From: an uncultured Ignavibacteria bacterium
GTDB taxonomy: Bacteria; Zixibacteria; MSB-5A5; WJJR01
Direction: 5' to 3'
Length of the DNA: 64,000 bases
Assembly: GCA_964593585.1 (NCBI GenBank)
Contig: CAZQIZ010000009.1
Span: forward strand, 306-64,305
Shown here: one piece after another, positions 1-64,000 of the stretch
How positions within the stretch are numbered: position 1 is the first letter of the stretch
Layout: the number at the start of each line of letters is the position of its first letter
Program-made: the position numbers and the translations under genes
The notes under the pieces: generated by a model
Told to the model about the DNA's origin: nothing
The model's database searches: none
The model's input: only the letters and a program-made list of their open reading frames with translations

Positions 1-35
1 TGAAGAGTCCTGCACCCTGGCCCAGGAGGTGGGTC

Positions 36-3000
36 GTGAAGTGTATCTGTACCAGCGGTCGAACTACCAAGGCGCGATGTCGTGGCCTGCTGGTAGTCTC
101 GACCCTGCTCGTCGCGTTCGCGCTGGTCTCCAACGCGTTCTCCGCTTCAGATCCGGAACCATCCCCGCTCTTCCAGCACAGTCTCAAAACCTCGATCGAA
201 AAATTTGAGGAGCCGAATGCCGCCGCCAAGCCCGCCTACCCGGCGAAGCAGGCCAGGCCGCATCCGGAGCAGGCCCCCAATCCCGGCGCCGCCGGTGCCA
301 AGATGGCGACACTCGACGGTACCTACACCTGCACTGGGACTCCCACATGTGACGGGACGGCCACCTGCACCGGCGAGATGACCTGCAACGGCGCGCCCGA
401 CTGTCTGCCGCCGACCATGCCGGGATTCCCGACCTGCATCGGCACCCAGAGTTGCGAGGGGACGACCACCTGTCCCGGCACCGCCTCGTGCGCCGGCACC
501 GCGTCGTGCGATGGCTCGACCACCTGCTCCGGCCAGCAGACCTGCCCCGGCACCACCACCTGCGAGGGCACGCTGACCTGTCCGGGCTCGACCACCTGCA
601 GTGACCAGCCGACGTGCGGCGACCAGCCGACCTGTCTGCATTTCCCGACCTGCAACATGCAGCCGACCTGCGATGGCAAGCCGACCTGTTACAACACGGC
701 CAGTTGCCATGGCTCGATCACCTGCGATGCCGCCACGCCGACCTGCGATCAATCGCCGACCTGCGGCGGCACCGCCACCTGTACCGCGGGCGCGACCTGC
801 GATGGCACCGCCACCTGCGGCGGCGTCTCCTGCGCGGCTGGCGGAGCGACCTGTCCCGGCTACGTCACCTGCTCCGGGTCGAATACATGCGATCCAACCG
901 GCCCGACCTGCGATGGTTCGCCCTCGTGTGATGCCACCGGCGCCACCTGTGCCGGCCATCCCACCTGTCCGGGCAGCACCACCTGCAGCACCGAGCCATC
1001 CTGCGACGGCACCGCATCGTGCGCGGCCACGGTCGCGACATGCCAGGGCACAGCCAGTTGTCCCGGCTGGGCCACCTGCCAGGGGAGTGTGACCTGCCTG
1101 GGGTCGACCGGCGCCACCTGCGACGGCAACCCGACATGCAAGGGCTACGCGACCTGTAACAACGCGACCACTTGCGTCGGCTATCCGTCTTGTCCGGGCA
1201 CCTACACCTGCGAAGGATATCACACCTGCGCGGGCGCGGCGACTTGCGCCAGCAATCAGACCTGTCCGGGCACGCCAACCTGCGATGGCACCACCACTTG
1301 CGGAGCCGGTCTGCCCACTTGCGGGACTGCGGCCACATGCAGTGGCCAGAACACGTGCAACGCCAGTCTGACTTGTCCGGGCTCCAATACCTGCACCGGC
1401 ACCCAGACTTGCGACGCACAAGCCAGTTGCCCCGGCAGCGCCACCTGCGCCGGACAACAGACCTGCGCCGGCACCGTGACCTGTCAGACCGCGGCGACAT
1501 GCAATGTCACCTGCAACACCACGGCAACATGCACCGGTTACAACACCTGCTCGTGGTCGAACACCTGCCCCGGCACACCGACCTGCTCGGATCTGCAGAC
1601 CTGCGCCAATCAGCCCACCTGTCCGGGCGGAGCGGCCACCTGCCAGGGCACCACGACCTGCCACAACATCACCTGTTCCGATGTGCCGACTTGTCCGGGT
1701 TATCAGACCTGCGAGGGCTCCTACACGTGCGTGGGCTCGCCGACCTGTCCGAATCAAGCGACCTGCACCGGCTTCCAGACCTGCGCCGGCACCCCGACCT
1801 GCGCGCCGCTGCACACGTGCGGCGGAGCGGCCACCTGCGCCGGCACCGCGACCTGTTCGCCCACATTGCTGACCTGCGCCGGCCAGTTCACCTGTGCTGG
1901 CTCGATCACCTGCGCCGATGTGGTGACTTGTCCGGGCACACAGACCTGTCTGGGGTCGATCTCGTGCGGCCATACGATCACCTGCGCAGCGCTGTCGACC
2001 TGCCCCGGTTCGCCGACCTGCAAGGGCGCGACAACCTGTAAGGGCCAGGTGACCTGCAAAGGCGCGGCCACCTGTATCGGCATGCCAAGTTGCCCGCAGT
2101 CGGTCAGTTGCGCGGTGGTGACCTGCTCGCCCAGCCCGACCTGTGGCCAGCATTTCTCCTGCTGGGGACAGGCGACCTGCGCCGGTCAAAACACCTGCGC
2201 CGGCAATCCGTCATGTTTGGGTGCGGTCTCGTGCATCAACGCCAAGACTTGCGCCGGCGTGGCGACCTGCCATGGCGCACTGACCTGCCCGGGCACTCAG
2301 ACCTGCAATGGCACCACCTGTCCGGGTTCGGCGACCTGTCCGGATTCATATTCGTGCAGCGGCTTCAATACCTGCTCCGGCAGTTCCACCTGCCCGGGCA
2401 GCCCAACTTGCTGCACGCCGACATCGCCGGGATGGCCGACCTGTGAAGGCACCACCACCTGCTCCGGCTTCATGCCGACCTGCGGCGCGTGGGGACCGAC
2501 CTGCACCAACTGGCAGACCTGCACCGGCATGCCGACCTGCGGCAAGACACCGACCTGCAGCGCGACCGGCGTGACCTGCACTTCGCAGCCGACCTGCTGC
2601 TGGACCGGCACCTGCCAGGGCTCGCCGACCTGCGTCAATCAACCGACCTGCGACTTCGCCACCTGCGAAGGCAGCGTGACCTGCTTCGGCGCCTACACCT
2701 GTCAGGGCAACGTCACCTGCGAAGGCGGCGCGACTTGTCACTACTCGACCACCTGTGAGGGCTACCACACCTGCCCGAACAGCCCGACCTGCGACCATCA
2801 GGCGACCTGCGCCGGATTCACGACCTGCGTCGGCACCACGACCTGCGATGGGCCGACCTGCAACGGCACGATCTCCTGCGCCGGCACGCCGACCTGTCCC
2901 GGTCAGGCCACCTGCGCGCACACCGCGACCTGCTGGGATACGCACTCCTGCCAGGGCAACGTGACCTGTCCGGGCACAAGCACCTGCCAGGCGGCCACCT

Positions 3001-3335
3001 GCGCCGGCACCGCGACCTGCGGCGGCTACTTCACCTGCGGCCAGGCGGCCTGTGTGGCGACCTGCGTGTGCACCTGCCACGGCGACGCCAACTGCGACGG
3101 CGTCAAGGTGGATGTGCGCGACGTGGTCATTGCCATCAACATCGCCTTCCGCGGTACGCCTTCAACCTGTGATCCAGGTTGCCCGGCCGAACGCACCGAC
3201 GTCAACTGCGATGGCGTGAGCAACGTCGTCGACGTCGTCAAGATGGCCACCGTCGCCTTCCGCGGCGGCGACCCGGCCGTCGAGTTCTGCAACCCGTGCG
3301 ACACCGCGCCGCCAGGCGGCTCGACCTGCAATTAG
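36..3335 (+). CDS. Secreted 1099-aa Cys/Thr heptad-repeat protein (~130 imperfect x-G-x-x-T-C-x repeats) ending in the shared dockerin-like Cys-containing C-terminal module
   Basis: GTG start at 36 preceded by AGGAGGT (24-30). N-terminal signal peptide LLVVSTLLVAFALVSNAFSA. Residues ~95-1005 have Cys spaced every 6-7 residues (TCPGTAS-CAGTAS-CDGSTT-C...), with a matching 21-nt periodicity of ...acctgc... in the DNA. C-terminus CHGDANCDGVKVDVRDVVIAINIAFRG...TDVNCDGVSNVVDVVKMATVAFRGGDPAVEFCNPC has two D-x-N-x-D-G loops each followed by a helix, and is shared with five other proteins in the window. TAG stop followed by a terminator hairpin. Confidence 0.8.
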   Translation: MKCICTSGRTTKARCRGLLVVSTLLVAFALVSNAFSASDPEPSPLFQHSLKTSIEKFEEPNAAAKPAYPAKQARPHPEQAPNPGAAGAKMATLDGTYTCTGTPTCDGTATCTGEMTCNGAPDCLPPTMPGFPTCIGTQSCEGTTTCPGTASCAGTASCDGSTTCSGQQTCPGTTTCEGTLTCPGSTTCSDQPTCGDQPTCLHFPTCNMQPTCDGKPTCYNTASCHGSITCDAATPTCDQSPTCGGTATCTAGATCDGTATCGGVSCAAGGATCPGYVTCSGSNTCDPTGPTCDGSPSCDATGATCAGHPTCPGSTTCSTEPSCDGTASCAATVATCQGTASCPGWATCQGSVTCLGSTGATCDGNPTCKGYATCNNATTCVGYPSCPGTYTCEGYHTCAGAATCASNQTCPGTPTCDGTTTCGAGLPTCGTAATCSGQNTCNASLTCPGSNTCTGTQTCDAQASCPGSATCAGQQTCAGTVTCQTAATCNVTCNTTATCTGYNTCSWSNTCPGTPTCSDLQTCANQPTCPGGAATCQGTTTCHNITCSDVPTCPGYQTCEGSYTCVGSPTCPNQATCTGFQTCAGTPTCAPLHTCGGAATCAGTATCSPTLLTCAGQFTCAGSITCADVVTCPGTQTCLGSISCGHTITCAALSTCPGSPTCKGATTCKGQVTCKGAATCIGMPSCPQSVSCAVVTCSPSPTCGQHFSCWGQATCAGQNTCAGNPSCLGAVSCINAKTCAGVATCHGALTCPGTQTCNGTTCPGSATCPDSYSCSGFNTCSGSSTCPGSPTCCTPTSPGWPTCEGTTTCSGFMPTCGAWGPTCTNWQTCTGMPTCGKTPTCSATGVTCTSQPTCCWTGTCQGSPTCVNQPTCDFATCEGSVTCFGAYTCQGNVTCEGGATCHYSTTCEGYHTCPNSPTCDHQATCAGFTTCVGTTTCDGPTCNGTISCAGTPTCPGQATCAHTATCWDTHSCQGNVTCPGTSTCQAATCAGTATCGGYFTCGQAACVATCVCTCHGDANCDGVKVDVRDVVIAINIAFRGTPSTCDPGCPAERTDVNCDGVSNVVDVVKMATVAFRGGDPAVEFCNPCDTAPPGGSTCN

Positions 3336-3355
3336 TTCGCTTTGACATGCTCGTC

Positions 3356-3396
3356 CCGAGCGGGGAGTCGCACGACTCCCCGCTCGTTTTTTTTTG
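3356..3396 (+). terminator. Rho-independent terminator (GC stem gagcggggagtcg / cgactccccgctc followed by T9)
   Basis: Perfect 13-bp inverted repeat with a 3-nt loop, followed by ttttttttt, immediately downstream of the stop at 3335. Confidence 0.65.
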
Positions 3397-3494
3397 CGCC
3401 GTCGCCGCGCCCGAGTTTTTCTCTTGTTGATCCCCGACGCGCGCCGCTCCTTGATGCGACGGCGGAGGAGACCCGGCCGCATCGAGGAACAAAC

Positions 3495-4337
3495 ATGACC
3501 AATCGCAGCGAACCGGAAGATCACTGGTGGGAACGCTCCCGCTCCTACATCCGCGCCTACGAGGACCTCGAATTCCTCCGCCAGGATGAACTGCGCCCCG
3601 TGCGGCTGCAACTCGAACTGCTCAAGCCGGAGCTGACCCTCCAGAAGCACCGCATTCGCTCCACCATCGTGGTCTTCGGCGGCACGCGCATTTGGGAGAA
3701 ACCGGATGCCGAACGGCGTCTGTCGGAGCTGGACGCGCAATTGAAGGAGCATCCGAAGGACCCGCGGTTGCGCACGCTCCGCAAGGCGGCGGAACGGCTG
3801 CTGTCGCTGTCGCGCTTCTACGACGAGGCGCGCAAGTTCGGACGGATCGTCTCCGAGGCCAACCGCAGCGATGGCTCCGTCGACTATGTGATCGTCACCG
3901 GCGGCGGCCCCGGCATCATGGAGGCGGCCAACCGCGGCGCCTATGACGTCGGCGCCGAGTCGATCGGCTTCAACATCACGCTCCCCCACGAGCAGCGGCC
4001 CAATCACTACATCACGCCCGACCTCTGCTTCCAGTTCCGCTACTTCGCCATCCGCAAGATGCACTTCCTCCTGCGCGCCAAGGCGCTGGTGGCCTTCCCC
4101 GGCGGCTATGGCACCATGGACGAGCTCTTCGAGGCGCTCACGTTGGTGCAGACCCAGAAGGTTCCGCCCTTGCCGGTGGTGCTGATGGGACGCGAGTTTT
4201 GGAAGGATGTCCTCGACTTCGACGCGCTGGTCGAAAACGGCGTCATCGACCCTGAGGACAAGGACCTCTTCATCTACGCCGAAACCGCCGAAGAGGCCTG
4301 GGACTACATCCGCGAATTCCGCGCCAATCAGACGTAG
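3495..4337 (+). CDS. LOG-family protein (TIGR00730-type Rossmann nucleotide-binding protein; putative cytokinin-riboside 5-prime-monophosphate phosphoribohydrolase / nucleotide nucleosidase)
   Basis: ATG at 3495 with GAGGA RBS. Motifs VTGGGPGIMEAANRGA (GGGxGxM) and FPGGYGTMDELFE (PGGxGTxxE) are diagnostic of the LOG family. The longer ORF-track version starting at 3342 runs through the upstream terminator and is unlikely. Confidence 0.8.
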   Translation: MTNRSEPEDHWWERSRSYIRAYEDLEFLRQDELRPVRLQLELLKPELTLQKHRIRSTIVVFGGTRIWEKPDAERRLSELDAQLKEHPKDPRLRTLRKAAERLLSLSRFYDEARKFGRIVSEANRSDGSVDYVIVTGGGPGIMEAANRGAYDVGAESIGFNITLPHEQRPNHYITPDLCFQFRYFAIRKMHFLLRAKALVAFPGGYGTMDELFEALTLVQTQKVPPLPVVLMGREFWKDVLDFDALVENGVIDPEDKDLFIYAETAEEAWDYIREFRANQT

Positions 4338-4518
4338 TAGTCATTATCATCCGCGACCTCGTATTTGCGCCACGCATCTGTCATTTCAGACCGTTCGCGG
4401 CGCCCCGTGCCGCGAACGGTTTGCTGGCTTTGCCTTTCAGGAGGACAGACATTCTTGTCTGTCCATCGCCGCGTGATGCGGGTCCGTTTTTATGACCCGC
4501 CGAACGAGGCGATACGCA

Positions 4519-4618
4519 CGGCAGGGATGCCCGTCCGCGCCATGCCGTTCCCGATCGCGCGGCAAAAAAGCGCCCCGCAATCGGGAACGGCAGGTCAGAC
4601 AAGAATGTCCGACCTCCT
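4519..4618. repeat. Copy 1 of a ~100-bp structured direct repeat (internal inverted arms gccgttcccgatcgcg / cgcaatcgggaacggc around cggcaaaaaagcgcccc)
   Basis: About 95% identical to 5679-5777. Sits in a hairpin-dense intergenic region (4340-4730) that also contains accgttcgcggc/gccgcgaacggt and ggacagaca-ttct-tgtctgtcc hairpins. Confidence 0.6.
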
Positions 4619-4731
4619 CATCAAGGGCCAATGTCGCCTTCGCTCCGCCATCTCGCCGCCAGCTTGACAAACAGGAGCGGGTGTCATACTCTTTCATTGT
4701 AAGCGGCCCGCCATTTGTCCTCGGAGGAAAC

Positions 4732-5657
4732 ATGTCGTTCTTCAGGACCCTCTTCGCGTCCGCGATTCTCGTCGCCATGGTGGTTCATCCCGCGTTCGCC
4801 GACAATTCCATCGTCGTCGAGTCCCGTACCTTCGCGCCTGGACAGACCGTCTGCACCGTCGGCGTCTTCGTTTCCAATGAGGTCCCGATTGTCGGCATGG
4901 TCTTCCAACTCGAGGCTCGCGCGGTCTCCGGAGGCGCCTACTTCGTCGGCCCGGTAGGTTCATCATTCTTCCAAGTGCGGGCCGGCGCACGCGTGGATGC
5001 GTCTCCGCTGGGTTCGGCCGACCCGTTGGGGCGTTGGCCGGAAGCATTGTGCACACGCCGCCGTTTCGCCACGCCGGCCGCGACCAACAGTTGCAGCGGC
5101 CCGGTGTCGAGCACATGGGCAACCCCGACCGCCTCGGTCGACGGCATCAGCCCGGACCCCGTCGAGTACGCACCGTCAGCGTTGCCGATCCGCAGGCGGA
5201 TGAGGAGTATGCCCTGGCGGCCGGAGCCGATCCCGCCACCCGCGACAGCGCGTCCTTCTTCTTTGTTTTCGATGTGAACACGAACATCGGTTGCTTCGAG
5301 ATCGACTCCTGCTGCACCACGCCGGCCAATCACATCGCCTTCGTCGATGAATTCACCAATGCCATCGTGCCGTCTTTCACCAAGGGCACGATCTGCATTT
5401 CCGGCTGCTTCTGCGAGTGCCATGGCAATCCCGCCGTGGCAAGCAATCCGAACATCGATGTTCTCGATGTCGTTTACACCCTCTACGTCGCCTTTCGAGG
5501 GCAATCGAGTATCCCGGATACCAGCCCCGTGTGCCCGGTGAATGCCACCGACGTGGACTGCAATGGCCACAGCGATGTCATTGATGTCATCAAGATGATT
5601 GACGTGGCCTTCCGCTCCGCCGACCCGGCCTCGGTCTTCTGCGACCCCTGCCCTTGA
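4732..5657 (+). pseudogene. Secreted small protein with the dockerin-like C-terminal module, split by an apparent frameshift (N-terminal part in frame of 4732, C-terminal part in frame of 5034)
   Basis: ATG at 4732 with GGAGGA RBS and signal peptide MSFFRTLFASAILVAMVVHPAFA. The plausible protein sequence continues in a different frame from ~5150 on (TVSVADPQADEEYALAAGADP...CFCECHGNP...DVDCNGHSDVIDVIKMIDVAFRSADPASVFCDPCP) and ends at 5657. The frame-1 ORF degenerates into Arg/Pro-rich sequence before its stop at 5277. The shift is somewhere in 5000-5180. Confidence 0.45.
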
Positions 5658-5678
5658 CCGGTGACGCGAATAATCGTT

Positions 5679-5777
5679 GCGGCAGGGATGCCCGTCCGCG
5701 TAATGCCGTTCCCGATCGCGGGGCAAAAAAGCGCCCCGCAATCGGGAACGGCAGGTCAGACAGGAATGTCTGATCTC
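5679..5777. repeat. Copy 2 of the ~100-bp structured direct repeat
   Basis: gcggcagggatgcccgtccgcg..atgccgttcccgatcgcg.ggcaaaaaagcgccccgcaatcgggaacggcaggtcagaca.gaatgtc matches 4519-4618 with ~5 mismatches. Same orientation; the two copies flank the frameshifted gene. Confidence 0.6.
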
Positions 5778-5925
5778 CTATGAGAAACTTCTTTTCAATT
5801 GGGTCGCGGCGTCTTGTGCCGCGACCGGCTTGGAATCTTTGTTCCCCCGACCGCTTGCCAAATCCGCAAAATCCCGTACCTTGCGGAGTGATTTGCTCGT
5901 TTTACTTCACACAGACGGACTGCGA

Positions 5926-8631
5926 ATGACAATCAAACGTGTATTGCTGACCGCCGGCGCGCTGCTCGGCGTGGCCATCGTGTACCTGTCCCTGACCCAG
6001 CGCGAGCGCACTTCGCCCTCGCGCGCCTACTTCACCATGGTGCATGACTTTGTCGCCCAACGCGGCAAGGTTCCCAAGGCCAAGGCCCGTCCCAACGACT
6101 GGTTCTACCTCCAACGCGCCTGGCCGGGAGACGATGTCCCCGTCGAGGCGCGCATGAAGGCGAAGAACAAGGCGCTCGACCTCCAGCGCGCGTCCGCCGC
6201 CAAGGACGCCCAAACCGCGCCGGTCTGGTCCGATGCCGGACCGACCAACATCCCCGGACGGGTCGTCGACCTTGCCATCAATCCCTACAACTCCAGCATC
6301 GTCTTCGCCGCCTCGGCCGCCGGCGGTGTGTTCAAGTCAATCGATGGCGGCAACAATTGGACGCCGATCTTCGATGACCCCGGGCCGCAGCCGATGGGCG
6401 CGATCGCGATCCACCCGATCAACGACAACATCCTCTATGCCGGCACCGGCGAAGCCAACGCCGCCACCGACAACTACGAGGGCACCGGCATCTACAAGAC
6501 CATCGACGGCGGCGCATCCTGGACCCTGGTGGGCCTGCCCAACAGCTACAGCATCGGCCGCATCGTCATCGATCCCCTCCGCCCCGAAACCGTCTATGTC
6601 GCCGTCGCCGGACGCATGTTCGGCACCAATCCCGAACGCGGCCTCTACCGCTCGCAAAACGGCGGCGCCAGTTGGGAGCAATTGCTCTACATCAACGACA
6701 CCACCGGCTGCATCGATGTCGCCTTCCATGCCTCCACCGGCACCATTCTCGCCGGCATGTGGCAGCGCTGGCGCAATCCAATGCAACGGCAGGCGGGGGG
6801 ATGGTCGACCGCGATCTGGCGCTCGACCGACTTCGGCGCAAACTGGACGAAGCTCAATGGCGGTGTGACCCCCGGATTCGGATTGCCGGCGCCGTCGGCG
6901 ATCCTCGGACGCATCGGCCTGGCACTGACGCAAAACTCCGAGACCGTCTACGCGATGTTCGATGAGCATCCCGGCAACTTCGCCGGCATCTACCGCAGCG
7001 ATGACCTCGGCGGTTTCTGGTCGCGTGTCAACGATGCCGCCTTGAGCGGCTTTACCGGCGGATTCGGGTGGTATTTTGGCCAGATCCGCTGCCACCCCGG
7101 CGATCCCGAGGTGGTCTTCGCGCTCGGTGTGCCGCTCTACAAATCCGTCGACGGCGGCGCCTCCTGGAGTGAGATGGCCGGCAACATCCACGTCGATTTC
7201 CACGCGCTCGCTTTCAGCCCCACCAACAGCAACCAGATCTACCTCGGGGGCGACGGCGGCGTGGCCTACAGCGCCGACGGCGGCAACAACTTCACGCCGC
7301 GCGCCAACATGGGCAATTCGCAGTTCTATGCCATGACCATCGACAAACTCAATCCCGAACGTCTCTACGGCGGCACGCAGGACAACGGCACCCTGCGCAC
7401 GCTCACCGGCGCGCTCAACGATTGGGATCACATCCTCGGCGGAGATGGTTTCTACACCGTGGTCGATTTCACCAATTCCAACGTCATCTACGCCGAATTC
7501 CAGAACGGCTACCTGCTGAAATCCCCCGACCTCGGCGCGAATTTCTACTACGCCATGAACGGCATCGACTATAACAATGACCGACACAACTGGTCGACGC
7601 CCTTTGAGATGGCGCCCTACAACAACAATGTTCTCTACTACGGTTCCCATCGGCTGTATAAGACCAGCGATGGCGCCGCCAATTGGGCGCCGATCTCCGG
7701 CGATCTGACCGATGGCGATGATCCCGGCAACCTCGCCTTCGGCACCATCACCACCATTGGCGTGTCGCCCAACACGCCGGGCGTCGTCTACGTTGGCACT
7801 GACGACGCCAATATCTGGGTGACGCAGAATGACGGCGGCAACTGGACGAATATCACAGCCGGACTGCCCAACCGCTGGGTCACGCGCCTGACCGTCCACC
7901 CGACCAATCCCGCCATCGCCTATGTGACCCTCTCCGGTTACAAACTCGCCGACCATGAGGCGCACATTTACCGGACCAGCAACTATGGCGCGGCCTGGAC
8001 ACCGATCGCCGGCAACCTCTTCGATGCGCCGATCAACGATGTTGTCATCGATCCCGACTATCCCGATTCAGCGCTCTACATCGGCACCGACTATGGCGTC
8101 TACATGACTCATGACGGCGGCCAGAACTGGATCCCGCTCGATCAGGGGATGCCGCTTTTGACCCCCGTCCACGACATCGATTTCCATCAGGGCACGCGCA
8201 AGCTCGTCGCCGGCACCCATGGCCGCTCGATGTTCAAGACCACCGTTGCCTGCCCCGACGTAGTCGATGCCGACGGCGACAATGTCATGGATTTCTGCGA
8301 CAATTGCCCGGCCGCGAGCAATCCCGGTCAGGAGGATGCGGACGCCGATGGCATCGGCGACGCCTGCGAGGCCTGCGCCTGCGCCTGCCATGCCGATCCG
8401 CTCTGCGATGGCATCCGCAACAACGTGCAGGATGTCGTGCTCAGTGTCAGTGTCGCGTTCCGCGGCGCGGCCATCGCTCCCGATCCCAGCCCGACCTGTC
8501 CGCGCGAACCCACCGACGTGAACTGCGACGGCGTCACCGGGGTGGTCGATGTCGTCAAGATCGTCAATGTGGCGTTCCGTGGGGCCAACCCGCTCACGGA
8601 ATACTGCAACCCGTGCCCGCCGACTTCCTGA
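5926..8631 (+). CDS. Secreted BNR/Asp-box repeat beta-propeller protein (sortilin/Ycf48/GH74-like) with thrombospondin-type-3-like Ca-binding repeats and the shared dockerin-like C-terminal module
   Basis: At least 9 S-x-D-x-G-x-x-W Asp-boxes (SIDGGNNWT, TIDGGASWT, SQNGGASWE, STDFGANWT, SVDGGASWS, SADGGNNFT, TSDGAANWA, QNDGGNWT, TSNYGAAWT). DADGDNVMDFCDNCPAASNPGQEDADADGIGDACE repeats. C-terminus CACACHADPLCDG...TDVNCDGVTGVVDVVKIVNVAFRGANPLTEYCNPCP. Start set at ATG 5926 (MTIKRVLLTAGALLGVAIVYLSL signal/anchor); an upstream in-frame ATG at 5830 is possible. Confidence 0.75.
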   Translation: MTIKRVLLTAGALLGVAIVYLSLTQRERTSPSRAYFTMVHDFVAQRGKVPKAKARPNDWFYLQRAWPGDDVPVEARMKAKNKALDLQRASAAKDAQTAPVWSDAGPTNIPGRVVDLAINPYNSSIVFAASAAGGVFKSIDGGNNWTPIFDDPGPQPMGAIAIHPINDNILYAGTGEANAATDNYEGTGIYKTIDGGASWTLVGLPNSYSIGRIVIDPLRPETVYVAVAGRMFGTNPERGLYRSQNGGASWEQLLYINDTTGCIDVAFHASTGTILAGMWQRWRNPMQRQAGGWSTAIWRSTDFGANWTKLNGGVTPGFGLPAPSAILGRIGLALTQNSETVYAMFDEHPGNFAGIYRSDDLGGFWSRVNDAALSGFTGGFGWYFGQIRCHPGDPEVVFALGVPLYKSVDGGASWSEMAGNIHVDFHALAFSPTNSNQIYLGGDGGVAYSADGGNNFTPRANMGNSQFYAMTIDKLNPERLYGGTQDNGTLRTLTGALNDWDHILGGDGFYTVVDFTNSNVIYAEFQNGYLLKSPDLGANFYYAMNGIDYNNDRHNWSTPFEMAPYNNNVLYYGSHRLYKTSDGAANWAPISGDLTDGDDPGNLAFGTITTIGVSPNTPGVVYVGTDDANIWVTQNDGGNWTNITAGLPNRWVTRLTVHPTNPAIAYVTLSGYKLADHEAHIYRTSNYGAAWTPIAGNLFDAPINDVVIDPDYPDSALYIGTDYGVYMTHDGGQNWIPLDQGMPLLTPVHDIDFHQGTRKLVAGTHGRSMFKTTVACPDVVDADGDNVMDFCDNCPAASNPGQEDADADGIGDACEACACACHADPLCDGIRNNVQDVVLSVSVAFRGAAIAPDPSPTCPREPTDVNCDGVTGVVDVVKIVNVAFRGANPLTEYCNPCPPTS

Positions 8632-8814
8632 TGAGTCGCTGGACAATGTGGCAGGCGCACGATGCCGGCTCATCCCGCCCGGGATGGGCCGGCTCGTTTT
8701 TGGCTGTTTACTATCTGCCCTCCGCGCTATCTTGCGGCGGTAATCGAATCGACATCTGCACTTCCGCGCATCGGAAGCTTGTGCGCCGTTTCGCAAATAG
8801 GCTGGAGAGAGACC

Positions 8815-9417
8815 ATGGCCACAATCCACAACGCGGTTGTCACGATCAGTCTCGGACTCGGAATCGCGCTGCTCGCGCCGCGCGGCGCCGCGGCGCAGGC
8901 GCCGCCGATTCTTCAGCCCTGCCCCTGCCTGCTGGCCCAGGGGCCGGGCGGCCTCCCTGCCGAATCGCTCGCCCTACGTCTCGATACGCTACCCGGCTAT
9001 GTCTCCCCAGACAAGGCGTTCAATTACTCACTGTTGGGGACCGTACTCCCCGTGGCGACGCTGGTCGCGGCCTACCCCGGCTTCCTGTTTGGACCATCGC
9101 TCGGCTACTTCCATGCCGGTCAGCCGGGACGCGCCTGGACCGGCATCGGCATTCGCGCGCTGGCCACCGGCGGGATGGTCTCCGCCTTTGTGATCTGCGG
9201 CTGGGACTGCGGGGAGGGAGACTCGGCCTACAACATTGCGTGGGTCGTCTTTCTGGCCTCCGGCGGTACATTCATCGGCTCAGCGATCTATGACATCGCC
9301 ACCGTCAAGGGCGCGGTCCGCCGGCAGAACGAACGCCTCAAAGTCGCCTGGTCGATTTCACCGCGCTACGCGGCCAGCAGGGGAGAAGTGGGCCTGCAAT
9401 TGCGACTGACGTTTTAG
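8815..9417 (+). CDS. Hypothetical secreted/membrane protein (~200 aa)
   Basis: ATG at 8815 after GGAGAGAG. N-terminal signal-like hydrophobic segment, then a further hydrophobic Gly-rich region. No recognisable family. The ORF-track version starts earlier, inside the preceding gene tail. Confidence 0.4.
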   Translation: MATIHNAVVTISLGLGIALLAPRGAAAQAPPILQPCPCLLAQGPGGLPAESLALRLDTLPGYVSPDKAFNYSLLGTVLPVATLVAAYPGFLFGPSLGYFHAGQPGRAWTGIGIRALATGGMVSAFVICGWDCGEGDSAYNIAWVVFLASGGTFIGSAIYDIATVKGAVRRQNERLKVAWSISPRYAASRGEVGLQLRLTF

Positions 9418-9511
9418 TGAGACTTCGTCAGTACACCACTCCCACATTGTCACCCCGAGCGCAGCGAGGGGTCTGCTCTTTGCTCTCCCATTATCACCCG
9501 CTCGTCAAAGC

Positions 9512-11347
9512 TCAGGGCACAGCCGTTTCACTCGACCCGCCCAGCGAATACAGGATGTCTGCATAGAATGCAAATGGCCGCAACCGGTCTCCGCTGCCGC
9601 GATACTCAATGGCGCGCAGGCAGACCTTGACCCTCATGCGCCCCTGCTCCGCGGTGACCGTCATCTTCTCCGCGTCGATTCGGCCTCCACTGAAGTCATC
9701 GAAATGGCTCAGTAGCGTGTCTGCCAATGGCCCGAGCGGGATGGAAAGCGAGTCGGCGTGTGTGTCACCATCATAGGCCGCGATGGTCATGACGCTGGTC
9801 GCGCTGTCGACCCGGCAGCGCACTTCGCCGGTGGTGTCGGCAGGGGTTGGAATCGCGGGATTGAAGCGACGCCCCATGAGCATGCGCTCATAGCCGGCCA
9901 CTGTCACGCTGGACTGCGGATCGGCGGACAACTCCAGGAAGGTCCGGCCGTCCAACCCCATCGCGCGCCGGTATTCGATGCCCAAAAGCCGGGTCACGTC
10001 GGCGGGGTTCTTCGGAATGCTGTCGCCGCGCGATGTCCTGCTGGCCAGCGATTCGCCGAACCAACCTTGGATCGCGTCATAACCGTGAACCTCACGCAAA
10101 TAACCGATGATGGCACTGATCTGAATCGCGTCGTCGGTCTCCACCGGCGACTGCGCCTTCTGAATCTTCGCGTCCGTCAGGATTTGATGTTTCTCCAAAA
10201 GCCCCCGCAGACGGTTCACCTGGCTTCGCTCCGACACCTGAAATGCTCCCCACGGGCCAAATGAAATCAGCAGGGCGATCAGTGCCAGCGACGCCGGGAT
10301 GACTTTAATGCTCTTGGCGCGGCTGGCGATGAAATAGATCGCCATCGCCGCCAGCCAGGCACCGAGCACATAGCCGATGAACCGTCCCTCCGTCAGACCG
10401 TAATCCGTGACCCGTCGCCTGATTGCCAGCATCAGCATCACAATCGGCGGAATCATGATGACCCAGAACCACCGCGCCGCCGCACGGATCCATCGGTTCT
10501 CCGTCCTTTCACGGATGGGATGCAAAAGCACCAGCGTCGCGATGCCCCCCGCGGCGAAAAACAGCGTCAGACGGCTCCCCCACCCGTGCGGCCAGTTCCA
10601 CTGGACGACGATCTTTCCCAGATACGCATAGAGGATGATCAGGTAGACAAACATCAGCGGCAGGAGAATGTACTGCGCGAAGACCTTCAGCCCCCTCGGG
10701 TAGTCGGCGACTTCGTCGAGCGCATCCAGCTTCTCTGGAATGCCCGCGAGGAAAAACCAAACGGCAAAGATGCCCACAATCAGAATCCAGAGTTCGCCGT
10801 AACGCCGTTCCGGCACGTCGATCCCGAACAGATTGTCCAGCGCCGCCAGCGCGATCGCCAGCCCCGCAAACAGCGTTGCGGAGAAGAGTCCGGCCACCAG
10901 TAGGCGGAAAAGCAGGGTCTTCCCATACTGCCAGAATCCGTTAATCTGTCCGGGTCGCAAGTATGGTCCCACGATCAGGAACTCGCCGAGAGCGACCAGC
11001 AGCAGCGCCAAACGTTGCGCGTGATACACCGGCGCATCCGACATGTCCATCGGCACCGTGAGACCGTAGCCGGTCAGCAGGAGCACACCGAGCAACTGCA
11101 TGGCCAGCGTCAGGTTCTTCGACCATTCCCGCCGCTCGGCCACCAGCACCGTCCCGGCCAAGAGCGGTAGGCCGAGAATCGCGCCGAAGAGCACCGGGTA
11201 GAAAATGCTCGGCCCTCCGGTCTCCTCGTTCTCCACCAATACCAGCGCTGCCAGCGTGCCAATCGCGGCGCAAACGATGACCAGCGGAAACCGCCGGAGT
11301 GTCCGCTGTGCCCCTTCAATGACTTGCTGGATGGACGGCAGTCTCAT
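9512..11347 (-). CDS. Polytopic integral membrane protein of unknown function (~10 or more TM helices) with a C-terminal soluble domain
   Basis: 611-aa ORF with GAGGTG RBS upstream of ATG at 11347. Long series of hydrophobic helices in the N-terminal 370 aa, soluble C-terminal ~240 aa. Confidence 0.7.
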   Translation of the reverse strand: MRLPSIQQVIEGAQRTLRRFPLVIVCAAIGTLAALVLVENEETGGPSIFYPVLFGAILGLPLLAGTVLVAERREWSKNLTLAMQLLGVLLLTGYGLTVPMDMSDAPVYHAQRLALLLVALGEFLIVGPYLRPGQINGFWQYGKTLLFRLLVAGLFSATLFAGLAIALAALDNLFGIDVPERRYGELWILIVGIFAVWFFLAGIPEKLDALDEVADYPRGLKVFAQYILLPLMFVYLIILYAYLGKIVVQWNWPHGWGSRLTLFFAAGGIATLVLLHPIRERTENRWIRAAARWFWVIMIPPIVMLMLAIRRRVTDYGLTEGRFIGYVLGAWLAAMAIYFIASRAKSIKVIPASLALIALLISFGPWGAFQVSERSQVNRLRGLLEKHQILTDAKIQKAQSPVETDDAIQISAIIGYLREVHGYDAIQGWFGESLASRTSRGDSIPKNPADVTRLLGIEYRRAMGLDGRTFLELSADPQSSVTVAGYERMLMGRRFNPAIPTPADTTGEVRCRVDSATSVMTIAAYDGDTHADSLSIPLGPLADTLLSHFDDFSGGRIDAEKMTVTAEQGRMRVKVCLRAIEYRGSGDRLRPFAFYADILYSLGGSSETAVP

Positions 11348-12115
11348 GGCGCACCTCGTGTCGGGATCCTGCGCTCGCGGCTCACGGCATTACTCTCATG
11401 CGGAGGGAGCTCGCCGCGTGGAGTCAAGGAATCAACCCGGAAATTCTCCACAAGGGGAAAGTTCGCGGCCAATTCAATCATGGGTGGCCCGGCGCCTGTG
11501 CGACGCGGGATTGATGGATGAGCAATGGCGAGGCAGCAAGACGGCCCGCAAAAAAGCGGGCCGCGACCGAATACCCCCGGCACGACCCGCAGACCATCCG
11601 TGGTCGATCCCGGAGAAGGGTGTTCCTGACGGTTATACGCTCGCATCGTCTTGCGCGTTACGATCGGACCACTGTGGTCATATTATGGCCGGATGATGAT
11701 CGCCATACCATCCCGAACGAAGTCCCAGATCTCCTCTCCCGGGGGCTCTTGATCACCTCGACACTGTCAGCAGTGATGCGCGACGAATCGGCGGAGGGCT
11801 CCATGGCCGCCGCCGTCGTCGTCGACGCCAGCGCGTAACCGGACACCAAGGCCAGCCGTCGCCATGCCATGCCCCTTTCGCACCCGAGCGCGCAATAGCG
11901 TCCGTACTAATGTGCATAGGATTCATCTGGCATGACCAAGCCGGTCTCACAATCAGGGGAGACCAGAATTTGTCATGGGCGGAGCGCGCGCACGGAGTAA
12001 GTCGAGATGAACCTGCGCCGGAATGGCGTAATTACTCTGTCGGACCCTTGTGCTCTCGTACCGTTTTTCCGACAGTTCACAACCGCAGACTGACATCGCT
12101 CCCGGGAGGTATTCC

Positions 12116-13699
12116 ATGCACAACGTGTGCCGATTCTCATCGCTGACCGCGGCGGTCGCTTTATCACTCCTGGCCATTGGCCCGGCCACGGCGGGCGCGC
12201 AAGGAATCACCAGCTTCACCGCATCCCCGTGCGTGCTCAGCGTGCAATGGCAGGCCGACGGCGATGCGGCGGGCGACTTCTTCGGCTTCTCTGTCGACGG
12301 TAACGCCGATTTCAACGGCGATGGCAAACCCGACATTCTGGTCGGCGCGATGCTGGGCGACATCGTGTATGGCTACTACATCAGTCCCATGGGTGTCTTC
12401 GAGCGCGGGGTCTGGTGGAACGGCGTCAGCGGATCGGATTTCGGCCGCTCGGTTCGCTTCCTCGGCGTGCCGGACAATGACCTGCACGGCACCGCTTCGG
12501 CTCTCATCGGCGCCCCGGGACACTCGGGCGCCGGGTTCGACAGTTGCGGCTTTGTCCACGAGCGCGGGCGCAGTAACCTCTTCGGCTGGATCGGGGAAGC
12601 GACGGGGGAGAAGCTGGGCTATTCGGTCGGCAACGTCGGCGATCTCGACGGTGATGGCTTCGATGAGATCATCGCCGGCGCTCCTGAGGCCGCGGGTGCG
12701 CTCGGTCCCCGCGCCGGCTACGTGCTCCTGCTGTCGCAGAATCCCGGCAGCGGCTACCTGATCCGTCGATATGATCGCGGCGTGCCGAATGAATTGTTCG
12801 GACGCGCCGTGGCCGGCGCCGGGGATGTCGACGCCGATGGTGTCAACGATGTCCTCATCGGCGCGCCGTACACATCCCGGATCGGTCCCGTGCTGCTGCC
12901 CGTCGGCGCCGCGTATGTCTATCGCACCGACGGCACCGTCATCTGGACGTTTTACGGCGAAACCGCGGGTGACTACTTCGGCAACAGCGTCGCCACCGCC
13001 GGCGACGTCAACGCCGACGGCCATCCCGACATCCTCGTCGGCGCCTGGCTCGCCGACGTCAACAGCATGCATGATGCCGGTGCCGCCTACGTCTATTCCG
13101 GCGCCGACGGTTCATTGCTCTACAGATTCGTGGGCGAGGGGCCGTCGCACTGCTTCGGCTACTCGGTGCGCGGTCTCGGCGACATCGATGCCGACGGCTA
13201 TGATGACTTCATCATCGGCGCCCACCGCGCCGATCTCAACGGCACCACCGACGGCGGCGCAGTCTATGTCTACTCCGGCCGATTGGGCAATTACCTCTGG
13301 ATCATTACCGGTCTGCACTCTGACGACATCTTCGGCGTCTCCGCCGCGGCCGCCGGCGACATGACCCTCGATGGCCACCCCGATTTCATCGTCGGCGCCT
13401 TCGGCACCGACCCCGACGGCCGCGTCGACGCCGGCTCCGCCTTTCTCTTCGGCTGCGCATGCGATTGCGCCTACAACGGCGACCCCGCCCATGACGGCAT
13501 CACCGATGTCCGCGATGTCGTGATCACCGTCGGCGTCGCCTTCCGCGGCACGGCCTCCGAGCAGGGCGTCAGTTGCCGCTACCAGGATCCGGACGTCAAC
13601 TGCTCCGGTGCCTGCGACGTCGTCGATGTCGTCAAGATGGTCAACGTCGCCTTCCGCGGCGGCAACCCGGCCACGGAATTCTGCGATCCCTGCCCGTAG
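12116..13699 (+). CDS. Secreted FG-GAP (integrin-alpha-type) beta-propeller repeat protein with the shared dockerin-like C-terminal module
   Basis: ATG 12116 after GGGAGGT. Signal peptide AAVALSLLAIGPATAGAQG. Repeated FGxSVxxAGDVNGDGxxDLxVGA motifs (GDFFGFSVDGNADFNGDGKPDILVGA, FGRAVAGAGDVDADGVNDVLIGAP, FGNSVATAGDVNADGHPDILVGA, FGYSVRGLGDIDADGYDDFIIGA, FGVSAAAAGDMTLDGHPDFIVGA). C-terminus CACDCAYNGDPAHDGITDVRDVVITVGVAFRG...DVNCSGACDVVDVVKMVNVAFRGGNPATEFCDPCP. Confidence 0.8.
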   Translation: MHNVCRFSSLTAAVALSLLAIGPATAGAQGITSFTASPCVLSVQWQADGDAAGDFFGFSVDGNADFNGDGKPDILVGAMLGDIVYGYYISPMGVFERGVWWNGVSGSDFGRSVRFLGVPDNDLHGTASALIGAPGHSGAGFDSCGFVHERGRSNLFGWIGEATGEKLGYSVGNVGDLDGDGFDEIIAGAPEAAGALGPRAGYVLLLSQNPGSGYLIRRYDRGVPNELFGRAVAGAGDVDADGVNDVLIGAPYTSRIGPVLLPVGAAYVYRTDGTVIWTFYGETAGDYFGNSVATAGDVNADGHPDILVGAWLADVNSMHDAGAAYVYSGADGSLLYRFVGEGPSHCFGYSVRGLGDIDADGYDDFIIGAHRADLNGTTDGGAVYVYSGRLGNYLWIITGLHSDDIFGVSAAAAGDMTLDGHPDFIVGAFGTDPDGRVDAGSAFLFGCACDCAYNGDPAHDGITDVRDVVITVGVAFRGTASEQGVSCRYQDPDVNCSGACDVVDVVKMVNVAFRGGNPATEFCDPCP

Positions 13700-13992
13700 G
13701 GCGCACGGCGTCAACTGGCAACGTGACCGGAAGGGGGAAGGCGCGCCGGAGGAATCTCGCGCGTTCACTCCAGTATGACCGAAACGGTCTTGTTTCGATT
13801 TCGACAGTGTCAAAACCGACGACCGACGCCGCACGGGCGCGCCGTTTTGACTTCGCCGTGCCAGTCCGGAGCGTAACTGCCATTGATGATGGCATCGGTA
13901 TGGACATTACCGACGCCATTCCGAGCACGTGACGTCGATTTCGCCGCAATGCCAGTTGTCGCCGAAGACGAGCGATACTCAGGGCGGGAGCC

Positions 13993-16365
13993 ATGAGACA
14001 CATCCTGCAGTGGGCCTTTGCCCTCACCGTGCTTGGGTCCACCTTGACGCTGGCGGCCGTCCCCACCACGCTCAATGACTTCTTACTCCCGGGCTCACAG
14101 CCGACCCAATCCGGCCAACTCGAAACACCGGACAAATGCGACAACTGCCACGGCGGCTATGATCCCGCCGTCGAGATGGCGTTCAATTGGCGCGGCAGCA
14201 TGATGGCCCAGGCCGCCCGCGACCCTCTCTACTTCGCCTGCCTGGCCATCGCCAACCAGGATGCGCCGGAAAGCGGCGATCTGTGCATCCGCTGCCACTC
14301 ACCGGCCGGCTGGCTGGAGGGCCGCTCGATCCCCACCGACGGTTCGGCGCTCAACCTCAATGACCGCCAGGGCGTCCAGTGCGACTTCTGCCACAAGTTC
14401 GTCAAGCCGACTCCGATTGGAACCAACCCGTATCCCGCTGACGCGTCTTACACTGCTGGCACCTACCCGCGTGATCAGATCTATCTGGGGAACATCGACC
14501 CAATCCCCACGCACTCGGCCAACGGCATGTATGTGGTGGACAGCGACAATTCCAAGCGCGGACCCTACACCGACCCAAACGCGAAACACCAGTTCTTCTA
14601 TTCGCCGTTTCATCGCGCTGCCGCCCTCTGTGGCACCTGCCATGATGTGTCCAACCCCGTCTACATGAAGGTGGCCGATCGCGACTACGTGCCTAACACC
14701 TTCGACCAGCCATCCCCCAGCTTCGATCCCTACACCATGTTTCCGATCGAGCGCACCTTCAGCGAATGGCTGATGAGTGATTACAACACCCCGGCCGGTG
14801 TCTACGCGCCGCAGTTCGGCGGCAACAAGCCCCACGTATCCACCTGCCAGGACTGCCACATGAAGGATGTCACCGGCGTCGGCTGCAACAAGGCCGGCAC
14901 CCCGACCCGTACCGACCTGCCGTTCCATGACATGACCGGCGGCAACACCTTCATGCCCGACATCGTCGCGGCGGTCTTTCCGGCCGAGGTCAATACAGCG
15001 GCGCTGGATGCCGGCGAGGCGCGCGCGCGCGGCATGCTGCAGAAAGCCGCTTCCATGGCGCTCTCTGCCACTTCTGGCGCTGGAATCCATGACCTGCGGG
15101 TCCGCATCACCAACGAAACCGGCCACAAGTTGCCGTCGGGCTATCCCGAAGGGCGACGCATCTGGATCAACGTGCGCGCCTTCGACATCACCGGGCTGCT
15201 GGTCTATGAATCCGGCGCCTACGATCCGGCCAGCGCGGTACTGTCTCATGACGCGCACGCCAAGATCTACGAGATCCATCCCGGCATTTCGTACAGCGCC
15301 AGTCCCATTCTCGGTCTGCCGCCGGGCAAGTCCTTCCACTTCGTCGTCAACGACACAATCTGGTCCGACAACCGCATCCCGCCGCGCGGTTTCACCAACG
15401 CCGACTTCGAGATGATCCAGTCGCCGGTGGTTGGATATGCCTATCCCGACGGTCAGTACTGGGACGACACGCACTACCCGGTTCCCGGGATTGCGCGCAC
15501 AATTATCGCCACGCTGTATTACCAGACCACATCGAAAGAGTACGTTGAGTTTCTCCGCGACGAGAATCGCTCGAACGACTGGGGCGACTCGCTCTACAAC
15601 CTATGGGCCGCGCACGGGAAATCCGCGCCGGTTTTGATGGTCTCCGACACTCTGCTGGTTGTGCCCACTGCCGGCGACACCGATGGCGACGGCATCCCCG
15701 ATGTGACCGATAACTGCCCGACGGTGCCCAACCCCGCACAACTCAACGCCGATGGCGACGCCTATGGCGCGGCGTGCGACTGCGACGACGCCAGCGCGCA
15801 GGTCTATCCCGGCGCGTCCGAGCTGTGCAACGGGATCGATGACAATTGCGACGGCCTTATCGACAGCAACGCGGTCAATGCGCCGACTTGGTATGCCGAC
15901 GCCGACAACGACACCTGCGGCAACCTGGCGATCACGAAGCTTCAATGCACTCAGCCGACCGGCTATGTCGCCAACAGCTCCGACTGCAATGATGGCAACG
16001 CGCAGGTCCATCCCGGCGCCCCCGAACTGTGCAACGGCATCGATGACAACTGCAACGATGTGACCGACGAAAGCTGCGAGTGCGTGTGCGCCTGCCACGC
16101 CGATCCCGTCTGCGACACGATCATCGTCAATGTTCTTGATGTCGTCAGCGTGGTCAACGAGGCCTTCCGCGGGGCAGTGGCGATCACCGACCCGACGCCA
16201 TGCGCCTACAGCCCGTCCGATGTCGATTGCAGCGGCCTGATTAGCGTGCTCGATGTCGTGCGTATTGTAAACGTCGCCTTCCGTGGGAACAACCCCGCCA
16301 CGGAGTTCTGTTCACCGTGCCCGCCGGCGACCGAGACCCGCGCCGGGTCGGGCTTAACGGACTAA
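13993..16365 (+). CDS. Secreted multiheme c-type cytochrome (5 CxxCH) fused to Cys-rich metal-binding-type repeats and the shared dockerin-like C-terminal module
   Basis: Signal peptide MRHILQWAFALTVLGSTLTLAA. Heme motifs CDNCHG, CIRCHS, CDFCHK, CGTCHD, CQDCHM. Later DTDGDGIPDVTDNCPTVPNPAQLNADGD and two C-D-C-D-D-x-x-A-x-V-x-P-G-A-x-E-L-C-N-G-I-D-D-N-C repeats (MopE-like putative metal-binding motif). C-terminus CECVCACHADPVCD...SDVDCSGLISVLDVVRIVNVAFRGNNPATEFCSPCP. Confidence 0.8.
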   Translation: MRHILQWAFALTVLGSTLTLAAVPTTLNDFLLPGSQPTQSGQLETPDKCDNCHGGYDPAVEMAFNWRGSMMAQAARDPLYFACLAIANQDAPESGDLCIRCHSPAGWLEGRSIPTDGSALNLNDRQGVQCDFCHKFVKPTPIGTNPYPADASYTAGTYPRDQIYLGNIDPIPTHSANGMYVVDSDNSKRGPYTDPNAKHQFFYSPFHRAAALCGTCHDVSNPVYMKVADRDYVPNTFDQPSPSFDPYTMFPIERTFSEWLMSDYNTPAGVYAPQFGGNKPHVSTCQDCHMKDVTGVGCNKAGTPTRTDLPFHDMTGGNTFMPDIVAAVFPAEVNTAALDAGEARARGMLQKAASMALSATSGAGIHDLRVRITNETGHKLPSGYPEGRRIWINVRAFDITGLLVYESGAYDPASAVLSHDAHAKIYEIHPGISYSASPILGLPPGKSFHFVVNDTIWSDNRIPPRGFTNADFEMIQSPVVGYAYPDGQYWDDTHYPVPGIARTIIATLYYQTTSKEYVEFLRDENRSNDWGDSLYNLWAAHGKSAPVLMVSDTLLVVPTAGDTDGDGIPDVTDNCPTVPNPAQLNADGDAYGAACDCDDASAQVYPGASELCNGIDDNCDGLIDSNAVNAPTWYADADNDTCGNLAITKLQCTQPTGYVANSSDCNDGNAQVHPGAPELCNGIDDNCNDVTDESCECVCACHADPVCDTIIVNVLDVVSVVNEAFRGAVAITDPTPCAYSPSDVDCSGLISVLDVVRIVNVAFRGNNPATEFCSPCPPATETRAGSGLTD

Positions 16366-16384
16366 GGGCAACAGGAGCTGTCCG

Positions 16385-17920
16385 ATGCGACACCATTTCC
16401 GATTGATTGTTCCCGTTCTGGGGCTGTTCCTAGGATTTGCAGCGCCGACAGCCTTTAGCGATACCCTGCCGATCGAATTATTCCGCGGCGCCGATGGTCA
16501 GATCGATGTCGCGGCGGTCCGCGACTCAAGTCTGAATCATGCGATCGACCTGACGGCGCTTTCCATCAGTGATCCACCGGCTGCCTCGAGGCTGGCGCCC
16601 TGCGCCTGGAGCGCCACGCCGACCGGCGTCAGCAATTGGGTCTACGCGCTGGCCACCCACAACAACGATCTCTATGCCGGAGGATTATTCACCACGGCCG
16701 GTGGCGCGACCGTCAATCGCATCGCGCGCTGGGACGGCGTCGCCTGGAATCCACTGGGCGGCGGCATGAACAGCGGCGTGCTCGCGTTGGCTTCCTTCGG
16801 CGACCTGCTGATCGCCGGCGGATCGTTCGCCGTTGTCGATGGCGACTCGATTCCGCGCATCGCGGCATGGGATGGCAGCGACTGGATTCCGCTGGGCTCC
16901 GGCATGAATGACCGTGTGTATGCGCTGACCGTCTACAACGGCCGGCTGATTGTCGGGGGGGACTTTACGCTCGCCGGCGGTGTCGCCGCCAGCCATGTCG
17001 CCGCGTGGGATGGGGTCGCGTGGAGTCCGCTCGCGGCCGGAATCAACGGCCGCGTCTACGCCTTTACCGCCTACGAGGGCCGTCTTATTGCCACCGGCGA
17101 GTTCAGCGAGGCCGGCGGTGCGCCCGCATCGAGCATCGCCGCCTGGGATGGCGTCTCATGGTCCGCCCTCGGCGATGGCATCCATCGCGTGGGCTATGCG
17201 CTGGCCGTCTACGGGTCCGAGCTCATTGTGGGCGGACAATTCACCGCCTCCGGCAATCAGCCCGGCCCCAATCTCGCGTCCTGGGATGGCACGACCTGGT
17301 CCACACTCGGCGGCGGTGTTGCCACCGCGGTCAACGCCCTCCTGGTCGACTCCGGTTCACTCTATGTGGGCGGCTGGTTTACCAGCGCCGGCGGCGCCCC
17401 GGCCCTGCGGGTTGCGCGCTGGGATGGCGCCGCCTGGAATGCCCTCGGCGGCGGGATGGGAAGCCCGGTCAATGCGCTTTCGCTCTATCAGGGCAATCTC
17501 ATTGCCGGCGGGATGTTCACGACCGCCGATGGTCTTTCCGTTGGATACATCGCGGGATGGAGCATGGATCGCGACGGCGACGGCGTCTGCGCCGGCGACA
17601 ACTGTCCCGACGTCTTCAACCCCGATCAGGCCGACAGCGACGGCAACGGCGTCGGCGATGCTTGCGAATCGTGTGCCTGCGACTGCCATGCCAATCCCGT
17701 CTGCGATCTGCCCGAGCCCGATGCGCGCTCGGTGATCGCGATCATGAACGTGGCCTTCCGCGCCTACCCCGACATCATCGATCCGTCGCCCACCTGTCCA
17801 TTTACCACGACCGATGTGGATTGCGATGGCGTCACCACGATTCTCGATGTTCAGCGCATGATCAACGTCGTCTTCCGCGCCGGCGATCCGGCGACGGAGT
17901 TCTGCCTTCCCTGCGACTGA
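16385..17920 (+). CDS. Secreted seven-bladed beta-propeller repeat protein (46-47-aa A-x-W-D-G-x-x-W-x-x-L-G-x-G repeats) with TSP3-like linker and the shared dockerin-like C-terminal module
   Basis: Signal peptide. Seven tandem repeats (RIARWDGVAWNPLGGGMN..., RIAAWDGSDWIPLGSGMN..., HVAAWDGVAWSPLAAGIN..., and so on). Then DRDGDGVCAGDNCPDVFNPDQADSDGNGVGDACE and CACDCHANPVCD...TDVDCDGVTTILDVQRMINVVFRAGDPATEFCLPCD. Confidence 0.75.
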   Translation: MRHHFRLIVPVLGLFLGFAAPTAFSDTLPIELFRGADGQIDVAAVRDSSLNHAIDLTALSISDPPAASRLAPCAWSATPTGVSNWVYALATHNNDLYAGGLFTTAGGATVNRIARWDGVAWNPLGGGMNSGVLALASFGDLLIAGGSFAVVDGDSIPRIAAWDGSDWIPLGSGMNDRVYALTVYNGRLIVGGDFTLAGGVAASHVAAWDGVAWSPLAAGINGRVYAFTAYEGRLIATGEFSEAGGAPASSIAAWDGVSWSALGDGIHRVGYALAVYGSELIVGGQFTASGNQPGPNLASWDGTTWSTLGGGVATAVNALLVDSGSLYVGGWFTSAGGAPALRVARWDGAAWNALGGGMGSPVNALSLYQGNLIAGGMFTTADGLSVGYIAGWSMDRDGDGVCAGDNCPDVFNPDQADSDGNGVGDACESCACDCHANPVCDLPEPDARSVIAIMNVAFRAYPDIIDPSPTCPFTTTDVDCDGVTTILDVQRMINVVFRAGDPATEFCLPCD

Positions 17921-17989
17921 TCCGTGTCTGGGCGCGGGACTGTTCCGCGTCCGGGAGCCACGCAGCGATTCTCGCTGTCTGACGATCGC

Positions 17990-18892
17990 CTACCGGACCG
18001 GCGGCAGCACGTGCATCCTCACGCCCATCCCGAATCGGCGGAAGACATCCAGCGGCGGCTCGGTGCCCTCCGTTTCGATCACGGGGCAGATGTCCTGACA
18101 GTTCTGGCCGCAAGTGCTGGTGGCATAGTACACACTGCCCTGCGCCTCGGGATGGAAGCGCATGGTAAAGGCCAGCACCGAATCGGCGGTGATCACCGGC
18201 AGGGGAAAGCGGAACTGCGCCGCACGGTTGTCATCGCTCAGTCCGCTTAGTTCGATCACACAACGACTCTGCCCGATCAATGCCCCGTCATACCGATCGG
18301 CGCGGCAATCCATCAGGATCGTGTACACTCCCGCCGCGCTCGATGACAGATTGAGCACAACCTCCGCCAAACGCCCCAGCGGAACCTGGGTGACATAAAA
18401 GCCACGGCGCACGTGATCGCCGCCGGTGCTGAACGGGCACTCGAAAGCGGTCGCCATCGCGAATTGATCGTAGGGCGTTGCCATCGCCGCGTTCGAGAGC
18501 TCCGACCAGTTGTCGTCCTCGTCCACCGCGCGCAGGACAAAACCGTAGACCGTGCCCCAGCCCAACCCCTCGACCTCAAAGGTGTCGACATCCCCGGCGC
18601 GCTTCGGCGCCCACTGGTGGACCACCGCCGTCATGCCGCTCCAGTCCATCGAGTCCAGATCCACCCGCCAGTATCGCAGATCGTACCCCGACGCCTTGCC
18701 GGCGCTGCTGTCGTCGCCGGGCGAGGTCCAGGCCAACGTCACGCTTGATCCCGACGAGTCGATCACGCGCAAATCGGTGATCGCCGCCGGTGCCACGATG
18801 TCATCCTCGCCCTCCTCATCGCCGCATCCGCCCAGCCACAAACCCGCGACCAAGAGCATGGCCGCCGCCGCTGCCCACCTCCCTGCCTTCAT
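17990..18892 (-). CDS. Lipoprotein with fibronectin-III-like domain, unknown function
   Basis: ATG at 18892 (minus strand) preceded by GGAGGT. Lipobox MKAGRWAAAAAMLLVAGLWLGGC. Segment VTLAWTSPGDD...GYDLRYW suggests FN3-like. The longer ORF-track start at 19027 lacks an RBS. Confidence 0.6.
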   Translation of the reverse strand: MKAGRWAAAAAMLLVAGLWLGGCGDEEGEDDIVAPAAITDLRVIDSSGSSVTLAWTSPGDDSSAGKASGYDLRYWRVDLDSMDWSGMTAVVHQWAPKRAGDVDTFEVEGLGWGTVYGFVLRAVDEDDNWSELSNAAMATPYDQFAMATAFECPFSTGGDHVRRGFYVTQVPLGRLAEVVLNLSSSAAGVYTILMDCRADRYDGALIGQSRCVIELSGLSDDNRAAQFRFPLPVITADSVLAFTMRFHPEAQGSVYYATSTCGQNCQDICPVIETEGTEPPLDVFRRFGMGVRMHVLPPVR

Positions 18893-19241
18893 GTCAACCT
18901 CCGGGGAAGTGAAGGTATTGTGATTACTGCCACTATCTACCGGCAATCCACCGACGCGCGCGGTGCCATGCCATCGCAGACAGCAGGGGAGAGTCGCCTC
19001 GACAACGGACCCAACAAATGACCGCATTCACTTTGTAGGCGAGAGATTTCGGGCAATCGTATGGGGTGCGACAACCTGGACAAACGGGAGTTATACTGTC
19101 CTGTACGCTTGATCGGGCGACCGACCTTGTACCGCTGACGCCGTCGCGCCGTCCTGATAACGGGCCCCCGGCACATCGGGGGCGAGGCGGCATTCGCGCC
19201 AGACCCATTACATCCACACTCCGCATCTGAAGGAGACAGAC

Positions 19242-20915
19242 ATGCGCACAATCCTCGCCCTTCTGGCCGCGACGCTGGTCGCCGCGTCCGTCCGCGCCGA
19301 GGTCCCGACCGGAATCACCATCCAGGGCCGACTCACCGACGCCGCCGGCGTGCCGCTTCCCGCCGGCAACAAGGACTTCACGTTCAAAATCTTCGATGCC
19401 GCCGTCGGGGGCACCGAAGTCTGGCCCGGCGGGGCAGGGGAGGATCAGGTCATCGCCAGCGACGCCGACGGACTCTGGTCGGCCACCCTCGGCGCAATTC
19501 TTCCGGTTACCGGCGAGGCCTTCCAGGATTCGGCGCGCTGGCTGCAGATCACCGTGGAGGGCACCACGCTGCCGCGCGTGCGCCTCCAATCGACTCCCTA
19601 TGCCATCCGTCTCGAATCCATCGACCGCGCCTACGGCGGCACGATCCAAAGCCCGGTGGCCATCGGCCCCGGTCACACCAACAGCGGTCCCATGGGCTTC
19701 GTCGCCGGCGCAGACAATGCCGTGACCGCCGAGGCCGGCTCCATCTCCGGCGGCCGCTACAACGAAGCCACCGGAGTCGGCGCCACCGTCGGCGGCGGTG
19801 TCTTCAATCGCGCGCGCGGCGACTATTCTGTCATCGCCGGCGGCGGTGCCGATGGCATCGACTCGAATCTTGCCGCAGGCAATTGGTCGACCATTTCCGG
19901 CGGATTCCGGAACACAACTCGGGCCCCGTATGCCACCGTCGGCGGCGGCATCGGACACACCGTGGATAATCTGGCCTCCTATGGTGTCATCGCCGGTGGC
20001 GGCTTCAGCACGGCCGAGGGATTCTTTTCCGCCATCGGCGGCGGATGGGCCAATCGGGCCGCTGGACCGTACTCCACCGTGACCGGCGGCTCCTTCAACC
20101 GCGCCTACGGCTACGGCGCGGTCGTCCATGGCGGCTCGGGATCTCCCGCCGATTCGAACGTGGCCCGCGGCAATTTCTCCATGGTCCTCGGCGGAACGCG
20201 AAACCTCGCCAATGGCAACTGGTCGCTGGCCGCCGGCCATCGCGCCCGCGCACAACACACTGCCTCCTTCGTCTGGGCTGACAGCACCAGCGCCGATTTC
20301 TTCTCCACCGGCCCCAGTCAGTTCCTCATCCGCGCCCGCGGCGGCGTCGGCATCGGCACCAACCAGCCGCAGACCGCCACCGGCGGACAGGTCCTGCACA
20401 TCCTCAACCCCGTCGGCCCCTCCGTGCTGCGTCTCGATGACGGAGAATTCAATGGCATCCAGTGGGAGATCCAGTCCACCGTCTACGGGGGCATCGGCAC
20501 GCTCAACTTCAGTAACATTACCGCCTTTACCAATCCGTTCCAGTTCTATGCCACCGGCGACTTCCATGCCTCCGGCAACATCTGCGCCGCCAACCACGCC
20601 TGCCCCTCCGATGCGCGTCTCAAGGAGGACGTCCGGCCCATCGCCGGCGCCCTCGAACGCGTCCGGCAGTTGCGCGGTATCGAATACCGCTGGACGGAAG
20701 CGGCGCAACGCGACCGCCATCTGCCCGCCGACCGGCAGATCGGCCTCCTCGCCCAAGATGTCCGCGCCATCGCCCCGCAGGCCGTGATCGAGCAATCCGA
20801 TGGCACGCTCGCTGTTGACTACGCGCGACTCGTGCCCCTCTTGATCGAAGCAGTGAAAACTCGACAGCAGCAAATCGAATCACTGAATACCCGGTTGGAG
20901 CAACTCATTCCGTAG
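19242..20915 (+). CDS. Fibre-like surface protein paralog A: signal peptide, conserved N-terminal domain, Gly/Asn/Ala 14-residue repeats, C-terminal Peptidase-S74-like intramolecular chaperone domain
   Basis: ATG with AAGGAGA RBS. N-terminus EVPTGITIQGRLTDAAGVPLPAGNKDFTFKIFDAAVGG...WLQITVEGTTLPRVRLQSTPYA is homologous to the N-termini of the six downstream genes. C-terminus CPSDARLKEDVRPI...QIGLLAQDVRAIAPQAV...LAVDYARLVPLLIEAVK matches the SDxRLKxNI / IAQEV / LIEAIKEL pattern of phage tail-spike and endosialidase chaperone domains. Confidence 0.8.
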   Translation: MRTILALLAATLVAASVRAEVPTGITIQGRLTDAAGVPLPAGNKDFTFKIFDAAVGGTEVWPGGAGEDQVIASDADGLWSATLGAILPVTGEAFQDSARWLQITVEGTTLPRVRLQSTPYAIRLESIDRAYGGTIQSPVAIGPGHTNSGPMGFVAGADNAVTAEAGSISGGRYNEATGVGATVGGGVFNRARGDYSVIAGGGADGIDSNLAAGNWSTISGGFRNTTRAPYATVGGGIGHTVDNLASYGVIAGGGFSTAEGFFSAIGGGWANRAAGPYSTVTGGSFNRAYGYGAVVHGGSGSPADSNVARGNFSMVLGGTRNLANGNWSLAAGHRARAQHTASFVWADSTSADFFSTGPSQFLIRARGGVGIGTNQPQTATGGQVLHILNPVGPSVLRLDDGEFNGIQWEIQSTVYGGIGTLNFSNITAFTNPFQFYATGDFHASGNICAANHACPSDARLKEDVRPIAGALERVRQLRGIEYRWTEAAQRDRHLPADRQIGLLAQDVRAIAPQAVIEQSDGTLAVDYARLVPLLIEAVKTRQQQIESLNTRLEQLIP

Positions 20916-20926
20916 GAGGCCTTGTC

Positions 20927-23494
20927 ATGCGCTGCCTGACCCTTCTTGCTGTCATCGTCCTGGCGTGGAGCGCCACCGTTCAGGCCGCCGTTCCCGCCAG
21001 CATCACCGTGCAGGGCAAACTGACCGATCTGTCCGGCAATCCGCTGCCCGCCGGATCGAAGAACTTCGTTTTCAAGATTTACGATGCCCCCACGCTGGGC
21101 AATGAGATCTGGCCCAACGGAGCAGGGGAGAACCAGTCGCTGACCAGCGACGCCGCCGGTCTCTGGATCGGACTGGTCGGCGCGGTGGTACCGCTGACCG
21201 ACGCAGTCTTCAGCGACAGTGTTCGCTGGCTGGAGATTAACGTCGACGGCACGACGCTGCCGCGCGTGCGACTGGCGACCGGCCCCTATGCGCACCGTGT
21301 CGCGACCGTGGATGGTGCATCCGGCGGCTCGATCACCACCAAGGTCTCCATCGGTCCCGGGCATCTCAACAGCGGTGCGCACGCCTTCGTCACCGGGATC
21401 GGAAACACGACTACCGGCGATACATCGACGATTGCAGGCGGCGCGCGAAATGTGGTCGGCGGACCCGGCGCAGCGATTCTCGGCGGCGTGGATCAGACGG
21501 TGTCTGGTGGTTTCTCGGCAATCGCCGGCGGACAGAACAACACCGCCGCCGGTGTCGCGAATTTCATTGGAGGCGGTTCGGGAAATCATACGGAGAACAA
21601 CAACTCCGTTATCGCCGGCGGACGAGACAATGCCGCCACCGGTTTCGGCGCCACGGTCAGCGGCGGCATCAACGACACCGCCCTTGGTCCGGCAACGACC
21701 GTGGCCGGAGGCGCCTTCAACTCCGCCCGGGCCGACTACGGCGCCGTCTCCGGCGGAGTGCAGAACGCAGCCGTGGGGCAATGGGCGTACGTGGGCGGCG
21801 GATGGAAGGATTCCGCCCTCGCACGCGGTGCCACGGTCTCCGGCGGCGAGACCAATGTTGCCTCAGGAAACTGGTCGACAATCGGCGGTGGCGCCACCAA
21901 CGCCGCGCCCGGACAGGGCGCCACGGTGGCCGGCGGTGGCGGCAATCTCGCCATCGGCGCCAACTCGGTCGTCGGCGGCGGCGAACTGAATCGCGCCGGA
22001 GCCGTCGCATCCACAATCGCCGGTGGTTACGACAGTGACGCGGACAGCAGCTACACCGCCATCGGCGGCGGATACCAAAACCGCGCCCGCGCCGGATACG
22101 GCGCCATCTCAGGCGGGCGCGCCAATCTGATTGACTACAAAGGACTCTTCGGCACTATCGGCGGCGGCCTGTCGAATCGCGCCGGCGGTCCCGGTGCGAC
22201 AGTCGCTGGCGGCCGCAACTGCTTTGCCGATACCAACGGCACCGTCGGCGGCGGATATGCCGACAGCGCCACCGGGAACGGCGCCTTCGTCGGCGGAGGG
22301 TTTTACAACACCGCCGCCACCTTTCAATCCGCCATCGTTGGGGGGTACTATAATCGTGCCTTCGGCTACTCCTCGTTCATCGGTGGCGGCGGCTTCAACA
22401 AGGCGTATGGCTGGTACTCCGTCATCGGCGGCGGTGGCGGCACAAGCGTGGTCGACTCGAACGCGGCCATCGGCGACTACTCGTTTATCGGCGGCGGCTC
22501 CACGAACACCGCCAGCGGCGATTACACCACCCTTTCCGGTGGGCAACGCAATCGGGCCGCGGCGGTCGGCGGCACCATCGGCGGCGGTTACGACAACTAC
22601 ACCCAAGGGGTCATGGCAACCGTCGGTGGGGGCCAAGGCGACAGCGCGCTGGGCAACTATTCCACAATCCCCGGCGGGCAGCTGAATCGCGCCGCAGGAG
22701 ACAATTCCTTTGCCGCAGGATTCCTCGCCCGAGCCAATCACGACGGAACGTTTGTCTGGGCCGACGGCATCGGCGCCTCCTTCACCTCGACGGGCGCCAA
22801 TCAGTTCCTCGTCCGCGCTGGGGGCGGCGTCGGCATCAATACCTCGCAACCGGAAACTCCGCTGCATGTGCTGAGGGGGTCGACTCCCGTTTCGGGAACC
22901 GCCTGGCCATACGCCATCGCCAACTTCGAACATGCCGACAACGGGTACATCTCCATCACCACCCCGGATGTGAATGAGCGCGGCATCCTCTTCGCCGACG
23001 CCTCCTCCAACGTCGACGGTGCGATCATCTACAACTCAAGCATCGCCGGCGTGCCCGATGGATTCCAATTCCGCACATCGGGAAACCAGGCCCGGGTCAA
23101 CTTCTACTCCAACGGCGATGTCCTCGCTGTCGGCAATATTACCGCCTGGGGCAATGTCTGCGCCTTCAACGGCGGCGCATGCGTCTCTGACGGACGTCTG
23201 AAAACTGATGTCGCGCCGCTGACCAATGCCCTGGATGCTGTCGAACGGCTCCGTGGCGTCAGATACCAATGGAAACACGATGCCATACCCGACCATCCGA
23301 TGGCTCGGGGCGAGCAGATCGGTCTCATCGCGCAGGAAGTTAGAGAGATCATCCCTCAGGCTGTCACCGAGACGCGCGAGGGCTACCTCGCCGTTGACTA
23401 CGCGCGTCTGGTCCCGTTGCTCATCGAAGCGCTCAAGGAGCAACAACGCCAGATCGACGAACTGAAATCCGAACGGCGCGCCTCGACACCCTGA
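20927..23494 (+). CDS. Fibre-like surface protein paralog B (855 aa), with S74-like C-terminal chaperone domain
   Basis: AGGAGG RBS and ATG 11 nt after the paralog A stop. Signal peptide MRCLTLLAVIVLAWSATVQA. Conserved N-domain AVPASITVQGKLTDLSGNPLPAGSKNFVFKIYDAPTLGNEIWPNGAGENQSLTSDAAGLW...LPRVRLATGPYAHRV. About 45 repeats of the x-x-x-T/S-V-x-G-G-x-x-N-x-A-x-G type (YadA-head/Hep_Hag-like). C-terminus SDGRLKTDVAPL...IGLIAQEVREIIPQAV...LIEALKEQQRQIDELK. Confidence 0.85.
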   Translation: MRCLTLLAVIVLAWSATVQAAVPASITVQGKLTDLSGNPLPAGSKNFVFKIYDAPTLGNEIWPNGAGENQSLTSDAAGLWIGLVGAVVPLTDAVFSDSVRWLEINVDGTTLPRVRLATGPYAHRVATVDGASGGSITTKVSIGPGHLNSGAHAFVTGIGNTTTGDTSTIAGGARNVVGGPGAAILGGVDQTVSGGFSAIAGGQNNTAAGVANFIGGGSGNHTENNNSVIAGGRDNAATGFGATVSGGINDTALGPATTVAGGAFNSARADYGAVSGGVQNAAVGQWAYVGGGWKDSALARGATVSGGETNVASGNWSTIGGGATNAAPGQGATVAGGGGNLAIGANSVVGGGELNRAGAVASTIAGGYDSDADSSYTAIGGGYQNRARAGYGAISGGRANLIDYKGLFGTIGGGLSNRAGGPGATVAGGRNCFADTNGTVGGGYADSATGNGAFVGGGFYNTAATFQSAIVGGYYNRAFGYSSFIGGGGFNKAYGWYSVIGGGGGTSVVDSNAAIGDYSFIGGGSTNTASGDYTTLSGGQRNRAAAVGGTIGGGYDNYTQGVMATVGGGQGDSALGNYSTIPGGQLNRAAGDNSFAAGFLARANHDGTFVWADGIGASFTSTGANQFLVRAGGGVGINTSQPETPLHVLRGSTPVSGTAWPYAIANFEHADNGYISITTPDVNERGILFADASSNVDGAIIYNSSIAGVPDGFQFRTSGNQARVNFYSNGDVLAVGNITAWGNVCAFNGGACVSDGRLKTDVAPLTNALDAVERLRGVRYQWKHDAIPDHPMARGEQIGLIAQEVREIIPQAVTETREGYLAVDYARLVPLLIEALKEQQRQIDELKSERRASTP

Positions 23495-23583
23495 CGTCAG
23501 CGCGCCGACAATACCGAACGCGGTGTTTGTCCCAGTTGGACACCGATTCACCTCTCATCGCTGGAGCTTTGGTGGAGGACCTC

Positions 23584-25623
23584 ATGATTCGACGTGCCAT
23601 TGCGAGGATCTCGTTGGTGTGCGCCGCTGCCCTCACCGCGTACGCCGCTGTGCCCGCCAGCATCACCGTGCAGGGCAAACTGACCGATGTGTCCGGCAAT
23701 CCGCTGCCGGCCGGATCGAAGAACTTCGTTTTCAAGATTTACGATGCCCCCACGCTGGGCAATGAGATCTGGCCCAACGGGGCAGGGGAAAATCAGTCGC
23801 TGACCAGCGACGCATCCGGCCTCTGGATCGGCCTGGTCGGCGCGGTGGTACCGCTGACCGACGCGGTCTTCAGGGACACGGTTCGTTGGTTGGAAGTCAC
23901 CGTCGACGGGACTACGCTGCCGCGCGTGCGACTGGTCACGGGCCCCTATGCGCACCGTGCCGCGACCGTGGATGGCGCTTCCGGCGGTGCAATCATCGGT
24001 TCGCTGTCGGTCGGTTTGAACAATGCCGCCACCGGTTTCGAGACTTTCGCCGCCGGACGTGCAAACACCGCCAGCGGGCATTACTCTGCTGTCGATGGAG
24101 GCCTCGATAATGCGGCCATCGCGACTTACTCCGTCGTCGGCGGAGGCTGGAAAGACACCGCCTCTGGCTGGGCTTCCGTCGTCGATGGCGGCGAGTTAAA
24201 TCGCGCCTATGGTCTCTGGTCGACAGTGGGAGGGGGAGGCAGTAACCAGGCCATTGATCAGGGAACAACAATCGCAGGCGGCGGCAGCAGTATCGCGCGG
24301 GGGCTCAACGCTACAATCGGCGGAGGCGCGAACAACCTGACCGATGCGCCATTTGCAACACTGTCCGGCGGCGAATACAATGCCGCGCGCGGCACGCATG
24401 CGACAATCGGAGGCGGCAGGGGAAATTTGACGTATGGGCAATTTTCCACCATCGCCGGGGGCGGGGGCGGCCTCCCGCAAGACTCCAACTCCGCGCGCGG
24501 CGATTACTCAGTCGTCGTCGCCGGACGTCGAAACCATGCTTCTGGTTTTGAATCAACCATAGGAGGCGGCACAACCAATCGGGCCGCGGGCTCGGGCTCC
24601 ACCATCCCCGGCGGCAGCTGCAATAGCGCCGTCGGCGCAAACAGCTTTGCCGCGGGCGTTGGCGCAAAGTCGAACCACCCCGGCAGTTTCGTGTGGAACA
24701 GCGCGAGCAGTTGCGCCGACAGCTTCGCCTCTACGGCCGCGAATCAATTCCTCGTTCGTGCAGCCGGCGGTGTCGGCGTCAACACCGCAAGCCCGAATCG
24801 AACCTTGACCGTCATTGGGGACATGGGAGTAAGCGGCCCGGTCGGGATCGGGACGACCAACCCCAACAAGACACTCACCGTCGATGGCGACATGGAAATC
24901 GGCGTGGCGTCTGGCGACTATCATCACATGCGCATCGGCGGCGGCAATTCATCCGGTTTCCTCTATGGCAGTTACGCGCGTTATGGTGACGGCATTCACA
25001 TGGGCTATAACTACCACGCCAACGCGGCCGGAAATCCTGTCGTGATCGCGGCCGGAGGAGGGACAAGCCGCTTGTCGCTCGGGTACGGATGGATGGCGGG
25101 GTACATCGGCGGGACAGGCGCTGAGCCGACAACCCGATCCTTCTATGTCGAACCCAACGGCAACTTCCGGGTGGACGAGGCGCTGCTTGTCGACGGTACG
25201 GGCAATTTCTACAACGGCATGTACATCTGGAATGGCCTGAGTCTGCAAAGTGGCAACATGATACTCTACGGAGACATCTGGAGAGGCGGTTGTTACGCGA
25301 ACTTCACGTGTCCCTCTGACCTGCGCTTGAAGAAAAACGTCAAGCCGCTCGCCGATCCCATTGGCAATATCCGGCGATTGCATGGTGTGCGATTCGACTG
25401 GCGACGTGAGGAATTTCCCGATCGCGAATTCCCGGAAGACAATCAGATCGGGCTGATTGCGCAGGAAGTTCTTGAGGTTGCTCCGACGGCGGTCACCAGG
25501 CACACGGACGGCTACATGAGTGTCGACTACGCCAAACTCGTGCCGCTCCTCATCGAGGGTATGAAGGAACAGCAGAAGCGGATCGAGAAACTGGAGGAGA
25601 CCATTCGGCGAATGCAGCCGTAA
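23584..25623 (+). CDS. Fibre-like surface protein paralog C (~680 aa), with S74-like C-terminal chaperone domain
   Basis: ATG 23584 after GGTGGAGGA; the ORF-track TTG start at 23527 is less likely. Signal peptide MIRRAIARISLVCAAALTAYA. N-domain ~95% identical to paralog B at nucleotide level. C-terminus CPSDLRLKKNVKPL...IGLIAQEVLEVAPTAV...LIEGMKEQQKRIEKLEE. Confidence 0.85.
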   Translation: MIRRAIARISLVCAAALTAYAAVPASITVQGKLTDVSGNPLPAGSKNFVFKIYDAPTLGNEIWPNGAGENQSLTSDASGLWIGLVGAVVPLTDAVFRDTVRWLEVTVDGTTLPRVRLVTGPYAHRAATVDGASGGAIIGSLSVGLNNAATGFETFAAGRANTASGHYSAVDGGLDNAAIATYSVVGGGWKDTASGWASVVDGGELNRAYGLWSTVGGGGSNQAIDQGTTIAGGGSSIARGLNATIGGGANNLTDAPFATLSGGEYNAARGTHATIGGGRGNLTYGQFSTIAGGGGGLPQDSNSARGDYSVVVAGRRNHASGFESTIGGGTTNRAAGSGSTIPGGSCNSAVGANSFAAGVGAKSNHPGSFVWNSASSCADSFASTAANQFLVRAAGGVGVNTASPNRTLTVIGDMGVSGPVGIGTTNPNKTLTVDGDMEIGVASGDYHHMRIGGGNSSGFLYGSYARYGDGIHMGYNYHANAAGNPVVIAAGGGTSRLSLGYGWMAGYIGGTGAEPTTRSFYVEPNGNFRVDEALLVDGTGNFYNGMYIWNGLSLQSGNMILYGDIWRGGCYANFTCPSDLRLKKNVKPLADPIGNIRRLHGVRFDWRREEFPDREFPEDNQIGLIAQEVLEVAPTAVTRHTDGYMSVDYAKLVPLLIEGMKEQQKRIEKLEETIRRMQP

Positions 25624-25756
25624 TCACGGCCATCTCGCCTGAACCAACCGTGACCTTCTGCCAGCTCTTGCCCGCGCTCGGAAGCGAAGTGTGCCGTGCG
25701 CCCGCCGACTTTCCCCGGCGAATGAGGTTGAATTTCCTCCCTCTTTTGGCCGAGCT

Positions 25757-25770
25757 GGACTATATTAATC
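25757..25770 (+). promoter_or_regulatory. Conserved GGACTATATTA motif (-10-like TATATT) 66 nt upstream of the paralog D start
   Basis: The same CAGACTATATTAC motif lies 70 nt upstream of the paralog E start (28711-28725). AT-rich hexamer in an otherwise GC-rich intergenic region. Confidence 0.25.
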
Positions 25771-25835
25771 CCGATTTCCGTCTCGGACGGACGCAGTCTG
25801 CCCGTTTACCGCTGTCTGCCAATTTGGAGGACCTT

Positions 25836-28586
25836 ATGACCCGAAGTGCCATTGCGGGGATCTTGCTGGTGTGTGCCGCTGCCCTCACCGCGTACGCCGC
25901 CGTGCCCACCAGCATCACCGTGCAGGGAAAACTCACCGACGCCGGCGGCAACCCGCTCTCCGCCGGTCCGAAGAATTTCACATTCAAGATCTTTGACGCC
26001 TCTGTCGGCGGCGGCCAATTCTGGCCCGATGCCGGTGGCGAGAATCAAGTCATCACCACCGCCACCGATGGCACCTGGGTGGGTCTGGTCGGCGCGGTGA
26101 TCCCGATCCTGCTTGATGCCTTCGCCGACACATCACGCTGGCTGGAGATCACTGTCGACGGCATCACTCTGCCGCGCGTCCGCCTCGTGACCGGTCCCTA
26201 CGCGTACCGTGTCGGCACCGTCGACGGCGCCTCCGGCGGCACCATCACGAGCAAAGTGGCAATTGGCGAAGGGCACTTCAACGTCGGCTTCCACACATTC
26301 GTCGCCGGATTCGACAACAACGTCGACGGCGATTTCACGAGCGTGACGGGCGGCCGGAGCAATTCGGCCACCGGACAATTCTCGCACATCAGCGGCGGCG
26401 AAAATGACACGGCCAGTGGCAATCACTCAACCGTCGGCGGCGGCTTGCACAACCGGGCCACGCAATTGGAAACGACCATCGGCGGCGGACGCGACAATCT
26501 GGCCTCAGGCTTCGCCGCCACCATTGCGGGCGGCCGGGAGAATCAGGCGACGGCCACGGAGGCGACGGTCGGTGGCGGGCAACTCAATATCGCCGGCGGC
26601 AGCAACGCCACCATCGGTGGCGGTCAGGAAAACACCGCCACCGCTTTTGCCGCCACGATTGCCGGTGGCTATCAAAACAACGCGAGCGGAGGGCAGTCGG
26701 TGATCGGCGGGGGAGAAGGAAATATTGCCGCGGGGCTGTACTCGTCTGTCCTGAGCGGATTTGAGAATCGCAGCACGGCGGAGGGAGCAGTGATCGCGGG
26801 GGGCGCCGCCAACCGGGCGTCCGGCATCTATTCCTTTGTCGGCGGAGGCGGAGGAGCGTTGCCGGATTCCAATGCCGCTTCGGGCTCCTGGTCGAGTGTG
26901 GTCGGTGGCAGCCATAACGTCGCAAGCGGTCTGACGGCCTTTGTCGGGGGCGGTTCCGGCAATATTGCCAAGTCCGGAAGTGCCGCCATCGTCGGCGGAC
27001 AGAACAACCGCGCCGATACCGGCAGCACCTTCATCGGCGGCGGACGTGACAACCACGTCGATCAGGTGGATGCGGTCATCGGCGGCGGTTGGATGAACGA
27101 GGCATTGGGCAATACATCCGCGATTCTGGGCGGACGGAGCAATGTGGCCTCCGGCGCCGGCAGCGCCATCGTCGGCGGCGTTACCAACCGCGCACGCGGG
27201 GCGTTCTCATTTGTCGGAGGCGGCGGCGGAACCACCGCCACCGATTCCAATCTCGCGTTGGGAGACCTGTCCACAATCGCCGGCGGACGCGCCAATCTCG
27301 CGACCGGAGCATACAGCGTTGTCGGTGGCGGACAGAATAACGCCGCCACCCAGTTGGAAGCCAACGTCGGCGGAGGCAATGGCAACCGAGCCACCGGCAT
27401 TGCTTCAACAGTGGCCGGCGGACGGTCCGACACCGCCGCCGGGAGTTTTTCCACTGTCGGCGGTGGAATCCGCAATCGCGCCAATGACTACGCCACCGTC
27501 GCGGGCGGGATGGAAAACCGCGCCATCGGTAATTACGCAACCATTGGCGGTGGAAATCGCAACTTCGCTGAATTCGCCAGCACCATTGCCGGCGGACAAT
27601 TCAACACGGCGTCAGCCACCAATGGCGCCAGCATCGTGGGGGGCGTGCAAAACACGGCCGATGGTAGCTTCTCGTTTATCGGCGGTGGGTACCACAACCA
27701 GACCTACGGCGACTTGTCAACCATCGGCGGTGGAGGCGGAAGCAGCGACATCGACTCCAACGTTACGCGCGGATTGTGCGCCACCATCCCCGGCGGACGC
27801 CGCAACCGCGCCAACGGCAGCTTCTCCTTCGCCGCCGGACGACGCGCGCATGCCTTGCACCACGGCACTTTTGTCTGGGCCGATTCCACCGAAGCCGATT
27901 TCGTCTCGACCGCGCAGGACCAGTTCCTCATCCGCGCCTCCGGCGGTGTCGGCATCGGCACCAACGCGCCGGAAGGCCCCTGGCATGTGCAGAAGGGCAG
28001 CGCGGGCGCCGTCACCGCCAACAGCAACTCCATCGCCGTCTTTGAGACCAGCGCAAGCAATGGCTGGCTCTCCATCCTCGGCCCCGACAACGCGGAGCGC
28101 GGATTGCTGTTCACCGAACCGTCGAGCGCGGTGGCCGGGGCCATCGTCTTCGATCAGGGCGGCGGCGGAGATGACATCGGCTTCCGGACCGGAGGTAACG
28201 TTACGCGCATGACCCTTGATGCGTCTGGGAACCTCACGGTGTCAGGTTGTGTCGACGGCAACAACACGGCCTGTGCCTCCGATGAGCGATTCAAGACAAA
28301 CATCGCCACGGTCGATGACGCGCTGGCGCTTGTCGGGCGGCTGCGGGGTGTCCGGTACGAATGGCGCCGTGAGGAGTTCCCCGATCACTCCTTCGACGCC
28401 GGCGCACAGTACGGGGTCATTGCTCAGGAGGTCCGCGAAGTTCTGCCCGAGGTTGTCCGCGAGCGCGCCGATGGCTACCTCTCCGTCGAGTACAATGCGT
28501 TGATCCCGCTGCTGATCGAAGGCATGAAGGAGCAGCAACGCCAGATCGACGAGCTGAAGGCGGCGCTGCGCGCTCTCACCCCGTAG
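25836..28586 (+). CDS. Fibre-like surface protein paralog D (~916 aa), with S74-like C-terminal chaperone domain
   Basis: ATG 25836 after GGAGGA; the ORF-track start at 25650 lacks an RBS. Signal peptide MTRSAIAGILLVCAAALTAYA. Conserved N-domain. Very long Gly/Asn/Ala repeat region. C-terminus CASDERFKTNIATV...YGVIAQEVREVLPEVV...LIEGMKEQQRQIDELKAALRALTP. Confidence 0.85.
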   Translation: MTRSAIAGILLVCAAALTAYAAVPTSITVQGKLTDAGGNPLSAGPKNFTFKIFDASVGGGQFWPDAGGENQVITTATDGTWVGLVGAVIPILLDAFADTSRWLEITVDGITLPRVRLVTGPYAYRVGTVDGASGGTITSKVAIGEGHFNVGFHTFVAGFDNNVDGDFTSVTGGRSNSATGQFSHISGGENDTASGNHSTVGGGLHNRATQLETTIGGGRDNLASGFAATIAGGRENQATATEATVGGGQLNIAGGSNATIGGGQENTATAFAATIAGGYQNNASGGQSVIGGGEGNIAAGLYSSVLSGFENRSTAEGAVIAGGAANRASGIYSFVGGGGGALPDSNAASGSWSSVVGGSHNVASGLTAFVGGGSGNIAKSGSAAIVGGQNNRADTGSTFIGGGRDNHVDQVDAVIGGGWMNEALGNTSAILGGRSNVASGAGSAIVGGVTNRARGAFSFVGGGGGTTATDSNLALGDLSTIAGGRANLATGAYSVVGGGQNNAATQLEANVGGGNGNRATGIASTVAGGRSDTAAGSFSTVGGGIRNRANDYATVAGGMENRAIGNYATIGGGNRNFAEFASTIAGGQFNTASATNGASIVGGVQNTADGSFSFIGGGYHNQTYGDLSTIGGGGGSSDIDSNVTRGLCATIPGGRRNRANGSFSFAAGRRAHALHHGTFVWADSTEADFVSTAQDQFLIRASGGVGIGTNAPEGPWHVQKGSAGAVTANSNSIAVFETSASNGWLSILGPDNAERGLLFTEPSSAVAGAIVFDQGGGGDDIGFRTGGNVTRMTLDASGNLTVSGCVDGNNTACASDERFKTNIATVDDALALVGRLRGVRYEWRREEFPDHSFDAGAQYGVIAQEVREVLPEVVRERADGYLSVEYNALIPLLIEGMKEQQRQIDELKAALRALTP

Positions 28587-28600
28587 AAATCTGACACGGC

Positions 28601-28651
28601 CGATCCGCTTTCGCCCACTTTCCTGACCACAGGAGCGGCGAAAGCGGATCG
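28601..28651 (+). terminator. 15-bp inverted repeat (cgatccgctttcgcc ... ggcgaaagcggatcg) immediately after the paralog D stop; possible terminator or regulatory stem-loop
   Basis: Perfect 15-bp arms separated by a 21-nt loop. No T-tract, so function as an intrinsic terminator is uncertain. Confidence 0.3.
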
Positions 28652-28710
28652 CGCCAGTCCGGTTTGAACCCCGGAATCGGGCCGAAATCCCTCTCCTACT
28701 TCTTTCAGAT

Positions 28711-28725
28711 CAGACTATATTACTC
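28711..28725 (+). promoter_or_regulatory. Conserved CAGACTATATTAC motif (-10-like) 70 nt upstream of the paralog E start
   Basis: Matches the motif upstream of paralog D. Confidence 0.25.
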
Positions 28726-28794
28726 GCAAATCCCGTCACCGCGACGGCCGCTGTCTTACCTGTTGTTAAAACTGATCGTACCAGGAGGTCGCCA

Positions 28795-31302
28795 ATGACT
28801 CGCCGTATCATGACGGGAGTTCTCCTGCTGTTGGCTTTATCCACTACGGCGCACGCCGCCGTCCCGACCAGCATCACCGTGCAGGGCAAACTGACCGATT
28901 TGTCCGGCAACCCGCTGCCCGCCGGATCGAAGAATTTCACCTTCAAGATTTTCGATTCCCCCACGCTCGGCAATGAAATCTGGCCCAATGGGGCAGGGGA
29001 GAATCAGTCGCTGACCAGCGACGCCGCCGGTCTCTGGATCGGACTGGTCGGCGCGGTGGCACCGCTGACCGATGCGGTCTTCAGCGACACGGTTCGCTGG
29101 CTGGAAATCACCGTCGATGGGACCACGCTGCCGCGCGTGCGGCTTGTGACCGGGCCCTATGCCTACCGGGTATCGACGATCGACGGCGCCTCCGGCGGCA
29201 GGATCACCTCGAAGGTCACGATTGGCCTGTCCAACGCGAACACCGGCAACGACGGGTTTGTCGCCGGAACGGATAATCAGGCGCTCGCCAACTACACGGT
29301 CATCGGCGGCGGCGTACTGAACACCGCCACCGGCGAATCGAGCGTCGTGTCAGGCGGTCAGCAGAACGACGCGACCGGCTTCGCCGCCAGTGTCGCAGGT
29401 GGAGCGAACAACACCGCGTCCAACACACACGCGACCGTTGGCGGCGGATTGACGAATATGTCATCCGGCCTCCACTCCGTTATCGATGGCGGAATCTACA
29501 ATTTTGCGACGAGTACGGGATCCGTCGTTGGCGGCGGCGCCAACAATAACGCGCGCGGCCAGTATTCCACCGTCGCCGGCGGCGGGCCGGCCCTGACGGA
29601 CTCCAACACGGCCGGCGGCGACTTCTCGCGCATCGGCGGCGGCTTCGGCAATGTGGCGTCGGGGCACGCCAGCAGCATCGATGGCGGCCACTACAACATC
29701 GCGTCCGGGCTCTACAGCACGATCGGAGGCGGTCAATTCAACGCCGCCCAGGGCACGTTCTCGACGATCGCCGGCGGTGGAATCGCAAACATCTTCAATG
29801 GCCAGAACATCGCCGAGGGTTACGCGACGGTGATCGGCGGGGGCTCCGCGAACCGTGCCGTGCACAACTATTCAACGATCGGCGGCGGATTGAACGGACA
29901 GACACGGGGCGCATACTCCACGCTCGCCGGGGGATACAGCAATCTGACGGACGGCGACAATGCCACCGTGGGAGGCGGCGATCGCAACGCCGCCGCGGGG
30001 ACCGGCGCCACGGTGAGCGGCGGCACGCTTAACTACACAAACGCGATCGGTGCGGTTGTCGCCGGCGGCGACACCAATTCCGCGCAGGGCTTCTTTGCGG
30101 TCGTGGGCGGCGGCATCCTCAATGACGCCCCCGGCCACGAAAGCGTGGTCGAAGGGGGACGTGACAACACGGCCTCCGGCGATCTCGCCACCGTGGGCGG
30201 CGGCGCCTACAACACCGCATCGGGCGCCGGCTCGCACATCTCCGGTGGGTTCAATAATACGGCTGTCGGCGAACGCTCGACTATTGGTGGGGGAGAGCAG
30301 AACCGTGCCTATGGCAGTTTTGCCACTGTTTGTGGCGGCGGCGGCGGACTCCCAGTCGACTCGAATTCCGCCGCCGGCAATTTCTCATTCGTCGGTGGCG
30401 GGAGCCGCAACTCCGCCAGCGGCCCCGGCGCCGTCATCGCAGGCGGCGACTCAAACCGCTCCAAGGGCCAGAACTCAACGGTGGGCGGCGGCGGGTTCAA
30501 TGTCGCTGGCGGCACCAATGCAACAGTTCCGGGCGGCCTCGCGAACGAAGCCAATGCCCCCTTCACTTTTCCCGCCGGGTCGTTCGCGCACGCGAACCAT
30601 GCCGGGAGCTTCGTCTGGGCGGACCACAATTTTCTCGACTCATTCTACACGACTGCCACCAACCAGTTCATCATCCGTGCCAGCAGCGGCGTCGGCATCG
30701 GCACGAACACCCCGCAGCAGCTCCTCAGTGTCGCTCAGGGAATGAATATCGATCAGGCCAATGCGAACGATGGCGCACTTTGGAACGGCCTGAGCTTCGG
30801 CTCCACAAGCGGCGAAGGCATTGCTTCGAAACGTACCGCCGGCGGCAATCAGTATGGATTGGACTTCTACACCAACTCAATCAACCGTGTTAGCATTGCG
30901 AACGCGACCGGGTATGTTGGCTTCGGACTGACCAATCCATCCTATCGGATCGACCTGCCGAACGTCGCGAATGCCGCCGGCCAGGGCCGCGCGAATGCGT
31001 GGACGACGTATAGTTCACGCCGCTGGAAGACGAATATCACGACACTGTCCCACGCGGTCGACAAGGTCCGTCAACTCCGCGGCGTTGAATACGACAACGC
31101 CGCCGACAACCGCCACGCCATCGGGCTGATCGCCGAGGAAGTCGGCGCCGTCATCCCGGAAGTCGTGCAATACGAAGCCAATGGTGTCGATGCCGCCGCG
31201 CTGGACTATGGTCGTCTGGTTGCCGTGCTGATCGAGGCCATCAAGGAACAGCAGCGCCAGATCGATTTGCTCAATCGCAAACTGGAACGGATCACGCCTT
31301 AA
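28795..31302 (+). CDS. Fibre-like surface protein paralog E (835 aa), with S74-like C-terminal chaperone domain
   Basis: AGGAGG RBS. Signal peptide MTRRIMTGVLLLLALSTTAHA. N-domain nucleotide sequence ~100% identical to paralogs F and G over ~270 bp. C-terminus SSRRWKTNITTL...IGLIAEEVGAVIPEVV...LIEAIKEQQRQIDLLNRKLERITP. Confidence 0.85.
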   Translation: MTRRIMTGVLLLLALSTTAHAAVPTSITVQGKLTDLSGNPLPAGSKNFTFKIFDSPTLGNEIWPNGAGENQSLTSDAAGLWIGLVGAVAPLTDAVFSDTVRWLEITVDGTTLPRVRLVTGPYAYRVSTIDGASGGRITSKVTIGLSNANTGNDGFVAGTDNQALANYTVIGGGVLNTATGESSVVSGGQQNDATGFAASVAGGANNTASNTHATVGGGLTNMSSGLHSVIDGGIYNFATSTGSVVGGGANNNARGQYSTVAGGGPALTDSNTAGGDFSRIGGGFGNVASGHASSIDGGHYNIASGLYSTIGGGQFNAAQGTFSTIAGGGIANIFNGQNIAEGYATVIGGGSANRAVHNYSTIGGGLNGQTRGAYSTLAGGYSNLTDGDNATVGGGDRNAAAGTGATVSGGTLNYTNAIGAVVAGGDTNSAQGFFAVVGGGILNDAPGHESVVEGGRDNTASGDLATVGGGAYNTASGAGSHISGGFNNTAVGERSTIGGGEQNRAYGSFATVCGGGGGLPVDSNSAAGNFSFVGGGSRNSASGPGAVIAGGDSNRSKGQNSTVGGGGFNVAGGTNATVPGGLANEANAPFTFPAGSFAHANHAGSFVWADHNFLDSFYTTATNQFIIRASSGVGIGTNTPQQLLSVAQGMNIDQANANDGALWNGLSFGSTSGEGIASKRTAGGNQYGLDFYTNSINRVSIANATGYVGFGLTNPSYRIDLPNVANAAGQGRANAWTTYSSRRWKTNITTLSHAVDKVRQLRGVEYDNAADNRHAIGLIAEEVGAVIPEVVQYEANGVDAAALDYGRLVAVLIEAIKEQQRQIDLLNRKLERITP

Positions 31303-31313
31303 GGAGCGCTCTT

Positions 31314-33587
31314 ATGCGACAACTCACGCTCGGACTGCTCGCCTTGCTGCTGGCCACGACGCCCCTTCACGCCGCCGTCCCGGCCAGCATCACCGTGCAG
31401 GGCAAACTGACCGATCTGTCCGGCAACCCGCTGCCCGCCGGATCGAAGAATTTCACCTTCAAGATTTTCGATTCCCCCACGCTCGGCAATGAAATCTGGC
31501 CCAATGGGGCAGGGGAGAATCAGTCGCTGACCAGCGACGCCGCCGGTCTCTGGATCGGACTGGTCGGCGCGGTGGCACCGCTGACCGATGCCGTCTTCAG
31601 CGACACGGTTCGCTGGCTGGAAATCACCGTCGATGGCACGACCCTGCCGCGGGTGCGCCTGGTAACAGGGCCCTATGCGCATCGTGTCGCCACCGTCGAT
31701 GGCGCATCGGGCGGCACGATCACCAGCAAGGTCTCCATCGGTCCGGGTCACATCAACACGGGCACCCACGCCTTCGTCGCCGGCTCCTACAACGTCGGAA
31801 CGGGCAATTACTCGACCATTGCCGGCGGTGAAACCAACACCGCCTCCGGCGACCGCGGCAGTGTCGGCGGCGGCGCGCAGAATCACGCCGAAGGATTCGG
31901 TTCCACTGTTGACGGCGGCTGGTACGGCCACGCCTGGGGCAACTTTGCCGTGATCGGCGGCGGCGGCGGGATCTTCGATATGGATTCTAACAGCGCCGGC
32001 AACTGGGGCGTGGTGGCCGGCGGGCACATGAACCATGCGATCGGCGAAGGCGCGGTCGTCGGTGGCGGCGCGCGCAATCGCGCCCGCGGCGAATACTCCG
32101 TCATTGCCGGCGGCGGCGGCTTCACCGATGCCGATTCGAATGTCGCCTCCGGCTCCCACGCCGTCATCGGTGGCGGCACCGGCAACACTGCCTCCGGATT
32201 CCACAGTCTGATCGGCGTCGGACGCTCCAATCTCGCCAGCGGCTATCACGCCGCCATCCTCAGCGGCGCCATCAACGTGGCCGGCGGACAGTACGGCGTC
32301 GTGGCGGGCGGGTACGACAACCACGCCATCGGCTGGATGTGCTCGATTGTCGGCGGCGCCAGCAATCGCGCCGACAACAACAACTCCTTTGTGGGAGGCG
32401 GGGAATACAATGAGGCCACCGGCTCACATGCCGTCATCGGCGGCGGCCAGAGCAATCAGGCCCTCGGTGATTACTCCGTCATCGCCGGCGGCGGCAATAC
32501 CAGCGCCGACTCCAACCGCGCGCAGGGGGCATACTCGGCCATCGGCGGCGGAAACCTCAACCTCGCCATGGCTGACTACGCCGTCACCTGCGGCGGCCTG
32601 AAAAACGGCGCCTGGGGATATGGCAGCGGCGTCGCCTCCGGATACCTCAACGAAGCGGAGGGAACGTACTCGTTCATCGGGGGCGGCAACAACAACCTCA
32701 TCCTCTACGCGCGCTCCTTCATCGGCGGCGGCGAGGGCGGCCAGGTGAGCGGCCAGCACTCCGTCATCGCCGGCGGCAACGGCAATTACGTCGGCTCCGA
32801 TGTAGCCTCCATCGTCGGCGGCACACGCAACATGATCAACTTCACCAACTCGGGCGGTTCCTTCATCGGCGGCGGCTGGGAAAACTATGTCGATGGTTTC
32901 GACGCGGTTGTCGGCGGCGGATTCCATGATTCCGCCTCCGGCAATCAGGCGGCGGTCTGTGGCGGCCACACCAACCACGCCGCCGGAAACCTCTCGTTCG
33001 TCGGCGGGGGGGACTTCAACCGCGCCACCGGCGACTGGGCCTGCATCCCCGGCGGCGGCTCGAACGCCGCCGCGGGCCAGTTCGCCTTCGCCGCGGGACG
33101 TCAGGCCAAGGCCAATCACAGCGGCGCCTACGTCTGGTCCGACAACAACCCCTTCGACTTCGCCTCGCTGGCCAATAACAGTTTCTCGGCGCGCTGCCTC
33201 GGCGGCGCGCGCTTCGTGACCGCCATCAGCGCCGGCGGCGTCCCCACACAGGGCGTGACTCTGGCCGCCGGCGGCGGATCGTGGGCGGGGATCTGCGACA
33301 GCGCCGTCAAGGAGAACATTCGCGACGTCGACGGCGCCGAAATCCTCCGCCAACTCGCCGCCCTGCGCATCGCCGAGTGGAATTACATCGCCCAGGATGA
33401 CAGCGTCCGTCACCTCGGGCCCATGGCGCAGGACTTCCGACGCGCCTTCGGCATCGGCGAAGACGATCGCCACATCACCCAGGTCGACGCCGATGGCGTC
33501 GCGCTGGCCGCCATTCAGGAGCTCATCCGCCGCATCGAAATGCTGGAAGGCGAGCTCGCGCGGCTCCGCGCACGGAATGGCGATTGA
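31314..33587 (+). CDS. Fibre-like surface protein paralog F (757 aa), with a divergent S74-like C-terminal domain
   Basis: AAGGAG RBS, ATG 11 nt after the paralog E stop. N-domain identical to paralog G over ~370 bp. Divergent C-terminus CDSAVKENIRDVDGAEILRQL...LGPMAQDFRRAFGIG...LAAIQELIRRIEMLEGELARL retains the K-x-N-I and A-Q-x-x / I-x-E-L pattern. Confidence 0.8.
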   Translation: MRQLTLGLLALLLATTPLHAAVPASITVQGKLTDLSGNPLPAGSKNFTFKIFDSPTLGNEIWPNGAGENQSLTSDAAGLWIGLVGAVAPLTDAVFSDTVRWLEITVDGTTLPRVRLVTGPYAHRVATVDGASGGTITSKVSIGPGHINTGTHAFVAGSYNVGTGNYSTIAGGETNTASGDRGSVGGGAQNHAEGFGSTVDGGWYGHAWGNFAVIGGGGGIFDMDSNSAGNWGVVAGGHMNHAIGEGAVVGGGARNRARGEYSVIAGGGGFTDADSNVASGSHAVIGGGTGNTASGFHSLIGVGRSNLASGYHAAILSGAINVAGGQYGVVAGGYDNHAIGWMCSIVGGASNRADNNNSFVGGGEYNEATGSHAVIGGGQSNQALGDYSVIAGGGNTSADSNRAQGAYSAIGGGNLNLAMADYAVTCGGLKNGAWGYGSGVASGYLNEAEGTYSFIGGGNNNLILYARSFIGGGEGGQVSGQHSVIAGGNGNYVGSDVASIVGGTRNMINFTNSGGSFIGGGWENYVDGFDAVVGGGFHDSASGNQAAVCGGHTNHAAGNLSFVGGGDFNRATGDWACIPGGGSNAAAGQFAFAAGRQAKANHSGAYVWSDNNPFDFASLANNSFSARCLGGARFVTAISAGGVPTQGVTLAAGGGSWAGICDSAVKENIRDVDGAEILRQLAALRIAEWNYIAQDDSVRHLGPMAQDFRRAFGIGEDDRHITQVDADGVALAAIQELIRRIEMLEGELARLRARNGD

Positions 33588-33640
33588 TGAAATCGGAGTT
33601 TTTGCTCGCCCGTATCTGGGCGGATTGACAGGAGGTCCCG

Positions 33641-35731
33641 ATGCGATTCACCATCCGATTGTCACTCATCGTGCTCTTGCTGTTGCCGTCACTGGCGCAC
33701 GCCGCCGCCCCGACCAGCATCACCGTGCAGGGCAAACTGACCGATCTGTCCGGCAACCCGCTGCCCGCCGGATCGAAGAATTTCACCTTCAAGATTTTCG
33801 ATTCCCCCACGCTCGGCAATGAAATCTGGCCCAATGGGGCAGGGGAGAATCAGTCGCTGACCAGCGACGCCGCCGGTCTCTGGATCGGACTGGTCGGCGC
33901 GGTGGCACCGCTGACCGATGCCGTCTTCAGCGACACGGTTCGCTGGCTGGAAATCACCGTCGATGGCACGACCCTGCCGCGGGTGCGCCTGGTAACAGGG
34001 CCCTATGCGCATCGTGTCGCCACCGTCGATGGCGCATCGGGCGGAACCATCACCAGCAAAGTGTCCATCGGCCCCGGCCACACGAACACTGGCAACCATG
34101 CCTTCGTAGCTGGAGAAGGCAATGCGGCGTCCGGGCACTACGCCACCGTCAGCGGCGGCATCGGCCACAACGCCGGCGGTGAGAACGCTGTGGTGGGCGG
34201 CGGCGCTTACAACCGCGCCGATGGTCTCTCGTCCGTCGTGGCCGGCGGCTACGCCAACGCCGCGCTCAACACCGACGCGGTTGTCGTCGGCGGCTACGCC
34301 GATTCCGCCCTTGGCTATCGCTCCTTTATCGGCGGCGGCGCCGACAACAACACCAGCGCCGATGCCAGCAGCGTCGTCGGCGGCACCGCCAACCTCGCCG
34401 GCGGCGGCGGATCGTTCATCGGCGGCGGCATCGGCAACAAGACCGCTGGCTTCGATGCCGTCGTGGCCGGCGGCGCGACCAATGTCGCTTCCGGGTCACG
34501 CTCGTTCGTGGGCGCCGGGCAGAGCGATTCCGCGCTCGGAGCGCGCTCCGCCGTCGTCGCCGGACAACTCAATTCCGCCTACGGCTCTCAATCCTTCATC
34601 GGCGCCGGCGGCAGCAACCGTGCCGGCAACTCCGCCGCCGTCGTCGCCGGAAGCGCCAGCGAAGCCACCGGCAACGCCGCCTTCATTGGCGCCGGCACCC
34701 TCAACGAGGCGTCGGGACTGTACGCGGTCATCGGCGGCGGCTCCCAGAACATTGCCACGCACTACGGCGCCGTGGTGGTCGGCGGCGAGAACAACGATGC
34801 CGACTCGACGCTCACGTTTGTCGGCGGCGGCGTTCACAACATCGCCCGCGGTAACCTCTCTGCGGTGGTCGGCGGCAGCAGCAATCAGGCGCTGGCACCC
34901 AACGCCTTCGTCGGCGGCGGCGCCAATAATGTTGCCTCCAACTTCTACAGTGTCGTCGCCGGCGGATTCTACGATTCGGCCAGTGGAGGAAACGCCGTTG
35001 TCGGCGGCGGCTACTTCAATCTCGCCGAAGGTTCCGTGTCAACCATTGCCGGCGGCAGTTATGGACGCGCCCGTGGCGGTTTCTCCTTCATCGGCGGCGG
35101 TGGATTCTTCGGCGATGCCGACTCCAATTACACGCACGGCACCGGCTCCGCCGTCGTCGGCGGCGCCCGCAACGGCGCGCTCGGCGACTACGCCGTCGTG
35201 CCCGGCGGATATGGCAATCGCGCCGTCGGTAGCCACTCCATGGCGGCGGGCGAAAACGCCTCCGCCGACCACGATCACTCCTTCGTCTGGAATGACAACT
35301 CGGCGGGCGCGTTCGCCTCGACCGCCGCCAGTCAATTCGCGATTTCTGCCGCCAATGGACTGCGGCTGGCGCGCGCCGCCGGCGACGCCAAGGCGATTGT
35401 GCCGGGTGATCACTACCGCGACAACGGCATCATCGCCTGGGCCAAAGTCGCCGGCAGCAGCGGCGCCATCGGCACCAATGAGTTCGGCGTCGTGTCCGTT
35501 GTACGCAATTCCACCGGGTACTACACCATCACCCTCGACGCCTCCGCGAGCGTCTCCACGACACTTATTCCGGTGGTCACGGCGCTGGTCGACCGCGCGC
35601 CGACCGATCCCTCGTTCGCCCGGCTGATCTATGCCCAGCAGGTTGGCATCAACTCGTTCAGCGTCTATGTCACCGATGGCAACTACGCCGCCGCCGACAC
35701 CGATTTCACCTTCCTGGTGACCGCACGATAA
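33641..35731 (+). CDS. Fibre-like surface protein paralog G (696 aa), lacking the S74-like chaperone domain and ending in a different C-terminal domain
   Basis: AGGAGG RBS. Signal peptide MRFTIRLSLIVLLLLPSLAHA. Conserved N-domain. Gly/Asn/Ala/Val repeats. C-terminal ~150 aa (GIIAWAKVAGSSGAIGTNEFGVVSVVRNSTGYYTITLDASASV...) has no SDxRLK or LIEAxKE motifs. Confidence 0.8.
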   Translation: MRFTIRLSLIVLLLLPSLAHAAAPTSITVQGKLTDLSGNPLPAGSKNFTFKIFDSPTLGNEIWPNGAGENQSLTSDAAGLWIGLVGAVAPLTDAVFSDTVRWLEITVDGTTLPRVRLVTGPYAHRVATVDGASGGTITSKVSIGPGHTNTGNHAFVAGEGNAASGHYATVSGGIGHNAGGENAVVGGGAYNRADGLSSVVAGGYANAALNTDAVVVGGYADSALGYRSFIGGGADNNTSADASSVVGGTANLAGGGGSFIGGGIGNKTAGFDAVVAGGATNVASGSRSFVGAGQSDSALGARSAVVAGQLNSAYGSQSFIGAGGSNRAGNSAAVVAGSASEATGNAAFIGAGTLNEASGLYAVIGGGSQNIATHYGAVVVGGENNDADSTLTFVGGGVHNIARGNLSAVVGGSSNQALAPNAFVGGGANNVASNFYSVVAGGFYDSASGGNAVVGGGYFNLAEGSVSTIAGGSYGRARGGFSFIGGGGFFGDADSNYTHGTGSAVVGGARNGALGDYAVVPGGYGNRAVGSHSMAAGENASADHDHSFVWNDNSAGAFASTAASQFAISAANGLRLARAAGDAKAIVPGDHYRDNGIIAWAKVAGSSGAIGTNEFGVVSVVRNSTGYYTITLDASASVSTTLIPVVTALVDRAPTDPSFARLIYAQQVGINSFSVYVTDGNYAAADTDFTFLVTAR

Positions 35732-36245
35732 TTCCCGCGACACGGGCCGGCAGTTGTGCCGGCCCGTGCGCACGTACCGCCATGGCTGGATGGCAACGCG
35801 CCGTCAAGAGCGCCGCACATCGGATGACGCTTCCATAATGTCATCCTGAGCGAGGCGAAGGATCTGCTTTTCGCGGGTGGCTGCATTCGAAAGCAGATTC
35901 CGATCGGAGTGACATGGGGAGCAAGCGCGTCCTGGGAGGGCTCTCCGCCGCGGCGGATCGCCCTCCCGCGCACATCTACCTGACTTGGCTGCCGCCAAGT
36001 TTTCGCAACCTTTCGCGCTCCGCCCCGTCTAATCCGCAGGCGCCCCTGACGCGCCCCGATAAACCATTACATGGCTAGTCAGTCCATAGTCGCTGACATT
36101 CAATAGGATAGGGCCCTTCGCCTCGCCGATCGCTTCAATCTGCCTCTGGCGAAAGCAGACCGCTTTTGGCTATCCTTCCGCTCTGTTTTGCGCATCGAAT
36201 GACATTTCGTCCATGATCAATAACCAATCACCAAAAGGAGTCCGC

Positions 36246-38963
36246 ATGAAGTCCGCTCGTTGGGCGCTCGCCTTGGCCCTGCTGATCGCCTTCGCGACAC
36301 CGGCCCTCTCGGCCGACCTGCCGCCGATCAACCACGAGAAGTATGAACTCCCCAACGGTCTCGATGTCATCCTGCATGTCGACAAGACCATCCCGACCGT
36401 CACCGTCAACATCTGGTACCATGTCGGCTCCAAGAACGAAGAGAAGGGACGCACCGGCTTTGCCCACCTCTTCGAGCACATGATGTTCCAGGGCTCCAAG
36501 CACCACGACACCGACTATTTCGCCCCGCTGGAGAAAGTTGGTGGCGAGGTCAACGGCTCCACCTCCGAGGATCGCACCAACTACTACGAGACCGTGCCGA
36601 GCAACTACCTCGAGCTCGCCCTCTGGCTCGAAGCCGACCGCATGGGCTACCTCCTGCCGGCCATGACCCAGGAGCGTCTCGACAACCAGCGCGATGTGGT
36701 CAAAAACGAGCGCCGTGAGGGTGTCGACAACCAGCCCTATGGCCGTGTCTGGGAAAACCTCGGCTGGCTCATGTATCCCGAAGAGCATCCTTACAACTGG
36801 CCGGTCATCGGCTACATGGAAGACCTCTCGGCCGCCTCGCTGGAGGATGTGCAGAACTTCTTCAAGCTTTACTATGCGCCCAACAACGCCTCGCTGTGCG
36901 TGACCGGGGACTTCGATCCGGCGGAGGCCAAGGCGCTGATCGAAAAGTACTTTGCCGCCATTCCGGCCGGGCAGCCGATCATGCGCAAGGAAGCGTGGAT
37001 TCCCGAACTCGATGGCATCCGTCGCGGACAGATGGAAGATGCCGTTTCGTTGGCGCGCGTCTACTATGCGTTCCCCAGCCCCGGATATTACACCCCCGGC
37101 GACGCCGAACTCGACATTCTCGCCAATGCGCTCACCAACGGCAAGACCTCGCGCCTCTACAAGTCGCTGGTCTATGACAAGCAGATCGCGCAGGATGTCG
37201 CCGCCTTCCAGTCCTCCTCGGAGCTGTGCGGCAACTTCATCATTCAGGCCACTGCGCGCGAGGGGCACACGCTCGCCGAACTGGAAGCCGCGCTCGACGC
37301 CGAACTGAAAAAGATTCTGGCGGAAGGCATCACCGCCACCGAACTGGCCAACACTCAGGCGCAGTTGGAGGCCGGCTTTGTCCGCTCGCTCGAAGATCTC
37401 GGACGCCGCGCCGACAAGCTGAATGAGTACAACGTCTTCCTCGGCGATCCCGACAAGTTCGAGTGGGATCTCGATCGGTATCAGAATGCCACCGTCGCCG
37501 GCGTCAACGCCGCAGCCAAGCGCTGGATCGACCTCGACCGCCGCGTGATCTTCCATGTCCTCCCGCAGGGCACCTATGTCGCTGCCGAGGACAAGCTCGA
37601 CCGCTCCATCAAGCCGACCGCGGCGGCCGATCCGTCGTTCACTCCGCCGGCGATCCAGAAGGACAAACTCTCCAACGGCGTCGAAGTCTGGCTGGTGCAG
37701 GACGACAAACTCCCGCTGGTCCAGACCAACATCGTCTTCAAGGGCGGCTGGGCGCTCGAACCGGCCGGCAAGGCCGCCGTCGGCTCGATGACCTCCGACA
37801 TGATGGACGAGGGCACCAAGACCCGCACCGCTCTGCAGATTTCCGAGGAAGCCAAAAGCATCGGCGCCAACCTCGGCACCGGCTCCTCGTTCGATAACAT
37901 GAGCGTGTCGCTCAACGTGCTGAAAAAGTACCTCGATCGCGGCTATGCGCTCTTGGCCGACATCCTGATGAATCCCACCTTCCCGCAGGAAGAGCTCGAC
38001 CGGCAGAAGAAGATGTACATGGGACGTATCGCGCAGGAAAGCAAGCAGCCGAACACCGTGGTGCAGAAGACCTTTCTCAGGACGCTCTACGGCGCCGATC
38101 ATCCCTATGGCCGCCCCTTCACCGGATCCGGCACCAAGGCCTCAATCAACGCCATCACGCGCGACGACCTGGTCGCGTTCCATCAGGCCAACTATGTGCC
38201 GTCTAATGCCGCCATCGCGGTGGCCGGCAACATCACCATGGCCGAGGCCAAAGCCGCCCTCGAGAAGGCCTTCAAGGGCTGGGCCTCGACCGCGCCCGCC
38301 CCGGTGGTCAACATCCCCGACCCGGCGCCGGTCACCAAGACCCAGGTCGTGATCGTCGACAAGCCCGGCGCGCCGCAGAGCGCGATCATGGTCGGCCACG
38401 CCGGCATCAAGCGCTCCGATCCCGACTACATGCCGATCCGCGTCATGATGAACGTGCTCGGCTCGCAGTTCACCAGCCGCATCAACATGAACCTGCGCGA
38501 GGACAAGGGCTACACCTACGGCGCCTTCGGCAATTTCGCGGCGCGCCGCGGCACAGGCCCCTTCCTGGTCACCGCCCAGGTCCAGACCCCCAACACCAAG
38601 GAAGCCGTCTTTGAATTCGTCAAGGAACTGCGCGACATCATCTCCACCCGCCCCGTCTCCGCCGAGGAACTCGAGGACGCCAAAAACGACCTGATCAAGT
38701 CGTTCCCCAGCGGCTTCGAATCGATCGGCGCCGTGGCCGGCGGCATGAGCACGATGTTCTCCTATGACCTGCCCCTCGATGAGTGGCAAACCTTCGCCGC
38801 GCGCGTCAACGCCGTCGATCTGGCCGCCGCCAACCGCGCCGCGACCAACCACATCAATCCCGACGCGCTCCTGATCGTGATCGTCGGCGATCGCGCCAAA
38901 ATCGAGGAAGGCATCAAGTCGCTCAATCTCGGCGATGTGGCCTTTGTCTTGGCCGAGGAGTAG
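36246..38963 (+). CDS. Secreted M16-family (pitrilysin/insulinase-like) zinc metallopeptidase, duplicated M16 unit (~905 aa)
   Basis: AAGGAG RBS. Signal peptide MKSARWALALALLIAFATPALSA. Inverted zinc motif HLFEHMMFQG (HxxEH) near the N-terminus. A second M16-like half in residues ~470-900. Confidence 0.85.
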   Translation: MKSARWALALALLIAFATPALSADLPPINHEKYELPNGLDVILHVDKTIPTVTVNIWYHVGSKNEEKGRTGFAHLFEHMMFQGSKHHDTDYFAPLEKVGGEVNGSTSEDRTNYYETVPSNYLELALWLEADRMGYLLPAMTQERLDNQRDVVKNERREGVDNQPYGRVWENLGWLMYPEEHPYNWPVIGYMEDLSAASLEDVQNFFKLYYAPNNASLCVTGDFDPAEAKALIEKYFAAIPAGQPIMRKEAWIPELDGIRRGQMEDAVSLARVYYAFPSPGYYTPGDAELDILANALTNGKTSRLYKSLVYDKQIAQDVAAFQSSSELCGNFIIQATAREGHTLAELEAALDAELKKILAEGITATELANTQAQLEAGFVRSLEDLGRRADKLNEYNVFLGDPDKFEWDLDRYQNATVAGVNAAAKRWIDLDRRVIFHVLPQGTYVAAEDKLDRSIKPTAAADPSFTPPAIQKDKLSNGVEVWLVQDDKLPLVQTNIVFKGGWALEPAGKAAVGSMTSDMMDEGTKTRTALQISEEAKSIGANLGTGSSFDNMSVSLNVLKKYLDRGYALLADILMNPTFPQEELDRQKKMYMGRIAQESKQPNTVVQKTFLRTLYGADHPYGRPFTGSGTKASINAITRDDLVAFHQANYVPSNAAIAVAGNITMAEAKAALEKAFKGWASTAPAPVVNIPDPAPVTKTQVVIVDKPGAPQSAIMVGHAGIKRSDPDYMPIRVMMNVLGSQFTSRINMNLREDKGYTYGAFGNFAARRGTGPFLVTAQVQTPNTKEAVFEFVKELRDIISTRPVSAEELEDAKNDLIKSFPSGFESIGAVAGGMSTMFSYDLPLDEWQTFAARVNAVDLAAANRAATNHINPDALLIVIVGDRAKIEEGIKSLNLGDVAFVLAEE

Positions 38964-39122
38964 AAGACACAAACGCGCTCTGCCAACGGGCGGCTCCTCA
39001 CCGGAGCCGCCCGTTGTTGTTCGGCCCCGGACGTTTCGGCGTCAACAATTGATTGAATCGTCTCCGGCCACCGCTGATATTGCGCCCCACGCTGATACGC
39101 GGACCATGTTGAGGAGAGCCAG

Positions 39123-41921
39123 ATGAACATCGCCGTGCGTTTTCTCGTTGCCGTTCTCGCCGTTGTCGCCGTCACCGCCACTGCCTTCGCGGCCCCGCCG
39201 CTTTTGAACAACGGCAACGTCGCCGATCACTTCGCCCAGATCGCCTACGATCCCGCCGTCCCGACCCCGCAGTCGGTGCTCGGCTATCCGCTCGGGTCGC
39301 GTCCGGCCCGCTACGAGGAAGTCATCCGCTACCTGCGGACGCTCGATGAGTTCTCGTCGCGCGCCGAGTTGTTCGAGACCGGGCAGACGCACGAGGGACG
39401 GCCGCTTTACTGCATGATCATCGGTTCGCAGAAGAACTTCGACAACCGCGAGAAGATTCGCGCCGATCTGGCCGCGCTGGCCAATCAATCGTCCGATGGC
39501 GCCGTGTCCAACCGCGAGGCCATCCTCGCCGCGACGCCGGCGGCCGTCTGGCTGGGTTACTCCATCCACGGCGATGGAATCTCCGGCGTTGATGCCTGCC
39601 TCTGGGTCGCCTACCACCTGCTGGCCGCGCAGGACGCCGAAACCAAGATGATCCTCGACAGCGTGCTGGTCCTGATCGATCCCAGTCAGAATCCCGATGG
39701 CCGCGAACGCTTCCTCGCGCAGATTTTCGCCTGGAATGGACGTGTCCCCTCCACACGCGCCGGCGATCTGCAGCACGGCGGCTTCTGGCCGTGGGGACGC
39801 GGCAATCACTACCTCTTCGATCTCAACCGCGACTGGCTGCCGCTGGTCCATCCGGAGACCAAAGCGCGCGTTGATGTCCTCAACCAGTAAAACCCACAGG
39901 TGGTGGTCGACGCCCACGAAATGGGCTCCTACTCCACCTATCTCTTCTCGCCGGGACGCGAACCGATCAATCCCAACATCACCGCCGAACTGCTGCATTG
40001 GTGGGATGTCTTCGCCGCCGACCAGGGCGCCGAGTTCGACAGGCGCGGCTGGAGTTATTACACCGGCGACTGGCACGAGGAATGGTATCCCGGCTATGGC
40101 TCCGCCTGGTGCCTCTTCACCGGCGCGCTGGGCATCCTCTATGAGCAGGCCGGCGCCGAAGGATCATCGGTCAAACGCCCCGATGGCTCGGTGCATGACT
40201 ACCCGCGCGCCGTGGCGCAACAGGCGGTCAGTTCCTTCGCCAATCTCGCCACCACCGCGAAGAATCGCCGCGCGTTGCTGACCGACTACGCCAACTTCCA
40301 CCGCGATGGCGCCCTGGGCCGCGCCCGCGACGGTCTGCGCGGCGCCTACCTCTTCGCCACCGGCAACAACCCCGGACGCGAGGCCGAATTCCTTACCACC
40401 ATCCAGGGCCATGGGCTGCGTGTCGAGAAAGCCGCCGCCTCCTTCCAGGCCGCGGTGATCACCGCGCAGGGCGAACGCGCCAGCCGCACCTATCCCGCCG
40501 GGACTTACATCATCCCGATGAATCAGCCGCGCGCGCTCCTGGCGCAGGCGCTTCTGGAGTTCGACCCGCACCTGAAAAAGTCCTTTCTCGAGGAGGAACG
40601 CCGCTCGCTTGAAAAGGGAGAGGGCACCCGGATGTATGAAGTCTCCGGCTGGTCTTTGGCGCAGGCCTATGATCTCGACATTGCCTACGCCGAGTCGCGC
40701 CCCGGCGTCGCCGCCGACAACGCCGAAGCGCCGACTCCGTCGGAAGGAAAACTGCTCAACCCCGATGCGACCTACGGCTTCCTCGTTGCCGCGGGCGATG
40801 ACCGCGCCATGCCGGCGTTGGTGAAGATGCTCGACGCCGGCCTGAGTGTGCGCGTGGCGACCAAACCGTTCGTGCATCAGAATGTCCCCTATGAGGCCGG
40901 CACGCTCATCGCGCGTCGCGGCGAGAATGGCCCCGATTTGATCGCCAAACTCGAACCGATCGCCTGCGCCACCGGCGTGACGATCCTCGGCACCTCGAGC
41001 AATTACTCCTCCTCCGGCATCGACCTCGGCTCCGATCTCTGGGAACTGCTGCGCGCGCCGCGTGTCGGCCTCTTCTGGGGACCGAATGTCGATTTCACCA
41101 GCGCCGGCTGGCTCTGGTATGAAATCGATCAGCGACTGGGTGTCATCCATTCGCTCCTCGACATCAATTCACTGGACTGGTATGACCTGTCGGCCTACAA
41201 CGTGCTCATCATTCCCAACACCTGGGGCAATCCGAAGGAGGCCCTCGGCGAGCAGGGAGTGGCGGCGCTGAAGAAGTGGGTGCAGGCGGGCGGCACGCTG
41301 ATCGCGGTCAACGAGCCGGCGTATTTCCTTGCTGATTCCGCCGCCGGCTTCTCGCAGGCGCGCGAGTACAGTCAGGTTCTCGACAAACTCGGCGACTACA
41401 ATCTGGCGTTCCTTGAGGAACGCGCCGCGGCGACCGCCACGGTCGATACCAACGCGGTCTGGCGCGGCGTCACGCCGACTGCCTCCGCCCCCAAACCGGC
41501 CGAAAAACCCTCGCCCGAGGAGCTGGCCAAACGCAACGAGAAGGCGCGCACCTTCGGCCCGCAGGGTGTCATCATGCGGCTGAACCTCAATACCGAACAC
41601 TGGCTCTGCTTTGGAACCGGCGGACGCGCCAGCGCGATGATCTATTCACGCAACGCCCTCCTGGCAAAAGACCCGGTGCAAATCGCCGCCCGTATCGCCG
41701 GCCCCGACAAGATGCGCCTCTCCGGCCTCCTCTGGCCCGAAGCCCGCGAGCGCTGGGCCAACACCGCCTACTGCACGCGCGAATCGATGGGCAAAGGCCA
41801 ACTCATCCTCTTTGCCGATGAACCGTTCTTCCGCGCCTACTTCCACGGCACCCGCCGTCTCCTGGAAAACGCTATCGTCCTCGGTCCGGGCATCGGCACA
41901 GCATTCCCCGCGCCCTGGTAG
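39123..41921 (+). pseudogene. Secreted M14-family zinc carboxypeptidase-like protein interrupted by an in-frame TAA (39888-39890); the track ORFs 39123-39890 and 39900-41921 are one reading frame
   Basis: AGGAGAG RBS and signal peptide at 39123. SIHGDGISG (HxxE-position region) lies upstream of the stop, and the CPA-like third-ligand region VVVDAHEMGSYS (compare IHSYSQ) lies immediately downstream in the same frame (...RVDVLNQ*NPQVVVDAHEMG...). The conserved domain therefore spans the stop. Confidence 0.55.
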
Positions 41922-41964
41922 CAACGCTGCCGCCGGTTTGGCCGGTGCGATAGGTAATCACCCA

Positions 41965-42003
41965 ATCCCCTCTCCCCTGAAAGGGGAGAGGGGATTTTGA
42001 TTG
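41965..42003 (+). terminator. Stem-loop atcccctctcccc-tgaaa-ggggagaggggat followed by ttttgatt; probable intrinsic terminator after the M14 gene
   Basis: Perfect 13-bp palindrome arms with a 5-nt loop and a downstream T-run. The core (ctctccc/gggagag) is shared with the palindromic repeat family seen elsewhere in the window. Confidence 0.5.
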
Positions 42004-42056
42004 TGGATAGCCGCCTAACCCCCCTTTCTTCCCGCACCAACCCAGCGAGGGACACC

Positions 42057-43271
42057 ATGATCACCATCCGGCCGTTGCGCACCAAAGCGGAGCTTGAGCA
42101 GTACATGGAGCTCTGCATCTACTGCTTCTCCTTCTCGTCGGAGTACACGCCCTACTACGCCAACTTCATCGGCCCGCACCTCGACTGCACTATGGGCGCC
42201 TTCGATGGGCCGCGCTTGGTGGCGGCGATGTGGGGCATTCCCTTTGAGATGAATGTCATCGGCGCGCACCTGCCCATGGCCGGCATCTCGGTGGTGGCCA
42301 CACGCCCCGAGGTGCGCAACCTCGGTTTGGCCAAAGAACTGATGACCGTCTCCCACCAGCGGATGAAGAAGGAGGGCATCCCATTGGCGGTGCTCATGCC
42401 CTTCAAGCCGGTCTTCTATGCGCGCATGGGTTATGGCGATGTGTTCTACTACCACGACTGCCAGCTCCAGCCCGGCGCCATTGCCGAACTGGAACCGCGC
42501 GGCTATCGGGTTGCACCCGTCGACGGCAACAAGGAATGGAAGACCTTCGACCGCCTGCACCGCCAGTACAGCGCCCGCTATTTCGGGACCGTCAACCGCG
42601 GCGAACGGTACTGGAAGATCCGCTATATGAACTCGCCCTTCGGCCCGCGCTTTCACTACCTGATTCTGCGCGGGCAGGAGCCGGTCGGATACATCATCAC
42701 ACACCTCGATAAGCCCAACCCCGCGATTTCGTCCGATCTGCGCCGCGAGACGCGGCTCACCATCATGCAGGCGGTCTGGACCGACCAGGGCTCCTTCGAT
42801 GCCATCCTGCAATTCGTGCGCGCCCATCGCGACCAGCACGGCAAGATCGAATGGTATCTGCCCACCGATGTTCCGCTCCATGACCGGCTGGTGGATCAAC
42901 GCATCACCGTGGCGCTCAAACCCAAGATGATGCTCAAACTGGTCGACCTGAAGGCCGCCATTGAACGCCGTCCGTTCACCGCCGACTTCGACGCGGACAT
43001 CATCCTGCAGGTCAAAGGCGATGACACCAGCCCCTGGAACGATGGCCTCTGGCGCATTCACTGGCGCGGGGGAGAGGCGAAGGTGACACGGACCACCGCC
43101 GGCGCCGGCAGGGCCCGCATCGACATCGCCTCGCTGGCCGTGCTCTATTCCGGCCATCGTGACGCCGCCGCGCTCGAACGCCTGGGCCGTCTCTCCGGTC
43201 CGCGCGCGGCGATCGAGACACTGGCGCGCGCCTTCCCTGCGCGTGTCTGCTATATCGACGACTGGTTCTAA
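42057..43271 (+). CDS. GNAT-family N-acetyltransferase with C-terminal sterol-carrier-like domain (Eis-like architecture)
   Basis: ATG 42057 (MITIRPLRTKAELEQYMEL). The ~400-aa length and GNAT-like core motifs (VATRPEVRNLGLAKELM) followed by a long C-terminal extension resemble Eis-type acetyltransferases. Confidence 0.65.
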   Translation: MITIRPLRTKAELEQYMELCIYCFSFSSEYTPYYANFIGPHLDCTMGAFDGPRLVAAMWGIPFEMNVIGAHLPMAGISVVATRPEVRNLGLAKELMTVSHQRMKKEGIPLAVLMPFKPVFYARMGYGDVFYYHDCQLQPGAIAELEPRGYRVAPVDGNKEWKTFDRLHRQYSARYFGTVNRGERYWKIRYMNSPFGPRFHYLILRGQEPVGYIITHLDKPNPAISSDLRRETRLTIMQAVWTDQGSFDAILQFVRAHRDQHGKIEWYLPTDVPLHDRLVDQRITVALKPKMMLKLVDLKAAIERRPFTADFDADIILQVKGDDTSPWNDGLWRIHWRGGEAKVTRTTAGAGRARIDIASLAVLYSGHRDAAALERLGRLSGPRAAIETLARAFPARVCYIDDWF

Positions 43272-43417
43272 GCCCGGGCTCCCGGCCACAGGCAGCGGCG
43301 CGCTCGGCAATGGACCGGACGGGGTCCGATTTCGTGACATCCTCCCGGACAATCCCGCTTGCAAAAGCCCGGCTTCGCGTCGATCTTTTTTAGTGAGGTC
43401 AGATAAGGAGGTCGACG

Positions 43418-44605
43418 ATGAAACGCCGCCCACAATGGATGTCCTGGTGCCTGGCGTCTTTCGCATTGCTGGTGCTGGGCGCCGCTCCCGCGGCCCTGGC
43501 CCAATCCACCGAACCGATTGTCATCGGCGCGGTCATTTCACTCACCGGACGCGACGCCGCCTTCGGCCAGGAATGCCTGGCCGGGTTGGACATCGCCCTG
43601 GAGGAAGCCAACGCCGAGGGTGGGATTCACAACCGCCCGGTCACTCTGCAGGTCTTCGATGACAAGTCCGACCCGATCCTCGCCGCCGAGGGGGTGCGCA
43701 CACTGGTCCGCCAGTTCTCGCCCATTGCCATCATCGGCTCCAACACCTCGATGGTCACCAAGGCCGCCGCGGTGGCGGCGCAGAATGTCGGCGTGCCGCT
43801 GATTGTCCCCGAAGCCACCGAGCCCGACATCACTGCCATCGGCGAATGGATCTACCGTGTCTGCTTCGTCGATCCCGACATGGCCCGCGGTCTGGCAGCG
43901 TATGCCTACACCGATCTCGGCCTGCGCCGCGTTGCCGTGCTGACCGAAGACAAACACGATTACACCGTCTCGTTCACCCGCTACTTCCGCGACCGCTTCA
44001 TCGAACTGGGCGGCGAAATTGTCTACCAGTCGGGGTACCGTCAGGGCACCACCACCTTCGATGAGTTGCTCAAGCAGGCGTCGTCGCTGCATGCCGACGC
44101 TGTCCTGGTGTCCGGCTTTTATCCCGAGGCGGGCAGCGTGATCGCCTGCGCCAAGCGGCTGGGCGAGAACCTCACCTTCCTCGGCGGCGACGGCTGGGAA
44201 TCCGATGGCCTGTTCACCGCCGCCGGCGATGCAATTACCGATCGCTCGCGGATCTTCATCGCCTCGCACTTTTCTCCCGATGTTCGCCGCGCCAAGGTGC
44301 GCGGGTTTGTTGAGGCCTTCCGCGAGAAATTCGGACGCCGTCCCAACACCTCCTCCGCCCTCGGCTTCGACGCCGGCGGGCTGGTGATGGGCGCCGCCAT
44401 GCGCGCCGCCTCGCTGGATCCGGCCGGCATCAAGGCCGCGCTGGCCGATGCCCGGCATGAGGGCGTCACCGGCTACATAACCATCGGCGCCAACCGCAAC
44501 CCGTCGAAGAAGGTCATCATCCTCCAGGCCGGCGATGATCAGCGATTCGCCTATGTGCGCGCCATTTCCTCGGAAACGTTGCGTGTGCCGGAGTCGACAC
44601 AGTAG
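43418..44605 (+). CDS. ABC transporter periplasmic substrate-binding protein, branched-chain amino acid (LivJ/LivK, Peripla_BP_6) family
   Basis: GGAGGT RBS. Signal peptide. Sequence PIVIGAVISLTGRDAAFGQECLAGLDIALEEANAEGGIHNRPVTLQVFDDKSDP typical of Liv-type binding proteins. Confidence 0.8.
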   Translation: MKRRPQWMSWCLASFALLVLGAAPAALAQSTEPIVIGAVISLTGRDAAFGQECLAGLDIALEEANAEGGIHNRPVTLQVFDDKSDPILAAEGVRTLVRQFSPIAIIGSNTSMVTKAAAVAAQNVGVPLIVPEATEPDITAIGEWIYRVCFVDPDMARGLAAYAYTDLGLRRVAVLTEDKHDYTVSFTRYFRDRFIELGGEIVYQSGYRQGTTTFDELLKQASSLHADAVLVSGFYPEAGSVIACAKRLGENLTFLGGDGWESDGLFTAAGDAITDRSRIFIASHFSPDVRRAKVRGFVEAFREKFGRRPNTSSALGFDAGGLVMGAAMRAASLDPAGIKAALADARHEGVTGYITIGANRNPSKKVIILQAGDDQRFAYVRAISSETLRVPESTQ

Positions 44606-44691
44606 CGCCTGATGACATGCCTGACGTAAAACGGGGCGGGTCTTGCGACCCGCCCCGCTTGCTTTCCTGCCTGCAAGAGAAACGCCGTCGC

Positions 44692-45956
44692 TCAGGCCCG
44701 CGCGGCCCCGCGTCCTGCGACATACCCGCTCGACCACGCCCATTGGAAATTGAATCCGCCGATACGGCCATCGACATCGAGGATTTCGCCGCAGAGGAAG
44801 AGCCCGGGGACCTTGCGCGATTGCATCGTGCGGTAATCGATCTCGTTGAGCGCCACACCTCCCGCGGTCGCCTCGGCGTGGCTGTAATCGCGCGCGCCGG
44901 CGATCTCCACCGGAAGCGCAGTCAGCAGATGCGCCGTCTTGCGACGGTCGCGCGCGGCCAGTTGCGACAAGGGGGGATTGGCATCGCCGGCGATCGCCGC
45001 CGCCAACCGCTCCGTGTACACCGCGGTCAGCGCCGATGCCAGATGGCGTGTCGGGAACAGATGCGACTGCTCCAAGAGCCACGCATCGGCTTGCTCGGTT
45101 GAGTCGAATTGAGACGATCCAATGAATGCATCCAGCGCAACCTGCGGATGCTCCAGCCGCTCACGCAGCCAATGGCGCGACATGTTCATCGCCGCCGGTC
45201 CGGACAACCCGAAATGCGTGAACAACAGCGCGCCGGATTGCACGGACAACGGCTTGGCATGTCCGCGACGGCACAGTCTCAGCGTCGCGTCGATGGCGAT
45301 GCCGGAAAATTCGGCGAAGCGTCCGCCCAGGGCCGGCCCGCGACGCAACACCAGGGGCGTCAGCGCCGGCGTCGTCGGCACGATCGTGTGCCCCAGCGCG
45401 CGCATCATCTCCAGACCGGCGCCGTCGCTGCCCGATTTCGGCAACGCAAGTCCGCCGCAGGCCACCACCACCCGCTGCGCCGCGATACGCTGCCCGTCGG
45501 AAAGACCCAGCGCAAGACGCCCGTCCTCCGGCACAATCTCCCGCACCCGTGTCCCCGTCCAGAGCGTGATTCCCAACTGCCCGACACGCCGCAGCAGCGC
45601 ATCGAGCACCGTCTGCGCCCGGTCGGACACCGGAAAGTACTTCCCCTGCGGCTCCCGCTTCAGTTCGACTCCCAGCGAGGCAAACCACCGGCGCGTCCTC
45701 TGGTCATCGAACTGCGCCAGCACATTGCGGACGATCGCGCGCGATCCACCCCAGTAGTCCTCCGGCGTGACCTGCTCGTTGGTGACATTGCAACGTCCCC
45801 CGCCCGACACCAGAATCTTCGCGCCCGGCTTCTTTGCCCCCTCAATGATCAGCAATCGCCGCCCCGCGCCCGCCTCGGCGGCGCAGATGGCCGCCGCCAA
45901 CCCGGCCGCTCCCGCGCCGACAACCACAATCTCCCACTTGTCATTTCCCAGATTCA
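44692..45956 (-). CDS. HI0933-like / BaiN-family FAD-dependent oxidoreductase (flavoprotein)
   Basis: Rossmann motif IVVVGAGAAGLAAAICAA and family signature ILVSGGGRCNVTN. Start assigned to in-frame GTG at 45956 (MNLGNDKWEIVVVG), because the ORF-track N-terminal extension is translated from an upstream tandem repeat. Weak RBS, so the start is uncertain. Confidence 0.7.
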
Positions 45957-45966
45957 CAACCGCAAG

Positions 45967-46150
45967 ATAGGGGAGGGCGAGGCTTCCGCCGAGCCTGCTC
46001 TTTACTGATCGAACGCCGGCATACCCTTCTGACCGTTTCCCCGAATCGACAAGCAAGCTAGGGGAGGGCGAGGCTTCCGCCGAGCCTGCTCTTCATCCAT
46101 CACCCCAAAACAAACCGGGCCCGGAACAACTCCGGGCCCGGCTGACATGA
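45967..46150. repeat. Two tandem copies of a ~90-bp direct repeat (aggggagggcgaggcttccgccgagcctgctctt ... tgatcgaacgc...cccttc.gaccg.ttc) between the flavoprotein gene and the PEGA/TPR gene
   Basis: Copy 1 ~45967-46057, copy 2 ~46058-46150. The first 35 bp are identical; the rest is ~80% identical. Confidence 0.5.
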
Positions 46151-46166
46151 TTGATCGAACGCTCGA

Positions 46167-47810
46167 TCACCCTTCCGACCGCTTCGTCGGATCAACAATC
46201 TGCAACACCCGCAACCAATCCGGATTGTCGCGTAGTTTCTTCTGCATCTCCGGAGTGGCCACTTCGGTGAATCCCTTGTATTTCTTGCGCACCTGGTCGT
46301 CCTCGCCGCCGCGCGCCAGTGAGATCAGCATCTGCACATACGCATCCGCCGGCTGGTCGGACAGCTTGCGCGCCGCGTCGTACTCCTTGGCCGCGCGTTT
46401 GTAATCGCCGGCGACAAAACAGGCCTCCGCCAGCGCCAGGCGGGTCTTTTCCGCCTTCTTATCCAGCTTGACCGCGATTTCGCAGTCCTTGATCGCCTTG
46501 CCGTGTTCGCGCATCTGCGTGAAATAACGCGCCCGGCGCAGATAGCCGTCCGGATCCTCCGGCGCCATCTCGATCAAGTGCCCGGCGCAGGCAACCGCGT
46601 CGAGGAACCGGTTGGCGTCGGCGTGCATGTTGGCCGCCTTCAGGAGGTCGGCGCGCGCCCCGTCGGCGTTGCCCGCCTTGAACTGGCACCAGCCGCGGTA
46701 CTGATAGGCCGACGCGTTCTCCGGATCATCCTTCAAGCCGAGACTGTACTTCTCGATCGCCGACGCGTACAGCCCGCGGTCCAGCATCTCCTTGGCCTCG
46801 GCGAAATGCGCTTTGGCGCGTTTGATTGGGTCGACCCGCGGCACCAGATCGCTTTTGGCCACCTGCAGCGTGTGTGTATTGCGCGCCTTGACCGCCACAT
46901 TCTTCGAGAAATCCTCAAACCCGTCCAACTGGATCACCACCCGGTGCTCCCCGGCGGGCATGCGCTTGATCTTCTTGGCGTCTTTGCCGTAGAGCACGCC
47001 GTCGACAAAGACCAGGTAATCGTTGAAATCCGTCTCCAAACTGATGTTGCCGTAGGCCATCGCCCCCGCATCGGCGTCGGGGTTCTCGACCTCCGCCTCG
47101 GTGGCGGGCGCGGCCGCCATTCCGCTTTGAACCGACGATCCGGCCAGCGCCAGCGGCATCAGCGCGAACGCCAGTTGCGCGTCATTGCTGCCGGTGCGCA
47201 CCACCGAACCCGCCTGCGGCTCATAGCCCGGCGCGATCGCCGTCAGTTTGAACATTCCCGATTGGAGCCCGTTGACCGTGAACAGCCCGGCAGCATTCGT
47301 GGTCACGGTCTGGCCGCCGTCCAGGGTCACTGTCGCGTTCGAGATCACCCGTCCGGTCAAACGATCCACCACCACGCCAGTCACCGAGCCGCCCGTGGGG
47401 CTGCTGACCATCGACGAGATCCCAACTATCGCCAGCACCGACAAGACCAAGAGCCCCACCCCCTTTACGATCCACATCGGCGTGAGGACACGCTCCTTAC
47501 GCACTTCGAATGGTTTATGCCCGACCACCACGACCTCGCCGGGCACGATCTTCGTGTTAAAGGGAAACCGCAGGGTCAGTCCCGACAGGTGCGCAATTCC
47601 GGTGGGCGGCATGACGCCGTCGCTCAGGGGCCGGCGTGTGGAGGGCCCCGTCTTGGGCGTCTCCAGGTCGACCGGCTCGATCGCTGCGGTCGCCCCCTTG
47701 CCCGCCGGTTTGTTCTTGCCCGGACGCGGCAGGTCGCGCATGTGCGTCTCATCCCCCGCCTTGACGCCGGTCTGCGTGTTCATCGCCTCGGTATCGGTCG
47801 GATTGGCCAT
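46167..47810 (-). CDS. Membrane-anchored protein with CarboxypepD_reg-like and PEGA domains and C-terminal TPR repeats
   Basis: ATG at 47810 (MANPTDTEAM) after GGAGACC. TM helix VKGVGLLVLSVLAIVGI. TVTLDGGQTVTTNAAGLFTVNGLQSGMFKLTAIAPGYEP (Cna-B/CarboxypepD_reg-like). YLVFVDGVLYGKDAKKIKRMPAGEHRVVIQLDGFEDF (PEGA). C-terminal TPR-like helical repeats. Confidence 0.65.
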   Translation of the reverse strand: MANPTDTEAMNTQTGVKAGDETHMRDLPRPGKNKPAGKGATAAIEPVDLETPKTGPSTRRPLSDGVMPPTGIAHLSGLTLRFPFNTKIVPGEVVVVGHKPFEVRKERVLTPMWIVKGVGLLVLSVLAIVGISSMVSSPTGGSVTGVVVDRLTGRVISNATVTLDGGQTVTTNAAGLFTVNGLQSGMFKLTAIAPGYEPQAGSVVRTGSNDAQLAFALMPLALAGSSVQSGMAAAPATEAEVENPDADAGAMAYGNISLETDFNDYLVFVDGVLYGKDAKKIKRMPAGEHRVVIQLDGFEDFSKNVAVKARNTHTLQVAKSDLVPRVDPIKRAKAHFAEAKEMLDRGLYASAIEKYSLGLKDDPENASAYQYRGWCQFKAGNADGARADLLKAANMHADANRFLDAVACAGHLIEMAPEDPDGYLRRARYFTQMREHGKAIKDCEIAVKLDKKAEKTRLALAEACFVAGDYKRAAKEYDAARKLSDQPADAYVQMLISLARGGEDDQVRKKYKGFTEVATPEMQKKLRDNPDWLRVLQIVDPTKRSEG

Positions 47811-48008
47811 CGTACGGTCTCCGGATGGTGTGACGGCCGTTTTTGGGAGCAAACGGCCCGGTTTTCTGCCCTCGTGGTTGTTATCGGCCGCCGCCGCAAA
47901 AGTCTTAAGGGCCGACAGGGTATGGATTTGTCACCGAACCGTTGACCAGAGACTTATTATCCGGTAGGATTGCGGAGATGGACGCTGACACGTCCGGAGC
48001 GGGGTGCC

Positions 48009-48653
48009 ATGAGCGCGAAAACTGAACAGCCGACACCAGAGGCCAATGAGTCCCATTCGTCGTCGAATCGCTATATCCTGATTGCGGCGCTGGCCTTTGC
48101 CGCGGTGGTCGCCATCTACATCATCAAGACCAACATGGAGCCGCCCAAGACCGAGCAGGTTGCCGCCACTCAGGACGCCAACAGCCGCATGCCCGATGGC
48201 ATGGTCGACACCGCCGCCGCGCGCGAGCAGCTCCTGCACCAGATTGAGCACATCCAGGAAATCCTGAAGAAAGATTCCACCAACTTCGACGCTTGGGCGG
48301 CGCTGGGGAACATGTACTTCGACGCCAACATGCCCGAGGACGCGATCACCCACTACCGCCGCGCCCTGGAACTGCGCCCCGATGATCTGCATGTCCTGAC
48401 CGACATGGCCACCATGCTGCGCGCCGTCGGGCGCTCCGACACCGCCGTGGTCGTTCTGCGTCACGTGGTCGCCATCGACTCGACGCTCTCACAGGCCTGG
48501 TTCAATCTCGGCGTCATGCAGAGCTTCGACTTGAAGAATCACCGCGAGGCGCTCGAGGCCTGGAAGAGGTTCCTGGCCCTCTCGCCGCCCTCCGAGCACA
48601 CCGAGGCGGTGCAGGAGGAAATCAAACGGCTGGAGAAGGAACTCGGCTCTTAG
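48009..48653 (+). CDS. Membrane-anchored TPR-repeat protein
   Basis: ATG 48009. TM helix YILIAALAFAAVVAIYII. TPR-like repeats (FDAWAALGNMYFDANMPEDAITHYRRALELRPDD..., SQAWFNLGVMQSFDLKNHREALEAWKRFLALSP). Confidence 0.65.
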   Translation: MSAKTEQPTPEANESHSSSNRYILIAALAFAAVVAIYIIKTNMEPPKTEQVAATQDANSRMPDGMVDTAAAREQLLHQIEHIQEILKKDSTNFDAWAALGNMYFDANMPEDAITHYRRALELRPDDLHVLTDMATMLRAVGRSDTAVVVLRHVVAIDSTLSQAWFNLGVMQSFDLKNHREALEAWKRFLALSPPSEHTEAVQEEIKRLEKELGS

Positions 48654-48680
48654 CCCGACCGCTTCCCGTAACTCCCTCGC

Positions 48681-48872
48681 CCGTCATTGCAAGCCCGCCC
48701 GCGGCGAATTTCTCCTCGCAATGACGGAGGGATTCGGAACTCACGTCGACGATCCTACGATTCCCGTCATTCCAAGCCGGCGCTCTATGCCGGCTTGGAA
48801 TCTTTTTTTGGCACTCCCCATCCGTCATTGCGAGTCCCGCGCTTTATGCGGGGCGAAGCAATCTTTGTCCTC
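48681..48872. repeat. Cluster of nested palindromic repeat units (CGTCATT-hairpin-AATCTTT family): cgtcattgcaag...ctcctcgcaatgacgg; cgtcattccaagccggcgctctatgccggcttggaatcttt; cgtcattgcgagtcccgcgctttatgcggggcgaagcaatctttgt
   Basis: Three units, each bounded by cgtcatt...aatc(ttt), with perfect internal stems (ccaagccggc/gccggcttgg; cccgc/gcggg). The same units recur at 35840-35864, 53930-54035 and 60372-60678. They give rise to the spurious ORF peptides RHCESRALGG/AKQSL. Confidence 0.6.
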
Positions 48873-51327
48873 ACGCCGCCTGATTCGCCATCCCCGCCTG
48901 CAGCAACTGCTCCGCCCGCGAGCGGATGTCCCAATCGGGGTGCGTGGCCAGACGCGGCAGATCAAAACGGATCGCCTGCGGCGGCAGCGTCAGCCGGTAA
49001 TGCCCGCGGCCGTCGTTTTCAATCAACGTGTCGGCGCGCGGCCCGGCGGCGCTCAACTCGCGCCGCAACTGATAGAAGTACTTGATCTGATTCTCTCCCG
49101 GCTCGATCTCGGTCTTGTTGATCCAGCCGTCGCGGGTCAGCAAACGCGCCGCCGCCAGCGCCAACAGGTACTTGAAACTCTTGGCCCGCAGCATCAGCGT
49201 CCGCCCCTCCAATTGCACCGACATCCGCGCCCGGTGCCCGGCGCCGTCCAATTGCAGAATGGGTGACATGACTTCCTCCTGTCGTTTGTCTGCGGAATGG
49301 GGAACATGGAACTCGCCGCGCCCGGCCGCCGAATGCGCATCCCGCATTCCGCGCTCCGTCGCGGGTATCTCAGCAATCTGTTTCTGCGTCCAGGCGCGGC
49401 AGCGCGCGATCGTCCGTTCCGCCACCGGCAACGGGATCAGCGCCGCCAAGTCGGCCGCTTCACGCTGCGCCAGCGCCGCCGGATCATCCCAGCCGCGCCC
49501 CAGCAGCTCCAACAACGTCTGACGGGGGAGAAGGCCGCCCAATGCCTCGACCAAGGTCGCGGCGCTCTCCGGCAAGCCATGCCGCGTCCGGAAGGCGGCG
49601 CGTGTGAACTCGCGCGCAAACCGCGCCGTCGCCGGCGACGCCTGCGCCCATGCCCCGGCCGTCTCCAAGAGCCACGACAACGTGTCCGCCACCGGCTCCA
49701 GACGTCCCACCGGCAGACGGTACCGCTGCTCGATCTGCCTCGTGTCGACCCCGTGCATCCAATCGTCGAGCACAAGCGCCGTCAGTATCGCGCGCGCCTG
49801 CGCCGCCGCCGTGGCAAACGCCCCCGTCACCGCCGCGGGATCGTGCGCAAAACGCCGCCCCAGCGCGGTGAGGAAATCCTCACCGAAACGCGACAGCCAC
49901 ACCGACGCCGCCTCCCGCGGCGGCGGCTGCGTCAAACGCGCCTCCGCCGCCTCGGGACGCGTCGCCAGAAACGCGATCCACAATGCCGGATCAAAATCGC
50001 TGGCGGCATCCAGCGCCCGTGTCAACGCCGCCGCCGTTTCGAGCCCAATCCCCGCCGTCGCCGCAATCGCCCCGCGCGGCGTCGAACTCAGATATCCCTC
50101 CGGATCGACCACCACCAACCCCGCCCGCGCCAACCGCGCCAACGCCCGCTCCAGGGAGGGCGACGCTGCCGCCGCGCCCGCAAACGGCGACCGTGCCGCG
50201 ATCGCCGCCGCATCCTCCAATCGCCGCGCCAAACCGCAGACCACCCAATCCAACAGCCGCCGCTCCGGCGGAAAGACGGCCATCGGCGCCGGTTCCGGCG
50301 CCGACGCTTCCGGCGCGATGTAGGCCTGCCACAGCAACTCCGCTTCGCACTCGCTGTGGCTCCAGAGCACACCCCGCCCCGGCGCGCCCGCGTTGCCGGA
50401 GAGTCCCAGACGCCCGGCGCGTCCGGCCATGCCTTCGAACTCCAGACGCGCCAGCGGCGTCGGTACCGGATGTCCGGTGTAGGGCCCGCCGCTGTATTTC
50501 TCCGCGTCGACAAACGCGACCGTCGCCGGCAGATTCACCCCCCAGGCCAATGTCCCGGTGCAGAAGAGCGCCGCCAACTGCCCGCGCGCAAACAACCGCT
50601 CCACCAAGGTCCGCTGATGCGGCGTCAGGTCGGCGTGATGCACGCCCACCCCATGCTCCAGCCAATGCGCCAACGGCCCGGCCAGCGAGGGACCGCTGCG
50701 AATCGCCCAGCGATCCTCCTCGGTCAAGACCGGCGCCGCGGCGCGACGCTCGGCCAGCGCCTGCGCCCGACGGTGGCAGTCGGATTTCGACGGACAGAAC
50801 ACCAGGATGCGCTCGCCGCGATGGGCCAGCGCATCCAGCAACGCCAACGGACGCTCCGCCTCCGGCAACGTGCTGTCCCAGGGCAGCGCCTCCTCGCCGG
50901 TTTCGGCGGAATTGTGCTCGCGGAAACGGAACCGCCCCTCGTGCAGCACCCCGAGACGCAGCTCCACCGGACGCCGCCGCACCGTCAACACCGGCGCGCG
51001 CAGATAGCGCGACAACGCCTCCGCCTGCGGCAGATGCGACGCCAGCATGAGCACCCGCGGCGGCCGCGCCGCCGCCGCCAGCACATCGCACAGCGACGCC
51101 ACCACCGGCCCGCGCCGCCGCGCCAACGAACCCGCCGCCGCCACCTCCGCCAGGAAGGTCTTCCCCGACGAGGTCGGCGCGACCACAATCAGACTCCCGC
51201 GCCCGCACAGATCATGCGCGCGCACCGCATCCGCCTGCCAATCCAGCAACTCCGCCCCGGTCGTCGCGCCCCACCGCGCCAGAAACCGTTCGGAGATGCC
51301 ATACTCTGTCAGCCGCGAAAGCTTCAT
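48871..51327 (-). CDS. Superfamily-2 DEAD/DEAH-box helicase (Ski2/Lhr-like)
   Basis: Walker A LIVVAPTSSGKTFLAEVAAAG. Later CTGTLAWGVNLPATV (motif VI-like), followed by a long helical C-terminal region. Confidence 0.8.
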   Translation of the reverse strand: MKLSRLTEYGISERFLARWGATTGAELLDWQADAVRAHDLCGRGSLIVVAPTSSGKTFLAEVAAAGSLARRRGPVVASLCDVLAAAARPPRVLMLASHLPQAEALSRYLRAPVLTVRRRPVELRLGVLHEGRFRFREHNSAETGEEALPWDSTLPEAERPLALLDALAHRGERILVFCPSKSDCHRRAQALAERRAAAPVLTEEDRWAIRSGPSLAGPLAHWLEHGVGVHHADLTPHQRTLVERLFARGQLAALFCTGTLAWGVNLPATVAFVDAEKYSGGPYTGHPVPTPLARLEFEGMAGRAGRLGLSGNAGAPGRGVLWSHSECEAELLWQAYIAPEASAPEPAPMAVFPPERRLLDWVVCGLARRLEDAAAIAARSPFAGAAAASPSLERALARLARAGLVVVDPEGYLSSTPRGAIAATAGIGLETAAALTRALDAASDFDPALWIAFLATRPEAAEARLTQPPPREAASVWLSRFGEDFLTALGRRFAHDPAAVTGAFATAAAQARAILTALVLDDWMHGVDTRQIEQRYRLPVGRLEPVADTLSWLLETAGAWAQASPATARFAREFTRAAFRTRHGLPESAATLVEALGGLLPRQTLLELLGRGWDDPAALAQREAADLAALIPLPVAERTIARCRAWTQKQIAEIPATERGMRDAHSAAGRGEFHVPHSADKRQEEVMSPILQLDGAGHRARMSVQLEGRTLMLRAKSFKYLLALAAARLLTRDGWINKTEIEPGENQIKYFYQLRRELSAAGPRADTLIENDGRGHYRLTLPPQAIRFDLPRLATHPDWDIRSRAEQLLQAGMANQAA

Positions 51328-51782
51328 GCCCGCGTTTCCGCCTCTGAATCCTGCCCACCAGGAATTGTTTCACCCTCACCCGCGGCGCGACCTCTCCCTC
51401 TCAGGGAGAGGTTGGGAGGCTCACTTGTCTGACACTCCGCTCGAATCGCTTCCATGATATTGTCGAGGTTGCGGATGACATCGCCGTTGGCGAACCGGAT
51501 GACGCGATAACCGTTCTTCTTCAGCCAATCTGTTCGTTCCCGGTCATAGGCTTCCTGCTGCGCGTGCGTATCGCCGTCGATTTCGATGACGACGCGCACG
51601 GATGGGCAGTAGAAATCGACGATGTACTCTCCCAGCGGATGCTGTCGGCGAAACCGCAGTCCGGCCAGTCGTCGGTCGCGCAGACGGGCCCAGAGAATCC
51701 GCTCCATTGGCGTGAGCCCGCGGCGCAGAGCACGCGCCCGGTCACATATCACCGGATCAATCCGATGCGATCGCTCGGTCAT
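51324..51782 (-). CDS. DUF559 (very-short-patch-repair endonuclease-like) domain protein
   Basis: MTERSHRIDPVICDRARALRRGLTPMERILWARLRDRRLAGLRFRRQHPLGEYIVDFYC...VIEIDGDTHA...DRERTDWLKKNGYRVIRF is the DUF559 pattern. Start set at ATG 51782. The C-terminal tail reads through a palindromic repeat (PNLSLRGRG), so the true C-terminus is uncertain. Confidence 0.65.
   Translation of the reverse strand: MTERSHRIDPVICDRARALRRGLTPMERILWARLRDRRLAGLRFRRQHPLGEYIVDFYCPSVRVVIEIDGDTHAQQEAYDRERTDWLKKNGYRVIRFANGDVIRNLDNIMEAIRAECQTSEPPNLSLRGRGRAAGEGETIPGGQDSEAETRA
51395..51423. repeat. Palindromic repeat unit cctctccct-ctc-agggagagg (family 2), partial copy
   Basis: Same core at 51796-51850, 61535-61600 and 62795-62850 (inverted), and a related one at 41965-41995. 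Confidence 0.5.
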
Positions 51783-51795
51783 GCCTGCTCCCCTA

Positions 51796-51850
51796 ACCTC
51801 TCCCTGCAAGGGAGAGGTCGTCCCGGCTCGCCGGGACGGGTGAGGGTCCA
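51796..51850. repeat. Family-2 palindromic repeat: cctctccctgcaagggagagg + tcgtcccggctcgccgggacgggtgaggg
   Basis: Two adjacent perfect hairpins (ctctccct/agggagag; gtcccgg/ccgggac). Near-identical composite at 61535-61600. Confidence 0.55.
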
Positions 51851-51860
51851 AACCCCGTGC

Positions 51861-52124
51861 TCACCCGCACATCCCCATCCCGCACACCGTGCACGTGTCG
51901 CAGCCGCCCACACGCGCCATCGTCCCGCCGCAGTCGCGGCAAAACGACCGCCCGCAATGCCCGCACACCCACACCCCCAACGCCAGATCCGTCACCAGCG
52001 GCGTCCCGCACAGACACAAAGGCACCGACATCACCCGCTGGTGCGCCGCCCCGTGCTCGCTTTCCCGCGACAGAACCACCGGCTCCATCGCGCCCTCATC
52101 CGTCTTCCGCATCGCCCGCGCCAT
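51861..52124 (-). CDS. Small Cys-rich zinc-ribbon-like protein (87 aa), hypothetical
   Basis: AAAGGAGTG RBS 6 nt upstream of ATG (MARAMRKTDEG...). C-terminal half CLCGTPLVTDLALGVWVCGHCGRSFCRDCGGTMARVGGCDTCTVCGMGMCG has multiple CxxC pairs. No family assignable. Confidence 0.35.
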   Translation of the reverse strand: MARAMRKTDEGAMEPVVLSRESEHGAAHQRVMSVPLCLCGTPLVTDLALGVWVCGHCGRSFCRDCGGTMARVGGCDTCTVCGMGMCG

Positions 52125-52478
52125 CTGCGACACTCCTTTGTCCCGAGTCGTTCGTGAAGGCACCGTCACACCGCGCCCGCTTTGTATCCCTGATCTGAGT
52201 CCCGGCCTGAGGAAGGGGGGCTCTGTCTGCTTGTACGCAGGATACTGCTCAAATGTTCAGTTATCAAGACCGGCGGAGAGGAAGAAAAGCACAAAATGAT
52301 ATTGGGGTGGTAACTCGTTGCCAAACAAGAGGGTGGGAAATGAGGGCTGAAAAAGGAGGAAAAGAAATGCCCGGGCGTTGTAACTCAGGGCGACTCGACA
52401 CTACTAAAGCAGCGTGGGGGACGCTGTTCGGTCAGCGGTAGGGGCCTACTATCCGCCACACCGTGTCTACCCACCGAA

Positions 52479-52516
52479 CCCGGGCGTGAGCGACCGAACT
52501 CCGCCCGGGCGTTTTT
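52479..52516 (+). terminator. Rho-independent terminator (cccgggcg-15 nt loop-cgcccggg + cgttttt) with no protein-coding gene upstream on the + strand
   Basis: Perfect 8-bp GC stem followed by a T5 run. The upstream ~300 bp (52200-52480) is relatively AT-rich with no credible ORF. Confidence 0.55.
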
Positions 52517-52666
52517 CATTGCATCCCAAATCACTCACAAATTGTCAGGGCCGCGCAGAAGCCCCCGAAGCCGCCCTTGGCGAATGGCCGCGGCGCGGTT
52601 ACTTTCGCGCGAGTGGTTGGCGTCACGCCGGAACGGACACGACACCAAAACAGAAATGAGGCGGTC

Positions 52667-53893
52667 ATGGGCGCGCGCGGAATGCTGCTGGCAGTGCTGA
52701 TCGGGGCCTTGATCGGCATCTGGAACATCGAGCCGGCCCAGGCCCAGTTGGGCGGACTGAAAAAGAAGGCCGAAGAGAAAGCCAAAAAGGAAGCCGAGAA
52801 AAAAGCCCAGAAGGCGATCGAAGGCAAGGAAGAGGCCCCGGCCGAAGAGTCCACGTCGCAGCAGGGCGAATCCGCCAAGGGCGAAGCCGCCGCCGCCGGC
52901 GCGGCCGCCGAAAAGCAGGAGCCCGGCGCCGGTGTCTGGGTCAACTACGACTTCGTGCCCGGCAGCCGCGTCATCTTCTTCGATGATTTCTCCAAGGACG
53001 TGGTCGGCAACTTCCCGCAGCGCCTCGAGTTCGTCGAAGGCAACATGGAGGTTGCCGAATGGAAGGGGCAACGCTGGCTGCGCGCCTCCAGCGACAGCCG
53101 CTTCCAGGTCCCCCTGCCCGAGGTGCTGCCCGACAAGTTCACCATCGAATTCGACATGTATGCCCCCTACAGCTGGAACGAGACCAACCTCTGCGGCAGC
53201 GCCCGCGACAATTGGGACAACGCCGAAGTCACCCGCGCCCAGACCGGCTTCTGTGTCAATCCCTGGGACCGAACCGCCGGGCTCTTCCACAACGACAGCA
53301 AGGGGTACATCGCGTCCCTGCGGCTTCCCGATGAGACGTTTGACGGCATCTACCACTGCCGCATTCTCGCCGACGGCAAATACATGAAGGCCTACATCAA
53401 CCAGACCCGCGTCGCCAACGTGCCGAAGACCGCCTTCACCCGCACCAACGCTCTCTGGTTTGACACCTACGCGCAGACCGAAAAGCCGTCGATGTACACC
53501 AACTTCCGTATCGCCGTCAGCGACAAGACGATCTATGACGCCCTCTCCGCCGATGGACGTGTCGCCACCCACGGCATCCTGTTCGACTCCGGCTCCGACA
53601 AGATTCGCCCCGAGTCGACCCCGACGCTCAAGGAGATCGGGCAGATGCTGACCGATCATCCGGAACTGAACCTGATGATCGAGGGGCACACCGACAACGT
53701 CGGCGATGATGCTTCCAATCAGACACTTTCGGAGAATCGCGCCGCCGCGGTCAAGGGATACCTGATCGAACATCACAAGATCGACGCGGCCCGCCTCCAG
53801 TCGCAGGGCTTCGGCGAGACCAAGCCGGTCGCCGGCAACGACACACCCGAAGGCCGTCAGAACAACCGTCGCGTGGAGCTGGTGAAACTGTAG
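52667..53893 (+). CDS. OmpA-family protein (N-terminal signal/anchor, Lys/Glu/Ala-rich linker, central domain, C-terminal OmpA-like peptidoglycan-binding domain)
   Basis: ATG 52667. C-terminus ILFDSGSDKIRPESTPTLKEIGQMLTDHPELNLMIEGHTDNVGDDASNQTLSENRAAAVKGYLI...NRRVELVK is the OmpA_C pattern. Confidence 0.8.
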   Translation: MGARGMLLAVLIGALIGIWNIEPAQAQLGGLKKKAEEKAKKEAEKKAQKAIEGKEEAPAEESTSQQGESAKGEAAAAGAAAEKQEPGAGVWVNYDFVPGSRVIFFDDFSKDVVGNFPQRLEFVEGNMEVAEWKGQRWLRASSDSRFQVPLPEVLPDKFTIEFDMYAPYSWNETNLCGSARDNWDNAEVTRAQTGFCVNPWDRTAGLFHNDSKGYIASLRLPDETFDGIYHCRILADGKYMKAYINQTRVANVPKTAFTRTNALWFDTYAQTEKPSMYTNFRIAVSDKTIYDALSADGRVATHGILFDSGSDKIRPESTPTLKEIGQMLTDHPELNLMIEGHTDNVGDDASNQTLSENRAAAVKGYLIEHHKIDAARLQSQGFGETKPVAGNDTPEGRQNNRRVELVKL

Positions 53894-53929
53894 CGGCCGA
53901 ACATGATTTGCTTTCCGCCGCGGCGGACA

Positions 53930-54035
53930 GGCGTCGTCGTCCGCCTCCGGCGGACTCCTCCTCGCAATGACGAGGAGGTAGACCCCATCCGTCATTGCGA
54001 GTCCGCCGCAGGCGGGCGAAGCAATCTTTATTCCC
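53930..54035. repeat. CGTCATT-family nested palindromic repeat cluster (cgtcgtccgcctccggcggactcctcctcgcaatgacgaggagg ... ccgtcattgcgagtccgccgcaggcgggcgaagcaatcttt)
   Basis: Same unit types as at 48681-48872 and 60372-60678. Perfect stems ctcctcg/cgaggag and gtccgcc/ggcggac. Confidence 0.55.
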
Positions 54036-54097
54036 CCCACCGAATCCGCTTCAATCTTGTCTTTTTCCCCCGCCGCCGATATCATCCCCGCGGCGCC

Positions 54098-54295
54098 ATG
54101 AACACCATGCCTGAAACATACAAGTGCCCGCACTGCGGCAAGGACGCCCAAATCGATCTGGCCCACGAACTGGAACACGGCCAGACCGACCTGCGCCAAT
54201 CCATTGACGGCCGTCAGAATCTGAAACTCGATCTGCCCAAACGACTCCTGGTCGCTTGCGACCACTGCCATCGGACGATGGTGATCCAGCCCTGA
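54098..54295 (+). CDS. Small zinc-ribbon protein (65 aa), hypothetical
   Basis: MNTMPETYKCPHCGKDAQIDLAHELEHGQTDLRQSIDGRQNLKLDLPKRLLVACDHCHRTMVIQP has CxxC...CxxC. The upstream part of the track ORF is translated repeat sequence. RBS weak. Confidence 0.4.
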   Translation: MNTMPETYKCPHCGKDAQIDLAHELEHGQTDLRQSIDGRQNLKLDLPKRLLVACDHCHRTMVIQP

Positions 54296-54309
54296 GACGC
54301 TCAGCCCCG

Positions 54310-54738
54310 ATGCCCAACGATCTCGACATCCGCGCCCGCCAGGGGGAGATTCCCACCGACGAGGATCTCTTCTGGCCGCAGGCGATGCGTCAGGTGCAAC
54401 TGGGCATGCTGGCCAGCGCCCACACCGCCGCCGGCGGCCTCCTGGCGCTCTCGCTGGTGGCCTGGGCGTTGGTGGTCGCGGCGTTGCTTTATGGCGCGGT
54501 GGGGGAGGAGCTGGTCTTCTGGCTGGTGCCGCTGGGTTTCTGGACACTGTCGGCCATCGGCGCGTTGCGTGTCTTCATCGTCCGCCGCTACCGTTACTTC
54601 GCCAATTCCCCCGATTCCACCCGGCAGGCGGTCGCACGGATCGCCCGCAAGAAGATCCAGCAGCTCTATGCCGCCATCGCGCTCTGGGCATTCGGTGTTT
54701 TGTTTCTGCTGCTGGCGTTGTTACTTGAACGCGGATAG
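54310..54738 (+). CDS. Hypothetical membrane protein (3-4 TM helices)
   Basis: ATG 54310 (MPNDLDIRARQG...). Hydrophobic helices LLALSLVAWALVVAALLYGAV, LVFWLVPLGFWTLSAIGALRVFIV, LYAAIALWAFGVLFLLLALLL. Confidence 0.45.
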   Translation: MPNDLDIRARQGEIPTDEDLFWPQAMRQVQLGMLASAHTAAGGLLALSLVAWALVVAALLYGAVGEELVFWLVPLGFWTLSAIGALRVFIVRRYRYFANSPDSTRQAVARIARKKIQQLYAAIALWAFGVLFLLLALLLERG

Positions 54739-54802
54739 AAGTCCCCGTCTCCCGTCCGATTGATCGCGGCGCGGGAACCGAGACATCCGCTCACACAGCG
54801 CC

Positions 54803-56494
54803 ATGCTCCGCCGTCTGCACATCCGCAACTTCGCCATTCTCGAGGACCTCGAACTGTCCTTCACTCCCGGCCTGACCGTGTTCACCGGCGAAACCGGCGC
54901 GGGCAAGACCATCCTCGTCGAAGCGATCCGCTTCCTGCTGGGCGGAAAAACCGGCGTCGAGATGATCCGCACCGGCGCCGACCGCGCGGTGGTGGAGGGG
55001 GACTTCGACGGCACAGTCATCCGCCGCGAACTGAGCGCCGCCGGACGTTCGCGCTGTTTCCGCGACGAGGAACAACTCACTCTCGCCGAACTGGCGACGC
55101 TCGGCGAGTCACTGGCCGATCACTGCGGCCAGCACTCGCACCAGGTGTTGCTGGACCCGTCACGCCACCTCGAGTGGCTCGACCGCGCCGCATCCGCTCT
55201 CACAACCGTCGAGCGCGTCAAATCCACCTGGTCCGAACTGTCGGCCGTCGCGCAGAGCATCCGCGATCTCGAGGCCCGCATCGCCCGTCGCCGCGAGGAA
55301 GAGGAACTGCGCGCCTTCCAGATCGGCGAAATCCGCTCCGCCGCTCTGCAGCCCGATGAGGAAGAGCAATTGAAGGCCGAGGCCACCGTCCTCAAGCATG
55401 CGCGCCGTCTGGCCGAAACCGCCGAACTGGCGCTGCAACTGCTCACCGACGAGGAGTCTTCGGTTGAGGGGGCCATCGGACGCGCCCGCCGCGAGGCCGA
55501 AAACGCCGCCCACATCGACCCGCGCTGGCAGGAGATTGTCGCGCCGCTCACCGCCGCTGGCGATGCCGTGGTCGATGCCGTGCGCGCCCTCACCCACTAC
55601 CGCGACAGTCTCGCCTTCGATCCGATGCGCGCCGATCAGATCGAAGCGCGTCTGTCGGAAATCTACCGGCTGAAGAAGAAGTATGGCGACTCCGTCGCCG
55701 CCATTCTCGCCCGTCTGGCCGATCTCGAATCCGAGCAGTCCTCGTCGGCCGCGCTCGATGATCAACTGCGCGACGCCACGGCGCGCCGCCGTCAGCTCGA
55801 AGACACGCTGGTCGCCTTGTGCGCTGATTTATCGATCAAACGCCACACCGCCGCCGAATCGCTGGCCGCCGGCGCCAATGCGGTCATCCGGCGTCTCGGC
55901 ATGGCCAAAGCCGCGGTGCGCATCGACCTGACTCCGCACGCCGAGGGCGGATTGGTGATTGACGGCCACCGCCTTCATGACACCGGCGCCGAGTCCGCCC
56001 ACTTTCTCTTTGAGGCCAATCCCGCCGAGGGCTTCAAGCCCCTGCACAAGATTGCCTCCGGCGGCGAACTCTCCCGCCTGCTTTTGGCTTTCAAATCGGC
56101 GGTTCAGGACAACGGGACACAACGCGCCGCGACGAGACCCCGGCGCGGTTCACCGTCCGCTCCGATGGCCGCCCCGCTCTACATTTTCGATGAGATCGAC
56201 TCCGGCATCGGCGGGCAGACCGCCCACGCTGTCGCCCGCGAGATCAAAACGCTGGCCGCCGATGCGCAGGTCTTCCTGATCACCCACCTGCAGCAACTGG
56301 CCACCGTCGCCGACACCCACTTCCGCATCACCAAGAAGACCGCCGCCGGACGCGCCCGCGTGATTGTCGAGCCGCTTTCCGGCGATGCCCGCATTCAGGA
56401 ACTGGCGCGCATGATCGCCGGCGATGAAGTCACCGACCGCACCCTCGAACTGGCCGCCGAACTCGCCAGCGCCAAAACCCGCCGCAAGCGGTAG
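54803..56494 (+). CDS. recN: DNA repair protein RecN
   Basis: N-terminus MLRRLHIRNFAILEDLELSFTPGLTVFTGETGAGKTILVEAIRFLLGG, coiled-coil middle, C-terminal GGELSRLLLAFK and PLYIFDEIDSGIGG: the canonical RecN SMC-like architecture. Confidence 0.9.
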   Translation: MLRRLHIRNFAILEDLELSFTPGLTVFTGETGAGKTILVEAIRFLLGGKTGVEMIRTGADRAVVEGDFDGTVIRRELSAAGRSRCFRDEEQLTLAELATLGESLADHCGQHSHQVLLDPSRHLEWLDRAASALTTVERVKSTWSELSAVAQSIRDLEARIARRREEEELRAFQIGEIRSAALQPDEEEQLKAEATVLKHARRLAETAELALQLLTDEESSVEGAIGRARREAENAAHIDPRWQEIVAPLTAAGDAVVDAVRALTHYRDSLAFDPMRADQIEARLSEIYRLKKKYGDSVAAILARLADLESEQSSSAALDDQLRDATARRRQLEDTLVALCADLSIKRHTAAESLAAGANAVIRRLGMAKAAVRIDLTPHAEGGLVIDGHRLHDTGAESAHFLFEANPAEGFKPLHKIASGGELSRLLLAFKSAVQDNGTQRAATRPRRGSPSAPMAAPLYIFDEIDSGIGGQTAHAVAREIKTLAADAQVFLITHLQQLATVADTHFRITKKTAAGRARVIVEPLSGDARIQELARMIAGDEVTDRTLELAAELASAKTRRKR

Positions 56495-56637
56495 GCGAGC
56501 CCCGCATCGCCGGTGCTGCATCCAGTCAGAATTCGCAACTCAACCGCAGGGACTATTGCATCCGCTCCCGTCCACCGCACCACATGAAAAAGGGGCGTAT
56601 GCAATGCGCCCCAACGTCATCTGACTGGCAAGATCGG

Positions 56638-57549
56638 TCAGCGCTCGTCAAATCCCACCATCTGCCGCTTCTCCTCATCCCACAGCTTGAACCCTACACA
56701 GCGCAGACTGTCGCGCAGCGTCAGCCGCGTGACATTCCTCTGCAGGAATTCATTCTCCGCCAGCGCCTGGCGCAGACGGTAGTTCGGAATCCGGCTGCAG
56801 AGATGGTGCACATGGTGCACCCCGATGTTGCCGGTCAGCCAGTTGAGCGCCGGCGGCAATTCGTAGTAGGAACTGCCGCGCAGACTCGCCTCACGGTAAT
56901 TCCACTCCGGCTCCTCGCGCCAGTAGGTGTCCTCAAACTGGTGCTGGATGTAAAACAGCCACACCCCCAGCGTCCCGGCGATCAGAATTACCGGCAACTG
57001 CACCTTGAGCAGCGCCGTCCAGCCGATGACCGCCGCGGCCGCCACCGCCAGCCCGATGATCAACACATTGGTCAGCATCACGCTGCGCCACTCGCGCTTC
57101 CATGACCACGGCATGTCCAGCGGCAGACGATGCTTCAGCAGGAACTGGTAGGCGGGCCCGACGACAAACAAGGTCAGCGGATGACGGTACACCCGGTATC
57201 CCAACTGCCGCCACCGGCTCAGCTCACGGTATTCGGCGACCGTCAGCGTCGTCACATCGCCAAAATCGCGACGGTCGAGATTTCCCGAGGTGGCGTGATG
57301 GATGGCGTGTGTCCGACGCCAATAATCGTAGGGCGTGAAAGTGAGCACGCCGAGAATCGTGCCGAGGAAGTTGTTCCACGATTGCTTCGGGAAAAACGAT
57401 CCATGCCCGCAATCGTGCTGGAAGATGAACAACCGTACCAGGAGTGCGCCGGTCGGGACCGCCAGAAGCAGCGTGAGCCAGTACGAGTACTCCAGACTCC
57501 GGTACATCGCATACCAGAGCAGGGCAAACGGCCCGGCGGTGTTGATCAA
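56638..57549 (-). CDS. Membrane fatty-acid desaturase
   Basis: Three His boxes: HDCGHGSF, HAIHHATSGN, HHVHHLCSRIP. Multiple TM helices. Confidence 0.85.
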   Translation of the reverse strand: MINTAGPFALLWYAMYRSLEYSYWLTLLLAVPTGALLVRLFIFQHDCGHGSFFPKQSWNNFLGTILGVLTFTPYDYWRRTHAIHHATSGNLDRRDFGDVTTLTVAEYRELSRWRQLGYRVYRHPLTLFVVGPAYQFLLKHRLPLDMPWSWKREWRSVMLTNVLIIGLAVAAAAVIGWTALLKVQLPVILIAGTLGVWLFYIQHQFEDTYWREEPEWNYREASLRGSSYYELPPALNWLTGNIGVHHVHHLCSRIPNYRLRQALAENEFLQRNVTRLTLRDSLRCVGFKLWDEEKRQMVGFDER

Positions 57550-57681
57550 CTGCCATAGACTGCGCTTGACCTCGGGACGGATGTAGGGCGCAAGGGACGG
57601 AGGCGGAGCTTCAACGTCGGCGAAGGTGTCTACACGGGACAGCAGCGTGCTCCAGTCAGAGTGTGATCGTACAATCGGGGC

Positions 57682-59103
57682 CTAAGCGGCGCGCCGTGGT
57701 TTGCCCGGACCGCGCCGTCCGGCCGGTTTGCTCGTACGGCGTCCATAACCGCCGCCGGCCGGTTTTGGTTTCGACGGCGCCGCCGGTTTTGACACCGGGG
57801 CGGCGGGCACACGCCGTTTGTCCTTGGCTCGCGAGCGTTCCCTCTCGGCCGCCTTTCGCGTTTTGATCGCCGCAATCCGCTCGTGCAGCGGGATTTCCAG
57901 CTTCTCCGGCGCCTTGGCGTTGTAGTCGAACCCCGCCAGGGTCAGCCGCGGCAACCTCTGACCGACCGCCTTCTCGATCGCGCGCAGGTCGGATTCCTCC
58001 TCCGGCGCGACAAATGTGAATGCATCCCCGGTCATCGCAGCCCGCGCGGTACGTCCCACCCGGTGGATGTAGCTTTCCGGCATCTCCGGCACATCGAAGT
58101 TGACCACATGCGACAGCGCCTCGACATCGATTCCGCGCGCCGCGATGTCGGTGGCCACCAGCACCGGGAATTTCCCCTTCTTGAATCCCTCCAGCGCCTC
58201 GGTGCGCTGGTTCTGGCTGCGGTTGCCGTGAATGCGTTCGCAACGGACTCCGTGCTTCTGCAGGTATTCCGCCAGACGGTTGGCGCGGTGCTTGGTGCGG
58301 GTGAACACCAGCGCGCTCTTGATCGACCCCTGACGGATCAGTTCCAGTAGCAGGGGGGACTTCAAATCGCGGCGCACCGGATAGACCGCCTGCGCGATCC
58401 CGGTCGCCGGCTCCGACTTGCGGTCGATGTTGATCGCCACCGGATTCTTCAGCATCTCGCGCGACAACTCGACGATCGGCGGCGGCAGCGTCGCCGAGAA
58501 AAACAACGTCTGCTTGCGCGGCGGCAGATGCTCCAAGACCCGTCGGATGTCGGGGAGAAAGCCCATGTCCAGCATCCGGTCGGCCTCGTCGAGCACCAGA
58601 ATCTCCAGCCCGGCCAGCTTCGCATACGGATACTGAAAGTGATCCAGGAGACGTCCCGGCGTTGCCACGATCACATCGACGCCGACACGGAACGCGTGCT
58701 CCTGCGGACCCATGCCGACCCCGCCGAAGACCGCCGCGCTCGACAGCGGCGTGTGGGTCGCCAGAAGTTCCAGATGCTCGGCGATCTGCGCCGCCAGTTC
58801 ACGGGTCGGCGTGAGGACCAGCGCGCGCGTGGTGCGGCGACGCTTCCCCAGCAGTTGGTGCAGAATCGGCAGGACAAAGGCGGCCGTCTTCCCCGATCCG
58901 GTCATCGCGCAGGCCAGGACATCGCGTCCCTCCAGCGCCGGCGGGATCGCGTCGCGTTGAATCGGCGTCGCGGTACGAAACCCCAGATCGGCGAACCCGC
59001 GCAGCAAGTCGGGATGCAATCCAAACGAGGCGAAATCCCCGGATACGTCGATGGTCTTGGCGGCCGTGTCAGGGGCGGCCGCGGCCCCGGTCTTCGAAAT
59101 CAA
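57682..59103 (-). CDS. DEAD-box ATP-dependent RNA helicase (RhlE-like) with basic C-terminal tail
   Basis: Q-motif region. AMTGSGKTAAF (motif I), LVLTPTRELAAQI, VLDEADRMLDMGF (DEAD), SAT, HRVGRTARAG. Arg/Lys-rich C-terminus. Confidence 0.9.
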   Translation of the reverse strand: MISKTGAAAAPDTAAKTIDVSGDFASFGLHPDLLRGFADLGFRTATPIQRDAIPPALEGRDVLACAMTGSGKTAAFVLPILHQLLGKRRRTTRALVLTPTRELAAQIAEHLELLATHTPLSSAAVFGGVGMGPQEHAFRVGVDVIVATPGRLLDHFQYPYAKLAGLEILVLDEADRMLDMGFLPDIRRVLEHLPPRKQTLFFSATLPPPIVELSREMLKNPVAINIDRKSEPATGIAQAVYPVRRDLKSPLLLELIRQGSIKSALVFTRTKHRANRLAEYLQKHGVRCERIHGNRSQNQRTEALEGFKKGKFPVLVATDIAARGIDVEALSHVVNFDVPEMPESYIHRVGRTARAAMTGDAFTFVAPEEESDLRAIEKAVGQRLPRLTLAGFDYNAKAPEKLEIPLHERIAAIKTRKAAERERSRAKDKRRVPAAPVSKPAAPSKPKPAGGGYGRRTSKPAGRRGPGKPRRAA

Positions 59104-59297
59104 TAAGCCTCACAGTGCTGTCCCCTCCGGCCGCACACCATGTGCGCCGCGGACAGACTCATAAGTATACGGAAATCCTCTCCCGATTCCTTCCCTTATC
59201 TCGGCTCTCACACTGCGCGCCTGGCGCGATCCACCGCCCCCAATTCGGGGGTGCCGATCACGCCGCCGGGTAGGGTAGAGGCGATTGTCATCCGATC

Positions 59298-60080
59298 ATG
59301 AAATCACTCCTGTACGGCCAACTGGCCGTGGCCACCGGCAGCGTGTCGGCGGCCGCTGACACCCCGCGCGAACGTCTCGCCGCCCTGATCAATGAACGCG
59401 TTCAGCCGCCGGCGCCGCTTGCGCTCGATCTGTTGCACATCCGCGCCCTGCGCGTGGTCTCCGATGGCGTCAACGATCTCGGCGGCTGCTTCCCGCGCGA
59501 TGAGCATGCCCGTCTCTGCGAACTGCTGGTCGATTCGCCGGTCCTGATCGGCCATGACCATCGCCGTCTGCCGGTGGCGCGCAACTTCGCCGCCCGTTGT
59601 GTCGAGGATGGCGAGCGCGCCTGGGTCGAATCGTGGTTCTACTGGCGGCGCGGCGAGGGGCCGCTCCACGATCAACTTGCCTGCGACATCGACGCCGGCA
59701 TCGTCAAGGAGGGCTCGATCGGGTTTGTCTTCGAACACCCCCGCTGCGCCCTCTGCGGACAAGACATCCGCGCCTGCGAGCACATCCCCGGACGCGCCTA
59801 CGACGGCGCCGTTGCCTACTACGAGTACCGCGGCATCCAGCGGGTGCTGGAAACCTCGCTGGTCTACCGCGGCGCGACACCCGGCACACGGATCGTCCGT
59901 TATCCGCTCTTCTCCGACCGGGACGCGGCCATCAACTCCGACCTTCCCACCCTTCTCCGGGTGTCCCCCCCAACCTCCCGCGCTCTGTCCGCCTACCACT
60001 GTCCCGCCCGCCACACCCCATGGCCGCGTCCGCAACTCCGGCGCGGCCATGGGCCCCCGCCGCAACGGGAGGCACGATGA
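59298..60080 (+). CDS. HK97-family phage prohead protease-like protein (Peptidase S78/U35-like)
   Basis: VLIGHDHRRLPVARN (compare L-x-N-H-D...LG) and EGSIGFVFE (compare G-M-S-F-G-F) resemble the catalytic His and Ser regions of HK97 gp4-type proteases. Lies upstream of decoration-like and capsid-like genes. Confidence 0.5.
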   Translation: MKSLLYGQLAVATGSVSAAADTPRERLAALINERVQPPAPLALDLLHIRALRVVSDGVNDLGGCFPRDEHARLCELLVDSPVLIGHDHRRLPVARNFAARCVEDGERAWVESWFYWRRGEGPLHDQLACDIDAGIVKEGSIGFVFEHPRCALCGQDIRACEHIPGRAYDGAVAYYEYRGIQRVLETSLVYRGATPGTRIVRYPLFSDRDAAINSDLPTLLRVSPPTSRALSAYHCPARHTPWPRPQLRRGHGPPPQREAR

Positions 60081-60343
60081 ACAACAACTGGATCAAGCCG
60101 CTGACATCGATTGTGCTGATCGTCGCCGGCGTGCTGGCCGCCTACTACACCACCGTCTATGGCATCCGTCTGACCGTCAGCGAAAAAGCCGATCGCGCGA
60201 CCGTCGAGCAGATCGACCGCCGCCTGGTCACCATCGAAACACTCCTGCGCACCGACATCGCGCACCAGACCGACCTCCTCGAACTGCGCGCCGCCCTCGA
60301 CAACCGCCTGACCCGCATCGAAACTCTCCTCGAATCGCGGTAA
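60077..60343 (+). CDS. Small membrane-anchored coiled-coil protein (88 aa), hypothetical
   Basis: GGAGGCACG-ATG, overlapping the preceding stop (ATGA). TM helix LTSIVLIVAGVLAAYYTTVYGI followed by a heptad-like region EQIDRRLVTIETLLRTDIAHQTDLLELRAALDNRLTRIETLLESR. Confidence 0.45.
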   Translation: MNNNWIKPLTSIVLIVAGVLAAYYTTVYGIRLTVSEKADRATVEQIDRRLVTIETLLRTDIAHQTDLLELRAALDNRLTRIETLLESR

Positions 60344-60371
60344 CAGCGATGGCCAGCCTTTACCTCGCAAC

Positions 60372-60678
60372 GCCGAAGAGGCACGCCCCCACCCGTCATT
60401 GCGAGTCCCGCGCTCTTGGCGGGACGAAGCAATCTTTGTTCGCCCCACTACCCGGCCAAAAAAGATTGCCTCGTCGTCATCCGCCTTCGGCGGACTCCCC
60501 TTCGCAATCGCGGAGGAGCGCGGAACCCACGGCAACGATCAGACCAAAATCCGTCATTCCAAGCCGGCGCTCTTTGCCGGCTTGGAATCTTTGTTAAAGC
60601 GCCACCCACCATTCCGCGTCATCCGTCATTGTGAGTCCCGCGCTCTTGGCGGGACAAGGCAATCCTTGTTTCCCCCGA
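60372..60678. repeat. Largest CGTCATT-family palindromic repeat cluster (at least 4 units)
   Basis: cgtcattgcgagtcccgcgctcttggcgggacgaagcaatctttgt; cgtcatccgccttcggcggactccccttcgcaatcgcggaggag; cgtcattccaagccggcgctctttgccggcttggaatctttgt; cgtcattgtgagtcccgcgctcttggcgggacaaggcaatccttgt. All contain perfect GC stems. Confidence 0.6.
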
Positions 60679-60687
60679 AAGGACCAC

Positions 60688-60963
60688 ATGCCCGCCGACA
60701 CCAACTGGGAGATCATCCGCTCCCGTCTTTCCGAACGCATCCGTCGCCGCGTCATCGCCCTGCAACGCCTCCAGGGCAACCAGCCCGATCCGGAGGCCAT
60801 CGACCAGGAACTGAGTGAATGCGGCGATGACGCCGCCGCGCTGTGGGCGTTGGCCGAACGGGTCGACCGCGCGCTCGATGCCGCTGTCCGACCGCGCGCG
60901 GCACGGCTCCCCATCCCCGGCGCGCCGCCGGTCACCGCCAACCATGAATTCCGTACCCGCTGA
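60688..60963 (+). CDS. Hypothetical protein (91 aa)
   Basis: AAGGA RBS then ATG 60688 (MPADTNWEIIRSRLSERIRRRVIALQRLQGNQPDPEAIDQELSE...). No family recognisable. Sits inside the putative phage head module. Confidence 0.35.
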   Translation: MPADTNWEIIRSRLSERIRRRVIALQRLQGNQPDPEAIDQELSECGDDAAALWALAERVDRALDAAVRPRAARLPIPGAPPVTANHEFRTR

Positions 60964-60974
60964 GAGGAACCCCC

Positions 60975-61397
60975 ATGCCCATCCGCGATCACAACCTCGA
61001 TTCGATCGGCGAACTCTACGCCACTTTCAAAGTCAAGCAGACAGCCGGCGTCGATGACCTCAACGACTCCCACATCGGCCGTGCGGTCACACTCACCGGC
61101 TCCAACGAGGTCGGCCCCGGTGTCGACAACGCCGTACTGATCGGCAAACTCATCGACCTGACCCATGAAGACCGCGACACCGGACGCCGTCTCGCGACCG
61201 TGCAGATCGCCGGCGTCTGCCGTCTGCCCGTCGGCGCGCCGTTTCCGTCGGTCGGCGAGCGTGTCGTCTGCGCCGCCAACGCCACGGTCAAGCAGGCGCC
61301 AGGCCTCACGGGCAACGATCCCGCCGGCGGCAACACCGCCCGCGGCACCGTGCTGGCCGTCAACGGCACCACCGATTGCATCATCCTGCTGAATTGA
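60975..61397 (+). CDS. DUF2190-like putative capsid decoration (head fibre) protein
   Basis: GAGAGGA RBS. Pattern ...GRAVTLTGSNEVG...GKLIDLTHEDRDTGRRLATVQIAGVCRLPVGAPFPSVGERVVCAANATV...ARGTVLAVNGTTDCIILL resembles DUF2190 family proteins found between prohead protease and major capsid genes. Confidence 0.4.
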   Translation: MPIRDHNLDSIGELYATFKVKQTAGVDDLNDSHIGRAVTLTGSNEVGPGVDNAVLIGKLIDLTHEDRDTGRRLATVQIAGVCRLPVGAPFPSVGERVVCAANATVKQAPGLTGNDPAGGNTARGTVLAVNGTTDCIILLN

Positions 61398-61534
61398 CAC
61401 ATGGGTTCCCTTACCCGATTCGCTGACGGCGAATCGACCTTCCCCTTAGGTGGAGGTGAATCTCCAACGCCCAACTTGTTGCCCAAGCTCTGTGATAGGA
61501 CACGAATCTTCGTGTCAACAACCAAGAGGGTGTA

Positions 61535-61600
61535 TTTACCTCTCCCTCAGGGAGAGGTCGTCCCTGCCGTAGGCAGGGGCGGGTGAGGGGACCGGGCGCA
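61535..61600. repeat. Family-2 palindromic repeat (cctctccctcagggagagg + tcgtccctgccgtaggcaggggcgggtgagggg)
   Basis: Near-identical to 51796-51850 in the first hairpin. The second hairpin is a variant (ccctgcc/ggcaggg). Confidence 0.5.
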
Positions 61601-61686
61601 TGACCAGATTCCAGTCATCCCCGTGCATTCAATACGACAGCCAAGCGAGCGATCCCCACAACACCATCATCCCTCCAAGGACTCAC

Positions 61687-62790
61687 ATGGACCTCGATAA
61701 ACTCCTCTCCGATCCACCCGCCGACCTGCTGGCGCGCGCCTCCGTCGAACCCTCCGATGGCCGCGTCGACCTGCGGCGCGCCCGTCAACTGTCCATCACC
61801 CGCGACACTTACCTCGAAGCCGAGTCGCGCGGCCTGACCCTCTCCGAACTGCTCGAATCCCCCGACTTCGACCCCAGCCCCGTCGACAGCCCGTTGGATG
61901 CCTTCGAACGTCAACTGGCCGCGCGCGGGCTGCGCGTCGGCGGATCCAATCCGGTCACCGTCGAGCTGTTTTACCGCGGCGCGCCGGCGCTTTTGCCCGA
62001 ATTCATGATGCGCGAAATCCGCGCCGGCATGGCGATGCGTCCCGAACTGGCCGGCCTGGTCGGCGCCACCTCGCGCATCACCGCCAACCGCTACACCCCG
62101 TTCGATGTCGATGCCGCCATCACCGATCCGAAATGGTCGCTGCGTCCGACCGGCGATGGCGCCAATGTCCCGGCGGTGGTGGTCACCGAACGGGTCAACT
62201 CGATCGACATCCCGGACTATGGCCTGGCGCTGAAGGCCTCCTACAAGGCGCTGCGCCATCGCACCATGCCGCAATTCAAGGTGCTGCTCTGGTACATCGG
62301 CTACCGCATGCAGGTCGACAAACTCGGATTGCTGGTCGATGTGCTGCTCAACGGCGACGGCAACGACAACGCCGCCGATGTGATCAACACCGCCGTCTCC
62401 GGCGCCTTCACCTACGCCGACCTGGTCGCCTTCTGGTCGGAACTGCATCCGTTCGAGATGAACACGCTGGTCTGCGGCAAGGCGAAGCTGGCCGCCATCC
62501 TCACCATGGATGAATTCAAGGACGCCAACGCCGGGTTCCGTTTTCAGAGCACCGGCGAACTGGTCAGCCCGATCGGCGCCTCGCTGGTGCGCTCGGATGA
62601 AGTCCCCGCCGATCTGGTCATCGGCATGGATCGACGCTTCGCCGCCGAGGAGGTCATCACCCAGCCGCTCACCGTCGAATACGACAAGATCATCGAGCAG
62701 CGCTTCGAGGAGGCCGTGATCTCCGAATCCGTCGCCTACGCCAAGGTCATTCCCGACGCTGCCAAAGCCCTCGACACCGTCTGGCCGTAG
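61687..62790 (+). CDS. Putative HK97-fold phage major capsid protein (~367 aa)
   Basis: AAGGA RBS then ATG 61687. Size, helix-rich N-terminal ~100 aa (delta-domain-like) and position after protease and decoration genes fit a major capsid protein. No diagnostic motif could be verified by eye. Confidence 0.4.
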   Translation: MDLDKLLSDPPADLLARASVEPSDGRVDLRRARQLSITRDTYLEAESRGLTLSELLESPDFDPSPVDSPLDAFERQLAARGLRVGGSNPVTVELFYRGAPALLPEFMMREIRAGMAMRPELAGLVGATSRITANRYTPFDVDAAITDPKWSLRPTGDGANVPAVVVTERVNSIDIPDYGLALKASYKALRHRTMPQFKVLLWYIGYRMQVDKLGLLVDVLLNGDGNDNAADVINTAVSGAFTYADLVAFWSELHPFEMNTLVCGKAKLAAILTMDEFKDANAGFRFQSTGELVSPIGASLVRSDEVPADLVIGMDRRFAAEEVITQPLTVEYDKIIEQRFEEAVISESVAYAKVIPDAAKALDTVWP

Positions 62791-62885
62791 CGACCCCTCA
62801 CCCGCCTCACGCCTGTCGGCGTGAGGCGGCCTCTCCCTGAGGGAGAGGCGAACTTCTTTTCCGTCCATGTTGAACTAGCCCTGTA

Positions 62886-63044
62886 GGGCGGGCTCTGCCC
62901 GCCGGCTTTTCATCTCACGCCCCCTGCCGCATGCGGCTCGCCACCTTCGGGGATCGCCCTCCCACGAAGACTTGATCCTCCCACGTGGGGCGGGCTCTGC
63001 CCGCCGGCTTTTCATCTCACGCCCCCTGCCGCGCGCGGCTCGCA
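62886..63044. repeat. Two copies of a 57-bp direct repeat (gggcgggctctgcccgccggcttttcatctcacgccccctgccgc..gcggctcgc) with ~102-bp periodicity
   Basis: Copies at 62886-62942 and 62988-63044 differ at 2 positions. Each contains the hairpin ggcggg-ctct-gcccgcc. Further small palindromes (ccccctctgggggagg; ctctgcgaagcagag) follow. Confidence 0.5.
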
Positions 63045-63171
63045 GGGTGGCTCGCCCTTCCGAAGAGCATCCGGTTCTTCTGAATGGGAAGTTCACCTCC
63101 CCCTCTGGGGGAGGCCGCTCTGCGAAGCAGAGCGGGTGAGGGCACCCGCGCCCTCCGCTATCCGATCACTC

Positions 63172-64000
63172 ATGCACATCTCTCTCGACACGTCCACCGC
63201 CCAATTCCCCGCCGGTCTGCCGACGCAGAAACGGATCTTCCGTCTCGCGCACGGCGCGTACGCCGGACGGTTCCTCGCGCTGTTTGCGCGCACACCGTCC
63301 AATCTGGCCCTGTGCTGGTCTGATCCACCGCACACCGCCTGGACCGACCCGGTCGACTACCTCACCGAGTCGGATGACCTGCCCTTCGATGCGGTGATCG
63401 ATGATGATGGCCATGTCACCGTCGCCTACACACAATCCGGAATTGCCGCGCTGCGTGTGGTCCGTCTCGCGCATCTGAATGGCGCCTGGGCGCCGCAGAC
63501 CCCGATCACAGTCTATGATTCGGCGTCGTCGGCCAATCGTCAGCCGTCCATCACACTCGATGCCTACAATCGTCTTTGGATCGCCTGGGCGCGCGATGAT
63601 GCCGGCGCCATCTCGCTGCGGGTGAAATCCTCAAGCGATGACGGCGCCACATGGGGCGCGGGCGCGGCCGATCCGGGAACCGATCTGTCCGGCACAGTCA
63701 ACGCCGTCTTCCCGCGTCTTGTGCCGCGCCCGACTCATCTGCATTGCCTCTACACGGTGAACGGAACCGAGGCGCGTCATCGCCGCATCGCGCTCGATGC
63801 CACACTCTGGGATCCGGCCGATCTGCTCTACACCGGTTCCGGTCTCGGCGCCGACATCACCGGCGCGGTCGCCGCCGATGGACGGCTCGGCGCGCTCTTT
63901 GCCGCTGAGGGGCAATTTTTTCTGAAGGAGTACGATGGTGCAAGCTGGGGCGCCCTGCAGACCGTCGCCGCGCAACCTGCCGTCGCGCCGATCCTTCGCT
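63172..64000 (+). CDS. Hypothetical protein with Asp-box (BNR)-like motif, 5-prime partial in this window (continues beyond the window end)
   Basis: Stop-free frame from ATG 63172 to the window end with GC3-rich codon usage. SSSDDGATWG matches S-x-D-x-G-x-T-W. No RBS evident. Confidence 0.5.
   Translation, partial: MHISLDTSTAQFPAGLPTQKRIFRLAHGAYAGRFLALFARTPSNLALCWSDPPHTAWTDPVDYLTESDDLPFDAVIDDDGHVTVAYTQSGIAALRVVRLAHLNGAWAPQTPITVYDSASSANRQPSITLDAYNRLWIAWARDDAGAISLRVKSSSDDGATWGAGAADPGTDLSGTVNAVFPRLVPRPTHLHCLYTVNGTEARHRRIALDATLWDPADLLYTGSGLGADITGAVAADGRLGALFAAEGQFFLKEYDGASWGALQTVAAQPAVAPILR

Follow-up and report, generated by a model that had tools for sequence, protein, structure and literature searches.

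A putative surface-anchored pentaheme cytochrome from a large, unnamed family related to MccSep

Introduction

The open reading frame at 13993..16365 of the window (the whole stretch of DNA analysed here, 64,000 nucleotides in length) raises the question of what a multiheme cytochrome does when it ends in the same C-terminal module as its mostly β-propeller neighbours. The first-pass annotation, made from the letters of the sequence, had proposed that the protein sits on a shared extracellular assembly, where it would serve extracellular electron transfer (EET) or metal redox chemistry. Our analysis leads us to a different reading of its function, to which we assign a probability of roughly 60%: a Sec-exported surface pentaheme cytochrome that would act as a surface redox enzyme or relay, and not as a mineral-reducing conduit of the Geobacter or Shewanella type. 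All features described below lie on the + strand, and coordinates are those of the window.

Results and discussion

A folded and conserved five-heme core

The frame opens with an ATG, encodes 790 residues and is complete, running from a signal peptide through a pentaheme core, a thrombospondin type-3 (TSP3) region and two MopE-type repeats to a dockerin-like module. Its product (P0001) recurs as an identical protein on a 94,217-bp JGI metagenome contig and in two other assemblies. As read from the sequence, residues 1–22 (13993..14058; MRHILQWAFALTVLGSTLTLAA, then VP) form a predicted Sec signal peptide without a lipobox Cys, with a charged n-region, a hydrophobic core at residues 4–21 (mean Kyte-Doolittle value 1.57) and small residues at positions −1 and −3. 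Alignments with homologs start at about residue 20 and their N-termini are alike; a cytoplasmic location, which the first-pass annotation had named as counter-evidence, is not what this Sec-like N-terminus would predict.

The α-helical cap (residues 23–345, 14059..15027) carries the five heme motifs CDNCH (heme 1, residues 49–53, 14137..14151), CIRCH (heme 2, residues 98–102, 14284..14298), CDFCH (heme 3, residues 130–134, 14380..14394), CGTCH (heme 4, residues 213–217, 14629..14643) and CQDCH (heme 5, residues 285–289, 14845..14859), while shuffled versions of the protein contain 0.04 CxxCH motifs on average and 2 at most. Across 66 close and 49 divergent homologs the ten motif cysteines are invariant, and so are the motif histidines, except for H102, which is kept in 48 of the 49 divergent sequences; the predicted structure of the core has a pLDDT of 87.6. 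The protein is a genuine five-heme c-type cytochrome, as had been read from the five CxxCH motifs of its N-terminal part, and these motifs lie in a folded, conserved region rather than in the disordered or variable one that would have told against that reading.

Residues 346–556 (15028..15660) comprise an Ig-like β-sandwich stem and a family-specific C-terminal block. The ‘large middle domain’ seen at first pass is present, but does not stand apart from the cytochrome: it forms one fold with the heme domain, to which it supplies the conserved histidines H378 and H449, and corresponds to the Ig-like stem of the fold discussed below, extended by the family-specific block, and not to an add-on.

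A tail of TSP3, MopE-type and dockerin-type modules

The core is followed by an Asp-rich TSP3 region of the Ca-binding type (residues 557–599, 15661..15789), in which Pfam TSP_3 (PF02412) matches residues 561–583 with 28.9 bits (cutoff 25) and whose matches in the PDB are COMP and thrombospondin; the Asp-rich, TSP3-like Ca sites recognised earlier are thereby borne out by one match above the Pfam cutoff. Two Cys-rich repeats follow, at residues 595–625 (15775..15867) and 664–693 (15982..16071), which Pfam assigns to PF11617 (Cu-binding_MopE) with 82 bits for the two copies (cutoff 27). The Cu(I) site of MopE* consists of His132, His203 and kynurenine-130; the region of the motif type corresponds to its N-terminal 46 residues, which the crystal does not show, and EPR of Cu(II) gave no support for coordination by Cys (PMC3423442). 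Because the copper site of MopE* lies outside the motif, the repeats are no sign of metal chemistry; of the earlier proposal, the metal-binding-type repeats stand and the metal redox evidence drawn from them does not.

The C-terminal module (residues 695–777, 16075..16323) is Cys-rich and duplicated, and aligns with the canonical duplicated dockerin of P0114. As noted at first pass, it is shared: modules of this kind, about 80 residues long, end five open reading frames of the window, the other four being 36-3335 (1099 residues, no Pfam match; module at 3063..3299), 5830-8631 (a Sortilin-Vps10/BNR propeller; 8374..8616), 12050-13699 (an FG-GAP propeller; 13454..13693) and 16385-17920 (a DUF5122-type propeller; 17672..17914). 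HHalign aligned the five modules with 15 canonical dockerin tails at 97.9% (E 4e-13, 40% identity, 62 columns), and they show the dockerin layout, in which a segment made of a Ca-binding-type loop (D-x-[DN]-x-[DS]-G) with a helix after it occurs twice; the first loop is degenerate in the cytochrome copy (ADPVCDTIIVNVLD). Pfam Dockerin_1 (PF00404, cutoff 22.9 bits) finds no match in that copy and stays below threshold, at 14.4 and 14.0 bits, in two paralogous copies, and no cohesin is detected by Pfam in any long open reading frame of the window. By profile alignment, the shared tail is a predicted divergent dockerin.

Homology to LPC and MccSep

A whole-protein sequence search of the PDB returned matches to the TSP3 and MopE tail only; the homology of the core was reached through a family profile and the predicted structure. 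The profile search found the low-potential pentaheme cytochrome c552 (LPC) of Thermochromatium tepidum (PDB 5ZE8, E 5.9e-10), which is also the top match in a fold search with the predicted structure, the five-heme and Ig-like domains superimposing as a whole. LPC is about 170 residues shorter, has a His where the cytochrome family has M71 and an Ala where it has Y384, and in its aligned stretches offers no counterpart to the family-specific DNRIPPRGF block. LPC, the closest structure, comes from a purple sulfur bacterium, is soluble, is not known to carry a surface module and has no known function.

The nearest characterised homolog is MccSep/ExtKL (GSU2937-2936), a multiheme selenoprotein and polysulfide reductase of Geobacter sulfurreducens (PDB 9WT8), which forms a periplasmic tetramer, reacts at heme 2 and relies for its chemistry on Sec325 and on Cys239, which ligates that heme; its authors define the MccSep family through this Sec/Cys site (bioRxiv 10.1101/2025.11.18.688581). 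With MccSep sequences taken from the supplementary files of the preprint, HHalign matched the cytochrome family to MccSep at 99.6% (E 6.9e-25, local mode), and a 41-residue MccSep fragment used as a short query against a large protein database gave no match. The heme motifs starting at residues 49, 98, 130, 213 and 285 align one-to-one with those at 58, 118, 170, 221 and 259 of MccSep, so that heme 1 corresponds to C58–H62 and heme 2 to the catalytic heme at C118–H122. Common to both proteins are the five CxxCH motifs in the same order, the helical heme cap with its Ig-like stem, an N-x-x-G-H-x-x-P-x-G loop and a GLPPGK..H motif, whereas the window cytochrome has inserts at about residues 141–194, 229–252, 290–345 and 455–545 and its surface-anchoring modules in addition. 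Residues 23–556 are homologous to LPC and MccSep, and the family to which they belong is a separate, very large and unnamed clade, sister to MccSep, for which neither Pfam nor NCBIfam has a model.

Conserved residues and the site of heme 2

Where MccSep (H74) and LPC have a conserved His, the window cytochrome has M71 (14203..14205), and Met occupies this position in 47 of the 49 divergent homologs, which would amount to a His-to-Met switch of the distal ligand on one heme. In the alignments with MccSep and LPC, the loop N374-ETGHKLPSG-Y384-PEGRRI-W391 (15112..15165) places H378 opposite MccSep H319 and Y384 opposite the catalytic Sec325; R388 and W391 are invariant among the divergent homologs and R389 is found in 46 of 49. 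At the Sec position, the 221 relatives compared have Tyr (203), Phe (8), His (7) or another residue (3), and Cys in no case. H449 (15337..15339), present in 45 of 49 homologs, belongs to the GLPPGKxxH motif that is common to Geobacter MccSep (there H388), and H312 aligns with MccSep H276 by HHalign. The block D459-N-R-I-P-P-R-G-F467 (15367..15393), with D459, R461, I462, P463 and G466 invariant, has no convincing alignment with MccSep. Invariant polar residues of the core include D77, E258, R388, D459 and R461.

MccSep Cys239 has no conserved equivalent here. The 66 close and 49 divergent homologs share no conserved non-motif Cys in the core, with C83 kept in 10 and C298 in 25 of the 49, and residues 242–252, opposite the gapped C239 region, lack any conserved Cys, His or Met. 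Aligned with MccSep at an identity of about 24%, Y384, R388/R389 and H449 would lie near heme 2. Since both catalytic residues of MccSep are lost, the window cytochrome probably carries out a different redox reaction, and would do so at the cell surface.

The same data bear on the possibility that it is a MccSep-like polysulfide or elemental-sulfur reductase moved to the surface, where insoluble sulfur would be directly accessible, and make it very improbable. The homology is clear and extends to the Ig-like loop that holds the catalytic residue, NCBIfam gives a weak ExtKL match, one Zixibacteria genome has a rhodanese gene 5 kb upstream, and the authors of the MccSep study leave open how polysulfide made outside the cell reaches their periplasmic enzyme (bioRxiv 10.1101/2025.11.18.688581). 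Yet the catalytic Sec/Cys that defines the MccSep family is a Tyr, the heme-2-ligating Cys is absent, and the NCBIfam model for MccSep/ExtKL (NF040886) matches only weakly, with 22.9 bits against a cutoff of 250 and over residues 276–407 only; with one distal His a Met as well, the protein is not an MccSep.

Lineage-specific surface modules on a widespread core

The cytochrome family comprises more than 7,700 clusters at 90% identity from at least 594 species of the FCB and PVC phyla, and its gene also occurs in complete genomes such as CP070766.1. Conservation is high, with 63–73% identity in the best 120 matches and 45–72% across 80 loci from different phyla. In relatives, the core precedes type IX secretion system (T9SS) sorting domains, dockerins or PKD/FN3/cadherin spacers; a hand count over the best 119 matches gave about 52 with PF18962 and about 15 with PF00404. 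Dockerins occur in Planctomycetales and Zixibacteria. The C-terminal surface module is specific to the lineage, being a T9SS tail, a dockerin or, in the window, a divergent Cys-rich dockerin. Three cultured Bacteroidota from marine and mangrove settings (Mangrovibacterium marinum DSM 28823, Aestuariivivens sediminis and Gilvirhabdus luticola) carry a family member with a T9SS tail above threshold, and we presume these organisms to be aerobes or facultative anaerobes. Our literature searches turned up nothing that links multiheme cytochromes to type IX secretion (T9SS). The predicted dockerin here and the T9SS tails in relatives point to the cell surface and not to the periplasm, and the cytochrome is probably anchored outside the cell, in agreement with the extracellular position first proposed for it.

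Further fusions hint at possible partners. Glucose/sorbosone dehydrogenase (GSDH, a PQQ sugar dehydrogenase) is fused to the core in 4 of 41 long representatives and lysyl oxidase in 1, an extra monoheme cytochrome c domain occurs in 9 of 266 relatives, and malectin and CBM96 domains are found as well, although fusions to catalytic domains make up a small minority of the family. Judging by the fusions that join the core to a PQQ sugar dehydrogenase, a lysyl oxidase or a monoheme cytochrome c, extracellular oxidoreductases may supply the heme chain with electrons or receive them from it. Secreted electron relays of this kind have precedents: a secreted c-type cytochrome domain of Cellvibrio japonicus that relays electrons to extracellular enzymes (PMC8981238), and, in fungi, a PQQ pyranose dehydrogenase that bears a cytochrome b domain (PMC5960967). 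Like these, the window cytochrome has a putatively secreted heme domain tethered through binding or spacer modules, and the GSDH fusions of its family repeat the fungal logic of PQQ dehydrogenase plus cytochrome; unlike them, it has itself no linked LPMO or PQQ dehydrogenase. The heme domains of both precedents carry a single heme and have folds unrelated to the pentaheme core.

From here it is a short step to a pure electron carrier or ‘capacitor’ without a catalytic site, docked beside surface enzymes as a shuttle between, for example, PQQ sugar dehydrogenases on the donor side and extracellular oxidoreductases, LPMO-type or other, on the acceptor side. The fusions (to GSDH, malectin, CBM96 and monoheme cytochrome c), the two precedents just named, and a dockerin-type co-localisation with other secreted proteins would all suit such a carrier, as would the five conserved candidates for distal ligands (M71, H199, H312, H378 and H449) for five hemes, with which all hemes could be six-coordinate; this last point suits an enzyme equally well. 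We nevertheless consider a pure carrier unlikely, because conservation in the family peaks precisely in the loop that makes up the active site of MccSep, the conserved polar block DNRIPPRGF comes in addition, the fusions are rare, and the window encodes no dockerin-tagged GSDH, LPMO or other oxidoreductase, the tagged neighbours being FG-GAP, DUF5122 and Sortilin-type propellers.

Gene neighbourhood and extracellular electron transfer

The 64-kb window contains no porin-cytochrome, periplasmic multiheme partner, cytochrome c maturation (ccm) or other redox genes, and neither an electron donor nor a secretion system was identified in it; the ccm genes and further extracellular cytochromes that the first-pass annotation had suggested looking for are likewise absent from this stretch. 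Beyond the window, 80 related loci were compared; neither clustering by blastp nor Pfam, run on the pooled set of 92 immediate neighbours, revealed a conserved partner or a porin-cytochrome partner, the most recurrent neighbour being a CRP/FNR-type regulator (4 of 92). An apparent enrichment of oxidative-stress genes nearby (SOD, rubrerythrin, CCP, multicopper oxidase) was anecdotal and was not upheld over the 80 loci.

This evidence bears on the role first suggested for the protein, namely that of a terminal surface cytochrome of EET which, like OmcA/MtrC or the outer-surface cytochromes of Geobacter, would deliver respiratory electrons to minerals of Fe(III)/Mn(IV) or accept electrons from Fe(II). 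As in MtrC and OmcA, the window cytochrome is of the multiheme c-type and, by its predicted modules, exposed on the outer side of the outer membrane. The family is common in sediment phyla (Zixibacteria, Latescibacteria, Ignavibacteria), one relative (P0181) carries 14 CxxCH motifs, and hemes 1–3 of relatives weakly resemble MtrC/MtrF domain II/IV, cytochrome c7 and c554, mostly below Pfam thresholds; for the MtrC pentaheme domain (PF22113) in particular, most of these matches fall short of the 30-bit cutoff. But the window protein itself has no match to PF22113 at E up to 1, there are no MtrC-family structures among the fold-search matches, and MtrC and OmcA have ten hemes against five here, in a different fold. 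The MtrAB-type partner genes are missing, as is any conserved neighbour in the 80 loci. Export appears to differ too, MtrC and OmcA being T2SS-exported lipoproteins and the window family apparently using a T9SS tail or a dockerin. Moreover, the cross-phylum identity, together with the many invariant polar residues, seems atypical of outer-surface EET cytochromes, the three cultured carriers are marine and mangrove Bacteroidota with T9SS tails, and the nearest characterised homolog is a periplasmic enzyme and no conduit. Taken together, these observations leave a mineral-respiring role improbable, and the proposal of extracellular electron transfer or metal redox chemistry finds no backing in the gene neighbourhood.

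Proposed mechanism

We return to the preferred reading of a surface redox enzyme or relay. The heme motifs, the fold and its homology, the substituted residues, the identity of the tail, the size and spread of the family and the absence of a conserved partner are findings of the analysis; how the hemes are wired and ligated, where the protein sits and whether it acts as an enzyme we infer as follows. Residues 23–556 would form one catalytic-type unit of helical cap, Ig-like stem and DNRIPPRGF-containing block, with loops of the stem reaching back to the hemes. By homology, electrons would follow a path through hemes 1, 3 and 4 that then splits towards hemes 2 and 5. The pocket of heme 2 appears altered: it has lost both the Cys that ligates the heme and the nucleophilic Sec/Cys, and a near-invariant Tyr384 stands at the Sec site, flanked by R388 and R389; the site may be either His/Tyr-ligated, or open and lined by Tyr and Arg. 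It is this pocket that leads us to propose a surface redox enzyme or relay, which would trade electrons with small molecules or with partners outside the cell. The tail, with its TSP3 region, two Cys-rich repeats and Cys-rich dockerin, would serve as spacer and anchor, and might dock the cytochrome on a receptor also used by the four neighbouring, mostly β-propeller proteins.

A bolder extension, which we put forward tentatively and regard as possible rather than probable, is that the 530-residue core represents a class of extracellular pentaheme oxidoreductase new to science, with a Tyr-ligated or Tyr/Arg-lined heme 2, that is widespread in FCB and PVC bacteria, is held at the cell surface by whichever anchor a lineage uses and couples an extracellular oxidation, such as that of a sugar by a PQQ-dependent enzyme, to the reduction of an oxidant outside the cell, be it O2, H2O2 or another reactive oxygen species, a metal or a partner enzyme such as an LPMO. 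If so, it would be a bacterial counterpart of the fungal dehydrogenase-cytochrome systems, with a chemistry undescribed for multiheme cytochromes.

Implications

Surface multiheme cytochromes are usually taken for agents of metal respiration, and the window cytochrome shows that this reading can mislead. Among multiheme families that are still uncharacterised, few in the databases are larger than this one, and both catalytic residues of its sole characterised relative, an enzyme, are systematically replaced here. The function is testable, because three cultured Bacteroidota have a T9SS-tailed ortholog. If the family members are extracellular enzymes or relays, the scoring of ‘iron-cycling’ or ‘EET’ capacity in metagenomes would be affected for Zixibacteria, Latescibacteria, Eisenbacteria, Ignavibacteria, Planctomycetota and Bacteroidota, and their core could reveal new heme chemistry.

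A large family of pentaheme cores

The open reading frame (ORF) at 13993-16365 on the forward strand encodes a protein of 790 residues, the pentaheme protein, with five CxxCH motifs at residues 49, 98, 130, 213 and 285 (shuffled versions contain a mean of 0.04) and an N-terminus (MRHILQWAFALTVLGSTLTLAA|VP) that has features of a Sec signal peptide. In Pfam, the matches are a pair of PF11617 'MopE' repeats (82 bits) and a single TSP_3 repeat, with none in residues 1-555. The features listed in the first-pass annotation, which also included the five CxxCH motifs and a shared C-terminal module, are correct.

With residues 1-556 as query, we found a family of more than 7,700 90%-identity clusters. 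The best 120 of them are 63-73% identical across essentially the full core (residues 23-556, heme cap and Ig-like stem) and differ in their C-termini. When representatives at 50% identity were scanned exhaustively with HMMER, 2,893 matched at E up to 1e-3, 566 of them at E up to 1e-30. Heme number varies little: of 266 family proteins, 211 have precisely five CxxCH motifs, proteins with a lower number resemble gene fragments, and nine have a sixth heme, located within an extra N-terminal monoheme domain. One protein, P0181 (1152 residues), has 14 CxxCH motifs, combines the core with a long extra multiheme region, and might be a true derivative of the extracellular electron transfer type.

The best-supported description of the pentaheme protein is that of a surface-displayed member of the LPC/MccSep superfamily, belonging to an unnamed and very large clade whose heme-2 site is remodelled. 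An AlphaFold2 model of the core, built from 66 homologs, is confident (pLDDT 87.6, pTM 0.87), with a helical N-terminal and a β-rich C-terminal half, and its only significant structural neighbour is LPC, the pentaheme cytochrome c552 of Thermochromatium tepidum (PDB 5ZE8; Foldseek E 1.3e-14). A divergent family profile reaches the same entry by sequence (E 5.9e-10); NrfA and OcwA appear as weak echoes, and MccSep (PDB 9WT8) is a marginal match.

Homology to MccSep and the heme-2 site

MccSep (ExtKL, GSU2937-2936) of Geobacter sulfurreducens is a periplasmic, tetrameric polysulfide reductase composed of a helical cap with five hemes and an Ig-like stem; its heme 2 has His122 and Cys239 as ligands, Sec325 of the Ig-like domain completes the active site, and electrons are proposed to pass from heme 1 through hemes 3 and 4 to heme 2, heme 5 being a side branch from heme 4 (bioRxiv 10.1101/2025.11.18.688581). 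The family profile was aligned with one of the Geobacter protein and seven homologs supplied with the preprint, yielding an HHalign probability of 99.6% in local mode (E 6.9e-25, 252 columns) and 99.9% in global mode, from which the residue equivalences are taken. The heme motifs align one-to-one (49/98/130/213/285 with MccSep 58/118/170/221/259), and conserved histidines coincide at H312 (MccSep H276), at H378 (H319), within a shared loop, and at H449 (H388), inside a shared GLPPGK..H; M71 lies opposite H74, a position that is also His in LPC. Both residues that define MccSep are missing: Sec325 is replaced by Y384 (NETGHKLPSG-Y-P versus NHAGHSIPDG-U-P), and C239 has no equivalent, falling opposite a gapped stretch at residues 242-252 with no conserved Cys, His or Met. 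Outside the motifs the core has just two cysteines, C83 and C298, both of low conservation. The position equivalent to Sec, compared in 221 family proteins, holds Tyr in 203, Phe in 8, His in 7, something else in 3 and never Cys. The pentaheme protein is thus clearly homologous to MccSep; lacking both residue-level features, it is not MccSep itself, an identity that we also reject on its score of 22.9 bits against the NCBIfam ExtKL model (cutoff 250 bits).

Across 49 clade members at 38-67% identity, all five CxxCH motifs are kept, as are the candidate ligands M71 (47/49), H199 (48/49), H312 and H378 (49/49 each) and H449 (45/49; window protein numbering throughout), which would be enough for six-coordination of all five hemes. 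Position 384 is Tyr in 40 of them and F, H, M or D in the remainder; because Tyr, His and Met are able to ligate heme, one option is that heme 2 is His/Tyr-ligated. Alternatively, heme 2 may be open and face a Tyr/Arg(/His) pocket, an arrangement loosely reminiscent of NrfA-type active sites. Also conserved are R76, D77, E258, W259 and S262, the residues E386, G387, R388, R389 and W391, and a block, D459-N-R-I-P-P-R-G-F467, that finds no convincing alignment in MccSep.

Tail modules and probable surface location

In the relatives, surface modules that differ by lineage come after the core, usually separated from it by PKD, FN3, cadherin-like or HYR spacers. By hand count, about 52 of the best 119 matches (from more than 7,700 clusters) have a T9SS sorting domain (PF18962), and a dockerin (PF00404) is present in about 15. 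In a survey of 65 ORFs from species genomes, tails are of T9SS type in the FCB group, dockerin/EF-hand-like and about 60 residues long in Planctomycetota, and of another type in Verrucomicrobiota and Kiritimatiellota. Pfam places T9SS tails above threshold in Mangrovibacterium marinum, Gilvirhabdus luticola and Aestuariivivens sediminis, and confirms Dockerin_1 in one Zixibacteria member (sub-threshold in one Planctomycetales member).

The pentaheme protein ends in a Cys-rich segment of about 80 residues (CxCxC…VNVAFRG…PATEFCxPC) at 16075-16323, which also closes four other forward-strand ORFs, all five being secreted-type proteins encoded within 18 kb. The other four are a 1099-residue protein (ORF 36-3335, module at 3063-3299) with no Pfam match even at E up to 1, a Sortilin/BNR propeller (8374-8616), an FG-GAP propeller (13454-13693) and a DUF5122-type propeller (17672-17914). 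Compared with the canonical dockerins that end other family members, this tail aligns at an HHalign probability of 97.9% (E 4e-13, 40% identity, 62 columns), as a divergent dockerin; Pfam Dockerin_1 matches two of the five copies below threshold and the cytochrome's copy not at all, and no cohesin was detected within the 64-kb window. The pentaheme protein's tail has 19 Cys and is 13% Asp, a composition that would suit an extracellular stalk rich in disulfides and binding Ca. Comparative evidence, namely the surface modules of the relatives and the dockerin-like tail, supports the general idea that the cytochrome is extracellular and docked.

The reading of the MopE-type motifs as metal-binding repeats is not supported. 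In MopE*, Cu(I) is bound by His132, His203 and kynurenine-130, the N-terminal 46 residues are invisible in the crystal, and Cu(II) EPR data do not support Cys coordination (PMC3423442). The PF11617-type region maps onto those 46 residues, and we do not take the PF11617 name as a sign of copper chemistry.

Genomic context

Extracellular electron transfer to metals, the role first proposed, is not supported by gene context: cytochrome maturation, porin-cytochrome conduit and respiration genes are absent from the 64-kb window, which lies on a JGI metagenome contig of 94 kb. In relatives' complete or long genomes the core gene stands alone, and in a census of 80 loci from species genomes neither sequence clustering nor a Pfam scan of the 92 immediate neighbours, pooled, turned up a conserved neighbour. 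Neighbours encoding SOD, rubrerythrin, CCP and multicopper oxidase were considered as a pattern, but they are scattered and did not generalise. The commonest neighbour is a CRP/FNR-type regulator (4/92). It lies directly upstream of the cytochrome gene (cNMP_binding plus HTH_Crp_2) in L009 (9069-9839) and L006 (7158-7859), and neighbours in three further loci (L013, 8870-9739; L014, 269-988; L019, 1452-2153) were grouped with it by 37-48% identity to that of L009. The arrangement is a hint that the gene responds to redox state, O2 or NO in that sub-clade; the regulator is absent from the window.

Some Phycisphaerae and Eisenbacteria genomes carry two core genes per locus, as in L072 (9869-11815 and 17009-18850) and L076 (8549-11893 and 11964-14483); the copies in L076 are adjacent, and the family therefore expands by local duplication. 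Zixibacteria-type genomes also encode other T9SS-tailed redox enzymes, such as a CCP/MauG di-heme peroxidase and a multicopper oxidase (L005, 15981-17525; L006, 10937-12964), which suggests that the oxidoreductases displayed on the surface in these phyla form a broader repertoire that has been little studied.

Elsewhere in the window, six tandem paralogous ORFs on the forward strand (19242-20915, 20927-23494, 23527-25623, 25650-28586, 28795-31302 and 31314-33587; array 19242-33587) each end in a Peptidase_S74 domain (PF13884, endosialidase intramolecular chaperone) and resemble tail-fibre or tailspike proteins, an array that is unusual for a bacterial chromosome. The next ORF (33641-35731) has a weak β-roll match only. 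Together with a weak Phage_capsid_4 match at 61600-62790 (+; 28.3 bits, cutoff 27, E 2.8e-06), the array could mark a prophage or phage-derived region.

Fusions and possible function

Among 41 long representatives, every catalytic domain found joined to the core is an extracellular oxidoreductase: four have a GSDH domain (PQQ-dependent soluble glucose/sorbosone dehydrogenase), one of these with a malectin domain as well, and one has a lysyl-oxidase domain. A CBM96 occurs in one representative. In a sub-clade of the family, a monoheme cytochrome c and an Ig domain are present in addition at the N-terminus. This pattern of fusions fits electron exchange between the heme chain and extracellular oxidoreductases, for which there are two precedents: a c-type cytochrome domain secreted by Cellvibrio reduces LPMOs (PMC8981238), and LPMOs are driven by a fungal PQQ dehydrogenase-cytochrome (PMC5960967). 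Fusions to catalytic domains are a small minority of the family, and no oxidoreductase is found among the dockerin-tagged neighbours in the window. At the cell surface, the pentaheme protein is probably a redox enzyme or a relay. The interest of its family rests on the size and breadth of the clade, the systematic replacement of the catalytic residues, and the cultured carriers that are open to direct tests.

Follow-up and report, generated by a model that had tools for sequence, protein, structure and literature searches.

Organization of the Array

Positions 19242–35731 of the 64,000-nucleotide stretch analyzed here (the window) are occupied by seven head-to-tail open reading frames on the + strand, each with an ATG preceded at 5–8 nt by a ribosome binding site (RBS) of the AGGAG/GGAGG type. 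They are located at 19242..20915 (G1, 557 aa), 20927..23494 (G2, 855 aa), 23584..25623 (G3, 679 aa), 25836..28586 (G4, 916 aa), 28795..31302 (G5, 835 aa), 31314..33587 (G6, 757 aa), and 33641..35731 (G7, 696 aa). A preliminary description of this DNA had correctly recognized seven same-strand genes with individual RBS, but two of its start codons and its product range of 557–978 aa had to be revised: G3 starts at ATG 23584 (GGAGGA RBS) instead of TTG 23527, and G4 at ATG 25836 instead of GTG 25650 (978 aa), giving corrected lengths of 557–916 aa. The 916-aa G4 product is 100% identical to P0164 in public gene calls, and the G3 ortholog P0006 (93% identical) likewise has 679 aa. The suspicion that the array is partly misassembled can be dropped, because three independent assemblies (JGI metagenomes 3300037501 and 3300043267, and the Logan assembly of SRR12686701) reproduce the locus at 99.97–100% identity and because no two of the seven 5′ regions are identical (69–96% DNA identity).

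Since G1 and G2 are separated by 11 nt, they are probably co-transcribed. The motif GACTATATTA occurs on the + strand at 25758..25767 and 28713..28722, 78 and 82 nt upstream of the G4 and G5 starts, respectively. With two occurrences in the whole window where 0.17 would be expected, and as part of a ~60-nt block common to both leaders, it is a candidate promoter or regulatory element. An imperfect 29-nt inverted repeat immediately 3′ of the G4 stop codon (28587..28665, + strand) is a candidate transcription terminator that would divide the array into units, and a GC-rich hairpin, GGGCCGGCA-GTTG-TGCCGGCCC, located 13 nt past the G7 stop (35744..35765, + strand), is a candidate terminator at the array's end.

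Architecture of the Encoded Proteins

According to sequence and profile evidence, the domain order is signal peptide, N-terminal domain (N-domain), beta-roll shaft, cap, capping loop, distal region, and a Peptidase_S74 domain or another tip. As the preliminary description had stated, every copy carries a signal peptide and a conserved N-domain: all seven proteins begin with a signal peptide of the SPase-I type (..A-x-A↓AVP; 19242–19298 in G1, 20927–20986 in G2), followed by a 118-aa beta-sandwich with 56–98% identity between copies. This domain is encoded at 19299–19652 (G1), 20987–21340 (G2), 23647–24000 (G3), 25899–26252 (G4), 28858–29211 (G5), 31374–31727 (G6), and 33704–34057 (G7). Its dN/dS is 0.12–0.5, and the G6 and G7 copies share 98.6% nucleotide identity.

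The shaft consists of 12–35 units per protein, mostly of 14–16 residues and of the form [VIF]-x-G-G-x-x-N-x-A-x-G. Approximately 12 turns are found in G1 (19653–20267), 31 in G2 (21341–22750), 15 in G3 (24001–24687), 35 in G4 (26253–27869), 30 in G5 (29212–30609), 28–30 in G6 (31728–33128), and 27 in G7 (34058–35281), which we estimate to correspond to roughly 6–17 nm of beta-roll. The resemblance of these Gly/Asn/Ala repeats to YadA heads, proposed earlier from the letters, is borne out by matches to the UspA1 head (PDB 3pr7) with E-values of 2e-22 (G2) and 5e-21 that take in the terminal SFAAG..AN.D cap; G2 also matches 6f45 (E 2e-7). The shaft ends in a conserved cap (..SFAAG..H.G.FVWAD) and a capping-loop motif (NQFLIRAxGGVGIGTxxPxxxLHV), after which follows a divergent distal region of 55–209 aa. 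The stretch directly before S74 diverges most (median identity 23% vs. 34% in the shaft) and is predicted to become the distal tip once S74 is cleaved off. Thus, of the "hypervariable middle between conserved ends" in the preliminary description, the conserved N-domain stands, but divergence is not limited to the middle, as everything after the N-domain diverges.

Capping motif and tip lie at 20268–20606 in G1, and the tips of the following genes at 22751–23185 (G2), 24688–25314 (G3; long, with two VGxxTxxPxxTLTV capping motifs), 27870–28277 (G4), 30610–31011 (G5), and 33129–33293 (G6; short). Peptidase_S74 (PF13884) exceeds the Pfam gathering score of 22 bits in G1–G6 only, with 36–64 bits. 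It is found at 20607–20912 in G1 (S456-D-A-R-L-K; E 4e-16), 23186–23491 in G2 (S754; E 2e-17), 25315–25620 in G3 (S578), 28278–28583 in G4 (S815), 31012–31299 in G5 (S740-S-R-R-W-K), and, in divergent form, 33294–33584 in G6 (E 8e-9). These domains contain an S-x-x-x-x-K dyad, except that Cys661 takes the position of the catalytic Ser in G6 (C-D-S-A-V-K). G7 has no S74; it ends instead in a linker and a different, ~100-aa beta-rich tip domain (35282–35728, last residues ..TDFTFLVTAR), the structure model of which is of low confidence (pLDDT 58). The claim that every C-terminus carries S74 therefore applies to six of the seven proteins, one of them with the Cys variant.

Genomic Context and Alternative Interpretations

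The array is flanked by chromosomal genes. Approximately 24 kb with genes for M16 and M14 peptidases, a GNAT protein, a solute-binding protein, RecN, a desaturase, and a DEAD-box helicase part it from a phage-like island, where a capsid-like gene (major head protein, phrog_3922, E 7e-56) lies at 61687–62790 amid a small cluster of unannotated genes. The reported absence of phage genes beside the array is correct for tail and baseplate genes, and no integrase gene adjoins it either, but the window does contain this capsid-like gene at 61.7 kb, 26 kb away with housekeeping genes between. The array might encode receptor-binding proteins or tail fibers for a prophage, a tailocin, or a GTA-like particle whose remaining genes lie elsewhere, for example in this island at ~59–68 kb, and in some GTAs the fiber genes are located apart from the main cluster. 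Moreover, the C-terminal 100–450 residues of G1–G5 match phage tail-fiber PHROGs with E-values down to 7e-34, a profile of tip plus S74 matches the phage long tail fiber 6f45 at 1e-15, and relatives are named "tail fiber domain-containing protein" by NCBI. Phage fibers and tailspikes such as endosialidase K1F (3GW6), the T5 L-shaped fiber (4UW8), the distal subunit of a long tail fiber (6F45), and the GA-1 neck appendage (3GUD) share with the array an S74 with Ser-Lys dyad and a beta-helical stalk before it. Unlike them, however, all seven array proteins carry cleavable Sec signal peptides, at odds with the cytoplasmic assembly of phage and tailocin particles, and where a virion-attachment domain would be they have an N-domain that finds no match in PHROG, 50,697 phage genomes, or IMG/VR. 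The PHROG matches are confined to the C-terminal parts, G7 lacks S74 and G6 has Cys for Ser, and in a related metagenome-assembled genome (MAG) homologous genes lie beside gatB and beside DUF4153/propeller genes. Fibers of a phage-derived particle are therefore very unlikely; because of the chromosomal flanks and the absence of the N-domain from the phage collections searched, we retain the earlier view of bacterium-encoded, secreted fibers rather than a prophage tail module. The shaft also brings to mind trimeric autotransporter adhesins (TAAs; type Vc secretion) whose C-terminus would be unusual: the heads of Moraxella UspA1 (3PR7/3NTN) and Yersinia YadA, left-handed parallel beta-rolls, have the same 14–16-residue GGxxNxAxG repeats, the SFAAG..AN.D motif that terminates the array shafts aligns where the UspA1 head ends, and single relatives match Pfam YadA_head and UspA1_rep. 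TAA membership was nevertheless ruled out by the missing anchor, as Pfam detected a YadA_anchor beta-barrel or other C-terminal membrane anchor in none of the seven proteins, and this reading is the most improbable of those weighed here. Neck and coiled-coil stalk are lacking as well, and maturation would involve S74. The C-terminus is either a soluble tip or S74, a domain removed by cleavage in other families, so that the proteins are oriented opposite to TAAs (head distal, anchor C-terminal), with the anchoring end at the N-terminus. A role as beta-roll coat proteins that do not adhere, for instance ice-binding ones, is hardly more credible: weak Pfam LbR_Ice_bind matches (17–22.5 bits) stay below the cut-off of 30, the match to the Lolium ice-recrystallization inhibitor 3ult (E 4e-6) is ~16 orders of magnitude poorer by E-value than that to the UspA1 head, and both are explained by the 14–15-residue beta-roll periodicity in common, whereas it is fibers and adhesins that characteristically have S74 chaperones, capping loops, and variable tips.

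The tandem layout, in which 5′ ends are conserved and the rest diverges, the recombination at the N-domain boundary of G5 (see below), and the 5′ homogenization of G6 and G7 could also suggest programmed antigenic or phase variation or a phage decoy, with one copy expressed at a time or dedicated shuffling; a variation or phage-decoy system had been proposed for this array. We consider this unlikely. Silent cassettes are absent, since every copy is a complete gene equipped with an RBS, a signal peptide, and a stop codon of its own; no invertible promoters were found, the intergenic promoter regions are not enclosed by inverted repeats, no recombinase or reverse transcriptase was detected among the ~34 larger ORFs scanned with Pfam, and Rfam and PADLOC searches yielded no matches and no known defense families. 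The three samples contain one sequence at the locus, save six paired SNPs in N-domain codons. With no switching elements and a near-invariant locus, neither programmed variation nor a decoy function is supported, and the differences from the related genome resemble ordinary evolutionary recombination rather than ongoing switching.

Probable Relationship to Mosaic Adhesive Trimers

The locus probably encodes a repertoire of seven cell-surface fibers similar to the superfamily of mosaic adhesive trimers (MATs), which was described in Bdellovibrio bacteriovorus, where the fibers serve the predator's grip on its prey (Caulton et al., 2024; PMC10769870). The fiber concept is thus already known, although the preliminary description did not name it, and MAT proteins have been listed in the FCB group, Omnitrophica, Myxococcales, and others (PMC10769870). 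Like the array proteins, MATs combine a signal peptide, a conserved beta-rich N-domain of ~120–130 aa without PDB homolog, a long fiber, and a C-terminal end that is S74 (with SDxxxK) or, swapped in its place, a tip of non-S74 type; of the 21 Bdellovibrio MATs, 13 have S74 and 8 do not (PMC10769870). In both, several genes make up a repertoire of fibers with mosaic tips, and the capping-loop motif GxVGIGTxxPxxxLHV is common to the two, the tip-plus-S74 profile matching the three capping-loop repeats of Bd2133 (8OND; E 0.0017) and also Bd3182 (8OJN; E 0.024). The same profile matches the ICA domain of the eukaryotic myelin regulatory factor (MyRF, 7DC3; E 6e-9), an S74-type self-cleaving trimerization domain preceded by the capping motif GRVGINTDRPDEALVV; MyRF is a membrane-bound transcription factor of entirely different biology, and the module alone is shared.

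All seven proteins match the NCBIfam family NF053851 (Bdello_MAT_N) and no other family, with 15–21 bits against a cut-off of 60 and at profile positions 2–45 only, signal peptide included; homology to the Bdellovibrio N-domain is therefore indirect, and a distant relationship is suggested. Of 74 distant proteins from the family of the N-domain, 59 likewise give partial, collinear matches to Bdello_MAT_N. In P0100, which reaches 88.7 bits over the whole protein, the window N-domain profile matches residues 327–431 (i-E 5e-12) and the best Bdello_MAT_N stretch spans residues 327–394, so that both profiles match the same residues. From these profiles, the window N-domain would represent a distant branch relative to Bdello_MAT_N. 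Its family comprises 31,312 clusters at 50% identity, in which the domain is always located at ~residues 22–140 and combined with C-termini of many kinds, and its members often stand in tandem, with arrays of 2–4 such genes in MAGs of Zixibacteria, Ignavibacteria, and Saganbacteria.

There are also differences to the Bdellovibrio proteins. Their shaft is described as intertwined beta-prisms (PMC10769870), whereas the array has a regular beta-roll of the UspA1/YadA-head type, and thus the shafts may differ. MATs are about 1,000 aa long, longer than the array proteins, and their genes in HD100 are mostly dispersed rather than in tandem, although some also adjoin, going by consecutive locus numbers (bd0704/0705, bd3266/3267). 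The array host, moreover, is uncultured and probably related to Zixibacteria, with no known predatory lifestyle; that Zixibacteria are not known to be predators is a point against the MAT-like reading.

Evolution and Proposed Function

The related MAG, GCA_035559435.1, contains G3′, G4′, one extra gene, and one G5-like gene, as well as a G1′-G2′ pair at a separate locus; G4′ is 89 aa shorter than G4. Relative to two genes of this genome, G5 is mosaic, its best match passing from one to the other at the N-domain/shaft boundary (breakpoint near 29050–29200). The comparison thus reveals that genes were gained or lost, that shaft turns were lost, and that recombination left a breakpoint at this boundary; it partly shows that the repertoire evolves by recombination, shaft-turn change, and gene gain, loss, or movement. 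The conserved N-domain-coding DNA may provide the block of homology through which recombination and gene conversion would pair 5′ ends with other shafts and tips, while shaft turns would be won or lost and entire genes won, lost, or relocated.

From the domain content we infer trimerization, self-cleavage, surface display, and ligand binding of the MAT-like fibers, which may serve predation, as in Bdellovibrio, or adhesion more generally. After export by Sec, S74 would nucleate trimerization from the C-terminus and cut itself away at its Ser, so that the distal tip would lie open as the end that binds ligands, and the invariant N-domain would tether the fiber to a common element on the surface of the producer. 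Seven shafts and seven tips would then display differing binding specificities, probably directed at glycans or at structures on the envelope of other cells or particles.

Organization of the gene array

On translation, the seven consecutive plus-strand ORFs G1 to G7 (19242–35731; window G+C content 64%) follow one common plan, with products of 557, 855, 679, 916, 835, 757, and 696 aa after correction of two start sites. The mechanically listed starts of G3 and G4 were over-extended; the corrected ATG codons (23584 and 25836, respectively) are each preceded by GGAGGA and lie immediately 5' of a typical signal peptide. The 916-aa product of G4 is identical to a protein already on record (P0164), and the orthologue of G3 (P0006) is 93% identical and likewise 679 aa long. 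Public calls for the two genes vary by pipeline (JGI, 695 and 954 aa; NCBI and Logan, 916 aa for G4; NCBI, 679 aa for the G3 orthologue), and in-frame upstream TTG, GTG, and ATG codons lengthen both ORFs (23527–23583 and 25650–25835; gene calls of locus record L027). We favor the short forms because of the positions of the signal peptides and ribosome-binding sites. Public gene calls begin G5 at Met6.

Short spacers of 11 nt (G1–G2 and G5–G6) and 53 nt (G6–G7) are interspersed with longer spacers (89, 212, and 208 nt). The G3–G4 and G4–G5 spacers have in common a block of approximately 60 nt containing GACTATATTA, which lies at 25758–25767, 78 nt upstream of the G4 start codon, and at 28713–28722, 82 nt upstream of that of G5. 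Within the 64-kb window the sequence is confined to these two sites (2 matches versus 0.17 expected), and it may serve as a promoter or as a regulatory site. One hairpin is located 3' of G4 and another 3' of G7. Taken together, the spacers, the common block, and the two hairpins suggest that the array is probably transcribed as several units. Scans for promoter and terminator consensus sequences performed no better than shuffles, and searches for tRNAs, Rfam families, PADLOC systems, and invertons were negative.

Partial mis-assembly had been suspected for the array. An assembly artefact is rejected, as the 5' regions of the genes are 69–96% identical at the DNA level and never fully so, their remainders give no cross-match, and three assemblies reproduce the locus at 99.97–100% identity: JGI 3300037501 (22.5 kb covered by a 94-kb contig), JGI 3300043267 (12.9 kb covered by a 32-kb contig), and a Logan contig of SRR12686701 (5 kb). 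The JGI assemblies depart from the window only in six substitutions, paired at positions 1 and 3 of single N-domain codons in G5 (28957/28959, codon 55), G6 (31563/31565, codon 84), and G7 (33893/33895, codon 85). These pairs could reflect either micro gene conversion between paralogues or consensus cross-talk in assembly.

Domain architecture of the fibre proteins

All seven proteins start with a signal peptide of 19–21 residues ending in A-x-A, which by inspection possesses a basic n-region, a hydrophobic core, and a cleavage motif in which A-x-A is followed by [AE][VA]P. Directly after it comes an N-domain of 118 aa (56–98% identity among the copies) that is modeled by AF2 as a beta sandwich with a pLDDT >90 over residues 1–100. 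The shaft is built of repeat units whose number ranges from 12 (G1) to 35 (G4); most have 14–16 residues, and their pattern is [VIF]-x-G-G-x-x-N-x-A-x-G-x-x-[ST]. This shaft matches the head of UspA1, a trimeric autotransporter of Moraxella (3pr7), with E-values of 2e-22 (G2) and 5e-21 (G7), and this match takes in the cap motif SFAAG..AN.D. Pfam YadA_head has no match in the window proteins. The initial picture of a seven-gene array with a conserved N-domain and beta-roll repeats was largely correct, and the structural side of its interpretation stands. The shaft is closed by a cap, [FY]VW[ANS][DS], followed by the conserved motif 'F.ST..NQFLIRA.GGVGIGT..P...LHV'. The capping-loop motif GGVGI[GN]TxxP...L[HT]V occurs after the shaft in G1–G5, with two copies in G3, and is degenerate in G6 and G7. 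The subsequent tip of 55–209 aa is divergent (median identity among copies 23%) and represents the most variable part of the proteins.

An S74 peptidase domain, the self-cleaving intramolecular chaperone of phage fibres, had been attributed to all seven C-termini in the preliminary description. This holds for G1–G6, where PF13884 scores above the gathering cut-off (36.1–63.7 bits; cut-off 22), and fails for G7, which has no PF13884 match. The Ser-x4-Lys dyad is canonical in G1–G5 (SDARLK, SDGRLK, SDLRLK, SDERFK, and SSRRWK, respectively). G6 reads CDSAVK, with Cys at the catalytic Ser position (codon 661, 33294–33296), so that the dyad is present in five proteins and is uncertain in G6. Its S74 might use Cys as a natural nucleophile or might be a chaperone that does not cleave. 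Ser is present at this position in G1–G5 and in characterized S74 proteins, and the G6 domain also contains an insertion mid-domain. G7 instead ends in a beta-rich domain of approximately 100 aa (..TDFTFLVTAR), and tips of this type recur at the C-terminus of 10 other members of the N-domain family.

The N-domain family

A word-indexed search with the N-domain alone gave 5–16 short fragments, and an exhaustive search of representatives as well as a full-length query were used. The exhaustive HMM search recovered 31,312 clusters (50% identity) at E ≤1e-3, 6,465 of them at E ≤1e-10. Among the best 150 of the 31,312 clusters the domain starts at about residue 2–50, mostly at 20–30, and so is N-terminal, directly after the signal peptide. 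The C-termini of the family are mosaic: besides S74 and the G7-type tip, they comprise at least three other recurrent endings, coiled coils, TIG, H-lectin, phage collar, and beta-propeller domains. In NCBI, the relatives go by the name 'tail fiber domain-containing protein' or 'hypothetical protein'. Among genomes, Candidatus Zixiibacteriota MAGs harbor the closest relatives (N-domain identity up to 71%), and more distant ones stem from Ignavibacteria, Acidobacteriota, Chloroflexia, and Saganbacteria MAGs. The nearest genome is GCA_035559435.1. Tandem arrays of 2–4 such genes were found in eight of the fetched loci.

The sole NCBIfam match of the seven proteins is NF053851 (Bdello_MAT_N), the N-domain of the mosaic adhesive trimers (MATs) of Bdellovibrio, at 15–21 bits versus a cut-off of 60; by the NCBI threshold, the window proteins are outside the Bdellovibrio subfamily. 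Among 74 distant members of the N-domain family, 59 match this model, in collinear pieces. In one of them, the database protein P0100, the window N-domain profile matches residues 327–431, and the best stretch of the Bdello_MAT_N match, which for the whole protein is above the cut-off, spans residues 327–394; the two profiles thus coincide on the same residues. The profile of tip plus S74 (A7) matches Bd2133 (8OND, E 0.0017) in three aligned stretches, all of them on repeated 'G.VGIGT..P...LHV' capping loops, and also Bd3182 (8OJN, E 0.024), MyRF, and phage fibres. In view of the NF053851 and A7 matches, the overlap in P0100, and the common architecture, the N-domain is probably distantly homologous to that of the MATs. 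P0100 and a second protein, P0149, are the only relatives above the Bdello_MAT_N cut-off. Both have approximately 1,540 aa and carry three tandem N-domain copies followed by beta-propeller and LIC10067-like regions; therefore, the 'anchor' domain can be repeated within one protein and joined to non-fibre modules.

Affiliation of the locus

Bdellovibrio bacteriovorus HD100 possesses 21 MAT surface fibres, 13 of which end in S74 (SDxxxK) and 8 in other tip domains (PMC10769870). Their N-domain has no PDB homologue and was proposed to dock on the predator surface, self-cleavage of S74 was shown for Bd3182, and the tips bind prey glycans and have been swapped during evolution (PMC10769870). MAT proteins have already been listed in Oligoflexia, the PVC group, Micavibrio, Bradymonadaceae, Myxococcales, several FCB-group bacteria, and Omnitrophica (supplementary table, PMC10769870). 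The window proteins resemble them in having a signal peptide, a conserved N-domain, a fibre, and an S74 (six proteins) or non-S74 (one protein) tip, and in the capping-loop motif (V-G-G/N-pi-x-x-P-x-x-x-L) on a beta-helical stalk in G1–G5. They are distinguished by the shaft, which is of the trimeric autotransporter adhesin (TAA) head type, the distant N-domain, the unusually large tandem array, and the visible recombination history. The YadA/UspA1-type head repeats are also a feature of TAAs (type Vc), but the window proteins lack the C-terminal YadA-like membrane anchor: Pfam detects neither YadA_anchor nor any other barrel domain in the seven proteins, whose C-termini are S74 or a soluble tip, and membership in this class is rejected. 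An ice-binding function is likewise rejected, as the matches of the shaft to Pfam LbR_Ice_bind are below threshold. The locus fits best with a repertoire of MAT-like fibres, a type of system on record since 2024.

S74 domains and the PHROG tail-fibre families that match the array would also fit a prophage or tailocin fibre module. These families match the C-terminal parts of G1–G5 only; the N-domain has no PHROG match, and tblastn with it was negative for 50,697 phage genomes and for IMG/VR (the latter scanned with the alignment A1). Virion proteins assemble in the cytoplasm, and signal peptides are not expected on them. Both flanks are chromosomal and rich in secreted proteins. On the upstream side there are DUF4153, FG-GAP, MopE/TSP3, beta-propeller, and fn3 proteins. 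Downstream follow M16 and M14 peptidases, a GNAT, a solute-binding protein, a flavoprotein, TPR proteins, helicases, RecN, and a desaturase. No tail, baseplate, capsid, or lysis genes lie beside the array among the FG-GAP, MopE/TSP3, beta-propeller, fn3, and M16/M14 peptidase neighbors, and PADLOC gave no matches. A phage-like island starts at approximately 59.3 kb, about 24 kb past the array and behind housekeeping genes. Its major head protein ORF (61687–62790; phrog_3922, E 7e-56; Pfam Phage_capsid_4 marginal) is approximately 26 kb from the array, another ORF (59298–60080) matches phrog_16951, and no tail genes were recognized in it. In view of the chromosomal flanks, the signal peptides, and the absence of the N-domain from the phage collections searched, we reject a prophage or tailocin module, in agreement with the preliminary description. 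The island itself might be what remains of a cryptic prophage, or else a satellite or a GTA-like element. It occupies 59298–64000 and runs approximately 4 kb past the window end (7612–16383 of locus record L029), with about 11 small plus-strand genes without Pfam matches between a DEAD-box helicase and a photolyase. Elsewhere in the window, three large ORFs are without any match in Pfam or PHROG: 36–3335 (+, 1099 aa), 39900–41921 (+, 673 aa), and 52535–54547 (–, 670 aa).

Evolution of the repertoire

The flanking genes of the window show 88–93% nucleotide identity to their counterparts in the related MAG GCA_035559435.1. There, the beta-propeller gene is directly followed by G3' (93% aa identity) and G4' (76%, 89 residues shorter), then by a 767-aa gene X, which lacks an orthologue in the window, and finally by a gene Y (68% identity to G5). 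The pair G1'–G2' (72 and 81% aa identity) resides on another contig, adjoining gatB. Compared with this locus (L025), the window has two extra segments, 11962–16481 with the genes of the secreted FG-GAP (12050–13699) and MopE/TSP3 (13993–16365) proteins, and 17924–23573 with the fn3 gene plus G1–G2.

According to sliding-window identities, the region upstream of G5 and its first ~400 bp are X-like (79–90% versus 39–58% to Y), and from approximately 29195 on the gene is Y-like (71–85% versus 41–54% to X), which places a crossover at the boundary of N-domain and shaft. Furthermore, the N-domain-coding segments of G6 and G7 are 98.6% identical while their remainders are divergent. The G5 crossover, the G6/G7 identity, and the comparison with GCA_035559435.1 argue that the conserved 5' module is the homology block by which shafts and tips are re-assorted. 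Beyond the fibre array alone, the whole secreted-protein neighborhood is fluid. A variation system, as envisaged earlier, is a different matter. No inverted repeats suitable for promoter inversion and no Rfam matches were found at the locus, neither a recombinase nor a reverse transcriptase occurs among the ~34 larger ORFs scanned with Pfam, all array copies are complete genes rather than promoter-less cassettes, and the locus is stable across samples, for which reasons programmed variation is rejected.

Proposed mechanism and implications

Domain composition, catalytic motifs, the relationships to UspA1 heads, to S74 fibres, and to the capping loops of MATs, the chromosomal context, and the evolutionary dynamics rest on sequence and profile evidence; for the mechanism we draw on established knowledge of S74 proteins and MATs. 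The proteins would be exported through Sec. Being homologous to both S74 and the UspA1 head, they are expected to form trimers, which S74 would nucleate from the C-terminus before cleaving itself off at the Ser. The variable region preceding S74 would then be exposed as a distal binding tip and the N-domain would dock on the surface of the producer. In this way, seven specificities might be displayed on shafts of differing length, estimated at roughly 6–17 nm of beta-roll (12–35 turns at ~0.48 nm each). The fibres may serve to capture prey, to attach the cell to partners or particles, or to build biofilms.

A much wider reading, which we consider doubtful, is that the N-domain marks a very large and essentially unstudied fibre-display system of diderms spanning Zixibacteria, Ignavibacteria, Acidobacteriota, Chloroflexota, Saganbacteria, and the Bdellovibrio MATs. 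A common anchor, working with outer-membrane export and a hypothetical docking partner, would here be combined with interchangeable phage-derived shafts and tips, the arrays would be their birthplaces by recombination at the anchor/shaft boundary, and Zixibacteria-like hosts might have a predatory or epibiotic lifestyle.

The N-domain's anchor partner, the natural Ser-to-Cys variant of S74, and the seven tips are defined targets for experiments. The sister-genome comparison pictures how such a repertoire diversifies: a crossover falls exactly between anchor and shaft, shaft turns are lost, and a gene pair moves elsewhere. MATs have been known only since 2024, when they were described as the tools with which one predator recognizes its prey, and the same design is encountered here in a distant uncultured lineage, in the largest tandem array seen in this analysis, with seven genes and a TAA-head-like beta-roll shaft. 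As tens of thousands of clusters are found with the N-domain profile, the display of binding modules on phage-like, self-maturing fibres that share an N-terminal anchor may be widespread among bacteria.

Follow-up and report, generated by a model that had tools for sequence, protein, structure and literature searches.

How can seven neighboring genes that are otherwise strongly diverged share stretches of nearly identical DNA with sharp edges? This question is raised by paralogs A–G, seven tandem genes at 19242-35731, all on the + strand. They sit among chromosomal housekeeping genes in the window, i.e. the whole 64,000-nucleotide stretch of DNA analyzed here. Window coordinates are used throughout, and offsets in the N-domain are counted from the first base of the ITVQG codons (offset zero: A 19314, B 21002, C 23662, D 25914, E 28873, F 31389, and G 33719).

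19242-20915, + strand: paralog A, 557 aa; signal peptide, N-domain, short beta-roll shaft, Peptidase_S74
20927-23494, + strand: paralog B, 855 aa, S74 type; N-domain in the homogenized B/C/E/F/G group
23584-25623, + strand: paralog C, S74 type; ORF open from 23527, protein of 679 aa counted from the ATG at 23584
25836-28586, + strand: paralog D, 916 aa from the ATG at 25836, S74 type
28795-31302, + strand: paralog E, 835 aa, S74 type
31314-33587, + strand: paralog F, 757 aa, divergent S74
33641-35731, + strand: paralog G, 696 aa, no S74 domain, non-S74 tip

Each of the seven genes encodes a signal peptide, a conserved N-domain of ~125 aa, a UspA1-like beta-roll shaft, and then a C-terminal module, which is a Peptidase_S74 chaperone in A–F and another tip in G. 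In Pfam searches, PF13884 was found in A–F (36–64 bits) and was absent from G. The S74 motif could be read from the sequence as SDxxxK in A–D, SSRRWK in E, and CDSAVK in F, and the S74 side also gave matches to the structures 6F45 and 7DC3. The shaft matches the UspA1 head (PDB 3PR7, E-values of 2e-22 and 5e-21; also 3NTN), and it is this likeness to a trimeric head which suggests that the fibers are trimeric. The N-domains of all seven paralogs align without gaps and were not matched by any Pfam model. They belong to a family of 20,235 representative clusters; among the best 150 of these, the domain begins ~20–48 residues from the N-terminus in nearly all.

This architecture is shared with the MAT (mosaic adhesive trimer) fiber superfamily of Bdellovibrio bacteriovorus (Caulton et al. 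2024, PMC10769870). In MAT fibers, too, a signal peptide is followed at once by a conserved beta-rich N-domain (~130 aa), a trimeric beta-helical/beta-roll fiber, and an S74 autoproteolytic chaperone or a non-S74 tip, and both sets are multi-copy repertoires of mosaic proteins. In that paper, the MAT N-domain is inferred to hold the fiber on the cell surface, and the beta-rich N-domain of A–G presumably anchors its fiber in the same way. Directly compared with the NCBIfam model Bdello_MAT_N (NF053851), the window proteins scored only 15.7–21.5 bits over model positions ~2–45, far below the cutoff of 60, whereas family members elsewhere pass it. One of these, P0146, matches the window N-domain profile with an E-value of 6e-30 and reaches 88.7 bits on Bdello_MAT_N, and this transitive link supports a remote homology rather than direct membership. 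Unlike Bdellovibrio, the host is uncultured, probably Zixibacteria-related, and without a known predatory lifestyle, and its genes form one tandem array. In Bdellovibrio, MAT fibers act in prey recognition.

Pairwise alignment of the genes revealed three blocks of near-identity.

28852-29120, + strand: putatively converted block in E, 269 nt long, with 3 mismatches each to F and to G; breakpoint 29121 (+248)
31368-31714, + strand: putatively converted block in F, 347 nt, 2 differences from G; breakpoint at 31715 (+326)
33698-34044, + strand: putatively converted block in G, partner of the F block; part shared with E at 33698-33966

The first 269 nt of the F block (to 31636) are also common to E. 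The E/F/G block of ~270 bp with two or three differences described in the initial annotation was recovered almost exactly. Its starting points (~28861, 31378, and 33715) were approximate, the true starts lying 9–17 nt further upstream. For F and G, an identity of ~370 bp with abrupt divergence thereafter had been described; the abrupt end was confirmed, but the length is 347 nt with two differences, including a perfect run of 331 nt (31384-31714 in F and 33714-34044 in G). On the 5′ side, the blocks start where the signal peptide is cleaved. The signal-peptide regions themselves cannot be aligned among E, F, and G, and the intergenic DNA upstream of them is likewise unrelated. The blocks are thus bounded 5′ as well as 3′ and cannot be explained by a single unequal crossover. 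Downstream, the strong divergence noted earlier is borne out, as the full proteins are 33–50% identical and no significant nucleotide similarity was detected past ~+490 except weak matches (67–83% identical) of shaft repeats and short conserved C-terminal stretches. Since the rest of the proteins is so diverged, A–G would be ancient paralogs.

The synonymous divergence (dS) changes abruptly at the 3′ edges, from 0–0.03 to 1.2–2.0 at +248 (E versus F/G) and at +326 (F versus G). For E and F, dS was 0.03 and dN 0.005 over -21 to +246, compared with a dS of 1.57 and a dN of 0.056 over +246 to +327; for F and G, dS was 0 and 0.04 up to +327 and then 1.21 with a dN of 0.055. Within the blocks, dS is at least 40-fold lower than in the next 60–80 nt of the same conserved domain. 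Breakpoints were detected by max-chi-square for E–F, E–G, and F–G (permutation p ≤ 1e-4), both with all sites and with synonymous third positions alone, and the control pairs A–F, D–F, and A–D gave none (p 0.18–0.98). At synonymous third positions, 1 of 87 sites differs between E and F before the breakpoint and 19 of 35 after it; the corresponding counts for F and G are 0 of 113 and 10 of 20. Identity is therefore block-wise and does not decay gradually, and synonymous divergence inside the blocks is not comparable to that of the remaining sequence.

The relationships among the copies change at the same sites. Just upstream of +246, E and F are 99% identical, whereas over +246 to +327 the identity of F is 75% to E, 85% to B, and 80% to D. 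Up to +248, E is thus the copy closest to F/G, but beyond this point B, C, and D all resemble F/G more than E does. Adjacent segments are phylogenetically incongruent, with E changing its place across +248 and C being D-like in the leader and B-like in the N-block. The step in dS, the bounds on both sides, the pair-specific 3′ limits (+248 and +326), and the change of tree together support the earlier reading of the sharp boundaries as traces of recombination between copies.

Alternatively, whole genes might have been duplicated in tandem not long ago and have then diverged very fast under positive selection downstream of the N-domain. This would agree with the tandem, co-oriented arrangement of the copies and with the often fast evolution of surface-exposed parts. 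Yet positive selection leaves synonymous identity intact, and past the breakpoints dS reaches 1.2–2.0 while dN is 0.055. The protein is conserved across both breakpoints (dN ≤ 0.056), and this jump in dS with a conserved protein virtually rules out selection and recent whole-gene duplication. Considering also the unrelated signal-peptide and intergenic DNA upstream, we regard the duplication as hardly credible.

Traces of earlier exchange were found in B, C, and D.

20981-21328, + strand: older homogenized block in B, 88–91% identical to C/E/F/G
23641-23988, + strand: older homogenized block in C, of which 23641-23781 is 95% (134/141) identical to B 20981-21121
23572-23640, + strand: leader of C with its signal peptide, which matches D 25824-25892 at 60/69 positions (87%)
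25824-25892, + strand: leader of D with its signal peptide, the counterpart of 23572-23640 in C

Between B and E/F/G, dS is 0.27–0.29 before +246 and 0.62–0.78 after it; for B and C taken together, the ranges are 0.27–0.35 and 0.62–0.95. The subgroup of B and C with ~95% identity that had been proposed exists over -21 to +120 only. Over 352 nt, the identity of B and C is 90.9%, so that overall they are no closer than B and F (91.0%). The leader segment of C (23572-23640) is unrelated to B, E, F, and G, and C as a whole is a mosaic of three parts, namely a D-like leader with signal peptide, a B-like N-block, and a unique remainder. The N-domain of A shows baseline divergence (66–69% nucleotide identity to the other paralogs). 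That of D is also at baseline within the array, yet it is 82% identical at the amino acid level to a copy in another metagenome-assembled genome (MAG), L005, which makes D an old lineage.

The exchanges could be placed in time with a close relative (contig L035, ~95% identical at the nucleotide level). With the orthologous pair of A and its counterpart A′ in L035 (dS 0.156) as the single calibration for comparing paralogs with orthologs, the E/F/G events (block dS ≤ 0.03) are younger than the split of the two genomes and the B/C layer is older. The 3′ end of A differs between the two.

20838-20915, + strand: 3′ tail of A, replaced in L035 by a B-type tail that is ~92% identical to B 23415-23494

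The last ~78 nt of A′ are thus of B type (dS 1.75 versus the A of the window), and a D-type leader follows directly. The B-type tail points to exchange at 3′ ends as well, although L035 was assembled from short reads by a k-mer-based method and may be a chimera joined at a repeat. The sister genome yielded no orthologs of E, F, or G; a search for full-length homologs of F recovered no ortholog and had paralog E (48%) as its best match, and a search with the N-domain alone returned only 10 fragments. In three other MAGs with 4–9 copies each, the nucleotide identity of N-domains within a genome never exceeded 73% over at least 100 nt, and therefore the near-identity of the blocks is not due to constraint on the domain. 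In a collection of metagenome contigs, an exact 30-mer of the block was unmatched, and a protein-pattern scan gave only four loci, which were rejected as orthologs because they are too distant (the closest being 80% identical to F at the nucleotide level).

All sequences used are metagenome assemblies, in which repeats longer than a read may be smoothed, so that the last ~1% of identity is uncertain. We compared the window, an NCBI MAG contig, with JGI contigs from five samples. Over 10927-48963 of the window, the independent assemblies differ only at three codons, all inside the blocks.

28957-28959, + strand: variable codon in E (+84 to +86), TCC (Ser) in the window and GCT (Ala) in three JGI assemblies
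31563-31565, + strand: variable codon in F (+174 to +176), GTC in the window, L001, L026, and L027, and ATT in L032/L033
33893-33895, + strand: variable codon in G (+174 to +176), GTC in the window, L026, and L027, and ATT in L001 and L033

The three JGI assemblies with the Ala form of E derive from the same population, and this is the only JGI form on record (five contigs); the window probably overstates the identity of E to F/G by 2 nt. Some assemblies have the ATT/GTC variant in both F and G, others in one of the two or in neither, and its site lies ~150–180 nt from the closest position at which F and G differ, beyond the reach of a 150-nt read. Therefore, although these population variants suggest that exchange is ongoing, as had been claimed, assembly ambiguity explains them equally well. 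Two assemblies are interrupted within a block, L027 beginning at F +70 and L034 at G +199. Together with the confinement of all differences to three block codons and the TCC of the window versus the GCT of JGI, these breaks would fit a near-identity that the assemblers produced or exaggerated when they collapsed repeats, popped bubbles, or smoothed repeats into a consensus. Assemblers, however, smooth isolated SNPs and not a divergence of ~10–25%. The same block limits and the same jump to saturated dS recur in every independent assembly read, and with all variant codons counted, E is still at least 98% identical to F/G and F at least 98.8% to G. We thus consider an assembly artefact very unlikely as the source of the blocks. 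Fiber arrays of this kind are hot spots of assembly ambiguity in MAGs.

Four antisense ORFs over the blocks of C, D, E, and G (23433-23735, 25760-25987, 28710-28988, and 33523-33834) encode near-identical peptides where they mirror a block, and they proved to be mirror artefacts, as originally assumed. They could also be taken as a sign that the block is kept invariant by constraint at the nucleotide level, imposed by a gene overlapping it on the antisense strand, by an RNA element, or by strong selection on codons. Such a constraint would need ends specific for each pair (+248 and +326), would have to be absent in A and D, and would have to be relaxed in B/C (dS 0.27–0.35). The window is without a match in Rfam, and long antisense ORFs are routine in high-GC DNA. 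An antisense gene was ruled out, since the ends of the constraint differ by pair and A and D lack it, and constraint in general appears extremely improbable.

A tandem repertoire of surface fibers with a shared recombinogenic segment superficially resembles loci for antigenic variation, and a programmed system was therefore considered, with silent cassettes and an expression site, a diversity-generating retroelement, or a site-specific shufflon. Each of the seven copies is a complete ORF, co-oriented with the others and provided with a start codon and a signal peptide, and there is no silent cassette, which rules out cassette variation of the pilE/pilS, vlsE, or msp2 type. Domain searches of the window gave no reverse transcriptase, invertase, integrase, or transposase. 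A diversity-generating retroelement was rejected because of the missing reverse-transcriptase domain and because mismatches within the blocks are not adenine-specific. A shufflon with site-specific inversion was rejected owing to the co-orientation of the genes, the lack of inverted repeats in 18000-37000, and the lack of a recombinase in the window. We give programmed variation practically no weight.

In our judgment, it is probable that A–G are ancient tandem paralogs of a secreted trimeric-fiber family with the architecture of Bdellovibrio MAT fibers, and that the blocks are best explained by segmental interlocus gene conversion of the segment encoding the N-domain. This segment would be the only long stretch of usable homology between the copies, and RecA-type general homologous recombination may have copied it repeatedly and non-reciprocally from one paralog to another; both the pathway and the direction of transfer we infer from the sequence pattern, as we do the anchoring role of the N-domain. 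At least four conversion layers are readable. The first would be an old homogenization of B, C, and the ancestor of E/F/G, the second an exchange between B and C over -21 to +120, the third the F–G tract from ~-21 to +325, and the fourth the tract joining E to F/G from ~-21 to +247; the third and fourth layers arose after the nearest known relative had split off. On the 5′ side, every tract stops where the copies cease to be alignable, at the signal-peptide cleavage site, and the 3′ limits would be ordinary tract ends inside conserved codons. The S74 tails and leaders may have been exchanged likewise. As a net effect, the anchor module would undergo concerted evolution, with shafts and tips staying diverged. 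Of the earlier suggestion that recombination diversifies or homogenizes the repertoire, homogenization of the N-terminal segment is thus borne out, whereas diversification is not.

The reverse geometry, in which the N-block stays stable and shaft or tip modules are moved in from paralogs or foreign DNA, is not fully separable from conversion of the N-block. In this case the N-block, and sometimes the S74 tail, would serve as homology arms. 'Tip swapping' in evolution has been inferred for MAT fibers (PMC10769870). A′ has an exchanged S74 tail, the array of the relative differs in that A′ is directly followed by a D-type leader, and N-domain groupings conflict with C-terminal groupings. However, E, F, and G have no 3′ arm in common, since the S74 domain of F is divergent, G has none, and homology downstream is lacking. 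Also, the boundary of E at +248 is nested in the F/G block ending at +326; this would not be expected from three independent module insertions, but follows if conversion tracts differ in length. As the signal-peptide side is non-homologous, too, the shared DNA is an internal patch, the geometry of conversion. Swapping of modules as the main cause therefore seems unlikely, though less so than the artefact, duplication, constraint, or programmed variation.

If gene conversion is the cause, its parallels are familiar. Interlocus gene conversion in bacterial paralogs is known from Helicobacter pylori babA/babB, Neisseria opa, and tufA/tufB. Concerted evolution in prokaryotes has been reviewed (PMC6053082), and ectopic recombination has been described for the FLO adhesins of yeast (PMC3512402). 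Like A–G, these systems show near-identity with sharp edges in diverged paralogs, have no dedicated machinery, and yield homogenized yet chimeric alleles. In A–G, by contrast, homogenization concerns the conserved anchor module shared by seven tandem fiber genes of an uncultured lineage, known here from DNA sequence. The locus is a fresh instance of a known process and reveals no new mechanism. Nucleotide-level conversion tracts were not found in the searched passages on MAT fibers (PMC10769870).

Two other systems share individual features. Phage tail fibers and tailspikes contain the S74 domain, as A–F do, and a conserved N-terminal module with variable distal parts is the classic phage mosaic; A–G differ by their signal peptides and their chromosomal housekeeping neighbors, and a pattern-based scan of viral contigs for the N-domain found nothing related. 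Modular cassette mosaicism driven by recombination is a feature of trimeric autotransporter adhesins such as Moraxella catarrhalis UspA1/UspA2. The likeness of A–G to UspA1 is confined to the head repeats (3PR7 and 3NTN). At their C-termini Pfam gives only Peptidase_S74, and no YadA-type membrane anchor was found. As the C-terminus is S74 or another tip, A–G are not autotransporters.

The locus offers a clean and quantifiable case of segmental gene conversion on the anchor module of a large, almost unannotated fiber family, and it shows how fiber repertoires retain a common base while their tips diverge. It is also a site where intragenomic recombination in a natural population could be measured by long reads. 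A further-reaching idea, which we consider unlikely, is that the N-block and the S74 tail are more than passively homogenized and form a portable homology arm by which the fiber repertoire is reshuffled on population time-scales. The three variable codons would then be real segregating micro-conversions, the different array of the relative would result from the same process, and the locus would represent a recombination-driven system of surface variation with MAT-like fibers in an uncultured environmental phylum.

As a minor observation, promoter-like sites in the window were not above expectation (5 versus 3.0 ± 2.0 in shuffled sequence), and terminator-like sites were modestly above it (21 versus 13.9 ± 3.7).

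Seven intact ORFs (A–G) encoding paralogous fibre proteins are closely packed on one strand at 19242–35731 of the window, which is part of an uncultured bacterium's chromosome and belongs to a 94,073-bp NCBI MAG contig. The locus is also present on JGI contigs of five samples; RecN and the fibres have their best named relatives in Candidatus Zixiibacteriota.

Fibre genes of the array (same strand) and first base of the ITVQG codons, from which positions such as +248 are counted
A: 19242–20915, ITVQG at 19314
B: 20927–23494, ITVQG at 21002
C: 23584–25623, ITVQG at 23662
D: 25836–28586, ITVQG at 25914
E: 28795–31302, ITVQG at 28873
F: 31314–33587, ITVQG at 31389
G: 33641–35731, ITVQG at 33719

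Each protein carries a signal peptide with an AxA end, an N-domain of ~125 aa kept in all seven (ungapped alignment), a long shaft built from GGxxNxAxG repeats of 15 residues (visible as a 45-nt period at the nucleotide level) and, in A–F, a C-terminal Peptidase_S74 intramolecular chaperone; G has a different end. In a manual alignment, the S74 Ser-Lys dyad (SDxxxK) was retained in A–D; the motif was SSRRWK in E (Asp replaced; approximately 31020–31045) and CDSAVK in F (Cys replacing the nucleophilic Ser; approximately 33300–33330). The shaft matched the trimeric head of Moraxella UspA1 (PDB 3PR7; E 2e-22 and 5e-21), and trimeric autotransporters were ruled out because no YadA anchor is present. 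A–G are MAT-like fibres. Their architecture equals that described for Bdellovibrio MAT fibres in PMC10769870, where a cell-surface location is proposed for the N-domain and evolutionary "swapping" for the tips.

The N-domain (19293–19715 in A, corresponding positions in B–G) matched no Pfam family at E ≤ 0.01. The one family model to reach it was NCBIfam Bdello_MAT_N, which matched the window proteins just weakly (15.7–21.5 bits vs. a cutoff of 60); family members such as P0146 scored above this cutoff (88.7 bits). A profile of the domain detected 20,235 representative clusters in a protein library (E ≤ 0.001); in nearly all of the best 150 of these, the domain starts ~20–48 residues from the N-terminus. 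Its AlphaFold2 model is a beta-sandwich (pLDDT 82.5) with no strong match in the PDB. No relative was found in a pattern-based scan of viral contigs.

Copies were aligned on the ITVQG codons and compared without gaps. Thereby, the mosaic identity blocks noticed in the initial annotation were confirmed; those of E, F and G start at the signal-peptide cleavage site.

Near-identical 5′ blocks
E/F/G, 269 nt: E 28852–29120, F 31368–31636, G 33698–33966; E–F and E–G three differing sites each
F/G, 347 nt: F 31368–31714, G 33698–34044; two differences, 331-nt perfect run

The E/F/G block had been described as ~270 bp with 2–3 differences, which holds, with starts placed 9–17 nt too late; the extended F/G identity also stands, at 347 instead of ~370 bp. 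A B/C subgroup of ~95% identity was found only over −21 to +120 (134/141); over 352 nt the value was 90.9%, and overall B–C identity is not above that of B–F. The antisense ORFs are indeed mirror images of the blocks. Downstream sequences are strongly diverged as claimed: past ~+490, significant nucleotide similarity was limited to weak matches (67–83% identical) of shaft repeats and of short conserved C-terminal segments, and whole proteins are 33–50% identical.

Block boundaries are sharp, with no gradual decay. Decisive for recombination is the abrupt change at synonymous sites where the protein remains conserved for another 60–80 nt past each block.

Divergence inside and just past the blocks
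E–F, inside (−21 to +246): dS 0.03, dN 0.005
E–F, just past (+246 to +327): dS 1.57, dN 0.056
F–G, inside (up to +327): dS 0 and 0.04
F–G, just past (+327 to +390): dS 1.21, dN 0.055

Maximum chi-square breakpoints were located at +248 (E vs. F/G) and +326 (F vs. G), with permutation p ≤ 1e-4 for all sites and for synonymous third positions alone, and no breakpoint was obtained for the control pairs A–F, D–F and A–D. Synonymous third-position differences before vs. after the breakpoint were 1/87 vs. 19/35 (E–F) and 0/113 vs. 10/20 (F–G). The tree flips at +248: E and F are 99% identical before and 75% after, where B (85%) and D (80%) are closer. These results support recent recombination between copies, as initially proposed. 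No alignment is possible among the signal-peptide DNA of E, F and G, so that the blocks have limits on either side; this rules out both a single unequal crossover and a recent whole-gene duplication as their origin. The geometry matches that of conversion tracts of unequal lengths nested in one homologous segment, and their common 5′ limit is the end of alignable sequence. General homologous recombination would be the parsimonious acting agent. Programmed variation machinery was rejected: no reverse transcriptase, invertase, integrase or transposase and no Rfam match were found in the window, 18000–37000 contains no inverted repeats, and all seven ORFs are intact. Of homogenisation or diversification, both considered initially, homogenisation of the presumed anchor module is what the data show, a well-known evolutionary process in a new setting and not a new mechanism.

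B and C compared with E/F/G gave dS 0.27–0.35 before +246 and 0.62–0.95 after, a step pointing to an older homogenisation round. C is a three-part mosaic of a D-like leader and signal peptide (60/69), a B-like N-block and a unique remainder. In a contig from a close relative (L035, Logan SRR26886374; 94.7% nucleotide identity across A plus the sequence upstream of it), the ortholog of A keeps the A type until ~78 nt before the stop, followed by a B-type tail and a D-type leader (L035 1855–2182 compared with window 20838–20915, 23415–23503 and 25698–25838). Ortholog dS was 0.156 and tail dS 1.75. Therefore, 3′ tails were exchanged too and the array differs between close relatives; judged from this arrangement, either B and C would not lie between A and D in SRR26886374 or the short contig would be chimeric. 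The E/F/G events (dS ≤ 0.03) appear younger than the split from this relative, and the B/C layer older. In three other MAGs (4–9 copies), within-genome N-domain nucleotide identity was at most 73% over at least 100 nt, although collapsed repeats in these fragmented assemblies would conceal such homogenisation; homogenisation is thus lineage-specific, not a property of the domain.

Over 10927–48963, of which JGI contigs of five samples each cover a part, three codons are the sole differences from the window, all inside blocks (28957–28959 in E, 31563–31565 in F, 33893–33895 in G).

Variant codons by assembly (E +84 to +86; F and G +174 to +176)
Window (NCBI MAG): E TCC, F GTC, G GTC
JGI contig L026: E GCT, F GTC, G GTC
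JGI contig L001: E GCT, F GTC, G ATT
JGI contigs L032/L033: E GCT, F ATT, G ATT

Ala (GCT) in E is the sole JGI form recorded (five contigs), and, depending on the assembly, the ATT/GTC variant occurs in F and G together, in one of them or in neither. This is how segregating micro-conversion would look. However, site +174 lies ~150–180 nt from any base distinguishing F and G, so that 150-nt reads cannot assign it to a copy, and two assemblies, L027 (F +70) and L034 (G +199), break within a block. Real variation is therefore no more likely than assembly ambiguity; the recombination, termed "ongoing" in the initial annotation, is recent and only possibly continuing. In the window, E–F/G identity is probably 2 nt too high; the block structure reappears in every assembly. 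L027 also lacks 19 nt (ACCAACCACGCCGCCGGAA) of the F shaft (32970–32988; frameshift, flanking ACC microhomology), either a true pseudogenising variant or an assembly error. A related metagenome contig, L028, contains a 2.36-kb tandem duplication adjoining its fibre gene (2527–5108 vs. 4883–7464, 99.4% identity), either recent or an assembly artefact.

Just 5′ of the array, secreted proteins (12050–13699, 13993–16365, 16385–17920; also 5830–8631) carry FG-GAP, multihaem-like CxxCH motifs (read in the 13993–16365 sequence) or Sortilin/BNR domains. Their 3′ ends encode a similar Cys-rich, dockerin-like C-terminal module (copies ~70–78% identical at the nucleotide level) that probably serves them all for sorting or anchoring. 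A 100-nt direct repeat (4519–4618 and 5680–5779, 94% identity; no Rfam match) holds a palindrome with a 12-nt stem (GCCGTTCCCGAT...ATCGGGAACGGC); one copy lies at the 5′ end of ORF 4492–5277, the other upstream of ORF 5830–8631. Near the window end, ORF 61600–62790 gave a borderline match to Pfam Phage_capsid_4 (28.3 bits vs. a cutoff of 27); it may represent the remnant of a prophage or else an encapsulin-like gene.

Follow-up and report, generated by a model that had tools for sequence, protein, structure and literature searches.

The window, by which we mean the whole 64-kb stretch of DNA analyzed here (64% GC), carries on its plus strand, at positions 39123-41921, a reading frame of 932 codons that is open to a terminal TAG except for one internal TAA at codon 256. 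This TAA (39888-39890) is the sole break between two ORFs in the same frame, 39123-39890 and 39900-41921. The first ORF begins with a Sec-type signal peptide, as judged by eye (MNIAVRFLVAVLAVVAVTATAFA/AP), and encodes the first half of an M14 carboxypeptidase catalytic domain. The frame that follows the stop supplies the remainder of the M14 domain, then a middle region rich in beta structure, and finally a glutamine-amidotransferase-like (ThuA-like) domain at the C terminus. The start of this downstream ORF has been called at GTG 39900 (JGI, 673 aa) and at ATG 39921 (NCBI, 666 aa), and neither codon has anything upstream comparable to the GAGGAG that precedes the first ATG. The codon of His265 (39915-39917) and that of the presumed catalytic Glu341 (40143-40145) both lie 3′ of the TAA. 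The features of the locus are as follows.

38984..39016, plus strand: strong hairpin followed by GUUGUUGUU, located after the upstream M16 peptidase gene (-34.3 kcal/mol, z = -3.85, 0/200 shuffles)
39112..39117, plus strand: Shine-Dalgarno-like GAGGAG, 5 nt before ATG 39123 (read from the sequence)
39123..39890, plus strand: N-terminal fragment of 255 codons with an ATG start, ending at the premature TAA (ORF list, Pfam PF00246)
39576..39578, plus strand: GGA (Gly) at codon 152, a position that is invariably Glu in the family and is the second zinc ligand of HxxE (alignment; GAA in the sister allele)
39888..39890, plus strand: premature TAA, codon 256, in place of Trp (TGG) (homolog alignment, sister allele)
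39891..41921, plus strand: remainder of the original frame, 676 codons and TAG (ORF list, translation)
41964..41996, plus strand: intrinsic-terminator-like hairpin of 15 pairs followed by TTGATTG, 43 nt past the TAG of the gene (z = -5.3)

The gene order around the frame (window 36213-44605) is M16 peptidase (pitrilysin-like, 916 aa), M14, Eis-like GNAT/SCP2 acetyltransferase and periplasmic binding protein. The order is kept in relatives down to ~55% identity (loci L006-L009 and L030-L032), and the locus may represent a peptide-degradation and uptake neighborhood. The hairpin at 38984..39016, which a simple terminator scan did not flag, is probably the terminator of the M16 gene, setting the M14 gene apart as a transcription unit of its own.

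Two further regions of the window were noted in passing. Seven large tandem ORFs of 557, 855, 698, 978, 835, 757, and 696 aa occupy 19242-35731 on the plus strand, and each of the first six has a Pfam Peptidase_S74 domain at its C terminus, a domain that acts as intramolecular chaperone in endosialidases and in the tail fibers of phages. The segment 33900-34107, just 3′ of the ATG of the seventh ORF, is repeated at 31570-31777 (94% nucleotide identity) and at 29054-29250 (81.5%). The region looks like an array of paralogous self-cleaving fiber or surface proteins in a bacterial chromosome. A 396-aa ORF at 61600-62790 (plus strand) has a weak match to Pfam Phage_capsid_4 (28.3 bits against a cut-off of 27) and may be left over from a prophage or encode a shell protein of the encapsulin type.

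Split frames as such carry little information in this DNA. A single stop between two open frames, each 150 codons or longer, occurs at 28 places in the window, so the bare pattern is common and not beyond chance, and it is homology that makes the M14 case real. A scan of the window for further split genes turned up nothing beyond clearly distinct genes and ORF pairs that share a frame by chance. The original prediction for this locus, made from the letters of the window, held that the two ORFs share a frame with the TAA alone between them, that the region of the third zinc ligand begins four codons past the stop, and that an alternative genetic code is unlikely, with TAA, TAG and TGA all serving as normal stops. 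All three statements were borne out. The stop lies at the coordinates given above, the segment VVVDAHEMG starts at codon 260, and over 32 chosen ORFs, 31 of which were taken as genes, the stops are TAG in 14 cases, TGA in 11 and TAA in 7 (a count that includes the internal one). Based on this usage, we assigned the standard genetic code.

The Pfam Peptidase_M14 profile (PF00246) matched the N-terminal fragment with 63.9 bits (cut-off 21.6), aligning residues 69-238 with profile positions 3-133 of 286 and ending at the stop. When the same profile was run against the uninterrupted protein of a sister allele, described below, the match rose to 72.5 bits and spanned position 256, extending over residues 69-279. 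Querying with the two halves joined gave more than 2,300 database matches; nearly all of the best 120 are single proteins 920-970 aa long, whose named sources are mostly Zixibacteria but also include KSB1, Calditrichota, Latescibacteria, WOR-3, and Gemmatimonadota. The family (~930 aa, in which a carboxypeptidase A (CPA)-like catalytic domain is followed by a beta-rich middle region and then by a ThuA/GATase1-like C terminus) is widespread in Zixibacteria and neighboring FCB-group phyla. As far as our searches show, it is an M14 plus ThuA-like family without any characterized member; the intact protein gave 0 matches by phmmer against the PDB and 0 in an NCBIfam search. Within the 64-kb window no M14 paralogue was found; a 933-aa ORF at 5830-8631 encodes a sortilin/BNR protein.

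Both halves of the interrupted frame form one chain in 118 of 118 aligned full-length homologs. They are likewise fused, collinear and in one frame wherever a locus outside the window's own clone, taken from GTDB genomes or JGI metagenomes, spans the two. The option that the halves are independent domains normally encoded by separate genes, which the original prediction had named as a reason to abandon its reading, was thus not seen.

In an AlphaFold model of the uninterrupted sister protein (pLDDT 84.4, pTM 0.85), helix 244-256 ends with position 256, and the strand bearing His265 (260-266) follows directly. In Foldseek searches of this model against the PDB, the N-terminal ~350-370 residues matched whole carboxypeptidase A, B and T chains, with top matches at E values of ~1e-9 to 1e-10 and target-normalized TM scores of 0.60-0.70 (0.67-0.70 for the carboxypeptidase A chains, which also gave the best E value, 3e-10). 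Given the position at the helix end and the whole-chain matches, the stop is predicted to split the catalytic alpha/beta fold rather than to fall at a domain boundary, and the 255-residue product of the window would be unable to complete the CPA-like fold. The C-terminal 532 residues are predicted to fold confidently on their own (pLDDT 87.6) and are similar to domains of the ThuA-like and class-I glutamine-amidotransferase-like types, among them the middle domain of GH42 galactosidases.

We then considered the residues of the zinc site. An alignment of 40 sequences showed H149, E152, R226, N235-R236-D237, H265-E266, and E341 to be invariant, and when the family profile was compared with the PDB, its HGdE segment aligned with HAREW, the zinc motif in carboxypeptidases A2 and B. 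The window copy reads HGDG at codons 149-152 (H149-G-D-G152) and so departs from HxxE, and the residues expected to supply the third zinc ligand (H265, in DAHEMG) and the catalytic glutamate (E341, in LYEQ) do not share a polypeptide with its N-terminal half. Order, invariance, and fold suggest that H265 and E341 correspond to His196 and Glu270 of CPA; the assignment stays inferred because a profile limited to residues 215-400 found nothing in the PDB beyond fucosidases at chance level (E ~0.06).

The homolog alignment also gives the residues expected at the altered positions. At the stop, homologs have Trp in 115 of 118 cases and Phe in the remaining 3; at the fourth position of the HGDG segment (codon 152), Glu is found in all 117 homologs that cover it; and position 122, which is Gln in the window (P122Q, derived), is Pro in 111 of 119. 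The original prediction had called for such an alignment at the stop, and the answer differs from the codons it had suggested there (CAA, GAA or TAC), the ancestral codon being TGG (Trp). Its suspicion that HGDG in place of HxxE may mark an inactive homolog is supported at the level of sequence by the 117 glutamates and by the GAA codon of the sister allele.

The sister allele (P0123/L002, Logan SRR21120500 contig 55041) is uninterrupted, encodes 932 aa with HGDE and LNQW, and has the M16 gene upstream, as in the window. It is equal in length to the window gene and shares 95% nucleotide and 97% amino-acid identity with it, 140 of 2799 nt being different. At codon 152 the sister has GAA where the window has GGA, and at codon 256 it has TGG where the window has TAA. 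Among the loci from GTDB genomes and JGI metagenomes that lie outside the window's clone, HG[DN]E is present wherever the motif was found and W or F at 256 wherever the position could be scored. Since the sister allele and the other loci are intact at both sites, both lesions are derived and confined to the window's lineage. The same stop, for which a check in related genomes had been proposed, occurs neither in the 118 homologs nor in these loci.

The change from TGG to TAA amounts to two adjacent G>A substitutions. Between window and sister, five codons show more than one nucleotide difference, and adjacent double differences, which include codons 12, 122, and 256, number 7 between window 39123-41921 and L002 650-3448, where 3.5 are expected (P = 0.056). 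This hints that multinucleotide mutations are part of the divergence in the window's lineage. A tandem mutation, or a neutral second change following a first TGA or TAG, would each be an unremarkable route to TAA. With adjacent doubles only mildly enriched, we claim no special mutational source of GG>AA, whether a deaminase or a tandem CC>TT event of the UV type.

Searches of metagenome contigs recovered no TGA or TAG intermediate: the exact pattern CTCAACCAGTNNAACCCNCAGGTGGT, which would have caught any allele at the stop codon, found nothing, and a protein-based scan returned only relatives at no more than 61% identity. In genome contigs, the scan yielded no species representative closer than 79%, and the organism was therefore placed from its relatives, mostly labelled Zixiibacteriota, with a few Ignavibacteria. 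A literature search on the sample and run accessions found nothing.

The broken allele is reproducible. It is present in JGI 3300037501, JGI 3300043243, Logan SRR12686701, and Logan SRR12687342 with 0 differences over the 2799 nt, and these four contigs are 100% identical to the window over up to 14 kb. Public collections already contain proteins identical to the 255-aa and 673-aa products, and the cluster of these proteins also contains the 666-aa NCBI call (ATG 39921) and the 932-aa P0123. The 666-aa and 255-aa gene calls imply an NCBI MAG copy of the broken allele. That the TAA and the GGA recur identically from two assembly pipelines and several read sets argues against random error. The contigs represent a single clonal population, which limits their independence, as does a possible overlap between the JGI and SRA read sets.

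To place the break in time, we compared the window gene with its sister. Pairwise dN/dS is 0.079 (dS 0.18), with similar values on the two sides of the stop (0.088 and 0.076); the tail of the neighboring M16 gene gives 0.18, higher than the M14 gene. There are no indels or frameshifts between the two alleles, and of the 112 columns that are at least 97% conserved, the window violates one (E152G), a number typical for the family. The low dN/dS, the absence of indels and the single violated column together indicate that the break is very recent.

Polarization against outgroups at ~60-80% identity assigned 15 of the 29 amino-acid differences to the window and 5 to the sister, with 9 ambiguous, and placed four of the window-derived changes at conserved sites (P122Q, E152G, W256*, and L919V). 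Polarizable synonymous changes number 19 in the window and 17 in the sister. The nonsynonymous skew of 15:5 against the synonymous 19:17 hints at relaxed constraint on the window branch but is not significant (Fisher p = 0.15; binomial p = 0.04). Branch omega, obtained by arithmetic from the change counts, is ~0.12 for the window and ~0.05 for the sister, a contrast that would fit constraint lost over roughly the last tenth of the branch and that is likewise not significant by the same Fisher test.

We consider it highly probable that the locus is a very young pseudogene of a secreted M14 zinc carboxypeptidase of ~932 aa. The original prediction had proposed that a recent nonsense mutation turned the gene of a secreted M14 peptidase into a pseudogene, and the intact 95% sister and the conserved Trp and Glu uphold that proposal. 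At least two disabling changes arose after the split from the 95%-identical sister population. The change of Trp256 to TAA cuts the protein midway through the catalytic fold, ahead of His265 and the presumed catalytic Glu341; the change of Glu152 to Gly removes the second zinc ligand of HxxE; and Pro122 to Gln is a third derived change at a conserved site. Ribosomes loading at the ribosome-binding site of 39123 would terminate at 39888 and give an exported 255-aa fragment without two of the three zinc ligands and without the catalytic Glu, which would not bind zinc properly and would presumably be unstable and inactive. The downstream 673-codon frame would be reached at most by inefficient reinitiation, and its product would be in the wrong compartment. 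We infer that peptidase function has been lost and that a translated C-terminal product is absent. Two points run counter to this: the rest of the gene looks healthy, with a dN/dS that alone would also fit continued selection, and the GTG at 39900 lies only 9 nt past the stop, leaving room for some reinitiation.

These two points would also suit a functional split or an adaptive inactivation, where one or more pieces are kept for a non-catalytic role or the loss of the peptidase is itself selected. The pieces would be a secreted, dead N-terminal fragment of 255 aa and possibly a reinitiated, cytoplasmic ThuA-like C-terminal protein, or no protein would be made; the route would be, in a gene pristine in all other respects, the E152G knock-out plus a tight ochre stop that TGG reached through TGA or TAG as a leaky intermediate. 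The closeness of the GTG to the stop and the predicted independent folding of the C-terminal 532 residues are in keeping with such a split, but the cut falls inside the M14 alpha/beta core and not at the domain boundary near residue 400, so that the C-terminal product would bear ~140 residues of orphaned half-domain. This product would moreover have neither a ribosome-binding site nor a signal peptide, and the halves are separate genes in no relative. Two knock-out lesions (five nucleotide changes, touching three conserved positions when P122Q is counted) in a gene that otherwise shows low dN/dS and no indels could be taken as a sign of selection. However, low overall dN/dS is expected from mere recency, and the broken copies are all identical, so that selection on the pieces cannot be shown. 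We regard a split or an adaptive inactivation as unlikely.

The original prediction had listed programmed readthrough and sequencing error as alternatives, and the data disfavor both. Readthrough or recoding of the UAA to give a full-length protein would account for the collinear frames and for a downstream frame that is open for 676 codons. The stop is, however, not conserved, being absent from the 95% sister and from all other homologs examined (118 proteins and the loci outside the window's clone); the ancestral residue is Trp, and no bacterial mechanism is known to read UAA as Trp. TAA terminates six others of the 31 ORFs taken as genes in the window, and a tRNA scan of the window found none, so no suppressor tRNA is encoded there. 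The RNA at 39885-39960 is no more structured than shuffles (z = -1.06; 29/200 shuffles fold as well), and the intact sister allele is, if anything, more structured 3′ of codon 256 (z = -3.0). A full-length product would, in addition, still be without the zinc ligand Glu152, and we judge readthrough to be very improbable. The contigs being metagenome consensus sequences, and the broken copies being clonal and possibly drawn from overlapping read sets, a sequencing or assembly artifact that conceals a genomic TGG also has to be weighed. It would require two adjacent G>A miscalls and a third change 310 nt away, all reproduced at the consensus level in two JGI and two Logan (SRA-run) assemblies made with different assemblers, as well as in the NCBI MAG copy implied by the gene calls. 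An artifact of this kind is highly unlikely.

If the locus is a young pseudogene, as we favor, the public 255-aa and 673/666-aa "hypothetical protein" calls would be the halves of one dead M14 gene. They would then best be annotated neither as two genes nor, in metabolic reconstruction of the MAG, as an active extracellular peptidase. The pair of intact and broken alleles, 95% identical, would be a small natural case of gene loss at the level of strains, in an uncultivated phylum from sediment or soil.

An additional observation concerns another member of the family. A locus on CAZFAL010000080.1 (L021, ~2835-2840), from a MAG labelled Ignavibacteriales, belongs to the same M14 family at 44% identity and has an in-frame TAA of its own, which lies near the N terminus at a different and variable position (...YQLHDSIT*LAGSTRRAELFEY...). 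The locus is thus a candidate for a second, independent pseudogene, unless its stop reflects an assembly error. Its occurrence in an unrelated MAG suggests sporadic loss of the M14 gene.

Compared with known M14/PF00246 carboxypeptidases of the A/B/T type (MEROPS M14), the intact sister protein shares the profile match and the CPA-like alpha/beta fold, and the ~930-aa family has the NRD, DxHE, and LYEQ motifs invariant and in the expected order. His69 and Glu72 of carboxypeptidase A align with H149-x-x-E152 of the intact family. The family differs from the solved M14 enzymes in sharing only ~15% identity with them and in having ~530 extra C-terminal residues, including the ThuA/GATase1-like domain. 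The window copy differs further, with HGDG in place of HxxE and a truncation before the third zinc ligand; because the zinc motif and the continuity of the chain are both broken, we class it as an M14 pseudogene rather than an M14 enzyme. The event belongs to a well-known class, a lineage-specific nonsense mutation accompanied by an active-site missense mutation. As in young nonsense pseudogenes generally, a disabling lesion lies in an otherwise intact gene, an intact orthologue exists in a close relative, and the lesion is apparently fixed in one clonal population. Nothing essential differs from that class, the slightly unusual feature being the combination of two adjacent G>A changes with an active-site missense mutation.
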